DNA of 64,000 nucleotides from Malacoraja senta (taxonomy: Eukaryota): assembly GCA_038087875.1 (NCBI GenBank), contig CM075995.1, forward strand, positions 9,798,001 through 9,862,000, in the 5' to 3' direction. The notes under the pieces were generated by a model. It saw only the letters and a list, made by a program, of their open reading frames with translations. It had not been told where the DNA came from and did no database searches. Made by a program: the position numbers and the translations under genes. Shown here one piece after another: positions 1 to 64,000 of the stretch. Each line of letters opens with the position of its first letter. The first letter of the stretch is position 1.

Positions 1-21
1 CCCAGTATTCGGGACACTGAC

Positions 22-117
22 CTCCAGAGATCGGAAGACTATCTTGCTGCGGTTTTTCTCTGCCTCTTTACTGGGCAAATCAGATTCTTTAAACTTGAGG
101 AACTGTCTCCAGAGAAC
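22..117 (-). CDS. PLEC: Plectin exon 10 (plakin domain), 96 nt
   Basis: Translates VLWRQFLKFKESDLPSKEAEKNRSKIVFRSLE, matching plectin ILWSQFLKFKEMELPAKEADKNRSKGIYQSLE; CAG acceptor 120-118, GTCAGT donor from 21; phase 0/0. Confidence 0.95.
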
Positions 118-387
118 CTGTACAACGAGGCAATTAATGTTCAGTCACAGTCGCCAAACACATTCCCGTTCAGACAGTTCCCCCTCCCCTCCCTCTTCCC
201 TCCCTCCCTTTCCCCACCCCTCTGCCTCTCCCGTCACTCCCCTCTACCCTCCTCTCCCCTCCCCCATCTGTCCCCTCCCCATCCCTCCCCCCTCTCGTCT
301 GGCCTATCTCCCAACCCCCCTTCTCCCTGTGCACCCCATATGCCCCCTCCCCGCATGGCCAGGCTGCCCCCCCCCTCCTGCACTCAC

Positions 388-507
388 CTCCATCTCCTGG
401 TAGGAGGATGGGAACCTCCTTTCCTCGAAGGTGCTGATGTGGTGCCGGATCCACTGCAGCAGCAGAGTCACCAACTCGTAGTATTCCTGCCATCTCAGCT
501 CCACCTC
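388..507 (-). CDS. PLEC: Plectin exon 9, 120 nt
   Basis: EVELRWQEYYELVTLLLQWIRHHISTFEERRFPSSYQEME; CAG acceptor 510-508, GTGAGT donor from 387; phase 0/0. Confidence 0.96.
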
Positions 508-532
508 CTGCACACACGCACAGACAGTGTCA

Positions 533-630
533 GGGCAGCGGGTGGGGGCAGCGGGTGGGGGCAGCGGGTGGGGGCAGCGGGTGGGGGCAGCGGGTGGGGG
601 CAGTGGGTGGGGGCAGCAAGTGGGGGCAGC
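533..630. repeat. 13-bp G-rich tandem repeat (GGGGCAGCGGGTG)n
   Basis: About 7 direct copies, immediately upstream (gene sense) of the exon 9 acceptor. Confidence 0.9.
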
Positions 631-946
631 AGGTGAGGGAAAAACCCTGTGGCAGATGTGATGTAGATATGGTCAGGAACAAGGTGCAGTAGAAGGCGGG
701 CAGGGGCATGTGGCAGGTGTGCAAAAGGAGATGTAGTGAGGAAGGGCAGGAGGGAGCTGGTCCGGACGATGGCCAGATGTGGTGTGAGAGATGTAATCGA
801 CGTGGGTAAATGTTGCTTCACCAACAGCTGAAGTGTTGGCCAATCTCTCCAGACGACAGGGGCTGTCTGTGCCCATCCCTTGAGATCCCCCCTCCCCAGT
901 TCCCCCACTGTAACACGTCAGTCCACCCTGTCCCAGCAACACTCAC

Positions 947-1053
947 ATTTGCCCGGACTCCCGACTCCACACTGGGGACCCTTGGCAGGGCATCGTAGAG
1001 CGAGGACACGTAGGTGATGATTGACTTCTCATCAGGATGGGGCACGTCCACAT
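947..1053 (-). CDS. PLEC: Plectin exon 8 (end of CH2), 107 nt
   Basis: (D)[38 protein letters not shown] acceptor 1056-1054, GTGAGT donor from 946; phase 1/0. Confidence 0.96.
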
Positions 1054-1092
1054 CTACAGCACAGCACAGAATCAGTGGGAGAGCATGGGACG

Positions 1093-1382
1093 AGGGGGGG
1101 GGGAGAGAAAGGGGGGGGGGAAGAGAGGGGTGAAGAGGGGGGGGGAAAGAGAGGGGGGGAGGAAGAGAGGGGGGGATAGAGAGGGGGGGGAGATAGAGAG
1201 GGGGGGGATAGAGAGGGGGGGAAGAGAGGGTGGGGAAGGAAATAGAAGGGGGGAGGAAATAGAGGGGGGGGAGGAAATAGAGGGGGGAGAGGAAATAGAG
1301 GGGGGGGAGGAAATAGAGGGGGGGAGGAAATAGAGGGGGGGAGGAAATAGAGGGGGGGAGGAAATAGAGGGGGGAGGAGGGG
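1093..1382. repeat. Purine-rich low-complexity tract including 18-bp GAGGAAATAGAGGGGGGG units
   Basis: Direct inspection. Confidence 0.9.
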
Positions 1383-2329
1383 TTGAAGTGTACATGAGTA
1401 TTCTCTTGTGTGTCACTCTACAGTGGGAGCAGGGTAAGGTTGTGCTGAGTTGAGTGCCAGCTCATATGATCATCATGTGCCGTGACTGACAGTGGCGACG
1501 ACCACAGCAACATCAGCCAGCCCTGCACAGAAAGAGGCCGTCGTCTGTTCAAACTGTAGACAGCCTTGCCCACTCTCCACCACACAGCCAAACTCACTGA
1601 CCATGTGACCAAGACATTCACCCAAATGCAGATAACAACAGTGAGCCCAGGACCGTTCCCCACTGGTTACTGGCCATGAGTGTGAGAACCACTCTCACCC
1701 CTTCCACCAAACCTATGCTGTATTCAACAAAAGACACAAACAGCAGGTCAGGCAGCATCAATGGAAAGAATGGACAGGTGATATTTTGGGTCGGGACCTT
1801 TTGGGAACATTGGCTACTCTGCAGTCCTCCAGAATCAGCAATGCCTCTGCAACATCATCTCGCCTCTGTCAATAACGGGATCCATCCCATCTGGACCTGG
1901 GGATTTATCCACCTTAATGCTCCTCAAAAGACCCAACACCACTGCCTTCTAGTCATAGAGTGATACAGTGTGGAAACAGGCCCTTCGTCCCAACTTGCCC
2001 ACACCGGCAAACAATGTCCCAGCTACACTGGTCCATATCCCTCCAAACCTGTTCTAAGCATGTACCTGTCTAGCTGTTTCTTAAACATTGGGATAGTTCA
2101 AGAACATCTTCTTGAACCTCCCTGCTATTATCAGACTCTTGAACAAACCTCTCACGGGTTCAGGATGAATTCCCAAACTGTCAATGTACCGCTTTTTCTA
2201 TCAGCACTTACTCTGTACATGCGCCCGTTGATTGTGGCAAGGCTTGCATGTGTAACAGGCAGCATCACTGGCAACAATGCAGCTCAATGCATTTTACGCC
2301 CACGTTGAACAGGAGGTGGAATAACCATA

Positions 2330-2795
2330 TAACAATTACAGCATGGAAACAGGCCATCTCGGCCCTTCAAGTCCGTGCCGAACACTTTTTCTCCCCTAGT
2401 CCCATCTACCTGCACTCAGACCTTAACCCTCCATTCCTTTCTCGTCCATATACCCATCCAATCTATTTTTAAATGATAAAATTGAACCTGCCTCCACCAC
2501 TTCCACTGGAAGCTCATTCCACACAGCTACCACTCTCCGAGTAAAGAAGTTCCCCCTAATGTTACCCCTAAACTTCTGTCCCTTAATTCTCAAGTCATGT
2601 CCTCTTCTTTGAATCTTCCCTACTCTCAATGGGAAAAGCTTATCCACGTCAACTCTGTCTATCCCTCTCATCATTTTAAAGACCTCTATCAAGTCCCCCC
2701 TTAACCTTCTGCGCTCCAAAGAATAAAGACCTAACTTGTTCAGCCTTTCTCTGTAATTTAGTTGCTGAAACCCAGGCAACATTCTCGTAAATCTC
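2330..2795 (-). mobile_element. CR1-type LINE 3' end (ORF2 C-terminus + 3' UTR)
   Basis: ORF 2423-2782 MLPG..YRERLNKLGLYSLERRRLRGDLIEVFK..FFTRRVVAVWNELP is the typical CR1 ORF2 C-terminus. Confidence 0.9.
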
Positions 2796-2869
2796 CTACA
2801 AATAATCTCCTAATCGATACGACAGAACTTTATTTATCCCAGGAGGAAAATTGATCCCAGGGAATGCCA

Positions 2870-4140
2870 CCTGCCTCAAAACCCTTGGTGGGCCTCTCTC
2901 TGCCCAGTTACTGTGGCACACACACACACACACAAGATCGGCCTTGCTGAGAGTAAACCCAACATAGTGAGTGGTCCTGATGGAGTCCTCAGGGCTTGTG
3001 CAGACCAGCTGGAAGAGGTATTCACAGATATCTTGCACACTACATTCTGAGGTCCCCGTCTGCTTTAAGAAATCCACCACCGTCCCATGGCCAAAGAAAA
3101 GTAAGTTAGTGTGCCTCCATTGGCTTTGGCATCCACCATCATGAAGTGCTTGGAGTCCAGCTTCCAGGCTTGATCCATTGTAGTTTGCCTACTGTTGCAA
3201 CAGGCTCACAGTACACACCATCTCCCCAGCCCTAAACAAGAAGAACACATACATGCTCCTCCGATTTAATGCCTACCTTCAACCGATAATCTCAACCAAA
3301 CTCATGGACCAAGGATTCAGCAATTCCCTGTGCAACTGCCTCCTGGACTTCCTAACCCATTGACCGCAATCAGTGCGAATAACCTCCACGATAATGCTCA
3401 ACAGTGGTGTCCACAAGGATGTGCTCACATCTCTACTCCCTGTGGACAAATTCTGCTCTTATTCAAGTTTGCAGATAACACGACTATAATCAACCAATAT
3501 AATGAGGCGCAGTACATGACGGCGGTAGCAGTCTTAGTGGCTGGGCATAAAGAAACAAGGTGGTGTCCACACTCCAAGCTGCAGCAATAGTGCCAGAGTG
3601 GAGATGGTCAAGCGCGGCAGAGAAGCCAGCCTATTGGGTTGCATCACAACTCGCTTTGGTCATGCCTTTGGCAAAGACTGCAGGAAATGACAGAGTTGTG
3701 TATATAGCCCAGTCTATCATACACACCTGAATCCCCATCTCCCCAACCTCCACACCACGCTTCCTCAACATAAGCCAAGATAATCAAGGACCACTCACAC
3801 CATGTCAATCCCTCCTCCCCTCTCCCCACGCACCAAAGGTACAAAAGCTTGACAGCGTGCACCACCTGATTCAGCAACAGCTTCTTCCCTGCTGTCATTA
3901 GGCTACTGGATGGTCTTGCCATATGGCAGTCTAATCTTGATCTTCCAACCTACATCACTGCAGACGTGGACTTGTAGATCTGCACTTTCTTTGTAATTAT
4001 AACACTGTAAGACTATAAGACTATCTTCTGGTATTTGTCTCTTTACACGTGTGTGTGGTTTGACTGTACTCCTTCCTGGATGGTTTGATTTGACTGAATA
4101 GCCCACAAGCAATCCTGGGACGTGACAATAATAAATCAAA
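2870..4140 (+). mobile_element. Degenerate Rex1/Babar-like non-LTR retrotransposon (RT to 3' end)
   Basis: Broken frames give ADQLEEVFTDI, VPVCFKKSTTVP, ALASTIMKCLE, KFADNTT, NSFFPAVIRLL; AATAAA near 4129. Boundaries approximate. Confidence 0.7.
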
Positions 4141-4379
4141 TACTTCCACTCAACTGCTCCCCATGCATTGACATCCTTTGATAAGGAGAGGACACAGTTC
4201 TCCAGGTGTGGTCTCACTACCTTAAATAACTCAAGTACAACCTCTCTACTTCCCTCTTCAATTCCCCCGCCAATAACAAAACACCCCCTCAGCTTCTTTA
4301 ATGACTGGCCTTCACAATAGTGCACGGAGAAAAGGGAGAGAAATAGCAATGACAGAGGCATCACTGGCAGTGAGAGCAA

Positions 4380-4582
4380 GGGAGAAATAAAAAGAGGAGA
4401 GAGAAAGAGGAGAGAAAGAGAGAGAGAGAAAGAGAGAGAGAGAAAGAGAGAGAGAGAAAGAGGGAGACAGAGAAAGAGAAAGAGAAAGAGAAAAAGAGAA
4501 AAAGAGAAAGAGAGAGGGAGAGAGAGAAAGAGAAAGAGAGAAAGAGAAAGAGAGAAAGAGAAAGAGAAAAAGAGAGAGAGAA

Positions 4583-4613
<31 letters not shown>

Positions 4614-4675
4614 AAGAGAGAAAGAGAGAGAGAGAAAGAGAGAAAGGGAGAGAGAAAGAAAGAGAGAAAGAAAGA

Positions 4676-4713
<38 letters not shown>

Positions 4714-4982
4714 CAGGGGGAAAAGAGAAATAGAGAGAGAGAGAGAGAGAGAGAGAAATAGAGAGAGGGAGAATTAGAGAGAGCGAGGGAGAAATAGAGA
4801 GAGAGAGAAATAGAAAGGGAGAAAGAGACAGAGATAGAGAGCACGACAGAGAGATAGAGAGAGATAGAAAGAGAGAGCGTAACAGAAAGAGAGATAGCGA
4901 GCGAGCACGACAGATAGAGAGAGCACGACAGAGAGAGAGACAGAGCGACAGACCGAGAGAGAGCGCGTGAGAGAGCGCGACA
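4380..4982. repeat. (GA)n/(GAAA)n compound microsatellite
   Basis: Direct inspection; explains the S/L/F-rich tail of ORF 3903-5153. Confidence 0.95.
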
Positions 4983-5053
4983 GATGCAGAGATTTAGTGG
5001 GGAGGGGAGGCGAGGGGCGGGCTGTGGGGAGAGTGAGGAGCAGTGTTCGTTAC

Positions 5054-5169
5054 CTTCGGGGTCGAGCAGTCTGGTGACACCGAGCTCCTTCTCTGCGATG
5101 GTGAAAGCTTGCTCCAGATTCTCCTGGTTCTTCTGTTGATAAACCTTGTTCATGTCAATGAGTGATGGC
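5054..5169 (-). CDS. PLEC: Plectin exon 7 (CH2), 116 nt
   Basis: (R)PSLIDMNKVYQQKNQENLEQAFTIAEKELGVTRLLDPE(D); CAG acceptor 5172-5170, GTAACG donor from 5053; phase 2/1. Confidence 0.96.
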
Positions 5170-5814
5170 CTGCGGGGGACAGATACACAGCCATCACACT
5201 CTGGTCACGGGGACCCTGGAGAGGGAACGCGCGGGATCCACGGGGACTCTGGACGTCTTCCATGGGGGGGTCGAGTGCATTGTAGATAAAGTTGCCATTA
5301 TTGTTTTATAATGATTGCCTGACCACTGAACCATTTTGTACCTTCTGGCATACTGTAATATGCAATTATTGAACAAACTCCTTGGAAGGAAAAAGAAACA
5401 AAAATAACTGTGGCCTCAGGCTGCCCTAGGATATAACCTAATACGGGAACAGGCCCTTCAGCCCATCGCATCCAGGGAGAGAGGGAGGAGCCACGGTGGG
5501 GAAAGTGCATTGATGCCATGAAAGGGAAGGGCAGATGCAATGCAAGCCCAGAGAGAGGGATGGAAGGAGAGGCTGGACCTAAAGCAGGAGAATGAAATGG
5601 TGGAGGGAGAGAGGGGAGGGAGAAGAGTGAGGCAGAGAAGTGATCGGAGGATGAACGAAAGGGAGGGAGGGAGGGAGGGAGGGCAAGTGAAGTGATAGAT
5701 ACTAGGTGATGGGGAGAGGCCAAATGGGAGTGAGAGGGAGAGAGGGAGAGAGGGAGAGAGGATATGTATGGGGTGAGATGTGGTGCAGGGGAGATTTATC
5801 AATCGTGAAATTGA

Positions 5815-6276
5815 ATAGATCTTATAGAGGTGTACAAAATCATGAGAGTCTCTTTCCCAGAGTAGGGGAATCGAGGACCAGAGGACATAGGCTTAAGGTG
5901 AGGGGGAAATGATTTATTAGGAATCTGAGGGGTAACTTTTTCACACAGAGGGTGGTGGGTGTATGGAACAAGATGCCAGAGGAGGTAGTTGAGGCTGGGA
6001 CTATCCCATCGTTTAAGAAACAGTTAGACAGGTACATGGATAGGACAGGATTGGAGGGATATGGACCAAGCGCAGGCAGGTGGGACCAGTGTAGCTGGGA
6101 CATGTTGGCCGGTGTGGGCGAATTGGGCTGAAGGGCCTGTTTCCACACTGTATCACTCTGTCACCATGAAGGGCCCGTTTCCACACTGTATCACTCTGTC
6201 ACCATGAAGGGCCCGTTTCCACACTGTATCACTCTGTGACCATGAAGGGCCCGTTTCCACACTGTATCACTCTGTC
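5815..6276 (+). mobile_element. CR1 LINE 3' end whose terminal 38 bp is tandemly repeated about 4 times
   Basis: SLFPRVGESRTRGHRLKVRG..FFTQRVVGVWN; unit AAGGGCCCGTTTCCACACTGTATCACTCTGTCACCATG starts at 6131, 6169, 6207, 6245. Confidence 0.88.
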
Positions 6277-7572
6277 CTGGTCAGGAAAAAGGCAACTCCA
6301 TTACGGGCGGTTTGGGTGGCAAACTGGATGACATTGGATGAGACCCTGTCACACTGGAGAGATGTTTGGAGGCGTGTGATTAGTGGTACATCAGTGCTCG
6401 GCCCACTGCTGCTTGGCATCTCTGGGAATGATTTGGAGGAGAATGGTCAATAGGTTTGTGGGTGGACAATGATGAAGGTTGTCTCAGGTTACAAGATCTT
6501 GGTCACTTGGCAAGTGGGCCAAAGAATGGCAGATGGAGTTTAACTGGGGCAGTGCCAGGTGTGTATTTTGGGAAGTTAAAGCAAGGCAGGATGTAGAGTA
6601 ACTATCTGTATAGAGGGGAGAGTTACAGACCAGAGTCCTCAGGGTATAGGTACACAGATGCCCATGGGCAGCTCCACAGGTGAAGGTGGTGTTTTGGCAC
6701 GCTTGCCTTCACCATTGGTGCATTATATGTTATTGTGGACATTGGTGGGATTGCAGCAGGAAGTCGTGTGCAGTGGTGAATGCCCAGCTGTGAGACCAGG
6801 TAGAGGGACCACAGGAGCTGGCAGCTTAAGTTTCCCAGTGATCACAGGTCATGCTGTGGGAATGGGAAGATGAGGTGGCCGCAGGAGACCATGCAGCAGG
6901 CGGGTGAGAGAGCAAGCGCGCGCATGGGGCGCAGCCTGCAGCAGCTGCATGTTTGGAGTGGCGGCGGTGGGGTTGGCGGAGGCGGCCGCAGGAGGTTTGC
7001 GGTGTTGGCGATAGTGTTGGCAGGAGGTTTACGGTGGGGGTGGGCGGTGGTGTTGGTGAAGATGGCCGCGGGCGGCCCTACAGCAGGCGGGCGGGCGGGT
7101 GGATGGAGCGCAGCCTGCGGCAGATGCACAGAGCAGCGGTGGAAGGAACCAATAGCATGGTGCTGGGCCAGGCCCACCTCTACTTCACCAGGAACTATGT
7201 GATTACGCTGGAGAGGGTGCAGGCATCCCATGCTCTGAAAGCACTCTGCTCGGCATGGACAGCTGCATCGTCTGCTCTGTGGCTCGGAGCGGTAACACAG
7301 TGCACGGCATCTGACGGTATTGCCGTAAATCCTGGCCACCAGCCCAGTCACACCCACTGCACGCCACTAACTATTCCACAAGATACACCAACAGAAAGCT
7401 GCAGCCAAAAACATTGCCACAGGCTCCTACACAACCCAGCCTGGGCATGCAAAAGGGGTGGGGAAGGAGGGGGACAGGTGGGGAGAGAGAGAGAGAGAGA
7501 GAGAGAAGTAGGAGCTGGAGAGAGAAAATGACAGCGTTGGGACAGTGAGGGAAAGGAACAGACAACAGATCG

Positions 7573-8226
7573 GAGAGGCGGGGGGGAGAGTGGCGGGGGG
7601 GAGAGGCGGGGGGAGAGAGGCGGGGGGGGAGAGTGGCGGGGGGGAGAGTGGCGGGGGGAGAGAGGCGGGGGGAGAGAGGCGGGGGGGGAGAGAGGCGGGG
7701 GGGGAGAGAGGCGGGGGGGGAGAGAGGCGGAGGGGGAGAGAGGCGGAGGGGGAGAGAGGCGGGGGGGGGAGAGAGGCGGGGGGGGGAGAGAGGCGGGGGG
7801 GGAGAGAGGCGGGGGGGGGAGAGAGGCGGCGGGGAGAGAGGCGGCGGGGAGAGAGGCGGCGGGGAGAGAGGCGGGGGGGAGAGAGGCGGGGGGAGAGAGG
7901 CGGGGGGGAGAGAGGCGGGGGGGAGAGAGGCGGGGGGGAGAGAGGCGGGGGGGAGAGAGGCGGGGGGAGAGAGGCGGGGGGGAGAGATGTGGGGGGGAGA
8001 GAGGCGGGGGGGGAGAGAGGCGGGGGGGGGAGAGGCGGGGGGGGAGAGAGGCGGGGGGGGAGAGAGGCGGGGGGGGAGAGAGGCGGGGGGGGAGAGGCGG
8101 GGGGGGAGAGAGGCAGGGGGGGGGGGAGAGGCAGGGGGGGGGAGAGAGGCGGGGGGGGAGAGAGGCGGGGGGGGAGAGAGGCGGGGGGGGGAGAGAGGCG
8201 GGGGGGAGAGAGGCGGGGGGAGAGAG
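7573..8226. repeat. G-rich minisatellite (GAGAGGCGGGGGGG)n
   Basis: Direct inspection; many G-runs (G-quadruplex-prone on the + strand). Confidence 0.95.
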
Positions 8227-8293
8227 GCTGGTTATTTGAGAGGTAGAGGGAGGGAGAGGCTGGTTGGGGCGGTGCTGCGGGGATCTTGCTTAC

Positions 8294-8463
8294 AGCTCGG
8301 TGAGCATGAGAGTGGAGTGCAGGGAGTACACGGGTCCAGTCATCGCACAGTTGGACACGTCCTCACACATCATCACCACCCGGTCCTCAGAGTGGGACTG
8401 GGATGCGGAGGAGCTGCTGTGGCGTTGCTGCCTCTTCTTCCTCCTCTTCATGGAGTTGAGCAT
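8294..8463 (-). CDS. PLEC: Candidate alternative internal first exon of plectin (splices to exon 7)
   Basis: ATG 8463 (AGCATGC, A at -3); 56 codons + 2 nt MLNSMKRRKKRQQRHSSSSASQSHSEDRVVMMCEDVSNCAMTGPVYSLHSTLMLTE(L); donor CT|GTAAGC in phase 2, matching exon 7; unique sequence; in-frame TGA upstream at 8505-8503. Confidence 0.6.
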
Positions 8464-8908
8464 GCTGCCGGTATTCGCCACACACTCCGTGTCAGTGCCG
8501 TCTCACCCCAGCAGTGCCGGCAGGGTGGGGCGGGGAGCGAGCAAAGACCTGCTGCCTACAGGGAGCAGACGGCTCATACCTGCCACTCCCCATGAAGGTA
8601 GCCAGCTGTCCAAGCTGCTGCCAGGAACACTCCCCACTCACACACAGCAGCAGCAGCCAGGCACACGTCCCAACACGGATCACATCTACTGCTCAAACAT
8701 ACACCAGCACTCATGGGGAGAGAGCAACTCCCTACTTACCGGGGAGAGAGGGGGGGAGGGGGAAGGGGGGGAGGGGGAAGGGGGAGAGGGGGAGGGAGGG
8801 AGAGGGGGGGAAGGGGAAGGGGGAGGGAGAGTGGAGTGTGTGTGTGTAGATATGTGCGGGTGAGTGAGTGTGAGCCGGCCTGCCCTGCTGGTGCTGCTTG
8901 GCCTGTAC

Positions 8909-9075
8909 CTGTGCTGGTGAATGACAGCGTTGAAGATCTTGCCGTCCCTCCAGCTGCTTGTGAAGTTGTCACAGCGCAGGTCCCGGTAATTCTCCACCAT
9001 CCGCTGCGACCATAGCAGCAGCTTCTCCTTGGCCGTCATGTCATCCGACTGCCCGCTCACCTGGATGTCCGAGAT
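8909..9075 (-). CDS. PLEC: Plectin exon 6 (start of CH2), 167 nt
   Basis: [55 protein letters not shown](R); CAG acceptor 9078-9076, GTACAG donor from 8908; phase 0/2. Confidence 0.97.
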
Positions 9076-9107
9076 CTGCAGAGCATTGTCCCATCAGCCT
9101 TCGAGCA

Positions 9108-10075
9108 GCCCAGCACCGACATACCCCAGCCCCGACATACCCCAGCACCACCCCGACATACCCCAGCACCACCCGACATACCCCAGCACCACCCCGACAT
9201 ACCCCAGCACCGCCCCGACATACCCCAGCACCGACATACCCCAGCCCCGACATACCCCAGCCCCGACATACCCCAGCACCACCCCGACATACCCCAGCCC
9301 CGACATACCCCAGCACCACCCCGACATACCCCAGCACCACCCCGACATACCCCAGCCCCGACATACCCCAGCACCACCCCGACATACCCCAGCACCACCC
9401 CGACATACCCCAGCACCACCCCGACATACCCCAGCCCCGACATACCCCAGCCCCGACATACCCCAGCACCACCCCGACATACCCCAGCACCACCCCGACA
9501 TACCCCAGCACCACCCGACATACCCCAGCACCACCCCGACATACCCCAGCCCCGACATACCCCAGCCCCGACATACCCCAGCCCCGACATACCCCAGCCC
9601 CGACATACCCCAGCACCACCCCGACATACCCCAGCCCCGACATACCCCAGCCCCGACATACCCCAGCCCCGACATACCCCAGCCCCGACATACCCCAGCC
9701 CCACCCCGACATACCCCAGCACCACCCCGACATACCCCAGCACCACCCCGACATACCCCAGCCCCGACATACCCCAGCCCCGACATACCCCAGCCCCGAC
9801 ATACCCCAGCCCCGACATACCCCAGCCCCGACATACCCCAGCCCCGACATACCCCAGCCCCGACATACCCCAGCCCCGACATACCCCAGCCCCGACATAC
9901 CCCAGCCCCGACATATACCCCTGCCATGATATATACCCCAGCCCCGACATATACCCCTGCCATGATATATACCCCAGCCCCACCCCGACATACCCCAGCC
10001 CCGACATACCCCAGCCCCGACATATACCCCTGCCATGATATATACCCCAGCACCACACCGGTATATTCCCCAGCA
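9108..10075. repeat. Minisatellite of mixed 16/21-bp units CCCCGACATACCCCAG(CACCA)
   Basis: Direct inspection; starts about 30 nt upstream of the exon 6 acceptor. Confidence 0.97.
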
Positions 10076-10139
10076 CCGAGATACCCCCTACAACCCTATA
10101 CCACAACGTCAGTACTCAGTACCGCACCTTCCACCACCC

Positions 10140-10964
10140 TCTGAAAAAGTTGCCCCTTAGCTTCCTGTTAAGTTTTTCCATTCTCAGCTTAACCCTATGC
10201 CCTCAGGTTCTTGATTCCCCGACTGTGGGTAAAAGAAAGTGCATTCACCATATCTGTGACCCTCATGACTTTATACACCTTGATTTGGTCAACCCTCAGC
10301 CTCCTGCACATCAAAGAATAAAGTCCACGCCTGTCCAACCTTTCTCTCCAGCTCAACCCTTGAGTCCTGGTGACAAATCTTGTCGGTGCAGGAAAGAACT
10401 GCAGATGCTGGTTTAAACCGAAGATAGACACAACATGCTGGAGTAACTCAGCGGGACAGGCAGCGTCTCTGGAGAGAAGGAATGGGTGATGTTTCGTGTC
10501 GAGACCCTTCTTCAGACTGAGCAACTGAAACGTCACTCAACAAATCTTGTCTGTAGTTTTTCCAGCCTCATGACCTCTCTTCAATAGCAGGGTGACCACA
10601 ACTGAACACAATGCTCCAAGTGCTGCCTCTCCAACATCTTGTGCAACTGTAACATCAGTTGCCCAACTGATGAAGGCCAACATACCTAAAGCCTTCAATT
10701 TCTGTGCCATCTGCAAACTTACTTATGGATGATCATCTAAAATCAGTACCCCGCTCCTGCCTTCTCCCAATATCCCTGATTCCCTTAGCCCTAAGAGCTA
10801 AATCTAACTCACTCTTGAATGTATCCAGTGAATTGGCCTCCACTGCTTTCTGTGTGAAAAAGTTTTTTCCTCATCTCAGTTCAAAATGGCATACCCTTTA
10901 TTCTTAAACTGTGACCACTGGTTCTGGACTCCCCCAACATGGGAAACATTTTTCCTGCATCTAG
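10140..10964 (-). mobile_element. CR1 LINE fragments with an inserted Penelope-derived short repeat (about 10385-10520)
   Basis: GLSWRERLDRRGLYSLMCRRLRVDQIKVYKVMR motif; second CR1 3' end runs into the gap. Confidence 0.8.
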
Positions 10965-11164
10965 NNNNNNNNNNNNNNNNNNNNNNNNNNNNNNNNNNNN
11001 NNNNNNNNNNNNNNNNNNNNNNNNNNNNNNNNNNNNNNNNNNNNNNNNNNNNNNNNNNNNNNNNNNNNNNNNNNNNNNNNNNNNNNNNNNNNNNNNNNNN
11101 NNNNNNNNNNNNNNNNNNNNNNNNNNNNNNNNNNNNNNNNNNNNNNNNNNNNNNNNNNNNNNNN
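10965..11164. other. Assembly gap (200 N)
   Basis: Run of exactly 200 N; the round number suggests a placeholder of unknown true size. Confidence 0.99.
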
Positions 11165-11424
11165 ATGGGTGGAGTAAGTGACAAAGGCTCGAGTTGAAAA
11201 GGGTGTCAGGTCAGAGGGGGAAGTGAATTGTAAAGCTAGAGGGAAGGATATTGGTGAAAGGAAAGGGGGGGGGATGAAGGGAGGGGGGCAGGTAGGTAAC
11301 TGGTATACTGAGGAAGGGCAAGGGATAGTAGGCAGATGGAACCAGATGTAGGTAGGACACATAGACTCAGAGAGTGATGAGCTGGAATCTAATTAGTAAG
11401 GAAAGTGTTAATGGGGACTAAGTT

Positions 11425-11850
11425 GTGACCACTGCCCAGTCCATCACCGGCTTTGACCTCCCCACCGTCGAAGGGATCTATCGTAGTTGCTGCCTCAAAA
11501 AGGCAGCCAAAATCATCAAGGACCCACACCATCCTGGCCACACACTCATTTCACCGTTGCCATCAGGAAGAAGGTCCAGGAGTCAGAAAACTGTAAAATC
11601 CAGGTTCAGAAACAGCTTCTTCCCTACAGCCCTCAGGCTATTAAACACAACAACAAATAAGCTCTGAGCTCTGAACTGCAAAAGACTATATTATTATTGC
11701 ACTATATTTGTTATTTATTGAACTTTTTCCTTTTTTTCTCTCCCTCGATATGTACTGTTTACATATTCACATATTCTGTTGTGCTGCAGCAAGTAAGAAT
11801 TTCATTGTCCCATCCGGGACATATGACAATAAAACACTCTTGACTTGACT
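11425..11850 (+). mobile_element. Rex1/Babar-like LINE 3' end
   Basis: ORF 11425-11667 ..KAAKIIKDPHHPGHTLISPLPSGRR..RFRNSFFPTALRLLN; tail AATAAAACACTCTTGACTTGACT. Confidence 0.8.
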
Positions 11851-11919
11851 ATTAAGGGAGAATCATCCCATCTCCTGTGTTCCTCCATTAATGGGCAGAG
11901 GAATAGCAGTTGGGGATTA

Positions 11920-13160
11920 ATTCAGATAACTGGATGATGCATTTTGGTAAAAGAAACCAAGGTAGGACTTACACTAAATGCACAGCCTCTGGGGAGTATT
12001 GCAGAACAGAGAGATCTATGGATGCAGGTCCATATCGCATGAAAGTGGCATCATGGCTACACAGATGAAGAAGATGTTGCTTGCCTTCTTTCAGGCTTTG
12101 GTACTTCATGTCAGAGTCATACAGCATGGAAACAGGCCGTTCAGCCCAACTTACCCAATGCCGACAAAAATGCCCCATCTGCACTAGTCCCACCCGCCTG
12201 CGTTTGGCCCATAACCCTCTAAACCTTTCCTATCCATGGATCTGTCCAAATGTCTTTTAAATGTTACTATTGTACCTTCCTTGACTACCTCCTCTGGCAC
12301 CTCATTCCATACACCCACCACCCTGTGTGTGAAGAAGATGGTCATCAGGTCCCTATTAAATCTTTTCCTTCTCACCTTAAACCTATGTCTTCTAGTTCTT
12401 GATTCCCCTACTCTAACTTATCTATTCGCTTCATGATGTTATATACCTTAATAAGATCACCCCTCAGCCTCCTCCGCTACAAGGAATAAAGTCTTAGCCT
12501 GCCCAATCTCCCCCTACAGCTCAGGCCCACATAGAAATATAGAAAATAGGTGCAGGAGTAGGCCATTCAGCCCTTCGAGCCTGCACCGCCATTCAATATG
12601 ATCATGGCTGATCATATCCTGTCCTGGCCTGGCTCATGTCCTGGCAACATCTGCATAAATCTTCTCAGAATCTTTCCAGCTGAATGGCATCTTTCCTACC
12701 ACAGGGTAACCAAATCTGAACACAATGCTCCAAATGCAGCCTCCAGAACATGAAACATACAGTGGAACAGTACAGCAACAGGCCCTTCAGCCAACAATGT
12801 CGTGCCTAACACAGGACCAATTCTTACCTGTCTGAACATAATCCATATCCTCCAATCCCTGTGTATCCATGTGCCTATCCAAAATTCTCTTAGATTCCAC
12901 TATCGTATCTGCCTCAACCACAACCCCTGGCAGCGTGTTCCAGGCACTCACCACCCTCTGTGTAAAAAACGCACCTCACATCTCCTTTATACTTTGCCCC
13001 TCTCATCTTAAAGCTATGCTCTTTTGCATTTAATATATATCCATCCTGGGGAAATTGTTCTGAATGTCTAGACTCTCTATGCCTCTCATAATTGTACATA
13101 CTTCAATCAGGTTTCCCCTCAGCCTCTACAATTACAGAGAAAGCAACCCAAGGCTGTCCA
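11920..13160. mobile_element. Cluster of nested CR1 LINE fragments (mostly minus strand)
   Basis: ORF 12184-12375 RFNRDL..FFTHRVVGVWNEVPEEVV; repeated CR1 3' UTR motifs. Confidence 0.8.
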
Positions 13161-13590
13161 CCATTCATCCTGCACTGCTCCCCCATCCATCCTGTACTGA
13201 GCCCCACCATTCATCCTGTACTGACCCACCCTCCATTTATCCTGCACCGATCCCCCCCCATCCATCCTGTAGTGATCTCCACATTCATCTTTTACTGATC
13301 CCCCCCCATTCATCCTGTATTGATCCCCCCCATTCATCCTGTACTGAACCCCCCATTCATCCTGTACTGAACCCCCATTCATCCTGTACTGATCCCTCAT
13401 TCATCTTTTACTGATCCCCCGATTCATCCTGTACTGATCCTCATTGATCCTGTAGTGAATTTCCATTCATCCTGCACAGACCCTCCAATCCACACTGTAC
13501 TGACCCCCCCCGTTCATCCTGTACTGATCCCCCCCATTCATCCCATACTGATTCCCCCATCCATCCCGTACTGATCCCCCCCATTCAACA
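13160..13590. repeat. About 22-bp minisatellite CCCCCCATTCATCCTGTACTGA(T)
   Basis: Direct inspection. Confidence 0.9.
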
Positions 13591-14336
13591 CCACTAACAT
13601 CCCCCGTGCTCTCCCCTCACAATTTTACATACTCCAACCAACACGTACCAGCCTTCTAGTCTGAAAAACAACCTTCCACCATCATTCTCTGCTTCCTTCC
13701 ATGAAGTCAAGTTTCGATCCATCCAGCTCTCTCCTTCGATGTCGTACAATTTAACCAGACCACCCTACCATCTAGAGCCTTGCCAAATGCCTTAATGAAA
13801 TCTATATATACATCTGCAGCTCTGCCCTCATCAACCTTTTTGGTTATGAATTCTATCCATCTCCCTGGATAGCTCCCATGTGGGACCTTGCAAAGGTTTC
13901 ACTGTAGTCATGTAGATGACATTGACTGCACCGCCCCCATCACTCCACTCCCTCCCTTCCTTCCTCACTCTGGCATGGCCATTAGTCACGTTCCAAAGTC
14001 CATCCCCGAACACAACCAGTTTGATTAAAGGTCCCTCCTGTAAAGATCACCTCATCAGCCGTGTTCCTCAGTTAGAGGGTTCTGGGACTGAACGAAGACA
14101 GTGTAGAGTGTACCTGACCCATACCTCAGGCCAGGCCTATTCCCCCCCCCCCATGCCAACTACTACATTACTTCTTCCCATCACCACCTCCTTCACTACC
14201 CCCGTCATGCAGCCCACTGACCACATCATTCCTCCGTCATCTCCGCCTCAGCCGGCGAGTTGCTCCCCACCCTCACTACTCCCTCACACTGGTGTCGGTC
14301 TCTGTCCCCTCTATCCCACCCCCATCCATGACTCAC

Positions 14337-14398
14337 CTTCATCAGGTGTTTGTTGACCCATTTGGTGAATGTTTTCTTCTGGACCCGGTCCCGCTCAT
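14337..14398 (-). CDS. PLEC: Plectin exon 2 (start of CH1, common acceptor of all first exons), 62 nt
   Basis: (D)[23 protein letters not shown] acceptor 14401-14399, GTGAGT donor from 14336; phase 1/0. Confidence 0.97.
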
Positions 14399-14499
14399 CT
14401 GCAACACAAAAGATCAATGACATTCAGCTGGGGCAGGAGACACGGGGGGGGGGGGGGGGGGAAGCACCCGAGGCGAGACATGACTAGACCACAGGGAAC

Positions 14500-15172
14500 A
14501 GCTCACAGACAAGAGGACCCCAATAACAGGGGAATGTATCGCAGGGAGCAGACCCCCACAACAGGGAGCAGACCCCCCACAATAGGGTGTAGACCACAGG
14601 GTGCAGACCCCCCACAACAGGGAGCAGACCCCCACAACAGGGAGCAGACCCCCACCAACAGGGAGCAGACCCCCACACAAGAGGGTGTAGACCCCCACAA
14701 CAGGGAGCAGACCACAGGGTGCAGACCCCCACAACAGGGTGTAGACCACAGGGTGCAGACCGCCCACAACAGGGTGTAGACCACAGGGAGCAGACCCCCA
14801 CAACAGGGAGCAGACCCCCACAACAGGGAGCAGACCCCCACACAAGAGGGTGTAGACCCCAGGGGTGCAGATCCCCACAACACGGTGTAGACCACAGGGT
14901 GCAGACCCCCACAACAGGGTGCAGACCCCCACAAGAAGGTGCAGACCCCCCACAACAGGGTGCAGACCCCACAAGAAGGTGCAGACCCCCACAACAGGGT
15001 GGCAGACCCCCACAAGAAGGTGCAGACCCACACAAGAGGGTGCAGACCCCCACAACAGGGTGCAGACCCCCCACAACAGGGTGCAGACCCCCCACAACAG
15101 GGTTGCAGACCACCCACAACAGGGTGCAGACCCCCCACAACAGGGTGCAGACCCCCACAACAGGGTGCAGAC
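14500..15172. repeat. About 20-21-bp minisatellite CAGACCCCCACAACAGGG(T/A)G
   Basis: Direct inspection. Confidence 0.95.
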
Positions 15173-15409
15173 CTGGGCAGGTAGGAGTGAGGGAGGTCGG
15201 AAGGGAGAAAGTGAAGGTAGGAGAGAAGTGCGAGGGAGATGGGAGGGAGGATGGAGTGAGGGAAGTGCATTTGTCTCTGTCACGGGTGGCAGCCAGAGCT
15301 AGGGAGGGTTAAACAAAGGTTGCAGAGTCTGAGGGTGGGGCAGAGGTTCAGCCATGGTGACCAGGTATTCAGTGAGGAAAGATGATGCGTGGGAGGAGAG
15401 GGGGAGGGC

Positions 15410-15832
15410 AAGGGTGGGGGGGCAGGGCGAGTGAGCGTTGTGGGGGGTGAGCGGGGTGAGCAGGTTGGGGGGGGATGAGGGAGGCGGAGGGTGAGCGGGG
15501 TGGGTGAGAGGGTGAGGTGTGGAGGGGGTGAGCGGGGTGAGGGTGGCAGAGGGCGAGCGGGGTGGGTGAGAGGGTGCGGTGTGGAGGGGGTGAGCGGGGT
15601 GGGTGAGAGGGTGAGGTGTGGAGGGGGTGAGCGGGGTGAGGGTGGCGGAGGGTGAGCGGGGTGGGTGAGAGGGTGAGGTGTGGAGGGGGTGAGCGGGGTG
15701 GGTGAGGGTGCGGTGTGGAGGGGGTGAGCGGGTGAGGGTGGCGGAGGGTGAGGTGTGGAGGGGGTTGAGCGGGGTGGGTGAGAGGTGCGGTTGTGGAGGG
15801 GGTGAGCGAGGTGGGGGGGGGGTGAGCGGGGG
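15410..15832. repeat. G-rich minisatellite (GAGCGGGGTGGGTGAGAGGGTGAGGTGTGGAGGGGGT-like)
   Basis: Direct inspection. Confidence 0.9.
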
Positions 15833-15943
15833 AGATTGCCATGTGAGAGTGTAGAGCCACAGCGGTGGACCCTGTGGGGCATACCGAGATCCCCAGGGTG
15901 GAAGGTTTCTGTAGGACAGCCCCTGGGTTGGGAGAGGGGTAGT

Positions 15944-16915
15944 AACATAGAAAATAGGTGCAAGAGTAGGCCTTTCGGCCCTTCGAGCCTGCACCGCCAC
16001 TTGATATGATCATGGCTGATCATCCAACTCAGTATCCCATCCCTGCCTTCTCTCCATACCCCCTGATCCCTTTAGCCACAAGGGCCACATCTAACTCCCT
16101 CTTAAATATAGCCAATGAACTGGCCTCAACTACCTTCTGTGGCAGAGAATTCCACAGATTCACCACTCTCTGTGTAAAAAATGATTTCCCCTAGTTCTGG
16201 ACTTCCCCAACATCGGGAATAATCTTCCTGCATCTAGCCTGTCCTCCTGCTCTCTCGTTGGTTCTTCTACATGTTGGTTTAGAAAACTATCCCGCATACA
16301 TTCCAAGAAATCCTCTTCCTCAGCACCCCTGCCAATTTGATTCACCCAATCTATATGTAGATTGAAGTCACCCATTATAATAGTTTTACCTTTGTTGCAC
16401 GCGTTTCTAATTTCCTGTTTGATGCCATCCCCAACTCCACTACTACTGTTAGGTGGCCTGTACACAACTCCCACTAGCGTTTTCTGCCCCTTAGTGTTTC
16501 GCAGCTCTACCCATATCGATTCCACATCCTCCAAGCTAATGTCCTTCCTTTCTATTGCGTTAATCTCCTCTCTAACCAGCAACGCTACCCCGCCTCCTTT
16601 TCCTTTCTGTCTATCCCTCCTGAATATTGAATATCCCTGGATGTTCAGCTCCCAGCCTTGGTCACCATGGAGCCATGTCTCCGTGATCCCAACTATATCA
16701 TATTCATTAATAACTATCTGCACATTCAACTCATCCACCTTATTACGAATGCTCCTTGCATTGAGACACAAAGCCTTCAGGCTTGTTTTTACAACACTCT
16801 TACCCCTTATACAATTATGTTGAAAAGTGGCCCTTTTTGATTTTTGCCCTGGTTTTGTCTGCCTGCCACTTTTACTTTTCACCTTGCTACCTATTGCTTC
16901 TACCCTCATTTTACA
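15944..16915 (-). mobile_element. Internally deleted CR1 LINE: intact AP-endonuclease coding segment joined to the 3' end
   Basis: ORF 16160-16909 has CLNARSIRNK, GITETW, RRDR..GGGVALLV, VYRPP, MGDFN, then jumps to DRLDAGRLFPMLGKSRTRG; CR1 3' UTR follows. Confidence 0.9.
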
Positions 16916-17220
16916 CCCCCCCCTGGCCCCATGGGATTTAACCTGGCCCCATGGGAGTACGGAGAGTTGCCGACATTACGGGAGGTGCGGAGGGCAGCAG
17001 CCGGGCAGCGGAGAAGGAGTGAGCAGGGGCGGGGTGTGGAGAGCATTCACTCTAGGATGAGCCTCTCCCACAGACCAGTGGATCCTCGGAGACAAAACAC
17101 AGCAAATCCTGACCTGAAAGAGTTAACATCAGCCGAGCACGCAGCCAGAACACATCGCAAACGCAATCATTCCTCCCGCCTGCTCCGCTCCGGAAAGAAA
17201 GCCCAGCCCAGGGTAAATAC

Positions 17221-17308
17221 CTTTCCGTGCCTCAGTGGACTTCAACTTGTCCTGGTACAACCTGTCGTCGGAGGTCAGGCGACCCCGGGGGGACTGTGCT
17301 GTAAACAT
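17221..17308 (-). CDS. PLEC: Plectin alternative first exon 1a-like
   Basis: MFTAQSPRGRLTSDDRLYQDKLKSTEARK + G|GTATTT, phase 1 (88 nt); resembles mammalian 1a ..RKRTSSEDNLYLAVLRASEGKK (from memory); closest coding first exon to exon 2. Confidence 0.8.
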
Positions 17309-17554
17309 CGGGTGGGAGCAGAGTCTGAACCGATTCAACTGTGTCTCTCTGACTGACTGAATGACGCCTCTGTGCTTACACAGCTCTACTTGTTAGAGCC
17401 AGTCTGCACAACTTTCAATCACTGCCCCTCCCAACGCCACAAGGTGTGGTTCGAGGTGTGGCTACAGGCACACAACAGGAGAGGGCAGGCAGAATGGGGT
17501 TGTGAGGGGGCAGAGATTCAGGGCAAGCGTACCTGCCCACTCCCACTCCCAGCC

Positions 17555-18550
17555 TTTTTTTTAAATTATACAAATACTTTTATTCAAAAAATAAACATAC
17601 AGAGTATTAACACGATCAAAGGCTGCCTATATTGACAGTTTACAAACAAACGGTCATCAGATTAATATACCGGCAACTTTATCAACAATACACTCGACCT
17701 CCCGCGGCGACCAGTGTTCACGGAAGGCCTCCTAGGTCCTCGTGGATACCGCGTGATCCCTCTCCAGGGACACACGGGCACGGACGTAGGCCCAGAAAAG
17801 GGGCAGGCAGCCAATCCCGGCGCGGCCGTCGACTACCCGCTGCCTGGACCCGCTAATGGCCATCTTGGACAGGCCCAGGAGCAGACGGAAAGGGAGATCC
17901 TCTCTTCCATCCCGACCTTCCCCCCTCTGCGCCGGGTTCCCAAATATCAGGTGTGTGGGGCAAAAATGTAGCCAATACTTGAGGAGCAGCCCCTTCAGGC
18001 TACAACCTCTCACACTGCATGTAGACGTGGAACACGGTCTCTTCCTCGCCGCAGAAGTGACAGGCGGCTGGCGAGTCCATGAACCGGCTCAAGTACCTGT
18101 TACAGGCCACAGCCACGTGCAACACTCTCCACCCCAGGTCCCCATGTAAAGGGGGAGGACTCCCCTATAGAGAGACCTCCACTGGGGATCGCTCCCGCCG
18201 TCAGGTGATAACATGGCGTGTCAGGATGGAAGACGAGAGTGAGGAAGTGTATAGTGTGCAGGAGCAGCTGGTACAGTATGCGCCTCTCAGCGGCACGGTA
18301 CGGCATGCTGGGCATCTCGGAAAGGCGGCCAATGTTCCGTGGGGTCGGCTCTCGGGAAGGGACCCGGGCCGTAGGTCCTATGAGCAATTCCAACAGCTGG
18401 GGTAATTGGGAGTGAAAATGAGTCACATCCTGCCTATCTGTGGGCTCACCCTGCACTGCCTCATCCACTCAACGGTCCGCAGTTGCCCGATGGACTGTGT
18501 CCTCCCCCACCCCTGTACAACAGATAGATGTGCCTAGCTGGCAGCAAACA
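17555..18550 (-). mobile_element. 5'-truncated Tx1/L1-clade LINE with poly(A) signal and A tail
   Basis: Minus translation GDLGWRVLHVAVACNRYLSRFMDSPAACHFCGEEETVFHVYMQCERL (zf-RVT-type CxxC..H..C); ends AATAAAAGTATTTGTATAATTTAAAAAAAA. 5' boundary approximate. Confidence 0.85.
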
Positions 18551-18557
18551 TAGCCAA

Positions 18558-18840
18558 TGGGTGGGGGTGGAGACACAGGGTGATGTGGGGGTGGGGATGT
18601 GGGACGTGGGGGTGGGGACAGGGATGTGGGACGTGGGGGTGGGGACACGGTGATGTGCGGGTGGGGGTGGGGACAGAGTGGGGGTGGGGACGGGGATGTG
18701 GGACGTTGGGTTGGGGACACGGTGGGGGTGGGGACAGGGTGATGTGGGTGGGGACGGGGGATGTGGTGGTGGGGGTGCAGACAGTGGTGTGGGACGTTGG
18801 GTTGGGGACAGGGTGATGTGGGGGTGGGAATGGGGTGGGC
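18558..18840. repeat. Degenerate GT-rich minisatellite (GGGGGTGGGGACA..ATGTGGGACGT)
   Basis: Direct inspection. Confidence 0.85.
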
Positions 18841-20484
18841 AGGAGGTGATACAGTGCGGTTTCTGCTCTGTAAGGGGGAACGGAGAGGCGTCATTCTTTA
18901 ACTGGGGAGGGACAACTCGTTGCCCAATAAAGGAGACAAAAGCCTCAATAAATCAGACGGGGGAAAGGGGCCCTTCGGCCCATCTTGCCCGTGCCCACCC
19001 TGGTGCCCTGCTACACTGATCCCATTGATAAAGGAGGTGGGGGATGGGAGGCAGCAGGTATCGGGAGCCGGTGGATCACTGGAATTGCGAGGTGTGCGTG
19101 GGACTACAATCGGAGGTTGTGGCCGCTGACGAGGCCATGTGCAGTGTGTGCTCTCCGTTTACACACTCCATGGTGTGTACTGGAGGCTGTGAGGCACAGG
19201 TCATGGGGTTGATAAGTGGGGGTGAAGGGTTAACACAAAGCGACAATGAGCAGGTGGGACCCGCATCGCTGCAGCAATGATGGTGATCCCATTGACAGAT
19301 ATGAGCACCAAAACATGGAACAGTTCAGCACAGGAACAGGCTCTTCAACCAATAGTCTGTGCCCAGCAAGGTGCCAAGTTAAGACATATCTGTCTCCACC
19401 ACCACCACTGGCAGGCAGTGTGTTGCAGCTCCCGCAACTCTCTGTAAAATAACCTCCTGCGCATCTCCAGTAAACTTTGACCCTCTCACCTTCAAGCTCT
19501 GTCCTTCACTCTGGGAAAAAGGTTCTGACTGTCTACTCTATCTATGCCTCTCATAATGTTATACATTCCATCAGGTCTCCCCTCAGCCTCTAATGCACCA
19601 GAGAAAATAATCCAAGTTCGTCCAAATGTTTAGCTAATACCCCATAATCCAGGCAGTATTCCAGTAAACTCCTTCTGCAACCTCTCTAAAACTTCCACAT
19701 CCTTCTTGTAATGGGAGGCCAGAACTGCACACAGTATTCCAAATGCAGCCGAAGCAACGTTTTATAAAGATGCAACATGACTTCTTGACTTATACTCAAT
19801 GCCCCGACCGATGAAGACAAGAGAATAAAGAGGTCACCAAATTAAAATGATGTTGGGGAGGAATGCCCCTCTCCCCCAGCGAGCTGAGGAGGTGACCAAT
19901 GTTGTACTCAAGGCCGAGGCTGAGAGATTTTAATACAATGGAGTTGAGGAGTTTGCAGGGAGAGTGGGAAACTGATTGAAGCAGCTGCAATCCTACAGGG
20001 ACGAGGAGCATTGTGTTCCCTTTGCATTTCCTTGTTACTTTCCTCTATTGCACTCACTTTTCCCTTCCACTCTCTCCCTCCCTGTCCCTCTTTCTCCCCT
20101 CCACCTGCCTTTCCATCCATCCCTCCCTCTCCCCCTGCCTCAGCGTGCTACTCTTGGACGGTGTGCGAGAGACCTGGGTGGATTGTGTGCCTGCCTTCAG
20201 ATGTCACCGGCTCAGCCCCACACCCTGGGACAGGTGAGGGAGGTTTGGCTCCATGCTCCACATTTCTCAGCTTGTTCCGACAGCCCCACACACACAACAC
20301 AGAGAGAAGGTTCAGCTGCAGCAGAGCCAGCCCAGGCAGGGCTAGACCTGCCCCAGGGAGCAAGGAAAGCACAGTACTCACGCAGAACATCCCACTGCTC
20401 CCAGCACAACCCACCCAAACACACTATCATATATCAAACCCCTAACCCACCCCATCTCTCTGTCAGCCCCAGCCCACAACCCTG

Positions 20485-20774
20485 TATCAATCCCACTGCC
20501 CCACTCTCTCCCCACTGACCTGTGTCAATCCCACACTAATCCCACAGCCCTGTACTCATCCCACTGCCCTGTGTCAATCCCACTGCCCTGTACTGATCCC
20601 ACTGCCCTGTACTGATCCCACTGCCCTGTACTCATCCCATTGCCCTGTACTCATCCCACACTAATCCCACTGCCCTGTACTAATCCCACTGCCCTGTATT
20701 AATCCCACTGCCCTGTACTAATCCCACCGCCCTGTATCAAGCCCACTAATCCCACTGCCCTGTACTAATCCCAC
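20485..20774. repeat. 19-bp minisatellite ATCCCACTGCCCTGTACT(A/G/C)
   Basis: Direct inspection. Confidence 0.9.
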
Positions 20775-21014
20775 TTATTGTGGGGTCTTCACAGTTCTAC
20801 CACCTTTGCCTGGGTGGGTGGGGGCAAGTTGCTGGCTGGTGTTTTACCCTGCGATGGGCAATTGCCCACTGGGGTTAGTGATGTGGTGGGGAGTGTTGAT
20901 GGTATGGCGTAGTGTGGAACTTCCCTCTCCCTCACACAGAGAGCCAGTGCCCAGGGAGAGGGAGGGAGCGGGAGAAGAGAGAGAGGGGGAGGGGGAGGGG
21001 GAGAGGGAGAGGGA

Positions 21015-21059
<45 letters not shown>

Positions 21060-21069
21060 TGGCGGAGTG

Positions 21070-21290
21070 TCTGGAATGTGTGCCTCACCCTGAGCGAGAG
21101 GCGGATCAGGGCTGTGGGGAGAGAGCGTGACCACACCCTGCAGGATATAGGCAGTGCTCCAACAGTAGCTCCCTGACTCACAGTCGGAGCACCGGAAGCT
21201 GCCGAGCTGGGCAAGTTACACCCAGTGAATCAGGCGGACAGCCCTGCCAGGAATGCTGCCAACTCACTCACTCCGCACATTCCACAGACC
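21070..21290 (-). promoter_or_regulatory. Candidate promoter/enhancer with possible non-coding first exon (donor after 21089)
   Basis: AP-1 TGACTCA 21174-21180; TEAD-type GGAATG/CATTCC at 21073, 21250, 21278; CTATAT near 21145-21150; donor CAGG|GTGAGG; no ATG in the candidate exon. Confidence 0.4.
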
Positions 21291-21786
21291 CCTCATCATC
21301 AGCATTAACCAGGATCAAAGTCCCAGACACATCCACGCAGAGACCAGTGACATAGGACCCTCGAGCCAGGAGAACATCCAGCAGCACAGCACAGGAACAG
21401 GCCCTTCGGCCCACAATGTCGCTTCATAACATGATGCCAAGTTGAATTAGTCGCTTCTGTCTGGACGAGATCCCTCCATTTCCAGCATTTCCATGTGCCT
21501 ATCTAAAAGCCTCTTAAACATCATTATGGTATCTGCCTCCACCACCACCCCTGGTAGCACGTTCCAGGCACCCACTCCTCTAGATTAATAAACTTCTCCT
21601 TTAAACATTTCCCCCTCTCACATGAAAGCTATGCCTCCAGTCTTTGACATTTCCACTCCAGAGAAAGCTGCAGGGAGTGGTGAAGGATGCCTGTCACACT
21701 GGCCACTTCCTTTTCTCTTCAACCTTCTGAGATCAGATACAGGAGGTTGAAAGCTGAACGTACAGAAGTAAGAAGAGCTGCTTCCC

Positions 21787-23365
21787 CATGAGAGGAATAG
21801 ATCGGGTAGACGCACAGAGTCTCTTGCTCAGAGTAGGGGAATCGAGGACCAGAGGACATAGGTTTAAGGTGAAGGGGAAAAGATTTAATAGGAATCTGAG
21901 GGGTACCTTTTTTATGTACCTCTTTCTTCTGCAGTTGTATTGCTTCTGCAGTTGTATAGGGCTCTGGTGAGACCACATCTGGAGTATTGTGTACAGTTTT
22001 GGTCTCCTAATTTGAGGAAGGACATCCTTGTGATTGAGGCAGTGCAGCGTAGGTTCACGAGATTGATGCCTGGGATGGCAGGACTGTCATAAGAGGAAAG
22101 ATTGAAAAGACTAGGCGTAATTGGAACTGGAGTTTAGAAGGATGAGGGGATAACTTATAGAAACATATAAAATTATAAAAGGACTGGACAAGCTAGATGC
22201 AGGAAAAATGTTCCCAATGTGGGCGAGTCCGGAACCAGGGGCCACAGTCTTAGAATAAAGGGGAGGTCATTTAAGACTGAGGTGAGAAAAAATGTTTTCA
22301 CCCAGAGTTGTGAATTTATGGAATTCCATGCCACATAGGGCAGTGGAGGCCAAGTCACTGGATGGATTTAAGAGAGTTAGATAGAGCTCTAGGGGCTAGT
22401 GGAGTCAAAGGATATGGGGAGAAGGCAGGCACGGGTTATTGATTGGGGACGATCAGCCATGATTACAATGAATGGGGGTGCTGGTTCGAAGGGTCGAATG
22501 GCCTCCTCCTGCACCTATTTTCTATGTTTCTATGCAAAGAGTGGTAGATTATGGAACGAGCTGCCAGAGGAGGTAGTTGTGGCAGGGACTATCACAACGT
22601 TTAAAGAACATTTGACAGGTACATGGATAGGACAGGTTTGAAGGGATATGGACCAAGCGCAGGCAGGTGGGACTAGTGTGGCTGGGACATGTTGGTGAAC
22701 CAATCACCTCTTTCACACCCCATTCCCGGGAGAGCTGCCATCTATTAGAAGAAGTATAACATAGCAAAGATGAGCGGGAAGCCAGAGGATTGGGTAACTT
22801 TTAAAGAGCAACAGAAATTAAGTTAAAAGGCAATACGGGGAGAAAAGTTGTGGTACGAAGGTAAGCTAGCCTGTATGGTCGTGAGTAGTCGCCCAAAGAG
22901 TCTACCTTTTTCTGGTCGCCACTGGATTTTTAACATGTTGAAATTTTTCGGCAACCTGCAACGACCAATGACAGGTGCCGGCAGTCACCGAAAAAGTCAC
23001 GTAAGTGGGACAGGCCCATTAGGGTTTGGACACGCTAGAGGCAGAAAACATGTTCCCAATGTTGGGGGAGTCCAGAACCAGGAGCCATAGTTTAAGAATA
23101 AGTGGTAAGCCATTTAGAACGGAGATGAGGAAAAACTTTTTCACACAGAGAGTTGTGAGTGTGTGGAATTCTCTGCCTCAGAGGGTGGTGGAGGCTGGTT
23201 CTCTGGATGCATTCAAGAGAGAGTTAGATAGAGCTCTTAGGGATAGCGTAGTTAAGGGATATGGAGAGAAGGCAAGAACGGGGTACTGATTGTGGATGAT
23301 CAGCCACATTGAATGGCTCGAAGGGCCGAATGGCCTACTCCTGCACCTATTGTCTATTGTCTAGT
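21787..23365 (+). mobile_element. Nested CR1 LINE 3' ends with a DNA-transposon (MITE) end fragment at about 22872-23017
   Basis: CR1 at 21787-21915 resumes at about 22535 after a second CR1 (21947-22535); third CR1 at 23020-23365; AGTGGGACAGGCCC terminus resembles Harbinger-like TIRs (low certainty). Confidence 0.78.
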
Positions 23366-24755
23366 ACTCTGAACTCTATTTGAAGGACAATAAACTAATC
23401 TGAATGTGAATTCCTGACTGCAGATAAACATTCTATGACTCAAGCCAGCAGCTGGTGTGGGCACAGCCTGTGTTACACACTCATGCGGGCACGGCCATGT
23501 TACACAACTCACAGAAAGCATACTTATCACAAGTCAGGTCTCAGGAGTAACTGAATTCACCATCACCTTGCATGCACACCAAGGTTAGAATCACAGTCAT
23601 ACAGCTGGGAAACAGGCCCTTCCGCACAACCCATCCATGGAAACAAAGATGCCCCACCGCTGAGGGGAAGTCCTGTAATGATTAAGGTTGGAACCTCTTT
23701 GTTCAATGACAATGTGATCATACCACTGGGACCAACAACGGGTTGCTAACTAATGGGAAGGATGCAATGAATAAGTTTGCAAGGAAGTTCCAGATATCTG
23801 GAAAAGTGGTCAGGCGGTGAGAATGGAGACCTGCACCGTACAACAACAGACTGGGCCACAGCAACATACTGGGCTGAGGAGTGTGTTCACAACTCCCTCA
23901 ATTAGCAAGTTTCTACAGCAGCACTTTCAGGGGATGATATCAGAGAGGACATTTAGGAGGTGAAGTTCTGTGAAATCTGGTTTCTTGGTTCTGGGGTCGC
24001 ATTGTGTGTACTTCACTTTAACACTAAGTACTACAGCTAATATTATTATTGATTATTATATATTATTTGTGATTTTGCATTTACAAGCCTGTAAAGCTGC
24101 AGCAAGCAAGAATGTCATTGTTCCGTTGCCAGTACATACAACAAACACTGATGACTCCTCATGCATATTTTACTCTGCCTCGATTCAAGTGTTTATCTCA
24201 ATGATTCTGAAACAGGAATAGTCCCCGCCACACCCCACAGACAGTGTGTTCTACAACCATCCTCTGGGGGGGAATATTCTTCCTCTGATTGTTTCTAAAC
24301 CGCCTACACCTCACCTTAAACCTGTGCTTTCTAGCTTTAGATAGTTCTGCTTTGGGGAATGTTTCCTCTTGTCACTGCTCTTTGCCCATCACAGTTCGGA
24401 TCATCCTTCTCAGTTCCCCCTCAGCCACCTGCAATCATTAAACTGGGCGCAGAGGAGGCATAATGAGAGGCTGGATCGTGTGGGATTTCCCCCCCCCTGA
24501 AGGCTTAGAGGCTGAGGTTTGACCTTGTAGAGGTGTATAAAATCATGAGGGGAATAGATCAAGTGGACGGTCACAGTCTTATCTCCAAGGTAGGTGAATC
24601 AAAAACTAGAGGGCACAAAGGAAGGAAATAATAGGAGCAACTTTTCCACAAAGAGGATGGTGGTTATACAGAAAGAGCTGCCAGAGGAGGTCGTTGACAC
24701 AGGTACAACAACTACTTTTGAACAGGTACATGGATAGGAAAGGTTTAGAGGTATA

Positions 24756-26029
24756 CAGTGCATTCAGAAAGTATTCAGACCCCTTCACTTTTTCCACATT
24801 TTGTTACTACAGCCTTATTTTAAAGTGGATTAAATTCTTTTTTTTCCCATCAATCTACACACAATACCCCTGAATGAAGAAGCAAAAACAGGTGTTTAGA
24901 AATATTTGCAAAGTAATTAATAAGAAATAACTGAAATATCACATTTACATAAGTATTCAGACCCTTTGCTCTGACACTCAAAATTGAGCTTAAGTTCTTC
25001 CTGTTTCCATTGATTACCCTTGAGATGTTTCTACAACTTGATTGGAGTCCACCAGTGGTAAATTAAATTGATTGGACATGATTTGGAAAGGCACACACCT
25101 GTCTATATAAGGTCCCACAGTTGAGGTGCATATCAGGGCAAAAAACAAGCCATGAAGACGAAGGAATTGTCCGTAGACCTCCGAGACAGGATTGTGTCGA
25201 GACACAGATCTGGGGAAGGGTATAAAACAATTTCTGCAGCATTGCAGGTCCCGAAGAGCACAGTGGGCTCCGTCATTCTTAAATGAAAGAACTTTGGAAC
25301 CACCAGGACTCTTCATAGAGCTGGTTGCCCGGCCAAACTGAACAATCGGGGGAGAAGGGCCTTGGTCAGGGAGGTGACCAAGAACCTGATGGTCACTCTG
25401 ACAAAACTCCAGAGTTCCTCTGTAGAGATGGGAGAACATTCCAGAAGGACAACTATATCTGCAGAACTCCACCAATCAAGCCTTTATGGTAGAGTGGCCA
25501 GACAGAAGCCACTCCTCAGTAAAAGGCACATGACAGTCCGCTTGGAGTTTATCAAAAGGCACCTAAACAAGATTCTCTGGTCTGATGTGGCTTTGTGACA
25601 AGTCTGTGAATGTCCTTGAGTGGCCCAGCCAGAGCCCAGACTTGAACCCGATGGAACATGTCTGTAGGGACCTGAAAATAACTGTGCATCAACGCTCCCC
25701 ATCCAACCTGACAGAGCTTGAGAGGACCTGCAGAGAAGAATGGGAGAAATTACCCAAATACAGGTGTGCCAAGCTTGTAGCTTCATATCCAAGAAGACTT
25801 GACGCTGCAATTGCTGCCAAAGGTGCCTCAACAAAGTACTAAGTAAAATGTCTGAATATTTATATAAATGTGATATTTCAGTTATTTCTTTTTAATTACT
25901 TTGCAAAAATTCTAAACACCTCTTTTTGCTTTTTATGATGGACTATTATGTAATCAATTTTAGAATAAGGCTGTAGCGTAACAAAATGTGGAAAAAGTGA
26001 AGGGGTCTGAATACTTTCTGAATGCACTG
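24756..26029 (+). mobile_element. Tc1/mariner DNA transposon, internally deleted, long IR/DR-type TIRs, TA target duplication
   Basis: TA|CAGTGCATTCAGAAAGTATTCAGACCCCTTCAC ... GTGAAGGGGTCTGAATACTTTCTGAATGCACTG|TA; inner repeat AAGTATTCAGACC at 24951; flanks rejoin into a CR1 3' UTR. Confidence 0.95.
25152..25842 (+). pseudogene. Tc1 transposase remnant
   Basis: MKTKELSVDLRDRIVSRHRSGEGYKTIS..ILK*KNFGTT..YGRVARQKPLL..KILWSD / VLEWPSQSPDLNPMEH..GASTKY; premature stop and loss of the middle of the DDE domain. Confidence 0.93.
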
Positions 26030-27009
26030 TATGGGCCAAGTACAGACAAGTGGAATTATCCCAATTAGGCAACTTGGTCGGCATGGATATGTTGTGCTGA
26101 AGAGCCTGATTCTGTGCAGATTCTGTCTGGGACTCTATAACACTCCGGGGAGAACAGACCCAGCCTCTCCTGTCTCTCCTCTTGTATCCGAATACACCAT
26201 CCCATGCAACATCCTGATGAATCTCCTCTGCCCCCTCTCCTGAATGATCCCATTCTTCCCGTAGTGTGATGACCAGAACAGAGCAAAATACTCCAGTTGT
26301 GGTTGAACCAAGTTGTACATGGAACACAATAACAGGCCCTTTGGCCCACAATGTCTGTGCTGAACTTGATGCCAAGCCTATCACTATCCACTTGCACTTA
26401 ATCCATAAGCCTCCATCGCTGCTCTTACATTCTGTGCACTGGCTAATGAAGGCCAATATACTGTGTGCTGGCTTGCCCACTCCACCTGCCATGCTATCTT
26501 CAGGGATCCTTAGACTTGTACACCAAGGTGCCCGTGTTCCTCATCACTCTCCAGAGCCTTCTATCTGTGGCACACGACCAACCCTGCCCTTACTATTCCA
26601 TACAAAGTGCATCATCAGTAGCTCCCAGCCCATCATACACCACACTAGCTGATCGACACCATATGCCTGTCATTAGCACATGATAGGGCGGTGACTTTGG
26701 GGTCGTTTTGGAGGAGGCATGGGGGGGGCTTTGACATTTAGGACACAGGATTCGGGACACAGAGCTCTGGCGGTGGTGATAGGGGAGAGGAGTCTGGGGC
26801 AGGCAGGATGGATAAGATGGGTTCTGGGACAGAGGCAGAGGCAAAAGGTAGGGGTCGGATTCATGGAAGGAGTCTAAGGAGAAGGGGCTCTGGAGGAGGA
26901 GACTGGGGTGGAGTCAGTTGAGGCAGAGACACCCTGGGAAAATGGTTCTCGTAGATAGACAGTCTACCATTTCTATGCCTCTTATAATTGTATATGTCAT
27001 CTATCAAGT

Positions 27010-27745
27010 GACACCAGGTGGCGCCAGCAATGGCTGCCTCGCCAACAGTCTGTCTGTCCCTTCCTTCTTTGTTGTTTTAATAGTATGTGTTAAATGTATG
27101 TTTTTGGGTTCATTGGCTTGTTTTATGTGGGTGGTTGGGGGGAACTTTTTCTAAGCTCGTACGTTGACGGAGATTCAAATTTTTTCCGTATCGTATCTCC
27201 ATCCACACTGCGGCCTAACATCGAGGAGTTGGCGGCCTCTGCTGGGAACCTGCGGGACTTACCATCGCAGAGCTGGCGAACCCTGTCGGGATCGACCTTG
27301 GAGCTCCAACCGCAGGAGCCTGTGGACTTAAACATCATGGAGCTCGCGGTCTCTGGTTAGAGGCCGACTTCAGGATCTCCAAGCCTCAGGAGGTTCGATT
27401 GCCCTGACGCGGGAGCTTCGATCGGCCCAACGCGGGAGCTTCGACCGCCCCGACACGGGAGCTTCGATCGCCCCGACACGGGAGCTTCGATCACCGGCTG
27501 TGAGAGCTTCGACTGCCCCGATTGCGGATGGTTCGACTGCCCCGACCGTAGGAGAATAAAGTGGAAGAAGATTGGACTTTATTGACTTCCATCACAGTGA
27601 GGAATGCGGAGAATCTGCTGTGGTGGATGTTTATCTGAACTTTTATGTAGTTGTGTGTCTTGTTGCTTTTTTTTTTGTATGGCTGTATGATAATTCACAT
27701 ATTACTGTACCTTAATTGGTACATGTGACAATAAAAGACCTTTGA
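27010..27745 (+). mobile_element. Non-autonomous retroposon-like insert with internal 23-bp CpG-rich tandem repeat and LINE-type tail
   Basis: Interrupts a minus-strand CR1 remnant; GGGAGCTTCGATCGCCCCGAC(A/G)C units at about 27385-27545; tail GTGACAATAAAAGACCTTTGA resembles the Rex1/Babar tails elsewhere in the window. Confidence 0.6.
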
Positions 27746-28595
27746 AGTCTTCCCTCAACCTCCAATGTTCCATTGAAATCAAGCCAAGCATGTCCAACCT
27801 GTCCCTGTAACTGAAACCCTCTCATCAAGGCAGCATTCTGGTAAACATCCTCTGCTCCAAAGTTGCCACATTCTTCCTGCAATGGGGTGGCCTGAACGTC
27901 ATGCAATAGTCTATATGCAGCCTAACCAAAGTCCTATAAAGCAGCATCATTATTTCCTGACTCTTACACTCAATGCCCCGATCTATCTACTTGCGTGGCC
28001 ACTTTCAGGAAGTTATGGACATGGACCCCAAGATCCCTCTGTACATCAATGCTGTTAAAGATTGTGCCACTGATTGCATATTCTGCCATTACATTCGACC
28101 TTCTGAAGTACAACACCTCACATTTGCTCATATTAAACTCCATCTGCCATTCCTCCACACATTTCTGCAGCTGATCTGTATCCCACTGCATAGTTTGACA
28201 ACCATCCCCACAGTCTGCGTCTCTAGCAATTTTGGAAGAAACAAGAATCCGCATAACTGTGGCACAGCAAGAGGCCAGAGTGTACTGGCATCAAAGTCAA
28301 GACCCTCCGCAACAAAGGGTTCATGACAAGCATGCAGTGTGTAGGATGTGGCCAGCTCACACTGGGTTAACAACTGTGTGTAGGGTAACAGAAACTGATG
28401 GGGCAGTGCAGACTGACTGACTCGTGAGGGGTTAACAGGGTTGGGTGCAGTGTGACAGAGACTGAAGGGGCAGTGTGGAGTGACAGTGGATAACAAAGAG
28501 TTAACAGTGTCGGAAATTGACAGGGCAGTGTACAGAGCTTCAATGGATCACGAGGAGTTAATAGGGCAGGTCTAGACTGGCACCAGAACATAAAG

Positions 28596-29638
28596 TAGGT
28601 ATGTTACAATACTTACCTTCAGAGGCGCTGTAATTCTGCCACTGGCCGTGTGCGCGATTTTGGCGCCTTTGAGAGGGGGGGGCGGGGTTAAAACGCGGGT
28701 TTCTCCTACCTTGTCCTGTATTATATTTCGTTGGAGTACAAGCTTTTGCGGAAGAATCGTTCCGAGGGGCGTTTTGAGTATTTCTTTTTTTAAATCTCCC
28801 GACAATTTCAGCGCTGCAGTCATTTTAAAATCAGCTTCTGAAGCCGTCAACGCCAACAACGGGGACGGATTTCACGTACGGGAAAGGTAAACGAAAGTGG
28901 TTTATTTTAATGTATAAACGTTCTCCTTAAGAGGCCTTTAATTCACATTTTTACATGCAAAACGGTGATTCTTTTCCCCGAACTAACGGCAGTATTTTTC
29001 ATGCCGATACGGGGTTAAATTCACCGCAAATCAACGTTCCAAATGATCGCGTTCCAGAAAATCCCACTCGCAAGATGATATAAATGCCCATTAATTTACA
29101 GGTATTAAACATTCAATTTCTTCCATTTGGCCTATAAATCCATGACAATGAGATTTAAAAATTATGTTATATTGTGAATTCTTGTGTGAATGTTATTTGG
29201 ACACTTAGGCTATTAAAAAATGTTAATCTATTCTTAAGAAATTGATAGATGTTTAGATCTAGTAATTGAATTTTGTAATTAGTTACAATTAGGTAACTAA
29301 CTAATTATATGCTTTAATTTCAGGTCATCCAAGTAAGATTGTTTCATATTTGTTTCAGAATGCTTCAATCTATAATAACTGAACATTTCTTTCAGTTCTC
29401 TTAATTTTTAAGAAAGTTATGGGCTTTTGACTGTCCTCGATCACAGCTTTTGTGTTAAGTCAATGGAAAAGCAATAGGGAACAAGATGCTAATTTCCGAG
29501 TATGAAGATGGCCAACATTTTTAATACTGAAGATATGAAAGTGAATTAGGTGTCAAATTAAACTTCTTTTTATGCTTTATCTGATGGGATAAATTGCAGA
29601 CTTTATTTTTTAAATCTCAAAATTTTGTAACATTGCTA
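28596..29638. mobile_element. Non-autonomous hAT-like DNA transposon (about 1.04 kb, AT-rich)
   Basis: Imperfect TIRs TAGGTATGTTACAA / TTGTAACATTGCTA; flanking direct repeat CATAAAG at 28589-28595 and 29639-29645. Confidence 0.8.
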
Positions 29639-29864
29639 CATAAAGGGTTAAGAAGCATTGTGGCACTATCTGGATCACGAAGGGTTAATGGGACTGTGAT
29701 GGGCTGACGACACTGGTTGAGGAATGGTTAATGGGCTGACACCGGCTCGGGAAGGGTTAATGGGACTGTGATGGGCTGACACTGGTTGAAGAAGGGTTAA
29801 TGGGCTGACACCGGCTCGGGAAGGGTTAAGAGGCAGGGCTACACTGATGAAACTTGATACGCAC

Positions 29865-29949
29865 CCAGACAACACATCTGCGTCAGTAGGTAATGGTTAA
29901 CCTCTCGTTCCCGGGTGTAACTACACCAGACACCCTGCTCGCTCCACAT
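29865..29949 (-). CDS. PLEC: Plectin alternative first exon 1g-like
   Basis: Hand translation (too short for the ORF track) MWSEQGVWCSYTREREVNHYLLTQMCCL + G|GTGCGT, phase 1 (85 nt); C-terminal HYLLTQMCCL resembles mammalian 1g GYLYQQLCCV (from memory); lies between 1b and 1a. Confidence 0.78.
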
Positions 29950-30469
29950 GATGCCGGAGTCCTGCCCCAGCTCGCCGCTGCTCCACAGCCTCAGCTCGCC
30001 GCTGCTCCACTGCCTCGGGCCCGGCTCAACTTACAGTCTTGTTCCCCTCAGCAACCAATGTGAAGCACAGCCACACCCAGCCGCTACCCCGTCCCCAGCC
30101 TGGCCTCCGCTTCAGCCCCACCCTCCACATACCCAACATCATGGAGCTTGGCTCCGCAGCCAACACCCAGCCACACAACTTGCAAGTTAAAAGGGCAACG
30201 CCGCAGGGGCACTTTGCATCTCTCCACCGCTTCAAGCACTGAACCCTCGGCAACATGAATGATGCATGCATGGCGCAAACAACAATTGGATGGGGTAACG
30301 GGGTAAGAAGGGCCCCGCGAGTCGCGCTTCTACTTCTGAATGACATTTACACTCGGAGTTAGCAGGATAACGGGCAAGATGTCCATTTCTGTTCCTCCGG
30401 GGAGATTTAGGTAGTCACAGACCACAGAATCGGCATCGAAATTCCCAGTGCTCCACTCCGCCCTCTTTT

Positions 30470-30684
30470 CTCCCTCAGTACTGCCCCCTCCCTCGGTGCG
30501 GCGCTCCCTCAGTACAGCCCCTCCCACAGTGCGGCGCTCCCTCAGTACTGCCCCCTCGGTGCGGCGCTCCCTCAGTACAGCCCCTCCCACTGCGGCGCTC
30601 CCTCAGTACTGCCTCCTCAGTGCGGCGCTCCCTCAGTACTGCCCCCTCCCTCGGTGCGGCGCTCCCTCAATACCGCCCCTCCCA
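30470..30684. repeat. About 30-35-bp tandem repeat GTGCGGCGCTCCCTCAGTACTGCCC.. (resembles the Deu-SINE core motif)
   Basis: 6-7 copies seen; the SINE-core relationship is from memory. Confidence 0.85.
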
Positions 30685-33600
30685 TAATCGAACTCAAAAA
30701 TAACTTTCACCTTCAAAGCCCGTGGAAAATTTGAGCTCCTCATTTGTCCCCTCCCCCTTAACTCTCAGTGGTCTGAGGTTTGAGGTCGAAAGGTGTTTCT
30801 CTGAGCTGTGACCAATGAATTCTGCAGGGATCAGTGCTGTAACCTTTTTTAATAAGTTTGTTAATAAGTTTGTTAATAACTTTGCAGACACCACCAAATC
30901 GGAGGAGTTTAAAGAAGATGTGCAGGGCATTATTTTTTCGGATGGTGGTTGCCTGGAATGCATTGCCATAGGTGGTGGAATCAGTTGAGATAGTGAAGTA
31001 TAAAAGGCTTTTCGGTAGGCACAAGGATATGGAGGGAATGAATGGACATGGATTATATGCAGGCAGATGAGATTGGTTTAACAACATTATGTTCAGCACA
31101 GACATTGTGGGCTGAGTAGCCTGTACCTGAACTCAATTGTATTATGTCCTATGTTTCAATAAGATTGCTTCTCATTCTTGGAAAGTACTGTCAGTCCCAA
31201 CCTAGAGTAAGAGCCAAATATCACAGGAACAATCCCTGCAGCCCTCCACGTCCATACCAACCATCAGGTTCCTATCTATACATCCCATTTACTTGATCCA
31301 TATTTTTCTCTGTCTTGGCAATTCAAGTATTCATCTGGATACATGTCAAGTGTTAGAGAATCTGCCCCCACCACCAATCAGACAGTGTGCTCCAGATTCC
31401 AACCCGTGGTATGCATGCCTTCATCAGACACAGCAATGGGGACAAGAGATGAAACATCATGTTACAGCTTTACAAGTCACTGGTGAGACTCCTTTTGAAG
31501 TATTGGTCCGCCATGGAGCATGGAAACTGGTCCTTCAGCCCAGCTATGCCAACCAAGATGCCCATCAAAGCTAGTCTCATTTGCCCATGTTTGGTCAAAT
31601 GGACTACTTTCCCCTTTCGATCTTTTCCTTCATACCTTAAACTAGTACCCATTAATTTTAGGATCCCCTACCATGGGAAAATGATCAGGTCACCCTTCAG
31701 CTTCCTTGGCTCCATGGAAAGCAATGCCAGCCTGTCCAGCCGCTCCTTATAACTCAAGCACTCCAATCCCAGCAATATCCTTGTAAATCTTTTCATCACC
31801 CTCTTTCACTTAATTACACCAACATGAACAACATTTAAAAGACGTTTGTTCAGATATATGGATAAGAAAGGTTTATATGGATTGGGGCCAAATGGGACGA
31901 GTTGGGCCAAAGGGTCTGTTTCGGTCGAATATAGACACAAAAAGCTGGAGTAACTCAGCGGGACAGGCAGCATCTCTGGAGAGAAGGATGGGTGATGGTT
32001 CAGGTCGAGACCCTTCTTCAGAAGGTCTGTTTCGATGTTGTACTATTCTGTGACTCCACAACGACACAGCATAGCAAAATAATCCTTCATCAGATCCAAG
32101 GGATTCTGAGGGACAGGATTGATTTGCATTTGTAAAGGTAGGGACTGATTAGGAGTTATCATGGCTTTGTGCATGAGAAATTGTGTTGCACAAACTTGAT
32201 TGAATTTTTTTAAGAGGATGGACAAGGGCAAGGTGGTACGTGGACTTTCACAAAGCATTTTAAAAGTAACAAAATGGCAGACCAATCTGTAAGGTTAAGA
32301 TTACAAATTAGTTTGGTGTTGGAAAACCGGGGTGGGTGGGCAGGCTTGTGACTGGTGGCATGTAACAGTAATCGGGGTGTGGCTTGTCATAGATATTAAC
32401 AATGTTTGTAGGTAATGTGATCAGTATGTTTGCAGATGATGTATTGGTGGTACAGCAGACAGTGAAGGTGCTTGTCTAAGAATACAATAGGATATTGATC
32501 AACTGGGAAAGTGGCCAAAGGAATTGCGGATGGAATATAATGCAGGCAAAAATTAAGTGATGCATTTTGGGAAAATAAACTAGGGCAATGATGCAGCAGA
32601 ATAGAGATGAGGAAGCAAATTTGGACAGGAATGGCAGATGGAGTTTAATCTGGCACGTGTGAGATGTTGCACACTTTGGGAGGTCAAATGAAAGGGGAAA
32701 GTATAATGGCACAACCCTCAGCGACTGATAGAAACATAGAAAATAGGTGCAGGAGTAGGCTATTCTGCCTTCGAGCCAGCACCACCATTCAATATGATCG
32801 CGGCTGATCATCCAAAATCAGTACCATGTTCCTGCTTTCTCCCCATATCCCTTGATTCCCTTAGTCCCAAGACCATCAGAGAACTCCATCAGAGATAAAT
32901 CTAACTGATGTACAGAGGGATCTCGGGGTCCAAGCACACTACTCCCTGAAAGTGGCAACACAAGTGGGTAGAGTGGTAAAGAAGCTATATGGTATGCTTG
33001 CCTTCTTTGGTCAGGGCATTGAGTTTCAAAGTATGTTATCTCTACTTGTTTTCTGGGAGGCCGAGAGAGAACCTGATAGAAATTTATAAAATTATGAGAG
33101 TCATGACTGGTGTATAGTCACGATGGAAATATCAAAGACTAGAGAACATAGCTTTAAGACGAGAGGGGGAGAGTTTAAAGAAGGTATGCATGGTGGATTT
33201 TTTAATATATAAAGGCAGTGCTGGGGGTGGTGGCAGATACAATACGATGCTTATAGACAGGCATGGATATGCAGGGAATGGAGCAATTATGGATCACAGG
33301 CAGGCAGAAGAATTTAGTTCTCTCGAAACCTCAGCCTGAATTATGTCCTCCAGTGTTAAGACAATACTTTGGAGAAATGTTTCTCAAAATCTATGTTATC
33401 AGGTCACTGCACAGCTACCTACAGTCCAAGGAAAATTCCAGCCTATTGAAATTCAAGTTATGCAGCATGGAAACAGGCCCTTCGGCCCACCTCACTCACA
33501 TCGACCAAGTTTTCCACCTGAGCTTGACCCATTTTCTCACATTGGGCATCTATCCCTCTCAAACCTTCCTATCCATGAACCTGTCCAAATCTCTTTTAAA

Positions 33601-34468
33601 CATTGTAATTGTAGCCAATTTGCACTGACTGACCATGACTGAGAAACAGCTGTTTCTCCAACACATCAGCCCCTCTGTCTGTGATCCAGGCAAGGAAGCA
33701 AACACTGAGCTGTCACCACTCAGCACCATCTCTGTACCGCACAGTCCAAAGCTGCACGCACACAGGCCCTTTGCCCATCCAGCCTGTGCTGGCTCTTTTG
33801 GTTCACTCCCCTGCCCTGACCCTTGTCCCAGAATGTACCCCTGGTGTCCCTCACTGGTAAACTCATTTTGCTGTTACATCGACCTGCCACATAAATCCTC
33901 CTCACCCTAATTTATCCACCGACTCTCCAATCCCTACCAGCTCCTCGCATTCACTGTCAAAACCACTCCAATTCTCCACACCTCTCAACCTTAGTCCAAA
34001 GAGCAGCCCAACTTCTCAGTCATCGAGCCCAACACCCAGAAACACAATGGAAAACGACCTCTAAACAAGGTCTCTATACAATAATGTCACCACAGTGTGC
34101 ATGCCCCTTTTAAGGAGGTCCCCACAGTCTCCATAGCTTTCTTAAAGTGCCATGACTATATTAAGCAGGTCTCCACGACGTGCATAGTCCTTTTAAACAG
34201 GTCTCTGTGCAATAGCAGCTTCAAGCAGTCCCTAAAGCGTGCATAGCCCTTTTAAGCAAGTCTCATCGTGTGCACAGCCGCTTTAAGCAGGTCCCCACAG
34301 GCAGTCGGGCTTGTCATTACAGCAAGTTGCCATGGAGCTAAAAGTACACAGCCGCCATTTTCTCAGTTAAATGCCGACTGGTTAAATCAGCTGGAGTCCC
34401 GTTGCCTGTCGAGTGGGTCCCACAGCTGGCGAGGCGGAACCTCGGTGTCCGCCCACCCCGCGCCTTAC

Positions 34469-34577
34469 CTGATCTCTGCCTCTTCCTCTTCCTCCAGTGC
34501 CAGACCACCAGCAAGGTGACAAGATGCCCCAACACCACCAGCGAGGGCAGCAGCCGGTCGGGGGAGCCTTGAGGCAT
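34469..34577 (-). CDS. PLEC: Plectin alternative first exon 1b-like (mitochondrial signal-anchor type)
   Basis: MPQGSPDRLLPSLVVLGHLVTLLVVWHWRKRKRQRS + G|GTAAGG, phase 1 (109 nt); close match to mammalian 1b MEPSGSLFPSLVVVGHVVTLAAVWHWRR; sits in a CpG-rich island (about 34360-34920). Confidence 0.93.
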
Positions 34578-35487
34578 GAGGGGGATGACGTCTGCGCTCC
34601 TCAGCCAGACACGTAGACCAGGGCAGGCTGCAGGCGGAGCGCTGTCTCGGCGGCCGGCCACCCTCTGCAATGCAGCGCCGCGATGCTGCACCTCCCTCAG
34701 CTGTCTGTCCCTCCCTCCCTCCCTCCCTCACTCCCTCACTCACTCACTCACTCCATCGCGGCCACTCTGTGCGCTGCCGCAGCCAAGGGGAGCGAGGAGC
34801 AAGAGGAAGAGGCAGGGACAGAGTCGGAGGGAGAGAGCAGTTGGCGACGGTCCAATGTGGGCTCGGGCCGCAGAGTGCGCTATCACTGAAGCAGGAGCCG
34901 CCGCCACAGTTCACTCCCCACTCCCTGCAATATCTTGATATCACTATGTTTATCTGCTTATTTCTCCCCTCTGTCACTCTCTCCCCATTGCCTGTATCCT
35001 CTTGCTTTGCTCTCCACCCCCTCTCTCGTTCTTTCTGTCTCCCCCTCCCTCCCGTCCGTCTGTTTCTCTCTCTTGCCCTGTTTCTCTCTCCCTCTCCTAG
35101 TCTTTTACTCCTGCCCCCACACTCCCACCCCTGTTAGTTTGCCCCCACTCTCCCCTCAATACTCCCGTTTTCCGTTTAACTGTATTCAATGTCCTCTCCC
35201 TCTCGGCCACACAAAGGGTCACAGCGGGGATGGCAGTTCCTATTTACAGGTGTCACCTTTACAAAGGAATCTAGTTTTCACATTTAACGCATACGTAAAT
35301 AGTTCCCTGGCTCCTCGCCAGTTTAGACCAAAGATACTGGTTTAGACCAGGAGGAGAGGCCAGGAGTATTTTAAGAGAAGTTGCTGCCAGTAAATTCAAA
35401 ACATGATTCAAAGCAGATGAGAATTTGACTCCGCTGAAATTGTGGCAAATATGTGAATGCCCAGCGTCAAGGTGGCGCGGCACCTAC

Positions 35488-35503
35488 CCGGAATCAACTT
35501 CAT
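35488..35503 (-). CDS. PLEC: Plectin alternative first exon 1d-like (coding part, 16 nt)
   Basis: ATG AAG TTG ATT CCG G|GTAGGT = MKLIP, phase 1; mammalian 1d is MKIVP; lies between exons 1 and 1b; AT-rich TATA-like element at 35636-35643. Confidence 0.8.
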
Positions 35504-35709
35504 TCACCTCGACTCCCGCAACGGGGGCAGCAGAAGGGTCTGGAGGGGCCCAGAACCCAGAGAGTGTAGTGCGACACACCGCCAGCCGACTCTACACAGC
35601 ACAAGAGTACCGTTGTCCCCTGTGAGGGGCTGCGATATAAATATCCTCTGATTAAAGGCTGCGGGCATGGCAGTCCGGCTCAAGGACATGAGATCCTGCC
35701 AGCAGTGAT

Positions 35710-37920
35710 CACACCCACCCCTTACACACTGGCCCCTCGTACCCACACCGACCCCTCACGCCCACCCCTTACACACTGGCCCGTCACACCCACCCCTTAC
35801 ACACTGGCCCCTCATACCCACCCCTTACACACTGGCCCCTCACACCCACCCCTTACACACTGGCCCGTCACACCCACCCCTTACACACTGGCCCCTCACA
35901 CCCACACCCACCCCTCACACACTGGCCCCTCATACCCACCCCTTACACACTGGCCCCTCATACCCACCCCTTACACACTGGCCCCTCATACCCACCCCTT
36001 ACACACTGGCCCCTCACACCCACACCGACCCCTCACACACTGGCCCCTCATACCCACCCCTTACACACTGGCCCCTCGTACCCACACCGACCCCTCACAC
36101 CCACCCCTTACACACTGGTCCCTCACACCCACCCCTTACACACTGGCCCGTCACACCCACCCCTTACACACTGGCCCCTCATACCCACCCCTTACACACT
36201 GGCCCCTCATACCCACACCGACCCCTCACACACTGGCCCCTTACACCCACCCCTTACACACTGGCCCCCCACACCCACCCCTCACACACTGGCCCCTCAC
36301 ACCCACACCAACCCCTCACACCCACCCCTTACACACTGGCCCCTCATACCCACCCCTTACACACTGGCCCGTCACACCCACACCGACCCCTCACACCCAC
36401 CCCTCACACACTGGCCCCTTACACCCACACCGACCCCTCATACCCACCCCTTACACACTGGCCCCTTACACCCACACCGACCCCTCATACCCACCCCTTA
36501 CACACTGGCCCGTCACACCCACACCGACCCCTCATACCCACCCCTTACACACTGGCCCGTCACACCCACACCGACCCCTCATACCCACCCCTTACACACT
36601 GGCCCCTTACACCCACCCCTTACACACTGGCCCCTTACACCTACCCCTCACACACTGGCCCCTTACACCCACACCGACCCCTCATACCCACCCCTTACAC
36701 ACTGGCCCCTTACACACTGGCCCCTCACACACTGGCCCCTCACACACTGGCCCCTCACACACTGGCCCCTTACACCCGCCCCTTACACACTCGCCCCTTA
36801 CACACTGGCCCCTTACACACTGGCCCCTCACACACTGGCCCCTTACACACTCGCCCCTCACACACTGGCCCCTCACACACTGGCCCCTCACACACTGGCC
36901 CCTCCACACTGGCCCCTTACACCCGCCCCTTACACACTCGCCCCTTACACACTGGCCCCTCACACACTGGCCCCTTACACCCGCCCCTTACACACTCGCC
37001 CCTTACACACTGGCCCCTCACACCCACCCCTTACACACTGGCCCCTCCCACCCACCCCTTACACACTCGCCCCTCACACCCACCCCTTACACACTCGCCC
37101 CTTAAACACTGGTCCCTCACACCCACCCCTCACACACTGGTCCCTCACACCCACCCCTTACACTGGCCCCTCACACCTACCCTTACACACTGCCCCCTCA
37201 CACTGGCCCCTTACACCCACCCCTCACACCCACCCCTTACACAATGGCCCCTTACACACTAGCCCCTCACACCCACCCCTCACACACTGGTCCCTCACAC
37301 CCACCCCTCATACACTGGCCCCTCATACCCACACCGACCCCTCACACACTGGCCCCTCACACCCACCTCTCTCACACCCACCCCCTCACACCCACCCCTT
37401 ACACACTGGCCCCTCACACCTACCCCTTACACACTGGCCCCTCATACCCACACCGACCCCTCACACACTGGCCCCTCACACCCAGCCCTTACACACTGGC
37501 CCCTCACATCCACACCGACCCCTCACACCCACCCCTTACACACTGGCCCCTCACACCCACCCCTCACACACTGGCCTCTCACACCCACCCCTCACACACT
37601 GGTCCCTCACACCCACACTGACCCCTCACACCTACCCCTTACACACTGGCCCCTCACACCCACCCCTCACACACTGGTCCCTCACACCCACACTGACCCC
37701 TCACACCTACCCCTTACACACTGGCCCCTCACACCCACCCCTCACACACTGGTCCCTCACACCCACACTGACCCCTCACACCTACCCCTTACACACTGGC
37801 CCCTCACACCCACCCTACACACTGGCCCCTCACACCTACCCCTTACACACTGGCCCCTCACACACCGGCCCCTCATACCCACACCAACCCTCACACTGGC
37901 CTCTCACACCAACCCCTGAC
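35710..37920. repeat. 2.2-kb complex minisatellite (ACACTGGCCCCT(C/T)ACACCCACCCCTTAC)n
   Basis: Direct inspection; source of spurious ORF 35705-37105. Confidence 0.97.
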
Positions 37921-38609
37921 ACAACCACCCTCACCCTCAGTCGTGACACTCAGTGAGACCACACTGGCCATCCATCCCCTGCCGAAAAGATCACCCCTAG
38001 CACCTTCTGAGTGAAAATGTCCCGTCCCCTCCCCCATTAAATCTTCCCCTCTCATCTTATACCTATGTCCTCTGATTCTCGATTCCCCTACTCTGGGTAA
38101 ATGACTGTGAATCCACCGTATCCCCCTCCTGATTCTCTCCACCTCTACATTTACCCCCTCATCCTCCTGCACTTCAAGAAATAAAGTCTAAACCTGCCCA
38201 ACCTCTCTTTATAGCTCAGGCCCTCGAGTCCTGACAACATCCTCGAAAATCTTCTCTGTGCTATCTTGTACAACTGTAGCACAACACAAACCAACTCTAC
38301 TTGATTTTCTGACTGATACCAAAAGCATTTTCACCACTCTATCTACCTGTGTGGCCACTTTCGGAGATCGATGTAATGTACTCCTAAATACCTCTGATCT
38401 ACATTATTCCCCAAGGCATTTCTGTTCACAGTGAAGGTCTGGTTTGACTTCCAAAAATACAACCTCACACTTATCCGAATTTAGAAAGATGAAATCATCC
38501 CAGGCCTTTAAGGAGTATCAAGCAAGCAGGAAAGAACTCAAGCGAGCAATCAGAAGGGCCAAAAGGGACCATGAAATGGCTATGGCAAATCAGATTAAAC
38601 AAAATCCCA

Positions 38610-39042
38610 TGGTAGACAAAAATGCTGGAGACAATCAGCGGGTGGGGCAGCATCTATGGAGCAAAGGAATAGGTGACGTTTCGGGTCGAGACCCTTCTTC
38701 AGACTGATGTGGTGGGGGCACGGGAAGAGGGAAGAGGCGGAGACAGTAGGCTGTGGGAGAGCTGGGTAGGGAAGGGGAAGGAGGGAGAAAGCAAGGACTA
38801 CCTGAAATTGGAGAAGTCAATGTTCATACCGCTGGGGTGTAAACTACCCAAGCAAAATATGAGGTGCTGCTCCGCCTCTTCCTTTCTTCATCCCACCCCC
38901 ACCCCCACATCAGTCTGAAGAAGGGTTTCAACCCAAAACGTCACCTATTCCTTCACTCCATAGATGCTGCCTCACCCGCTGAGTTACTCCAGCATTTTTG
39001 TCAACCTTTGATTTTTCCAGCATCTGCAGTTCTTTCTTAAAC
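38610..39042. mobile_element. Penelope-like element fragment flanked by inverted terminal repeats carrying hammerhead motifs
   Basis: Minus-strand EQHLIFCLGSLHPSGMNIDFSNFR (GIY-YIG C-terminus) between oppositely oriented CTGAAGAAGGGT..GAAACGTC-type units. Confidence 0.8.
38675..38702 (-). ncRNA. Minimal hammerhead ribozyme core (Penelope-type), intact
   Basis: CTGAAGA-A-GGGT(CTCG)ACCC-GAAAC-GTC: CUGANGA and GAAA boxes, 4-bp helix II, palindromic ACGT helix III, GUC site; helix I weak. Confidence 0.65.
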
Positions 39043-39369
39043 AAAATCCCAAGGCTAACAAGAGGGTAACCAAAGAAAAGATTGGACTGTTCAAGGCTAA
39101 ATAAGGGAATTTGTGCATGCTGTCTGGGGATGTAGGCGAGGTACTAAGTACTTTTCATATGTTCATAAGTTCCAGGAGCAGGATTAGGCCATTCGGCCCA
39201 TCAAGTCTACACCACCATTCAATCATGGCTGATCTATCTTTCCCTCTCAACCCCATTCTCCTGCCTTCTCCCCATAATCCCTGACACCTGTACTAATCAT
39301 GAATCTGTCAATCTGCACCTTAAAAATACCTAATCAATGATAATTGATTGAAGGACACTGAATGGAGAC

Positions 39370-39651
39370 AGGCCCCTCAGCCCACGTCAATCATTGATTA
39401 CCCTTTCATATTATTAGTTCTATGTTATCCACTCTCATCCACTCCCAGCACACTGGAGGCAGACTTATGAGGTCAATTAACCTACAAACCCGCACGTCTT
39501 TGGGATGTGGGAGGAAATCGGAGCACCCGGAGAAAACCCTTGGTCACGAGAATGTACAAACCCCACACAGACAGCACCCGAGGTCAGGATCGAACCCAGG
39601 TCTCTGGCGCTGTGAGGCAGCAGCTCTACCCGCTGCACCACTGTGCTGCCC
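39370..39651 (-). mobile_element. tRNA-derived SINE (V-SINE/HE1-like)
   Basis: Head GGGCAGCACAGTGGTGCAGCGGGTAGAGC (A box), GGTTCGATCC (B box), core GGGTTTTCTCCGGGTGCTCCGATTTCCTCCCACA. A decayed copy lies at about 46170-46320. Confidence 0.8.
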
Positions 39652-39974
39652 ATATGTGGAACTAAAGTATTTCACATGATATGAAGAGACATGATATCCC
39701 ATTTAAAAAAAAAATTATGTTCGTTTTTTCATATTTCATTATAATTTGGAATATTTATCTGAACGAATTACAAACCAGATACGTAAGACAATTACAGATT
39801 GCCAAGAAGTCATTAGAAACATAAAAACATAGACAATAGGTGCAGGAGTAGGCCATTTGGCCCTTCGAGCCAGCACCGCCATTCAATATGATCATGGCTG
39901 ATCATCCAGAATCAATTCCTGCTTTCTCCCCATATCCCTTGATTCCGTTAGCCCTAACTCTCTCTTGAATACAT

Positions 39975-42400
39975 TTTCATTTCTATTCACTGAGGAGAAG
40001 GACATGGAGATCAGCAAGATCATTGTGAAGAATAATAATAACGTGCAAGGGCAGTTTGAGATCAAGGAGGAGGTTGTGTTGGGAGCATTAAGGTGCATAA
40101 ATCTCCAGGGCCTGATGAGATCTATCCCAGGTTATTGAGAGAGGCAAGAGAGGAGATTGCGGGAGCGCTGATGAGGATCCTGGCATCTTCTCTCACCACA
40201 GACGAGGTCCAGAGGACAGGAGAGGAGATAAAGTCGTTACTATATTTAAGAAGGTATATAGAGAGAATTATAGGGCAGTGAGCCTCACATCAGTGGCAGG
40301 GAAGCTATTGGAGATGACTTTTCGGGATAGGATTTACTCCCATTTGGAAGTGAATGGGTTAATTAGGACCAGTCAGCATTGCTTTTCACATGGCAGGTCA
40401 TATCTTACTAACTTTATCACATTTTTTGAGGAGACTAAGGTGATTGATGAGGGTAGGGCAGTGTATGTTGTCTACATGGATTTTATTAAGGCATGTGATG
40501 AAGTCCCCCATGGTAGGCTGATCTAGAAGATTAAGATGCGCGGGATTAACAGTGACTTGATCATGTGGATTCAGAAATGATTTACTGATAGAAGACTTCC
40601 CGCTATATGGTGGAAGGACAACATTCAGATTGGAGGTCTGCGAACAATGAAGTTCTGGTGGGACCTCTCCTGTTTGTGAAATATATAAATACCTTGGACG
40701 TAATCGTAGATGGGTTGATTCATAAGTGATAATAGCAGAATTATGCCATTTAGCCCATCAAAGTCCATTCCACCATTCAATCATGGCTAATAGTCATAGA
40801 GTGATACAGTGTGGAAACAGGCCATTCGGCCCAACTTGCCCACACCAGCCAACATCTGAAGAAGGGTCTCGACCTGAAAGGTCACCCATTCCTTCTCTCC
40901 AGAGATGCAGGCTGTCCCACTGAGTTATTACAGCATTTTGTGTCTACCTTCCAGCTAACATGTCCCAGCTACATTAGTCCCACATGCCCACATTCGGTCC
41001 ATAACCCTCCAAACCTGCCCGATCCATGTACCCGTCTAAATGTTTCTTAAATGTTGGAATAGTCCCTGCCTCAACTACCTTCTCTGGCAGCTTGTTCCAT
41101 ACACCCACCACCCTTTGTGTGAAAAAGGTACCCCTCAGATTCCTATTAAATATTTTCCCCTTCACATTAAACCTATGTCCTCTGGTCCTCAATTCACCTA
41201 CTCAGGGCAATAGACTCTGTGCATCTACCCGATCTATTCCTCTCATGATTTTATACACCTCAATAAGATCACCCCTCATCTTCCTGCGCTTCAAGGAATA
41301 GAATCCCAGCCTACTCAACCTCTCCCTATAGCTCAGACCCTTTAGCCCTGGCAACATCTTTGTAAATCTTCTCTGTGCCCTTTTTAGCATGGTGCCCAAA
41401 ACTGAACACAATCTCTCTTTCCCTCTCAACCCCTTTCTCCTGCCTTTTCCCAATAACCCCTGACACCAGTACTAATCAAAAATCTATCTATCTCTGGCTT
41501 AAAAATATCCACTGACTTGGTCTCCACAGCCTTCCGTGGCAATGAATTCCATAGATTCACCACACTGTGACTAAAGAAGTTCCTCCTCAACTCCTTCCTA
41601 ATGGAACAACCTTAAGTTCTGAAGCTATGACCTCTGGTCCTAGATTCTCCCACTAGTGGAAACATCTTCTCCACATCAACTCGATCCTGGTTAGTAAGTA
41701 TGCAGATGATATTAAGATTGCTGGGATCATGGACTGTGAAGAAGCCTGTCAATGTATTCAGCAGGATGTAGATCAGCTATAGAAATGGGCCGAAAAATGG
41801 CAGATGTAGTTTAATCTGAGCAAGTATGCAATGTTGCACTTTGGAAGGCCACTTGTAAGGGGAAATTATACAATTAATGGCATGACCCTCAACAACATTT
41901 ACATATAGAGGGATTTTGGGGTCCATTTCTCCAAGAAGGTGGTAACACAAGTAGAACACAAGAGTGGTAAAGAAGGCATATGGTATGCTTGCTTTCATAG
42001 GTCAGGGCACTGAGTTGAAGAGTCAGGAAATCATGATGCAGCTTTACAGGACTTTGGATGGGCCGCATTTGGAGTATTGCGTGCAGTTCTGGCCGCCCCA
42101 TTACAAGAAGGATATGGAGGCTTTGAAAAGGATGCAGAGGAGGTTTGTCAGAATGATGTCTGGATCAGGGGGGTTTTAGCTACAGGGAGAGGTTGGACAG
42201 ACTTGAATTGTTTTCGCTGGAATGCCAGAGGTTGCAGGAAGACCTGATAGAAGTCTACAAACTTATGAGAGGTGTAGATAGCGTAGCAAGTCAGAACCTT
42301 TTTCCCAGGTTGGAAAAATCAAATACTACTATCTTATGGTGAGAGGCAAAGTTTAAAAGAGATGTGCCAGTCAACTTTTTTTACAGAGGGTGGTGTGAAC
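39975..42400 (+). mobile_element. Old CR1 ORF2 (RT region) interrupted by younger antisense CR1 3' ends (about 40730-41690)
   Basis: [55 protein letters not shown]. Confidence 0.85.
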
Positions 42401-42471
42401 TTGGAACTCCAGAGATGCTGTCTGCCCCACTGAGTTACTCCAGCTTTTTGTGTCCATCTACGCTTTATCTC

Positions 42472-42670
<199 letters not shown>

Positions 42671-42989
42671 CCAGAGATGCTGTCTGTCCGGCTGAGTTAC
42701 TCCAGCTATATATATATATGACTTGAACATTAACGTACATGGGTTGGTTAGTAAATTAGCAGACAACACCAAAATTAATGGGACTGCGGACAGTGAGGTG
42801 GCAGTTAACGGAGGCGGCAGATCAATTAAAGATATGGGGAGAGAAATGGCAGATGATATTTAATCCAGGCAAGTGTGAGGTTGTTACACTTTGGGAAGTC
42901 AAATGTAAGGGGAAAATATACAATGAATGCAACACCCTTAACAGTATTGATGTACAGGTGGGTCCTGAAGGTGGCATCCTGAAGGTGGC

Positions 42990-43890
42990 AACACACCTTA
43001 CTCCCTATACATTCATGACTGAACGGCCTAATTCAACTCAAACTTCACCTACAAGTTTGCGGATGAGCAATGACTAGATGGACTGCAGAAATGAGAGAGA
43101 CAACTTAGTGATATCGTGTCAGGACAATAACCTCACCCTCAATGCCAGCAAGATGAAGGAGCTAGTTATCGACTTCAGGAAGCATGGAGGAGTACATGCT
43201 GAAGTGATAAAATGTTTGAGAGCTTAAAGTTCCTTGCTGTTAATATTACCAACGATCTATCGTGGACCAACCACACGGATGCAACAGCCAAGAAGGCCCC
43301 ATGCCTCTACTTCCAGAGCAGATGAGAAATTCGACACGTCTCCAATGACTCCTACAAGCATCTACAGATTTACCACAGAAAGCATATTGGGTTGTAACTA
43401 ATGTTGGGTTGCGTCACACCTTGGTTTGGGAACAGCTCTGCTCAAGACCGCAAGAAATTGCTGAGAGTTGTAAATGTAGCCGTCCATCACACAGACTAGA
43501 ATCCCCATCATCGACCCCATCTACACCACGCTGCCTCGGAAAAGCAGCCCCCCCCCCCCCCCCCCAGCCATTCCTTTTTCTCCCTGTCCCTGTCTGGCAG
43601 AAGATACAGACTCAGGAACAGCTTCTTCCCCTCTTTTATCAGGCTTCGGAACGACCCTTCCATCAGCTAGGGTACTGTCTGATTCACTTCTACCCCATTG
43701 CAGACATTGGACTTTGTCTAAGGTACTGAAGTGCTACGATGCTGAGAACTATATCCTACACTCTGCTCTACCTATTGTACTTGAGTTTGACTTGATTCTT
43801 ATTTACATGATCTGTTTGAATAGCATGCAAAACAAAGCTTTTCACTGTATCTCGGTACACGTGACTGGAATAAACCTAAACGTGAACACA
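42990..43890 (+). mobile_element. Degenerate Rex1/Babar-like LINE 3' part
   Basis: KFADE, NNLTLNASKMKELVIDFRK, KFLAVNITNDLSWTNHT, NSFFP motifs. Confidence 0.7.
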
Positions 43891-44069
43891 AGTAGATGTT
43901 TTATTTCATGGTCAGAACATTGAGAATAAGATTTAGGAAGTCATGTTAAGAACGAACTTCACACAGCTTGCCCACGGTGCACCTGATTTATTTCATACCT
44001 CGCGTTCTCTGAGGAAGGTGCCGAGATCACCCTGCACCTTCCAGACCTGCACATAGAAGTTGGGAGGTC

Positions 44070-44625
44070 TGTTGCAGTGCTGAGACCGCATTTAGAGTAT
44101 TGTGTTCAGTTCTGGGCGCTGTTGTATAGGAGATATATTGTCAAGCTTGAATGGGTTCAGACAAGATATGCAAGGATGTTGCCAGGACTTGAGGGTCTGA
44201 GCTATTGGAAGAGGTTGAGTAGGCTGGGTCACTATTCCTTGGAGTGCAGGAGGATGAGGGGTGATCTCATAGAGGTGTATAAAATCATGAGAGGAATAGA
44301 TCAGGTAGATGCAGAGTCTCTTGCCCAGAGTAGGGGAATCGAGGACCAGAGGACATAGGTTCAAGGTGAAGGGGAAAAGATTTAATAGGAATCTGAGGGG
44401 TAACTTTTTCACAAAATGAGTGGTGGGTGTATGGAACAAGCTGCCAGAGAAGGTAGTTGAGGCTGGGACTATCCCATCATTTAAGAAACAGTTAGACAGG
44501 TACATGGATAGGACAGGTTTGTAGGGATATGGACCAAGCGCAGGCAGGTAGGACAAGTGGCGCTGGGACATGTGGGCCGGTGTGACCACGTTGGGCCTTT
44601 TTCCACACTGTATCACTCTATGACC
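44070..44625 (+). mobile_element. CR1 LINE 3' end
   Basis: ORF 44077-44358 [37 protein letters not shown]. Confidence 0.9.
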
Positions 44626-46476
44626 TCTCCCAGTGTGTGGCCCTCAGACTCGGTAGCTGCAGCTGAACCCGAGGTTTATAATGTTCACTGTGACATCCGA
44701 TCTCTGAACCCCAGTTCACAAAGCCCACATCGTGTGTCTCTTTATCCCCCATTCCCTCTGACCCCACCTCCACTAATGATGCACATACACCTCAGAGCCT
44801 CTGTTCTTGCACACCCTCATACTTGTGCCTGAAGTTTAGAACAAAGAACAGTGCCACACAGGAACAGTGCCGCACGGGAATGTTACCGCACGGGAACAGA
44901 TAGAGCTCTAGGGGCTAGCGGAATCAAGGGATATGGGGAAAAGGCAGGAACGGGTTACTAATTATGGATGGTCAACCATGATCACAATGAATGGCGGTGC
45001 TGACTCGAAGGGTGAAATGGCCTCCTCCTGCACCTATTTTCTATGTTTCTATGTTAAGTACCGCATGGGAACAGTACCACACTTAAAAGTCTCTCAGATT
45101 TCACTATCATATTCCTCCACCACCATCCTTGGCAGCATGTTACAGGCACCCACTCCCTTCTGTGTAAAACTGTGTAAACATCTTTAGCCCTAACCCCTCC
45201 CCCCCTCACTTTAAAGGTAAAACCTCTCAACTTTGACATAAAAAATAGGTGTAGTAGGCCATTAGGCCCTTCGAGCCAGCAACACCATTCAATATGATCA
45301 TGGCTGATCATCCAAAATCAGTACCCCGTGCCTGCTTTCTCCCCATATCCCTTGATTCTGTTGGGCCTATGAGCCATATCTACCTGTAACTCTCTTGAAT
45401 ACATCCAGTGAATTGGCCCCCACAGCCTTCTGTGGCAGAGAATTCCACACATTTGAACATTTTCACTATTGGAATAAGATTCTGACTGTCTACCACATCG
45501 GTGCCTCCCATAATTTAATTAACTTCTATCAGGTCTCCCAAAGCCTCTGACGTTCCAGAGAAAACAATCCAACCTCTCCTTATAACTAATACCCTCTAAT
45601 CCAGGCATCATTCTGGTGAACCTCCTCTGCACCCTCTCCAAAGCCTCCACATCTTTCCTGTAATGGGTCGACCAGAACTGCACACATACACTTCAGCCCT
45701 CTGATTTGTGTTGTCCCTCCTGTTTCTCCCTGCCAAAGTGTACCTCGTCCCATTGCTTTGTGTCAGACTGCTCCCAGCACATCCAGTAAGTCCCACCCAT
45801 TATGTATACAGTGTTCAGGATCTGGGCGTCTCTGTCAACGCTGACATTCACCGCCCTGGAGCCGAGTGATTGGCTTGGTTTGTTTTGTTCTCGGGGCAGC
45901 CTAGAGTCACCTCCACGGGAGGCTGAGGGCTGAGGTGTGAGGTGCAGCCCGAGCCTGAGATCTCCTCCCCAAAAGGCAGGCCACAAGACATCCCGTGACA
46001 ATCCAGTGATCCTTCACTTAGCATGACTCATGACTCGATTACAATTATGGATGTGGTACGACTCATGGGACCAGTCAGCAACTTGCACCATGCTGGCTTA
46101 GAGAATCTCTGTCCCTCACTACACAATCTCTCTCACAGGCCCACCATTTTGTTATCAACGTACACTGTCGGGATAATTTCAGTGGCCAACTGCTCGTCTT
46201 TGGGTCGTGGGAAGAAACTGGAGCATCAGATAATCAACGTGGTTACAGGGAGAACGTGCAAACACCACACAGACAGCGCCTGAGCTCAGGATGGAATCAG
46301 GGTCGCCAGCGCTGTGCCACTCTCTGTTCTAGGTCTCCGGACTGCCTGTGCTCTGGGTCTTGGTCCCACCACCAGCCTACAATTTACTCTGACCTCGACT
46401 CCGGGAACTGGGCACTCAGCATAACAACTTATCAACTAATACTCAAAGACCCCTATGATATTCTTAAATACCGTGA

Positions 46477-46680
46477 CACAGGTGTACACACGTGATACTC
46501 CCACACGCAACACAGGTGTACACACGTGATACTCCCACACGCAACACAGGTGTACACACATGATACTCCCACACGCAACACAGGTGTACACACATGATAC
46601 TCCCACACGCAACACAGGTGTACACACATGATACTCCCCACACACAACACAGGTGTACACACATGATACTACCACACACC
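46477..46680. repeat. 34-bp minisatellite CACAGGTGTACACAC(G/A)TGATACTCCCACACGCAA, about 6 copies
   Basis: Units start at 46477, 46511, 46545 and onward. Confidence 0.92.
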
Positions 46681-46989
46681 ACAACAGACACCCCTGCACA
46701 CTGCGATACAGACGTACACATGTGATAGTCCTGCACACTGCGATAGACGCACACACGACACTCCTGTACAGATGTATACGTATGACACTCATGAACACCA
46801 TGACAATACACACACGGTGAAACTCCAGCATACTATAACACATACAAGTAACAAAGGTCTGAACATGCTCTGAAAGCCCACCAATCCTGATGCGCATGTG
46901 ATCACTGACCAAGCCACGATTCACCGCATTTCCCCCTGCACACTTCCCAAAACATTGAGATGGGATGGTCCACAAGGTGAAACATGCTG

Positions 46990-47795
46990 GGGAGGGGAGG
47001 GGAGACAGTGATGGTGACTAGCGGGGGAGAGGGAGGCGTGTGTGGTGGGGGGGAAGAGAGGCATAGGACAGGAGAGAAACAGCAGGTTGGGAGAGATGAG
47101 AGACAGGGGAGAGAGATGGGGCCAGAGAGATGGAGACAGAGAGCGACAGGGAGGGGGATGGGGAGAGAGGGAGTGACAGGGATGGGGATGAGGGAGGGGG
47201 ATGATGGGGATGGGGATGAGGGAGTGGGATGAGGAGGATAAGGGAGGGGGATGAGGGAGATGAAGAAGAGGGGGATGAGGATGAGGGGGATGAGGGAGAG
47301 GGATGAGGAGGGTAGGGGGTGGGGATGAGGGGGGGTGGGGAGAGGGATGAGGGGGATGGGGATAAAGGGGATGAGGGAGAGGGATGAGGGGGATGAGGGG
47401 GATGACGGGGAGGGATACGAGAGGGATGAGGAGGATGGGGTTGAGGGGGATGGGGATGAGTGGGATGAGGGAGAGGGGGATGAGGGGGATGGGGATGAGG
47501 GGGATGGGGATGAGTGGGATGAGGGATGAGGGGGATGAGGGAGGGGGATGGTGGGGATGAGGGAGGGGGGTAAGGGAGGAGATGAGGGGGGCAGAGATGA
47601 GAGGAAGAGGGATGGGGATGAAGAGGTGGATGAGGGGGATGAGGGGGATGAGTGGGGTGAGAGGGGTGAGTGGAGTGAGTGGGAGATGGGCAGGGGAAGA
47701 ATGGCAGGCAGGGGGAGGAGAATGGGCTGATAGGGAGAGAGGGGAGAAGGGGAGAGGGATGAGAGGATAATAAGATGGAGATGATGTGGGTGGTG
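46990..47795. repeat. Purine-rich (GGGGATGAG)n low-complexity tract
   Basis: Direct inspection. Confidence 0.92.
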
Positions 47796-47868
47796 GGGCT
47801 ATGCATGCCACATGCAGGGTGGAGGGTCACAGTGGAGTCTGATGTGTGGGGTGGGGGTCACTGCTAAC

Positions 47869-48337
47869 CTGCTGAGGATGTCCCGATCAACACCAGCCCC
47901 ACCTCGGGCCCCTTCTTGTCTCTCAGCTCCTCGATCTTGCGATACTCCTGCCTCCCCCGCTCAGCGTCGGTGGAGGGTCCTGGTGGCCGAGGAGAGGGGC
48001 GGGGGACGGGGGCCCGGAGGGTGGGGCGGTGCCGGGCCTGTCGCTGCAGGGTGGCGGGTACGATGTCGGGGGGCAGGTGCAGGTACTGGCGAAGGAAGCC
48101 CACACCCTGGTCCATCAGGTACCAGTAGTGGTGTCTCCACACGAAGCTCTCCCGCACCATCCCCCGAGACTTCAGTGAGCCCAGGGCCCGGATCACCTGC
48201 AGGTTGGACAGGGCCCTCAGCTCAGGGTGCCGGGACTGGGGGCACCGGCTCTCCTGGGCCACCACCACCCCATCTCGGAACAGCAGCTCGTACAATGCCC
48301 GCAGCTGGGGCAGGGGCAGCAGCATGCCTGCCACCAT
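47869..48337 (-). CDS. PLEC: Plectin alternative first exon 1 (S10/plectin domain), 469 nt coding
   Basis: MVAGMLLPLPQLRALYELLFRDGVVVA..NLQVIRALGSLKSRGMVRESFVWRHHYWYL..LRQYLHLPPDIVPATLQR; strong Kozak GCCTCACCATGG; donor GCA G|GTTAGC in phase 1. Confidence 0.95.
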
Positions 48338-48689
48338 GGTGAGGCGGAGGCTGCGCCGGCCTCAGGCACAGGGACTGGGGCTCGGGGAACACAGGAACCT
48401 CAGGCTGGGCCTTGGGTGCAGGGACCTCAGGCTGGGCCTCAGGTGCAAGGACCTCACAGTCTGGGCTGCACAGGCTGCAGGATCTAGGCTGACTGAGGGT
48501 TCGCTGGGAGGGACCTGGGCATGCAGACTGATCGTCAGCGAGTGACCACAGGGACCTGGGGCTGTGACTGGGGCTGCGCTCAGCTCTCTGAAGCCCGGCA
48601 GAGGGAATGAATGGGCAGGAGGAAGAGGCGGAAGGCAGGCCCTGCCCCCCCCCCCCCACCCGCTGACACCACAGCACTGATGCTGGAGC

Positions 48690-49020
48690 CAGGCCAGGTG
48701 TGAGTCAGGCTTGGGGGATGTCGTCAGGCAGAGGCAGCCAGGGCAGCCCAGAGCCAGAGGCTGAGGCCTGGCACAGAGCCAGGCACCACAGGCTGCAGGT
48801 GAGTCTGGCAGCAGGAGTGGGGTGCTCAAACAGTCCCAGCCCAGGCTCCCAGCCTTTCCTTTCACCGCAGGACACAACCTTCACCAGAGACAGGAGGCAG
48901 CACGAGACAGGCTTCTCCCAATTTAACACTGGCATTTCAGCGGCCCTGAATAGCCCGGCTCATTGTGGAGCTGTAACTCGAACCAGCAGCTGAGTCAGCA
49001 GCCAAACACAGCCAATGTCA
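48690..49020 (-). promoter_or_regulatory. Candidate exon 1 promoter
   Basis: TGAGTCA at 48701-48707 and 48991-48997 (the latter within MARE-like TGCTGACTCAGC), CCAAT at 49012-49016; unique sequence upstream of the exon 1 ATG. Confidence 0.4.
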
Positions 49021-49569
49021 CTCACACTGGCTTCCCAAACTACCCACCCACCCGTCCCACCACAGCCCACTCCGGGTCCCATCAGCAGGTCCAGGAGTGA
49101 GGGCCCTGGGTGGAAGCAGTGTGGGTGGGGTGTGGACCCAGGGGTTGGAGGGGAGGTGTGGACCAGGGAGGGTGTTCATTGTGGTCCAGGGGTGGGTGGG
49201 GTGGGGGGTTGGGCTGTGGACCACAGGGGAGTTCAGTGTGGACCAAGGAGGGGAGGGATGGAGTGTGGACCAGCAGTGTGGGACTGTTCGCTCCATACCA
49301 CCCCTCCCACACTTCCCTCAGTACTATCCCTCGCACAGTGCCGCACACCCTTAAATCACTCTGCTCCCCGTCCTTCCATCCATGGCCGCACCCTGGAGCC
49401 TCTCCCTCTCTCTCTCTCTCTCTCTCCCTCCCTCTCCCCTCTCTCTCTCTCCCTCTCTATCAACAGGCCAGCACTGCGGTCAGTGTGGAATGTGCAGACA
49501 TTCCTGCTGCAGAATGTGGAACTGAACAAAGACAGCGAGGAGCAGGGAGTGGGGAGAGTTACTGCCACA

Positions 49570-50470
49570 CCCAGACCCAGGGTGAAGGCAGAGCAGCCCC
49601 CCACACCCAGACACAGCTCACCCACTGCCTCAGAGACCCAGACACAGCTCACCCACAGACACAGACACACTCTCAGAACTAAGCATAGACCCAGACACAG
49701 ACCCAGGCAGACCCACAGACACAGACCCACAGACACAGATAGTCTCTCAGACACAGACCCACAGACCCACAGACACAAACCAAGACCCAGATAGTCTCTC
49801 AGAGCCAGACATAGACCCAGACAGACTCACAGACACAGACCCACAGACACAGATGGTCTCTCAGAACCAGACAGACACAGACACAGAACCACTGACACAG
49901 ACCCACACAGACCCAGATAGTCTCTCAGTCACAGACCCACAGACACAGACACAGATAGTCTCGCAGAACCAGACACAGACACAGTTCCACAAACCGAGTC
50001 CACCCACAGACCCAGACAGTCTCACACACTCACAGACACAGTCCCACAGTTCGAGACACTCACAGACCCAGACAGTCCCACAGACCCAGTCGAACAGACC
50101 CAGACAGTGCCACAGACCCAGTCTCACAGATCCAGACACAGTCCCATAGATACAGTCTCACACACCCAGACACAGTGTCACAGACCCAGACAGTCCCACA
50201 GACCCAGTCGAACAGACCCAGACAGTACCACAGACCCAGTCGAACAGACCCAGACAGTCCCACAGACCCAGTCGAACAGACCCAGACAGTACCACAGACC
50301 CAGTCTCACGGACCCAGACAGTCCCACAGATCCAGTCTCACACACCCAGACAGTCTCACAGACGCAGACACAGTACCACAGATCCAGACAGTCTCACGGA
50401 AAAGACACAGTCTCACGGACCCAGACGCAGTCCACCCACAGACCCAGACCATCCCGCAGATGCAGACCCA
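49570..50470. repeat. Degenerate (CACAGACCCAGACAGT..)n minisatellite
   Basis: Direct inspection. Confidence 0.9.
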
Positions 50471-50619
50471 CCCACCAGCCCCAGTTGCGGACTACACTGC
50501 CACGGAGAGTGTGACCCACTCCCATTAAAGCCACCTCCACCTCAGCAACCTGACCTCCTGGTACTGACCTGGGCACCAGACTCACAGAGTGGCATCTGAC
50601 CACAAGACCAGATGAAGAG

Positions 50620-51275
50620 AGGGGGGCAGACAGGGAAGGGGAGAGACTGGAGGGTGAGAGTGTGGAGGGAGTGAGAATACAGGGGGAGAATGTTCAGAGA
50701 ATGGAGGTTCAGAGAACGTGGGGGGAGGAGAGCGGGGGGAGGAGAGAGGGAGGGGAGAGAGGGAGGGGAGAGAGGGAGGGGAGAGAGAGAGAGGGTGGAG
50801 AGAGGGAGGGAGGGGAGGAGAGAGGGGGGGAGGAGAGAGGGGGAGAGGGAGGGTAGAGAGGCAGGGGAGAGAGGGATGGGGAGAGAGGGAGGGGAGAGAG
50901 GGAGGGGAGAGAGGGAGGGGAGAGAGGGAGGGGAGAGAGGGAGGGGAGAGAGGGAGGGGAGAGAGGGAGGGGAGAGAGGGAGGGGAGAGAGGGAGGGGAG
51001 AGACAGAGGGGATGGAGGGGAGTGAGGGAGGGGAGAGACGGAGGGGAGAGGGAGGGGAGGGAGGGGAGAGATGGACGGGAGGGGAGAGAAGGAGGGGAGT
51101 GGAGAGAGGGAGGGGAGGGGATAGAAGGAGGGAAGGGGAGAGAGGGAGGGTGGAGAGGGGAGAGAGGGAGGGAAGAGACGGAGGAGAGGGGAGAGAGGGA
51201 GGGGAGAGGAGAGAGGGAGAGAGGGAGAGGGTGAGGGAGAGGGGAGGGGAGGGGAGAGAGGGAGGTGAGAGAGGA
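50620..51275. repeat. Purine-rich (GGGAGGGGAGAGA)n tract
   Basis: Direct inspection. Confidence 0.93.
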
Positions 51276-53009
51276 AGTTCATATGTTGATGTTATAGGAG
51301 AAGAATTAGGCCATTCAGCCACCACACATCACACCATCCAATCATGACTGATATATCTTTCCTCCCAACTCCATTTTCCTGCCTTCTCCCCGTAACCTCT
51401 GACTCCCATACTAATCAAGAATCTTACAAATAATCTATTGGCTTGGCCTCCACAGCCTTCCGTGGAGACCAAGCAGCCAAGCAGAGGCCAAGCAGACAAA
51501 CAGATTCACCACCCTCTGACTAAAGAAATTCCTCTTTCTAAAAGTATGTCCTTCTATTCTAAGGTTATGACCTCTGGTCCTAGACTCTCCCACTGGTGGA
51601 AACATCCTCCACATCCACTCTATCCAGGCCGTTCACTGTTTGGTAAGTTTCAATGAGGTCCTCCCTCATCCTTCTAAACTCTAACGAGTACAGGCCCAGT
51701 GCCAACAAAGGCTCATTATACATTAACCCAATCATTCCTAGCATCACTCATAAACCTCCTCTGGACCCTCTCCAACACCAGCACATCCTTCCTCAGATAT
51801 GGGGCCCAAAACGCTCACAATACTCCAAATGCGGTTTGACCAGTGCCTTATAAAACCTCAGCATTACATCCCAAGGGGAGAAGCAAGGGGAGAGGAAAGG
51901 AAAGAAATGGAAGAGGAAGAGGGAGGGGAGAGTGTGAGGGGAGCAGAGAGATTTAGGAGAGAGAGGGAGGCAAGAAGGAGGTGGAGAGAGGGTCAATAAG
52001 AGGTTGAGAGGTAGTGGGAGGGGGGAGATGGAGGGTGGGAGAGAAAGGTTAATGAAGAGAAAAGCAGAGAGGGACAGAGGGAGAGGTAGCTGCTAGAGGA
52101 GGTTGTGGAGTCAGATGCAATTACAAAGTTGAACAGGTTCTTTGGCAGGAAAGGTGTCGAGGAATTGAGCTTTTCACAGACAAATGGGATTCATGTAGAT
52201 CGGCAACATGGTTGGGATGGACAAGATGGGTCGAAGGGCCTGTTTCTGCTCTGAAACAGAGGAGGTGGAGGAAGGAAGGAGGAGGTGAGCCAACTTCTCC
52301 CTAGCAGCATGGAATAGGATCACTGGCCCTGCTTGAAGCCCTCACCTCAGAGGTCAGCCATGGATGGAGAAAGGTGTCTGTACTTTATTCACACTGGCAG
52401 GGTGAGTAATTATTCTGTTGCGAGACTGGACAGATACATGGATAGGTTGGGTTGAAAGGGATATGGGTCAAAGGCAGGCAGATGGGACTAGCTTAGCTGG
52501 GGCATCTTGGTCAGCATGGAGGAGTTGGGCCGAAGTTGGCCGGGTTGTACTGTTCTGTATGACTGTGACTATAAATACGCAGCCGCCAGGGTGGGATTCA
52601 AATCCACACCACTGGATTGTTGGGCAGCAACAATCACAGTGTTATTGGATCCCTCGAGCTGCAGTCTCTGACTCCAGGCTCCATGGCAACAGGCATAACT
52701 CCACATGGAAATATTTCCAGACTCTCATTGGGACAGGAGCTGGCTGGGAACGGAACTCTATCCCAGCGCCAGATCCCCACACACAGTATTTATAACTCAG
52801 TTGGCCAGGCAGCTAGCTGCCAACTGCTTCCTTCCATCAATGTTACCAGAAACCTGGAACCATTAGAACAGTCAGAGCACGAGAGAGTGAGTCATAGTCA
52901 TACAGCACGGAAACAGGCCATCAGCGCAACTGATACCAGTGCCACTTACCCACCGGCAGCTCGTTCCATACACCCACCAACCTCTGTCTGAGGTACATCA
53001 CCCCTCATC

Positions 53010-53705
53010 TAGATCAGTTGGGAGGGAGTTCCAAGAAATGGAAAATGGAATTTAACTCTGACAAGTGTGAGACGTTACAGAGCAGGAGTTACACCATAAA
53101 TGGCAGAGCCCTGGAGAGTGTGTAGAACAGAGAGAACTGGGAGTACGGATGCATAGTTCCCATAAAGTGGTGAGGCAGGTGGACATGGTGGCGAAGAAGG
53201 TGTTTGGCATGCTTGCCTTCATTAGGAAGGGTATTGAGAACAACAGCCAGAACATCGTGTTACAGTTGTACAAGTCGAAGAGATTCACCAGGATGTTGCC
53301 TGGGCTTACGGGGAGAGGTTGGACAGGCCGGGACTTTCATTTTGGAGCGTAGGAGGCTGAGGGGTGACTTTAGTGAGGTGTACAAGTTCATGTGGGCATG
53401 GATAAAGTGTACACTCACAGTCTGTTTCCCAGGGGAGAGGATTCTAAAACTAGATGGCACAGGCTTAAGGTGAGAGGGGAGAGATTTAAGAGGCTGAGGA
53501 ACCTCAGGGGCAACTTTTTCACTCAGAGGGTAATCTGAACCTGGAATGAGCTGCCAGAGGAAGCTGTAGAAGAGTGTACAATTATGACTTTTAAAAGACA
53601 TTTGGACAGATGCTGGCAATTGGTATAAGCCTAGTATTCCAACAAGGTCGGCACGAACAAGATGGGTCTGAGAGCTTGTTTCTGGGCTCTACAGCTCTAT
53701 GACTC
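53010..53705 (+). mobile_element. Degenerate CR1 LINE 3' part
   Basis: KKVFGMLAFI, FTRMLPGL, ERRRLRGDFSEVYK. Confidence 0.8.
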
Positions 53706-53711
53706 CTCGAA

Positions 53712-55070
53712 CATAGACACAAAATGCTGGAGTAACTCAGCGAGACAGGCAGCATCTCTGGACAGCAGGAATGCGTGACGTTTCGGGATGAGACCCTTCT
53801 ACAGACTGACAGGGGAGAGGGAGATATAGAGATAAGGGTGCATGGTGTGAAAATGAGACAAAGGGGATGGAGGTCAAGGAAAATGGAGAATAGATCATGG
53901 TTACCTCCGAGAAGGTAACCACAAAGCAAACAGAGATAAATGTAAAAGAGGACAGTTAGACTGGTCGGAGAACTGGGAAGGGGGGGAGGGATGGAGAGAG
54001 AGGGGACAGCAACGGTTACTTGAAGTTAGAGAAGTCAATATTCATACCGCTGGGGTGTAAATTGCCCAAGCAAAATATGAGGTGCTGTTCCTCCAATTTG
54101 CGCTGGGCCTCACTCTGACAATGGCCAAGGAAGGTCAGTGTGGGAATGGGAGGGGGAGTTAAAGTGTTTAGCCACCGGGGGATCAGGTAGGTTAAGGCGG
54201 AATGAGCTGAGGTGTTCAGCAAAACGATCGCCGAGCCTGCACTTTGTCTTTCCGATATATAGACCACACTTGGAACAGCGCATACAGTAGATGAGGTTGG
54301 AGGAGGTGCTAATTGACCTCTGCCTCACCTCAAAAAAACTGCTGGGGCCCTTGGACGGAGTCGAGAGGGGAAAGTATAGGTACAGGAGTTGCATCTCTTG
54401 CGGTTGCAGGGGAAAGTACCTGGGGATGGGGTGGTTTGGGTGGGAAGGGATGAGTTGACCATGGAGTTGCAAAGGGAACTGTCTCTACAGAAAGCAGAAA
54501 GGGGTGGAGATGGGAAGATGTGGCTAGTGGTGGGATCGCGTTGGAGGTGGCAAAAATGTTGGAGGATTATGTGTTGTATGCGACGGCTGATGGGGTGAAA
54601 GGTAAGGACTAGGGGGACTCGGTCCCTATTGTGACTAGAGGGAAGGTGACTATGGAGGTGCAGAGTGACATGGTGAATGGTTCATGAGGGATGGGGGCCT
54701 GGAAATCGGAAGTCATTGAAGGAACGAAGGGCGTGAGAGGTACAAAGTTGTCTTGGACATAGGTAGGGAGGGATGGGACCAGGGGAGATAGGATGTAGTC
54801 GAGGTACGTGGAAATTAATTCAGTGGGTCTGGAGCAAGCTGAAACAATGGGTCTGCCTGAGCAGTTCTGTTTATGGATTTTGGGGAGAAGATAAAACCGG
54901 GCCGTGTGGGGCTGGGGAATGACAAGGTTGGATGGAGGCTGTGGAGAGCAGACAGCCGGAAGTGATAAATTCAAAAATGGTTTATGAGATTATGGCCTGG
55001 TGCTCATCTGTGGGATCATGGTCCAAGGATAAGTAGGAGGTGATGTCTGAGAGTTGGCGCCTGGTCTCCG
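53712..55070 (-). mobile_element. Penelope-like element (RT N-terminal part + GIY-YIG endonuclease + hammerhead-bearing terminus), internally deleted
   Basis: [23 protein letters not shown] (PLE RT); SSNLIYCMRCSKCGLYIGKTKCRLGDRFAEH (GIY-YIG); RKLEEQHLIFCLG..PSGMNIDF. Confidence 0.88.
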
Positions 55071-56394
55071 ACACCTCTTCCTACTTATTCTTGGATCATA
55101 TTGTTAAACTGGAAGGGTGCAGAAAAGGTTCACCTGGATGTTACCTAGACCAGAGGGCTTGAGTTACAAGAAGTGACTGGATAGTAATAACAAGAAGATG
55201 GACACAAAATGGAGTAACTCAGTGGGACAGGCAGCATCTCTGGAGAGAGGGAATGGATGATGTTTCGGGTCAAGACCCTTCTTCAGACTTCATAACAAGA
55301 AACTACAGATGCTGCTTTATACCATAGACACAAAATGCCGGAGTAACTCACCGGGTCAAGCAGCATCTCTGGAGAACATGGACAGGCGATGTTTCGGGTC
55401 AGAACCCTTCTTCAGACTGAAGAAGTATGCAGAAGGCTCCCCATCCAAAACATCACCTATCCGATTCCTTTGAGGATGCTGCCTGAGCTGCTGAGTTACT
55501 CCAGCAATTTGTGTCCATCTTTGGTAAGAGACTGGATAAGCTGAGATCATTTTCCTTGGAGCGTAGAAGACCTTATTGTAGTACATAAAATCACAAGGGC
55601 ACAGAAAACGTGAATGATCACAGTGTTTTTTTCCCCAGGGAAGGGGAGTCGACATATGGAACAATGTAATTGTACCTGCCTTCACCATTGCCAATTACAT
55701 TGTTTAAAACACATTTGGACAGGTACATTGATAGAAACAGTTGAGAGGGATGTGGTTAAATGCAGGCAAATGGGACTAGCTCAGATGGATTTTATGATCC
55801 AAGAAGGAAAAGATGAGAGATCACCTTGAATGGACAGGAATGTAGAGGCAAGGTCAGAATCAGTGTAACTGTGATGTTTTAAACTCAGGACAGGTTTAAA
55901 GGTGTGAGTTTCAGCACAGTTAGCACAACTACAGGCGTGCTTCACTCCCCCCACCATCAATGCTAATCACTGGGTCCATAGAATCTATGCTTTGGTAATT
56001 CCAATGTTCACATAGTTTTAAAATCTAGGGGCAAAGGACTTGTCGAGGACAAGTTTCTACATAGATGGTGGTTAGTGCTAGGAAAATGCTGCTGGAGGTG
56101 GTGGTGGAGGCAGTTACAATAGTGGTGTTGGATGGGTATATTTGGACATTTGGATGCGCATATGGATTTGCAGGGAATGGAGGGATATGGATCATGTGCA
56201 GACAGGTAAGAGTAAGTGTTGACATTGTGTTTGGCACAGACTTTGTGGGTCGAAGGGTCCATCCCGTGCTGTATTGTTTTGTATTGTATCCTGCTGCATT
56301 GTATGTCAACGAGTACTGTCTTGAACTTCGACAGGTGTACATTAGAGACCATACTGATTAGGCAACTCGAATGCCCCCGAGTAAAGATGATTGC

Positions 56395-56780
56395 AAAAAG
56401 TGGTGAATACTGCCAAGTCCATCACGGGTACTGACCTCCCCGCCATCAAAGGGATCTATGAGAGTCACTGCCTCAAAAGGGCAGCCAGCATCATCTGAGA
56501 CCCACACCATCCTGACTACACTCTCATTTCACTCCTGCCATTGGGAAGAATGTATAGGAGCCTGAAAATTGTAATGTCCAGGTTTAGGAGCAGCTTCTTC
56601 CCTATAACCATCAGACTACTAAACTCTACAACCTCCAAATAGGTTTGAAACTATATGGACTTGGGGGCATTATTTTTGACTTTGCATTATTATTGTCCGT
56701 TTATTTGTCTGTTTTTTATATATACTGATTTTGTTGTTGTTGTTGATAATTATGGATTTTACAGAGTATTATGTTTACAG
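56395..56780 (+). mobile_element. Rex1/Babar-like LINE 3' end
   Basis: Paralogous to 11425-11850 (TAKSITGTDLP..DPHHP..SFFP). Confidence 0.75.
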
Positions 56781-58471
56781 GAGAAGGAATGGGTGACGTT
56801 TCGGGTCGAGACCCTTCTTCTCAATGTGAAATGTCACCCATTCCTTCTCTCCATTTTGTGTCTACCTTCGATTTAAACTAGCATCCTTCATCTATTGATA
56901 TAAACATTAAGCAGTTGAGACCTTCATATTGCTCCCTGTGAGACTTTAGTCATGACATCTTGCCAACCAGCCAACCATTTTATCAAACTCCCCATTTCTC
57001 ATTGTATTCACGTCAACATGTTGCCACTCACAACATTAGCTTTAGTTTACACAACAATCTATGATACCACAGCCAATCTAACACATTCTGGGGATCAAAG
57101 TGTAGCTTGTCCTAGCTAAAAGGAGAGGTTGGACAAACTTGGATTATTTTCCCCAAGAATGGTGGAGGTTGAGGGGAGACCTGATAGAAATATATAAAAT
57201 TATGAGAGGCATTGATAGAATAGAGAGTCAGAACCTTTTCCCCAGGGTGCAAATGTCAAAGCCTAGAGGTGAGAGGGTCAAAGTTTAATGAAAATGTGCA
57301 GGGCAAGTTTTTTTACACAAAGAGTGGTGGGAGCAACATTTAAAGGAGATGTGCAGTGCAAGTTTTTTTTTATCCAGAGCGGTCGGTCCCTGGAATGTGC
57401 TGCCAGGCATGGTGGTGGAGGCAGATCCGTTAGTTGCGTTAAGAGGCTTTTCAATAGGCACATGGATATGCAGCAGATGGTGGGATATGGATCATGTGCA
57501 GGCAGAAGAGATTAGTTTAACATGGCTTTGTGTTCGGCACAGACATTGTGGGCTAAAGGGGCCTGTTCCTGTGCTGTACTGTTCTATGTTATATGATTGT
57601 AATCATATATGGATAGCACACATAATAATGTTTTCCACTGTATCTCCATGTGACAATAATTAATAAATACCACTTTAGAACAGCGCAGTACAGGAACGGG
57701 CCCTTTGGCCCTTAATGTCTGTGTCGAACATGATGCCAAGTTAAACTAATCTCCTCTGCCTGCACATGGTCTATATTTCTCAATACCAAGTTGTTCCAAT
57801 GTCTGCCTAAATGCTCTTAAACTATCACAGCTGCTTTCATCACCACCCATGGCATCGCGTTCCAGGCACCCACCAGTCTGTGTGTAAAAGTCTTGCCACG
57901 AACGCCTCCTCTCCCCCTCTCATCTTAAAGTCACACCCTCTACTATGGAGGTGATGGAAGCTCGTGAGTTCTAGGACCAGAGCCGTGATGTTCTGCAACA
58001 CATCAACATTACCAAAGAGGAGGTATTGGCAGTCTTGACGTGCATAAAAGTGGATAAATCCTCAGGGACTGACCAAGTATTACCCAGGACATTGTGGGAA
58101 CCTAGGGAGGAAGTTGCTGGGGCCTGGCAAAGATAGTTGTATCATCAACCATTCTTGAATTGACCTCTCATATGCTGAGGATGAATTTCATTATCTTCCA
58201 CATTATGGCGGTTTATTTGTTCTCTCTCTGCAGCTGTGGAACTATGTTCTGCATTCTGTTTATTTTCCCTTTCACACACTCTGCAATATGCAAGTATGGT
58301 CTGATTTGACTGCATAGCACACAAAACAAAGTGTTCCACTGTGTGTCAGTACACATGACAATAATAATCAATACCAAAATTGTTAGCCACATATGACATG
58401 CCATAAGACAGGAGGGTGGCTAATGTAGTGGTGTTATTTAAGAACGGCTGTAAGGACAAGCCAGGGAACTA

Positions 58472-58850
58472 AAAGTAAGTAAGTTTATTGGCCAAGTATT
58501 CACATACAAGGAATTTGCCTTGGTGCTCCTCCCACAAGTAACAACATGACATAGTGACAGTTACGAATGACTCATTAATAATAATAAAACATTAATGATA
58601 AAACACCATTGATCAAGCATGTGAACCAACAAAATACCAGATCTTAGGCTACAGATTTTTGGCTGTTGAGTAGAGCAACTACTCGTGGATAAACGCTGTT
58701 TTTATGTCTGGCTGTGGCAGCTTTGACAGTCCAGAGTCGCCTTCCAGAGGGAAGTGATTCAAAGAGTTTGTGGCTAGGGTGAGAGGGGTCAGAGATGATC
58801 TTACCCGCTCGCTTCCTGGCCCTTGCAGTGTTCAGTTCATCAATGGAGCC
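58472..58850 (-). mobile_element. Rex1/Babar-like LINE 3' end with (CTTA)n tail
   Basis: ORF 58644-58862 RAGKIISDPSHPSHKLFESLPSGRR..RHKNSVYPRVVALLN. Confidence 0.78.
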
Positions 58851-58918
58851 AAAGATGGACACAAAATGCAGGAATAACTCAGCAGGACACGCAGCATCTC
58901 TGGAGAGGTGGAATGGGT

Positions 58919-58946
58919 GACGTTTCGGGTCGAGACCCTTCTTCAG
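58919..58946 (-). ncRNA. Minimal hammerhead ribozyme core, intact
   Basis: Same 28-nt CTGAAGAAGGGTCTCGACCCGAAACGTC motif. Confidence 0.62.
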
Positions 58947-59709
58947 ACTGAGTGTCAGGGGAGAGGGAGTTACAGAGATAAGGAAGTGTAGGAGATAAAA
59001 TTATAACAGGACTTGACAAGCTTGATGCAGGAAAATGTTCCCAATGTTGAGGGAGCCCAGAAGCAGGGGCCACTGTCTAAGAAAAAAAGGGAGGCCATTT
59101 AAAATTTAGATGAGAAAAAACTTTTTCACCCAGAGAGTTTGTGAATTTGTGGCATTCTCTGGCCCCGCAGAAGGCAGTAGATGCCAATTCGCTGGATGAA
59201 TTTAAAAGAGAGTTGGACAGAGCTCCAGGGGCAAGTGGAATCAAGGGATATGGGGAGAAGACAGATACGGGTTACTGATTGTGGATGATCAGCCATGATC
59301 ACAATGAATGGTGGTGCTGGCTCAAAGGGCCAAATGGCCTCCTCCTGCACCTATTTCCTATGTTTCTATCAAAAAAAATGCTAAAGTTGGGTAGGCAGAT
59401 AATATTAAGGAAAATACTAAGCTTTTATGGACATTAAGGGGAAGATGATAACCAGAGAAATAATAGAGCACCTCAGAATCCAAAGCGGTCACCTGTGGAG
59501 GAAGGAACTGCAGATATCTCCTTAGCATGATCAGATATATCTGGGAACATGTGTGTATGTTTTATATTTTTGTGTGTAGTGAGTCCATGTGCCTGTCCTG
59601 CTGCAAGCAAGATTTTTATTGTACCTGTAACTCATTATTTGTGTACGACAATAAATTCAATTGATTTGATAAAGCTACGACTGTTTCAAAGACTGCAAAG
59701 ACTCTATCC

Positions 59710-60063
59710 CAGGAGTGGGAACCTTTTCATGTTGGAATGCCGCATTAAGTTAGCTGTAATCTAATAAGGCCGCATCCAAGAAACTTCAATTAGATATACT
59801 TCAAAATGTACATTATTTTGTTAAAATAGCCCTCATGACTTACCAATGTTTTAATTGTGGCCTGTCAGTCGGGGGGGAATATTTCTTTGAATTTTCTTTT
59901 ACTCTTTGGTATTTTAAATAGGTTCATTTTAAGATTAAAATTAAAATAATAAAAGACGAACAAAAACATATTAATAAAAATAAAAGGATTTGTTCTACAA
60001 AATTTGGATTCATTCAAAAGGCCGCAGTTAATGGCCTAGAAGGCTGCAGGTTCCCCACCCCTG
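59710..60063. mobile_element. hAT MITE (354 bp) with perfect 8-bp TSD
   Basis: TIRs CAGGAGTGGGAACC / GGTTCCCCACCCCTG; TSD CTCTATCC at 59702-59709 and 60064-60071. Confidence 0.92.
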
Positions 60064-61046
60064 CTCTATCCCCTACTCCCAATTCCTCCGTCTACGCCGT
60101 ATCTGCGCCCAACATTAGGTGTTCTATACCAGGACATCCGAGATGTCCTCATACTTTAGGGAATGAGGGTTCCCCTCTTCCATCATATATGAGGCCCTCA
60201 CTCGTGTCTCCTCGGTACCCCCGCAGCTCCGCCCTTGCCCCCCCTCCCCCTTGTCGCAACAGAGACAAAGTCCCCCTAGTCCTCACCTTTCACCCCATCA
60301 TCCATCGCATACAACACATAATCCTCCAACATTTGTGTCACCTCCAACGGGATCCCACCACTACTCACATCTTCCCATCTCCACCCCTTTCTGCCTTCCG
60401 CAGAGACCGTTCCTTCCGCAACGCCCTAGTTAACACATCCCCGCCTCAGGTACCTTCCCCTGCAACCGCAAGAGATGCAACACCTGTCGCTATACCTCCT
60501 CCCTCGACTCTGTCTAGGGACCCCGACAGTCCTTTCAGGTTAGGCAGAGGTTCACTTGCACCTCCTCCAACCTCATCTACTGTATCCGTTGTTCAAGATG
60601 TGGACTCTGATACTTCGGTGAGACCAAACGTAGACAGGGTGATCGTTTCGCTGAATACCTTCGTCAGTATGCCTGGACCTACCTGATCTCCCGGTGACTA
60701 AACACTTTAATTCTTCTTCCCATTCCATACTGACCTTTCTGTCCTCGGTCTCCTCCATTGTCAGAGTGAGGCTAAATGTAAATTGGAGGAACAGCACCTT
60801 ATATTTCGCTTGGGCAGCTTAAAGCCAGTGGTATGAATATTGATTTCTCTTACTTCAGGTTACCCCAGCATTCCCCTCTCTCTCCATCCCTTCCCCACCC
60901 GTCGCATTAGCTTCTCGTTTTCACCCAACAAAGCTTACAATGACCTGTTTCCTTTATCATCGTTACTTGTTTGCGTCTTTCATTCTTTGTTCTTTATCTC
61001 TCTACATCATCGTCTATATCTCTTGTTACCCTTATGCCTAACCAGT

Positions 61047-61074
61047 CTGAAGAAGGGTCTCGACCCGAAACGTC
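61047..61074 (+). ncRNA. Minimal hammerhead ribozyme core, intact, in its native Penelope context
   Basis: CTGAAGAAGGGTCTCGACCCGAAACGTC about 190 nt downstream of the GIY-YIG coding end. Confidence 0.68.
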
Positions 61075-61184
61075 ACCCATTCCTTCTCCCCGGAGATGCT
61101 GCCTGTCCCGCTGAGTTACTCCAGCTTTTGTGTCTATCTTTGATTTAAACCAGCACCTGCAGTTCCTTCCAACACGTCATGTAG

Positions 61185-61905
61185 GTTTAGGTGGACTGAG
61201 CGGAGATGTTCAGCCAATATATAAGAGTCCACATCTGGAACAGCGGATACAGTAGATGAGGTTGGAGGAAGTATAAGTGAACCTCTGCCTCATCTGAAAA
61301 GACTGTTGGGGTCCTTGGACGGAGTCGAGGGGGGAGGTATAGGGACAGATGTTGCATCTCATGCGGTTGCAGGGGAAAGTACCTGGCGAGGGGAGGGTTT
61401 GGGTGGGAAGGGACGAGTTAACCAGGCAGTTGGGGAGGGAATGGTCTCTTCGGAAAGTGGAAAGGAGTGGAAATGGGAAGATGTGGCTAGTGGTTAAATC
61501 CCATTAAAGGTGGCGAAAATGCCGGAGGATTATGTGCTGACATAATCATATTTTGCTTGGGCAGCTTACACCCCAGCAGTATGAATATTGATTTCTCTTA
61601 ACTTCAAGTAACCCTTGCTTCCCCTCTCTTTCCATCCCTCCCCCTTCCCAGTTTTCCGACTAGTCTGACTGTCGTCATTTACATTTTATCTCTGTTTGCT
61701 TTGTTGTTAACTTCTCCTAGCTAACAATGATCTATTGTACAAGTTCCTTGATCTCCACCCCCTTTGACATTTTCAAAGCTTACACTTCCTGATCTCTGTA
61801 TCTCCCTCTTCGCTGACTCAGTCTAAAGAAGGGTTTTGACCCAAACCGTCACCCATTCCTTCTATCCAGAGATGCTGCCTGTCCCGCTGAGTTGCTCCAG
61901 CATTT
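61185..61905. mobile_element. Rearranged Penelope-like fragments (minus about 61185-61540, plus about 61545-61905)
   Basis: Paralogous to 54200-54580 and 60795-61130; decayed hammerhead at about 61823. Confidence 0.75.
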
Positions 61906-63775
61906 TATACTGTGGGAAGGTAGAAAATAAATTGCAAGTGCTTTTATTGAGATATATGAATCATCATTAGACACGGGTGAGGAGCCAAAAGACCGGAGGA
62001 TGGCTAATGTTGTGCCTCTATTGAAGAAGGGCTGCAAGGAAAAGCCTTGGAACCACAGAGCAGTGAGCCTAACATAGATGGTAGGCAATTTACTGGAAAG
62101 AATTCTGAAAGATAAGAAATATATGCATTTGGATAGATAGGAGCTGATTAGGGAGAGTCAGCATTGTTTTTTTACGTGGAAGGTAATGTCTTAAGAATCT
62201 GATTCAGTTTTTAAAGAAGTAACCAAAAGGGTTGATGTGGGCAAAGGTGTATATATTGTCTATATGGACTTCAGCAAGGCATTTAATAGGTTGCGCATGG
62301 TAGGCTGCACGGGAAGATGAGATCACACACAATCCAGGAAGAGATAGTCGACTGGATAGAGAATTGGCTTCATGGTGGGAAGCAGAGGGTGATGGTGAAA
62401 CACTGTTTTTTTAAATCTAAGGCTGCCTTTTTTATCACGGTGTGCCTCAGGGATTGGTGCTAGGCCCACTGATACTTGTGGATTATATCAATGATTTGGA
62501 TGAGAATGTAGCAGACATGATTAGTAAGTTTGCAGATGACACTGAAGTCGGTGATATCGTAGATAGCAAAGGAGGTCATCAAACAGTACAGCAGGATATT
62601 GATCAGTTGGGCAAGTGGGCTGACGAATGGAGTTTAATACAGATAAGCGCGATGTATTGCATTCTGGGAAGTCAAACTAGGGCAGGACCAGACCAAGCCA
62701 ATGAATTGCAAGGCCCTGGGGAGCGTTGTAACACAGAGGGATCTGGTACAGATATATAGTTTGTTTCACCATCACCCTCTGCTTCCTTCCATGAAGTCAA
62801 TTCTCTATCCAGTCAGCTATCTCTTCCTGACTCCCGTGCAATCTAATCTTCCAGCCTACCACCTATCAAATGCCTTGCCAAAGTCCATATAGACAATATC
62901 TAACTGGGGAGTGTTGTAACGCAGAGAGGTCTAGTGCAGATATATAGTTCCTTGGAAATGGCGTCACAGGCAGATAGGGTAGTCAAGAAGGCTTTCAGTA
63001 TAGTGGTCTTTATCAGTCAGGATGATTGGGTATAGAAGTTGGGATATTATGTTGTACAGTTGTACATGGCGATGGTCTGAAGAAGGGTCTCGACCTGAAA
63101 CATCACCCATTCCATCTCTCCACAGATGCTGCCTGTCCCGCTGAGTTACTCCAGTATTTTGTGTCTATATAAGACAATGGCGAGGCTGCATTTGGAGTAT
63201 TATATTCAGTTTTGATTACCCTGCGATAGGAAGGATGTTGTTAAGCTGTAAAGAGTGCAAAGATCTATGAGAATGTTGCCAAGACTTAAAGGCCTGAACT
63301 CTAGGGAGAAGTTGGGCAGCCTAGGACTTTATTGTTTGGAGCGCAGGAGGCTGAACGGTGATCTTTAGAGATGTACAAGATCACAAGGGTAATAGATGGG
63401 GTGCATGCACAGAGGTTTTTTACTCAGTCGAGGAATCAAGAGCCAGAGGACATAGGTTTATGGTAAGAGCGGAAAGATTTAATAGGAACCTGAGGGGCAA
63501 CATTTTCACACAGAGGGTGGTGGTGTATGGAACGAGCTACCAGAGGTCATACCATTTACTAAAACAACATTTTAAAGACATTTGGAAAGGTACATGGATA
63601 AGAAGTATTTAGAAGGATATTGGCCAAAGCCAAGCTTTTCACTGTACCTATGACAATATACCAAACTAAACTAAACCCAGGCAGGTGGGACCAGCGTTAG
63701 ATTGGGCATCTTGATCGCCATTGGCAAGTTGAGCCATAGGGCCTGTTTCCATATAGTATGACTATGACTATGAGC
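61905..63775 (+). mobile_element. Old CR1 LINE ORF2 (RT) to 3' UTR, with small insertions
   Basis: ANVVPLLKKG, VYMDFSKAF, VPQGLVLGP..INDLD..SKFADDT, 3' UTR ending (ATGACT)n; Penelope short repeat inserted at about 63075-63170. Confidence 0.85.
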
Positions 63776-64000
63776 CTAACATTTGTGGCAGGAAAGTTAA
63801 TAAAGGATGATTCTCAGAGATAGAGTCCACCAGCATTTTGAGTGTGGGAAATTGTGTCTCACAAACCTAATTGAGGTTTTTGAAGAGCTGAGCAAGAGGA
63901 TTGATGAGGTCAGGGCAGGGCATTAAAAGTCATTTATATGATGAAAAAGAAGTCTGGCATATTGCCTTCATGAGTTGGGGTACTGAGTACAAGAGTTTGG

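Follow-up and report, generated by a model that had tools for sequence, protein, structure and literature searches.

Does the plectin gene possess a coding first exon within intron 6, i.e. one from which a plectin would start inside its own actin-binding domain? The question is raised by 64,000 nucleotides of the genome of Malacoraja senta (assembly GCA_038087875.1, contig CM075995.1, positions 9,798,001 to 9,862,000 of the forward strand), hereafter the window, in which a sequence-only reading had picked out a short open frame that begins with an ATG and ends at a splice donor. In the account given in PMC3695321, plectin has nine coding first exons (1-1g and 1k) and three non-coding ones (1h-1j), all of them spliced to exon 2, and exons 7-32 are described in passages of PMC8464768 and PMC11774597 as common to all plectin isoforms. 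The analysis reported here leads to the view that the stretch in intron 6 is very probably a used coding exon of plectin. The whole explanation is also probable: the stretch would be a coding sequence conserved among jawed vertebrates, likely a first exon joined to exon 7, that supplies the protein with a positioning peptide of its own.

The minus strand of the window carries the 5' part of a plectin gene, whose assignment as the PLEC orthologue comes from an S10-type exon 1, CH exons, a plakin domain, a single rod exon and a large C-terminal repeat exon (Table 1). The rod exon sits downstream of the window and has as its top matches the plectins of Carcharodon (76%) and Callorhinchus (73%), as against 64-69% for the plectins of other vertebrates. 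Besides the S10-type exon, tblastn finds three more plectin first exons in the window, two of which resemble exons 1a and 1b. The third resembles N-termini of the type "...LCC(V/A)" seen in plectin models of frog, marsupial, turtle, bird and sturgeon. In several lizard and turtle plectin models the N-terminus is a long hydrophobic segment of transmembrane-like character, much like that of the membrane-anchored BPAG1a2. Plectin exons 3-5, encoding most of CH1, were not found anywhere within the window and probably fall in its assembly gap; because they are missing, exon numbers are assigned by homology. The donor of exon 6 itself, GTACAG, is non-consensus.

Long simple tandem repeats at 9110-10100 and 7570-8260 flank exon 6 and the candidate exon; on the coding strand they are G-rich upstream of exon 6 and C/T-rich downstream of the candidate donor. 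The C-terminal repeat exon (contig ~9.718-9.748 Mb, minus strand) is very long: an open frame of 4603 codons gives way to frames of 391 and 343 codons that lie in other phases, a layout that suggests repeat expansion together with frameshifts, and these frameshifts may be assembly errors.

Table 1. Features of the plectin locus, in positions of the window
Feature	Position	Strand	Basis or remark
S10-type plectin exon 1	48014-48337	minus	tblastn
First exon resembling 1b	34455-34577	minus	tblastn
Another coding first exon	29866-29949	minus	matches Callorhinchus plectin X2 N-terminus
First exon resembling 1a	17222-17308	minus	tblastn
Plectin exon 2	near 14400	minus	tblastn
Assembly gap, 200 N	10965-11164		sequence
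Plectin exon 6, first part of CH2	9075-8909	minus	sequence, Pfam (CH positions 2-44); 167 nt, phase-2 end
Possible small leader intron (putative)	8556..8739	minus	donor CCG/GTAAGT, acceptor AG 8557-8556
In-frame TGA upstream of the ATG	8503..8505	minus	sequence
Coding part of candidate alternative 5' exon	8294..8463	minus	sequence and homologous N-termini; ATG, 56 codons + 2 nt, phase-2 donor
Basic cluster, residues 6-11	8431..8448	minus	homologues
Core, residues 26-36, with Cys33	8356..8388	minus	alignment
Tail, residues 46-56, reaching the donor	8294..8328	minus	homologues
Splice donor GTAAGC	8288..8293	minus	sequence
Plectin exon 7, the acceptor exon	5169-5054	minus	sequence, Pfam (CH positions 46-86); preceded by pyrimidine-rich AG

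The anatomy of the candidate exon, which lies in an island that is single-copy in the genome, is borne out by the sequence as it had been described: an ATG (8463-8461, minus strand) with A at -3, 56 codons, and a CT/GTAAGC donor (8294/8293) in the phase that fits exon 7. This phase is that of the end of exon 6, so that the candidate runs into exon 7 in frame and meets no stop; unspliced reading past the donor gives Leu and then a stop. The in-frame stop expected about 40 nt ahead of the ATG is a TGA that measures 39 nt upstream, and the only AG that preserves the frame free of stops, said to lack a pyrimidine tract, is the CAG at 8465, with 7 pyrimidines in 18 positions. A control drawn from the same strand shows what such features are worth by themselves. 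Among 230 GT(A/G)AG donors on the minus strand of the window, six close a phase-2 frame that starts with an ATG and runs for 50 codons or more, and anatomy alone is therefore only suggestive.

The evidence that carries the assignment comes from other vertebrates. In total 327 plectin records were gathered by means of the rod exon and cluster look-ups, i.e. without use of the candidate peptide, and among the matches listed eight of them, representing six species, have a homologous peptide at the start and exon 7 after it. They comprise Callorhinchus milii XP_042202753.1 (X4) and a fragment of it, Acipenser ruthenus XP_058866016.1 (X6), Hyperolius riggenbachi XP_068094253.1 (X12), Alligator mississippiensis KYO24633.1 and, from teleosts, one record of Coilia grayii and two of Labeo rohita. 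All are automatic predicted gene models. In the four models from Callorhinchus (X4), Acipenser (X6), Hyperolius (X12) and Alligator the peptide joins exon 7 at the same residue as the window predicts, with a junction E(I/L/V)-P in chimaera, sturgeon, frog and alligator that is the residue specified by the window donor. These four predicted models represent the orthologous isoform.

A profile made from five joined records, with the window peptide left out, recovers the candidate open frame at E 4.9e-12 among 1916 six-frame ORFs of the window, the runner-up standing at 0.37. In a profile run over 588 kb of the host genome (the window and other loci) the candidate alone is found, the next match having E 0.067. 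A seven-sequence profile run against 1.84 billion representatives gives 51 matches at E of at most 0.001, of which 49 fit the core pattern described below, another carries the core with one residue fewer, and the last is a chance match of low complexity. Three of the 51 run on into plectin exon 7, Scleropages and Tachysurus among them, and an unjoined match is from the frog Ascaphus (names were sought for 10 of the 51 and obtained for these three species). The joined gene models thus span eight named species in total, and every one of the 11 joined records continues as plectin. The peptide stands at the N-terminus in ten of these; in the remaining one it is placed between exon 6 and exon 7, and in three (both Labeo records and Scleropages) the peptide ends anomalously ahead of exon 7. 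The peptide is short and isoform-specific and starts at its own ATG, as seen in both the sequence and the gene models.

Single-sequence searches gave less, a motif of this length being beyond the sensitivity of such queries: the window peptide used directly as a protein query found no homologue among 30 candidates of 99-2000 aa, and of 17 candidates obtained with the Coilia N-terminus the one match was the query itself. A search of the host genome for a paralogue of the peptide returned the self match and two at E 6.65. Pfam holds no family for the peptide, an Atlas search gave no usable match, and PDB matches start at about the exon 7 part.

With these results the earlier proposal that plectin intron 6 holds a coding first exon spliced to exon 7 gains strong support from homologous joined gene models and from an independent profile, and its conservation extends beyond the host to another chondrichthyan, the chimaera, and further to ray-finned fish, frog and alligator, a range wider than had been proposed. 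The basic N-terminus that had been singled out is itself conserved, with at least five K/R in the ten residues upstream of the core in 45 of 49 homologues, but a better-conserved core and a tail motif had been overlooked.

The core has the pattern (E/D)DRV(V/I)MxC(E/D)(D/E)(I/V). A shorter statement of it is DRVVMxCED, and in the full pattern a P follows. V29 and C33 are invariant in 41 of 41 aligned sequences, the Cys being partly built in by the profile search; it is also present in 8 of 8 records found independently of the peptide. The tail, YS(L/V/I)xSxLxLxE, persists well in chimaera, sturgeon and tetrapod-type sequences and in some from teleosts but is eroded in many others, and the linker that separates it from the core ranges in length from ~10 residues in the window up to over 60 in teleosts. 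A Met is present 26-38 residues ahead of the Cys in 53 of 54 sequences, which suits a start codon, although gene callers favour Met starts. Fifteen homologous ORFs (nine of the 51 matches plus six cluster mates, chosen by eye) end right after the tail, as the window read-through does, and these protein ends suggest that the donor is conserved in them too.

AlphaFold, given the peptide with 41 sequences, returns pLDDT 63, pTM 0.18 and no secondary structure, a result that fits a disordered segment with short motifs; the joined chimaera fragment (pLDDT 42, pTM 0.23) is uninformative. Core and tail presumably resemble immunoglobulin B and E strands. A pairing of the two as a beta-hairpin was considered and finds no support in the AlphaFold models.

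The distribution of the peptide among plectins is patchy. Among the matches listed, a partial sample, the other 319 of the 327 plectin records lack it and have no N-terminus similar to it. It is absent from the complete clusters of lungfish (13 of 13 records) and coelacanth (5 of 5), and from 31 of 31 marsupial and platypus records, in a mammalian sample confined to non-placentals. Absence from most records probably means that the isoform is minor, restricted, or lost in places.

The start of the transcript is where the first alternative arises. Upstream of the candidate there is no TATA box or CpG island (CpG observed/expected 0.24-0.40), and the stretch from exon 6 to the start codon contains five ATGs. 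The coding exon might instead be the second in its transcript, a non-coding leader exon ending at 8740 being spliced to 8556 to yield the same protein. The donor at 8740/8739 is consensus, the acceptor has 12 pyrimidines in 18 positions, and the splice would delete all five upstream ATGs, leaving 0 in a 261-nt leader. However, leader splice sites of this kind occur by chance, these are known from window sequence alone, and the intron would alter the 5' architecture rather than the product; an arrangement of this sort is possible but doubtful.

A second alternative concerns the age of the exon. The sequence-only reading had pointed to similar N-termini in predicted DST and MACF1 isoforms and proposed an ancestral spectraplakin exon, i.e. 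one that predates plectin and is common to all three genes. Internal starts inside the actin-binding domain are indeed described for BPAG1a3/n3, MACF1a3 and MACF1c in parts of PMC3352950 and PMC8012552, and 48 of the 51 profile matches are unjoined to any downstream exon and hence lack gene context. Yet all 11 joined records are plectin, and the a3 isoforms as described keep the whole of CH2 and would therefore join one exon earlier, which together make a shared ancestral exon rather improbable. Neither DST nor MACF1 was located in this assembly by queries with exon 2, exon 6, exon 7, a CH2-plakin fragment, PF17902 and PF02187, which returned plectin and spectrin-, nesprin-, dystrophin/utrophin-, desmoplakin- and GAS2-like loci (labels read from translations); incomplete assembly or the limits of the search are more likely causes than loss of the genes.

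Two further alternatives would make the stretch an internal exon. As an in-frame cassette between exons 6 and 7 it would add 57 residues within CH2 and leave the rest of plectin complete; the CAG at 8465 yields a 171-nt stop-free inclusion, and the one gene model with exon 6, peptide and exon 7 in order shows such an arrangement. The weakness of that acceptor, the ten joined records of 11 that begin with the peptide, and the Met conserved in nearly all sequences, which fits a start codon, render a cassette quite improbable, and the earlier preference for a first exon is sustained. Inclusion from the acceptors at 8556-8549 would make it a poison cassette, leading to an early stop and mRNA decay and so tuning the level of plectin. 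With any of the three better acceptors a stop follows exon 6 at codon 71-77, and the donor of exon 6 departs from consensus, but conservation of protein motifs from chimaera to alligator with linkers of variable length would be unexpected for a decay exon, and the idea has very little to recommend it. A chance intronic ORF or gene-prediction artefact, for which the comparable anatomy at 6 of 230 donors might be invoked, deserves almost no credence, as conservation (independent profile E 4.9e-12, same position and junction in four vertebrate classes) effectively refutes chance.

For a first exon joined to exon 7 the consequences for the protein can be predicted. On the Pfam CH profile the join falls at position 46 of 109, in agreement with the proposal that the isoform would lack CH1 and about half of CH2, the loss in the latter being the first 45 profile positions. 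The predicted isoform keeps the plakin domain, the rod and the C-terminal intermediate-filament-binding repeats. CH1 carries most of the actin binding and CH2-only spectraplakins bind actin weakly, as PMC3352950 has it in the portion concerned; the relevant part of PMC4452579 has integrin beta4 contacting plectin at CH1 and, as a second site, at the plakin domain. With CH1 lost, the main F-actin contact and the primary integrin beta4 contact are thus predicted to be lost.

In the proposed mechanism an internal promoter in intron 6 would drive the transcript, and the stretch, as alternative first coding exon, would be spliced to exon 7 in Malacoraja senta. The resulting plectin, predicted to lack actin binding, would be positioned by its own N-terminal peptide. 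That the peptide sets the location of the protein in the cell is argued by analogy: the peptides of first exons already characterized in plectin serve to target the protein, according to a passage of PMC8468861. The peptide is likely disordered, and its hydrophobic Cys core and tail may be short docking motifs for a specific partner, with the basic cluster helping; it would then tie intermediate filaments to a site left unserved by the isoforms that bind actin.

For this last step protein docking, suggested by conservation of the motifs, has about an even chance of being right. A lipid or electrostatic membrane anchor using the basic residues and the Cys is possible, with a good deal less weight; neither the window peptide nor the joined models have a Gly at position 2, i.e. 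no myristoylation motif was found in them. Docking is favoured over a lipid anchor because the ten-residue core is conserved residue by residue, seemingly beyond what a lipid anchor needs. A role in the nucleus, through importin or SUMO, is unlikely. SUMO-interacting motifs have a hydrophobic V/I-V/I-x-V/I/L core followed by acidic residues, a pattern that fits 41 of 55 cores but not that of the window, with Met at the fourth place, and that leaves the Cys unexplained. A slightly smaller share of probability falls to some other function.

A coding start exon in plectin intron 6 was not described in the literature searched, a scope outside which subscription papers and supplements fall, and automatic gene models already contain the isoform, which the literature apparently does not describe. 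The accepted picture of plectin centres on first exons spliced to exon 2, which direct a protein with complete actin binding to different sites, and a start in intron 6 would be a different design, in which binding of actin and integrin beta4 is predicted to be swapped for a well-conserved motif. Put most broadly, and tentatively, with confidence a little short of even, there may be an ancient plectin transcription unit of jawed vertebrates that starts inside the actin-binding domain and in which a Cys-centred docking motif, taking the place of actin and integrin binding, gives intermediate filaments a new anchor; the plectin literature, centred on mammals, would have missed it because these have lost the exon or still hide it in their intron 6, and it may exist in DST or MACF1 as well. 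Knock-outs or morpholinos directed at exons 1-6 in zebrafish or Xenopus would spare such an isoform, and its retention in placental mammals, if so, would bear on the reading of intronic PLEC variants. Interest is limited by the fact that the isoform already exists in gene models and that forms deficient in actin binding are already familiar from plectin and its paralogues.

Among known systems the nearest are the other plectin isoforms. Plectins 1-1g and 1k, as presented in the parts of PMC3695321 and PMC8468861 that deal with them, resemble the candidate in that an alternative first exon gives each isoform a short N-terminal peptide of its own, but these exons join exon 2 and the whole actin-binding domain is kept, whereas the candidate lies downstream of exon 6 and its homologues join exon 7. 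Plectins 1h, 1i and 1j likewise lack most of the actin-binding domain; in the description of PMC3695321 their first exons are non-coding and join exon 2, translation starts from exon 6, and no unique peptide is added. The candidate, by contrast, is a coding exon in intron 6; it would skip exon 6, splice to exon 7 and bring a conserved peptide with it. In the paralogues, internal starts remove part or all of the actin-binding domain in BPAG1a3/b3/n3, MACF1a3, MACF1c and BPAG1e, as the candidate would in plectin, going by the sections concerned of PMC3352950, PMC8012552, PMC4914211 and PMC4452579; MACF1c lacks the entire domain as characterized in PMC3352950, PMC8012552 and PMC4914211. BPAG1a3 and MACF1a3 are described there with an intact CH2, whereas the candidate cuts inside CH2, and BPAG1a3 gains a targeting N-terminus by myristoylation, for which the candidate has no Gly2 site. 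By analogy, the candidate isoform would work like the internal-start isoforms of DST and MACF1.

What the first reader, a model, noticed from the sequence alone, without database searches (positions are those of the whole stretch)
17221..48337. Mammalian-type array of plectin first exons (1, 1d, 1b, 1g, 1a) conserved in identity, phase and order
Seen: five separate ATG-to-donor units, all 3n+1 nt and ending in G, which completes the Asp of DERDRVQKK in exon 2. Established: mammalian isoform-specific N-termini target plectin to different structures (1 nuclear/ER membrane, 1d Z-disks, 1b mitochondria, 1a hemidesmosomes). Inference: if the organism is a chondrichthyan, this targeting code predates the split of jawed vertebrates. 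Exons 1g and 1d are absent from the ORF track and could easily be missed by annotation.
Basis: partly seen in the sequence, partly recalled or inferred. Interest (0 to 1): 0.7.

Follow-up and report, generated by a model that had tools for sequence, protein, structure and literature searches.

The report
Ancient set of plectin first exons
A fish that is probably a shark or ray starts its gene for the cell-scaffold protein plectin with five of the same alternative first exons as mammals, so this set of address tags is old; that is a modest extension of known biology, with two small twists in individual exons.

Summary
All five ATG-to-donor units exist on the minus strand, are 3n+1 long and end in G. 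That alone means little: 254 such units lie upstream of exon 2, and one shared exon 2 forces one phase.

Homology is what carries it. Each unit scores best for its own mammalian class, with names tied to mouse primers, RefSeq labels and human coordinates. Order 1>1g>1a is shown for human and 1b>1g>1a for a lizard; the place of 1d is only indirect.

The gene is plectin and falls outside teleosts and tetrapods. Cartilaginous fish is likely, not proven. Splicing could not be tested.

Two additions:
- Exon 1g matches a Cys-Cys head of shark MACF1 better than any bony-vertebrate plectin 1g, so it probably predates the plectin/MACF1 duplication.
- Exon 1a has Lys at the essential calmodulin anchor V29, so conserved exons do not prove a conserved targeting code.

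Teleost RefSeq models already carry 1, 1a, 1b and 1g. Verdict: real, largely expected, modest interest.

The parts
47869..48337 (-). Coding part of first exon 1: S10 (eS10-like) domain plus a short proline-rich tail, 156 codons + G
   Evidence: Pfam S10_plectin E 1e-30; 63 of the first 100 aligned residues identical to mouse isoform 1, P0396; the frame closes at a stop just past the donor
35488..35503 (-). Coding part of first exon 1d, five residues (MKLIP) + G
   Evidence: 3 of 5 identical, other two conservative, to mouse RefSeq isoform 1d P0391; rank 1 of 1674 frames, 0 of 200 shuffles; five-residue length as in PMC8391331
34469..34577 (-). Coding part of first exon 1b: hydrophobic segment followed by a basic tail (signal-anchor type), 36 codons + G
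   Evidence: HMM of 16 bony-vertebrate heads E 1.3e-15; hydropathy 1.02 vs 1.11 for mouse in the same register, C-flank charge +5; strongest donor of the five
29865..29949 (-). Coding part of first exon 1g, 28 codons + G, ending in a Cys-Cys pair
   Evidence: Rank 1 of 1259 frames, 0 of 200 shuffles; Leu at -8 and Cys-Cys shared with 23 of 23 heads; 9 of 24 identical to a shark MACF1 head; weak donor
17221..17308 (-). Coding part of first exon 1a, 29 codons + G; calmodulin 1-5-8 motif not kept
   Evidence: Rank 1 of 1140 frames, score 30.4 vs next 14.8, 0 of 200 shuffles; 9 of 29 identical to human P0401, 11 to carp P0119; column census
14337..14398 (-). Common exon 2 (62 nt), start of the actin-binding domain
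   Evidence: AG acceptor and GT donor; tblastn 22 of 24 to Pogona plectin
13..9075 (-). Five further constant plectin exons (about 9075-8909, 5169-5054, 1053-947, 507-388, 117-22): CH2 and start of the plakin domain
   Evidence: tblastn, splice sites; tree places them in the plectin clade

Best explanation
This is the 5' end of the plectin gene of a jawed fish outside teleosts and tetrapods, most likely a shark or ray. Five alternative first exons, orthologous to mammalian 1, 1d, 1b, 1g and 1a, are each spliced to exon 2 and put a different short head on the actin-binding domain. Shown here: the exons, their homology and most of their order. Inferred: separate promoters and actual splicing. 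How each head most likely works (all inferred from mammals or from sequence): 1b inserts in the outer mitochondrial membrane as a signal anchor (likely, about 0.75); 1d is the striated-muscle Z-disc form (about 0.6); 1 is the nuclear/ER form (about 0.5); 1g attaches to membranes through S-acylation of its invariant Cys-Cys (my hypothesis, about 0.4); 1a is the epithelial adhesion form but probably without the mammalian calcium-calmodulin release switch (about 0.6).
For: Best-in-window scores for all five classes; Pfam S10; HMM for 1b. Names: mouse exon-specific primers in PMC10807171 Table S2, read by eye, encode stretches of heads P0399 (1a), P0392 (1b), P0391 (1d), P0398 (1g); RefSeq labels for mouse 1d and 1. 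Human order and phase: exon 1 at chr8:145024865 (c.10), 1g at 145016664-145016560 (c.20-c.124, c.124 = G of Asp42), 1a at 145013602 (c.28), exon 2 at 145012801. Lizard model P0383 runs 1b-1g-1a and Danionella model P0131 runs 1g-1a. Plectin clade support 99, window sister to all 17 bony-vertebrate plectins at 89. 1b meets the two signal-anchor criteria of PMC2426950.
Against: No RNA evidence (tests were not possible). Donors of 1g, 1a and 1 are weak by a rough matrix. Unanchored HMM support is poor for 1a (E 0.38) and modest for 1g (E 0.0041, with an unrelated piece at 0.0045); with looser donor rules the 1g margin shrinks to 26.8 vs 21.4. The 1d profile rests on one distinct five-residue head, and no 1d head was among 42 teleost and 28 amphibian cluster members fetched. 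The place of 1d in mammals rests on RefSeq number order and recall. With sturgeon and paddlefish rows (S10 domain only) the window's position is unresolved, support 31-38. No localisation was tested.
Confidence: 0.8

Rival explanations
1. The exons are real and used, but what is conserved is tissue-specific promoter use and tuning of the actin-binding domain, not a subcellular address code.
For: PMC8391331 says only the 1b head was shown to suffice for targeting. 1a has Lys at position 29 where 27 of 27 bony-vertebrate-type heads have Val or Met; L25D+V29D abolishes calmodulin binding. The first 22 residues of 1a, proposed as the hemidesmosome signal, are not alignable here.
Against: 1b keeps 17 of 22 core residues with mouse (read by eye) and its charge pattern; 1d keeps its length and pattern; Tyr26, Leu30 and Lys37 of 1a are kept, so a binding face persists.
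Confidence: 0.35
2. One or more of the short units (1g, 1a, 1d) is a decayed, unused remnant.
For: Weak donors; 1g and 1a are shorter than their homologues (28 vs 34-73 residues for most, 29 vs mostly 36-45); a 24-nt tandem duplication sits just upstream of the 1g ATG.
Against: Frames are open, ATG and donor sit exactly where the homologous heads begin to match and end; 1g still matches a paralogous head. Such short signals would not survive hundreds of millions of years unselected (inference).
Confidence: 0.12
3. The organism is not a cartilaginous fish but another early-branching jawed fish, so the array dates only to the base of bony vertebrates, which database models already imply.
For: No chondrichthyan plectin was retrieved; with S10-only sturgeon and paddlefish rows the window groups loosely with them; no bichir, gar, coelacanth or lungfish row was available.
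Against: Sister to all 17 teleost and tetrapod plectins at 89; only 69 of 100 identical to paddlefish in the S10 domain; exon 1 frame is 157 codons against 632-772 in sturgeon and paddlefish proteins; 1g is closest to a shark paralogue head. The intronic repeats look like those of rays and sharks (recalled, not tested).
Confidence: 0.12
4. The short units are chance ATG-to-GT stretches picked out of a large background.
For: 254 such units exist.
Against: 0 of 200 shuffles reach the scores of 1a, 1g or 1d; the five come in the expected order; classes expected elsewhere (1c, 1e, 1f, 1k) give no comparable hit, best 11-21 against self-scores above 51.
Confidence: 0.02

Closest known systems
Mammalian PLEC/Plec variable first exons (1, 1a-1g, 1k; non-coding 1h-1j)
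   Same: Five of the nine coding first exons; phase 1 ending in G; 62-nt exon 2; order 1>1g>1a>2 as in human
   Different: Span from exon 1 to exon 2 is 33.9 kb against 12.0 kb; 1a lacks V29 and A32; 1g and 1a are shorter; 1c, 1e, 1f, 1k not in this window
Teleost and amphibian plectin isoform models in RefSeq (Danio, Astyanax, Sander, Bombina and others)
   Same: Carry 1, 1a, 1b, 1g heads; the window's 1a shares Tyr-Gln and terminal Arg-Lys with teleosts
   Different: Their exon 1 is long (teleosts 558-1400, frogs 1142-1905 residues) against 156 here; no 1d head among those fetched; teleosts have extra Cys-rich heads not found here
Shark MACF1 isoforms with a Cys-Cys head (Carcharodon XP_041069004.1, XP_041069005.1; Cetorhinus XP_078423166.1)
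   Same: Head joins the same exon-2 position and matches the window's 1g at 9 of 24, score 55
   Different: Belongs to the paralogous spectraplakin gene (about 7400 residues); these are predicted models whose RNA support I did not see
Sea lamprey plectin-like isoform X7 (XP_032815518.1)
   Same: Begins with the same S10 head, 65 of 100 identical
   Different: 6670 residues, long branch, not grouped firmly with jawed-vertebrate plectin

Membership tests
Plectin (PLEC) rather than MACF1 or dystonin | ABD and plakin exons group with plectins | tested here: met
   170-183 of 222 identical to plectins, 105-135 to MACF1/DST; clade support 99
Plectin (PLEC) rather than MACF1 or dystonin | [quoted passage not shown] | not testable with these tools
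   Outside the window; no genome held
Plectin isoform 1 | S10 domain with a four-residue extension before the eS10 start | tested here: met
   Pfam; eS10 chains align from residue 5 of a teleost isoform 1; alignment
Plectin isoform 1b | Moderately hydrophobic segment with net positive C-flank (PMC2426950) | tested here: met
   Hydropathy 1.02 (nine comparators 0.86-1.36), flank +5. My value for mouse residues 5-27 is 1.11, not the paper's 1.491; residues 5-25 give 1.476, so only like-for-like comparison is used
Plectin isoform 1d | Five-residue head like mouse 1d | tested here: met
Plectin isoform 1g | Head ending Leu-x4-Cys-Cys-x as in mouse 1g | tested here: met
Plectin isoform 1a | Homology of the last 15-19 residues, ending at the donor; last first exon before exon 2 | tested here: met
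Plectin isoform 1a | Calmodulin 1-5-8 motif L25, V29, A32 (PMC4353693) | tested here: not met
   Window has Leu, Lys, Ser; 17 of 17 tetrapod-type heads have Leu, Val, Ala; the 10 others (mostly teleost) lack Leu25. Binding itself not tested
Mammalian first-exon array | Order 1, 1d, 1b, 1g, 1a | tested here: inconclusive
   1>1g>1a shown for human, 1b>1g>1a for a lizard; 1d only by RefSeq accession order and recall
Mammalian first-exon array | Upstream exons 1c, 1f, 1e and exon 1k | tested here: inconclusive
   Not found in the window; only 15.7 kb upstream of exon 1 is visible
Mammalian first-exon array | Each exon transcribed from its own start and spliced to exon 2 | not testable with these tools
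   No RNA holder listed; the runs laid behave as DNA
Mammalian first-exon array | Isoform-specific localisation | not testable with these tools
   Needs cell experiments

The most novel reading that the evidence does not exclude
The plectin heads were assembled in datable layers. 1c, 1f and 1g were inherited from the spectraplakin ancestor before plectin, MACF1 and dystonin split, with 1g a lipid-anchored Cys-Cys head that survives in shark MACF1. The S10 head was captured before lampreys branched. 1a, 1b and 1d were in place in the last common ancestor of jawed vertebrates. The calcium-calmodulin switch on 1a that helps take hemidesmosomes apart is a later, tetrapod addition.
Probability: 0.45. 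Interest if true: 0.5.

Novelty: new member of a known kind. Interest (0 to 1): 0.33.

Why it matters
How 5-40 residue heads steer a 500-kDa linker is stated as open, above all for 1d (PMC8391331). A distant outgroup shows which residues have been held: the five-residue pattern of 1d, the membrane core of 1b, the Cys-Cys of the little-studied 1g, and Tyr26/Leu30/Lys37 but not Val29 of 1a. These give direct mutagenesis targets and a natural 1a variant for separating adhesion targeting from calmodulin control. The gene structure itself is known, and its presence in fishes is already implied by database models, so the gain is incremental.

Tried and rejected
RNA test: no RNA holder listed. Contigs of X1, X2, X3 and X9 laid on 17000-35650 cover introns, the tool rates X1 and X2 'probably DNA', and the joint and loose-end tables were filled by repeats; no conclusion on expression either way. 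Four of the nine runs were laid, and exons 1 and 2 were outside the stretch.

No own genome held. PDB search with the 1a frame: 0 hits at E 10. Pfam: nothing for 1a, 1b, 1g. Word-based protein search with 1b: 12 candidates, none scored. Metagenome scan with 1b: 591 pattern matches, none confirmed. The read-through exon 1 protein is not in the protein collection. No chondrichthyan plectin among the 120 listed of 1377 hits. Earlier scan notes: nothing.

Searches for 1c, 1e, 1f, 1k, teleost Cys-rich heads, the membrane exon upstream of 1c and mini-exon 2alpha: none found. The 1f library included one MACF1 head. CpG and promoter-motif scan: nothing beyond background. Alternative donors on the same ATG (34457 for 1b, 48106 for exon 1) rejected for weaker donor or truncated domain. 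MACF1/dystonin identity rejected. Phase as independent evidence rejected. No complex prediction was run: no vertebrate calmodulin sequence was available.
Full report
OBSERVATION. The window holds the 5' part of a minus-strand gene. As a pattern this is common: 254 ATG-to-G|GT phase-1 units lie between 14399 and 64000. Any first exon that feeds one shared exon 2 in frame must have that phase, so phase adds nothing. Only 1b has a strong donor by a recalled, approximate matrix.

THE GENE. Six constant exons (222 residues) are 170-183 identical to bony-vertebrate plectins and 105-135 to MACF1 and dystonin. The window joins the plectins at support 99 and is sister to all 17 teleost and tetrapod rows at 89, with a lamprey protein outside. 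Adding the S10 domain and two S10-only sturgeon/paddlefish rows leaves it inside jawed-vertebrate plectin (98/97) but unresolved against those two (31-38). So it is neither teleost nor tetrapod; a cartilaginous fish is my reading at about 0.85. No chondrichthyan plectin came back from any search. PMC8782857 lists a skate PLEC gene but showed no isoform analysis in the passages and supplement rows seen.

IDENTITY OF THE FIVE EXONS. I collected first-exon heads from fetched proteins: 41 distinct heads of class 1, 27 of 1a, 16 of 1b, 23 of 1g, one of 1d, and others. Names come from RefSeq labels (mouse 1d and 1, human 1c), from mouse exon-specific primers read by eye against the heads (PMC10807171 Table S2) and from the residue numbers in PMC4353693. 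Each window unit scored highest for its own class among the 254; for 1 and 1b the runner-up or tie was the same ATG with another donor, and 1d could be scored on 24 units. Donor-anchored profiles gave 1a rank 1 of 1140, 1g 1 of 1259, 1d 1 of 1674, with 0 of 200 shuffles of the exon 1 to exon 2 interval reaching each. Against this: unanchored HMMs gave E 1e-15 for 1b but only 0.0041 for 1g (an unrelated piece scored 0.0045) and 0.38 for 1a, and with looser donors the 1g lead narrows to 26.8 against 21.4. Heads 1c, 1e, 1f and 1k were not found; only 15.7 kb upstream of exon 1 is visible and introns here are 2-4 times the human length.

ORDER AND PHASE IN OTHER SPECIES. Variant tables in PMC6117038 place human exon 1 at chr8:145024865 (c.10), 1g at 145016664-145016560, 1a at 145013602 and exon 2 at 145012801, on the minus strand, so 1>1g>1a>2; c.124 of 1g is the G of Asp42, the same phase as here. 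A lizard gene model strings 1b, 1g, 1a in that order and a Danionella model 1g, 1a. For 1d I have only the RefSeq accession series 1f, 1e, 1, 1d, 1b, 1g, 1a and recall; the figures that show the order are not held.

HOW IT WORKS. In mammals each first exon is spliced separately to exon 2 and the head sets localisation (PMC3695321 section 6), though only 1b was shown to suffice alone (PMC8391331). Exon 1b here meets both published signal-anchor criteria. Exon 1d keeps five residues, three identical and two conservative. Exon 1 keeps the S10 domain. For these three, mammal-like targeting is a fair inference, not a result. Splicing could not be tested.

TWIST 1: EXON 1a. Calmodulin binds mammalian 1a through L25, V29 and A32, and the double change at 25 and 29 abolishes binding. 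All 17 tetrapod-type heads have Leu, Val, Ala. The 10 others, mostly teleost, have Met or Val at 29 but no Leu at 25. The window has Leu25, Lys29, Ser32. What nearly all share is Tyr26, Leu30 and Lys37. The simplest reading is that the full motif is tetrapod-specific; loss in this lineage, or binding in another register through Tyr26 and Leu30, is not excluded.

TWIST 2: EXON 1g. Three RefSeq models of MACF1 from white and basking shark begin with a head that joins the same exon-2 position and ends in Cys-Cys. It matches the window's 1g at 9 of 24 without gaps, score 55, above the best of the 23 plectin 1g heads (43; median 30). 0 of 100000 full shuffles and 1 of 100000 with the last four residues fixed reach it. 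1c- and 1f-type heads also occur in dystonin and MACF1. So 1g probably predates the gene duplication. The invariant cysteines suggest S-acylation; dystonin lead sequences are said to carry such sites (10.1101/122010), but for plectin 1g this is my hypothesis. Caveat: two related shark species, predicted models. A sea lamprey plectin-like protein also carries the S10 head, so exon 1 is older than jawed vertebrates too.

WHAT IS KNOWN. The mammalian array is textbook. Teleost and amphibian RefSeq models already include 1, 1a, 1b, 1c, 1e, 1f and 1g, so deep conservation is latent in databases. Ten searches of the held library listed no paper that compares plectin first exons in cartilaginous fish or links 1g to MACF1; subscription papers are largely missing, and whether RefSeq annotates these exons in sharks or rays was not seen.

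PAPERS SEEN. Passages only: PMC8468861, PMC2426950, PMC8391331, PMC4512624, PMC2386106, PMC1885805, PMC13410127, PMC3352950, 10.1101/122010 (its supplements not seen and may show spectraplakin lead sequences). Passages plus one section: PMC4353693, PMC3695321. Passages plus supplement rows: PMC8782857, PMC10807171, PMC6117038. Not seen: Fuchs 1999, Rezniczek 2003, Zhang 2004.

VERDICT. Real exons, correctly named; order mostly confirmed; age claim likely; 'targeting code' only partly supported. New member of a known kind, interest 0.33.

Noticed in passing
window 14336-9076 (N gap 10965-11164): The exons for most of CH1 (between exon 2 and the exon at 9075) are missing from the window; they probably fall in the 200-N assembly gap, which would break gene models at this locus.
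   Followed up: partly
window 47869-48337; proteins P0442, P0308, P0503, P0133, P0134, P0176: Exon 1 is short here (156), in lamprey (198) and amniotes (163-180) but long in frogs (1142-1905) and teleosts (558-1400). Frog and teleost long parts showed no match beyond about 110 residues after the S10 domain, hinting at separate expansions.
   Followed up: partly
window 35488-35503: 1d is present here and in amniotes but was in 0 of 42 teleost and 0 of 28 amphibian cluster members fetched. Sampling is partial (15 listed per cluster), so loss is only a lead.
   Followed up: partly
window about 35640-35660: An AT-rich, TATA-like stretch lies about 150 nt upstream of the 1d ATG (seen); may mark its promoter.
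   Followed up: no
proteins P0342, P0469, P0515, P0426 (teleost plectin a): Teleosts have an extra short head with three to five cysteines near the start; nothing like it was found in the window.
   Followed up: partly
window 16160-16975 (-): A 271-codon frame that reads like a LINE endonuclease lies between exon 1a and exon 2 (family recalled, not tested). Very high contig depth at 21354-23841 and 31928-33171 marks other high-copy repeats.
   Followed up: no
window 35710-37875, 14542-15173, 9041-10100: Long GC-rich tandem arrays in introns give long spurious ORFs.
   Followed up: no
protein P0176: The lamprey S10-bearing plectin-like protein (6670 residues) sits on a long branch apart from another lamprey protein (P0136) that is closer to plectin in the ABD tree, so which lamprey gene is the orthologue is unclear.
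   Followed up: partly
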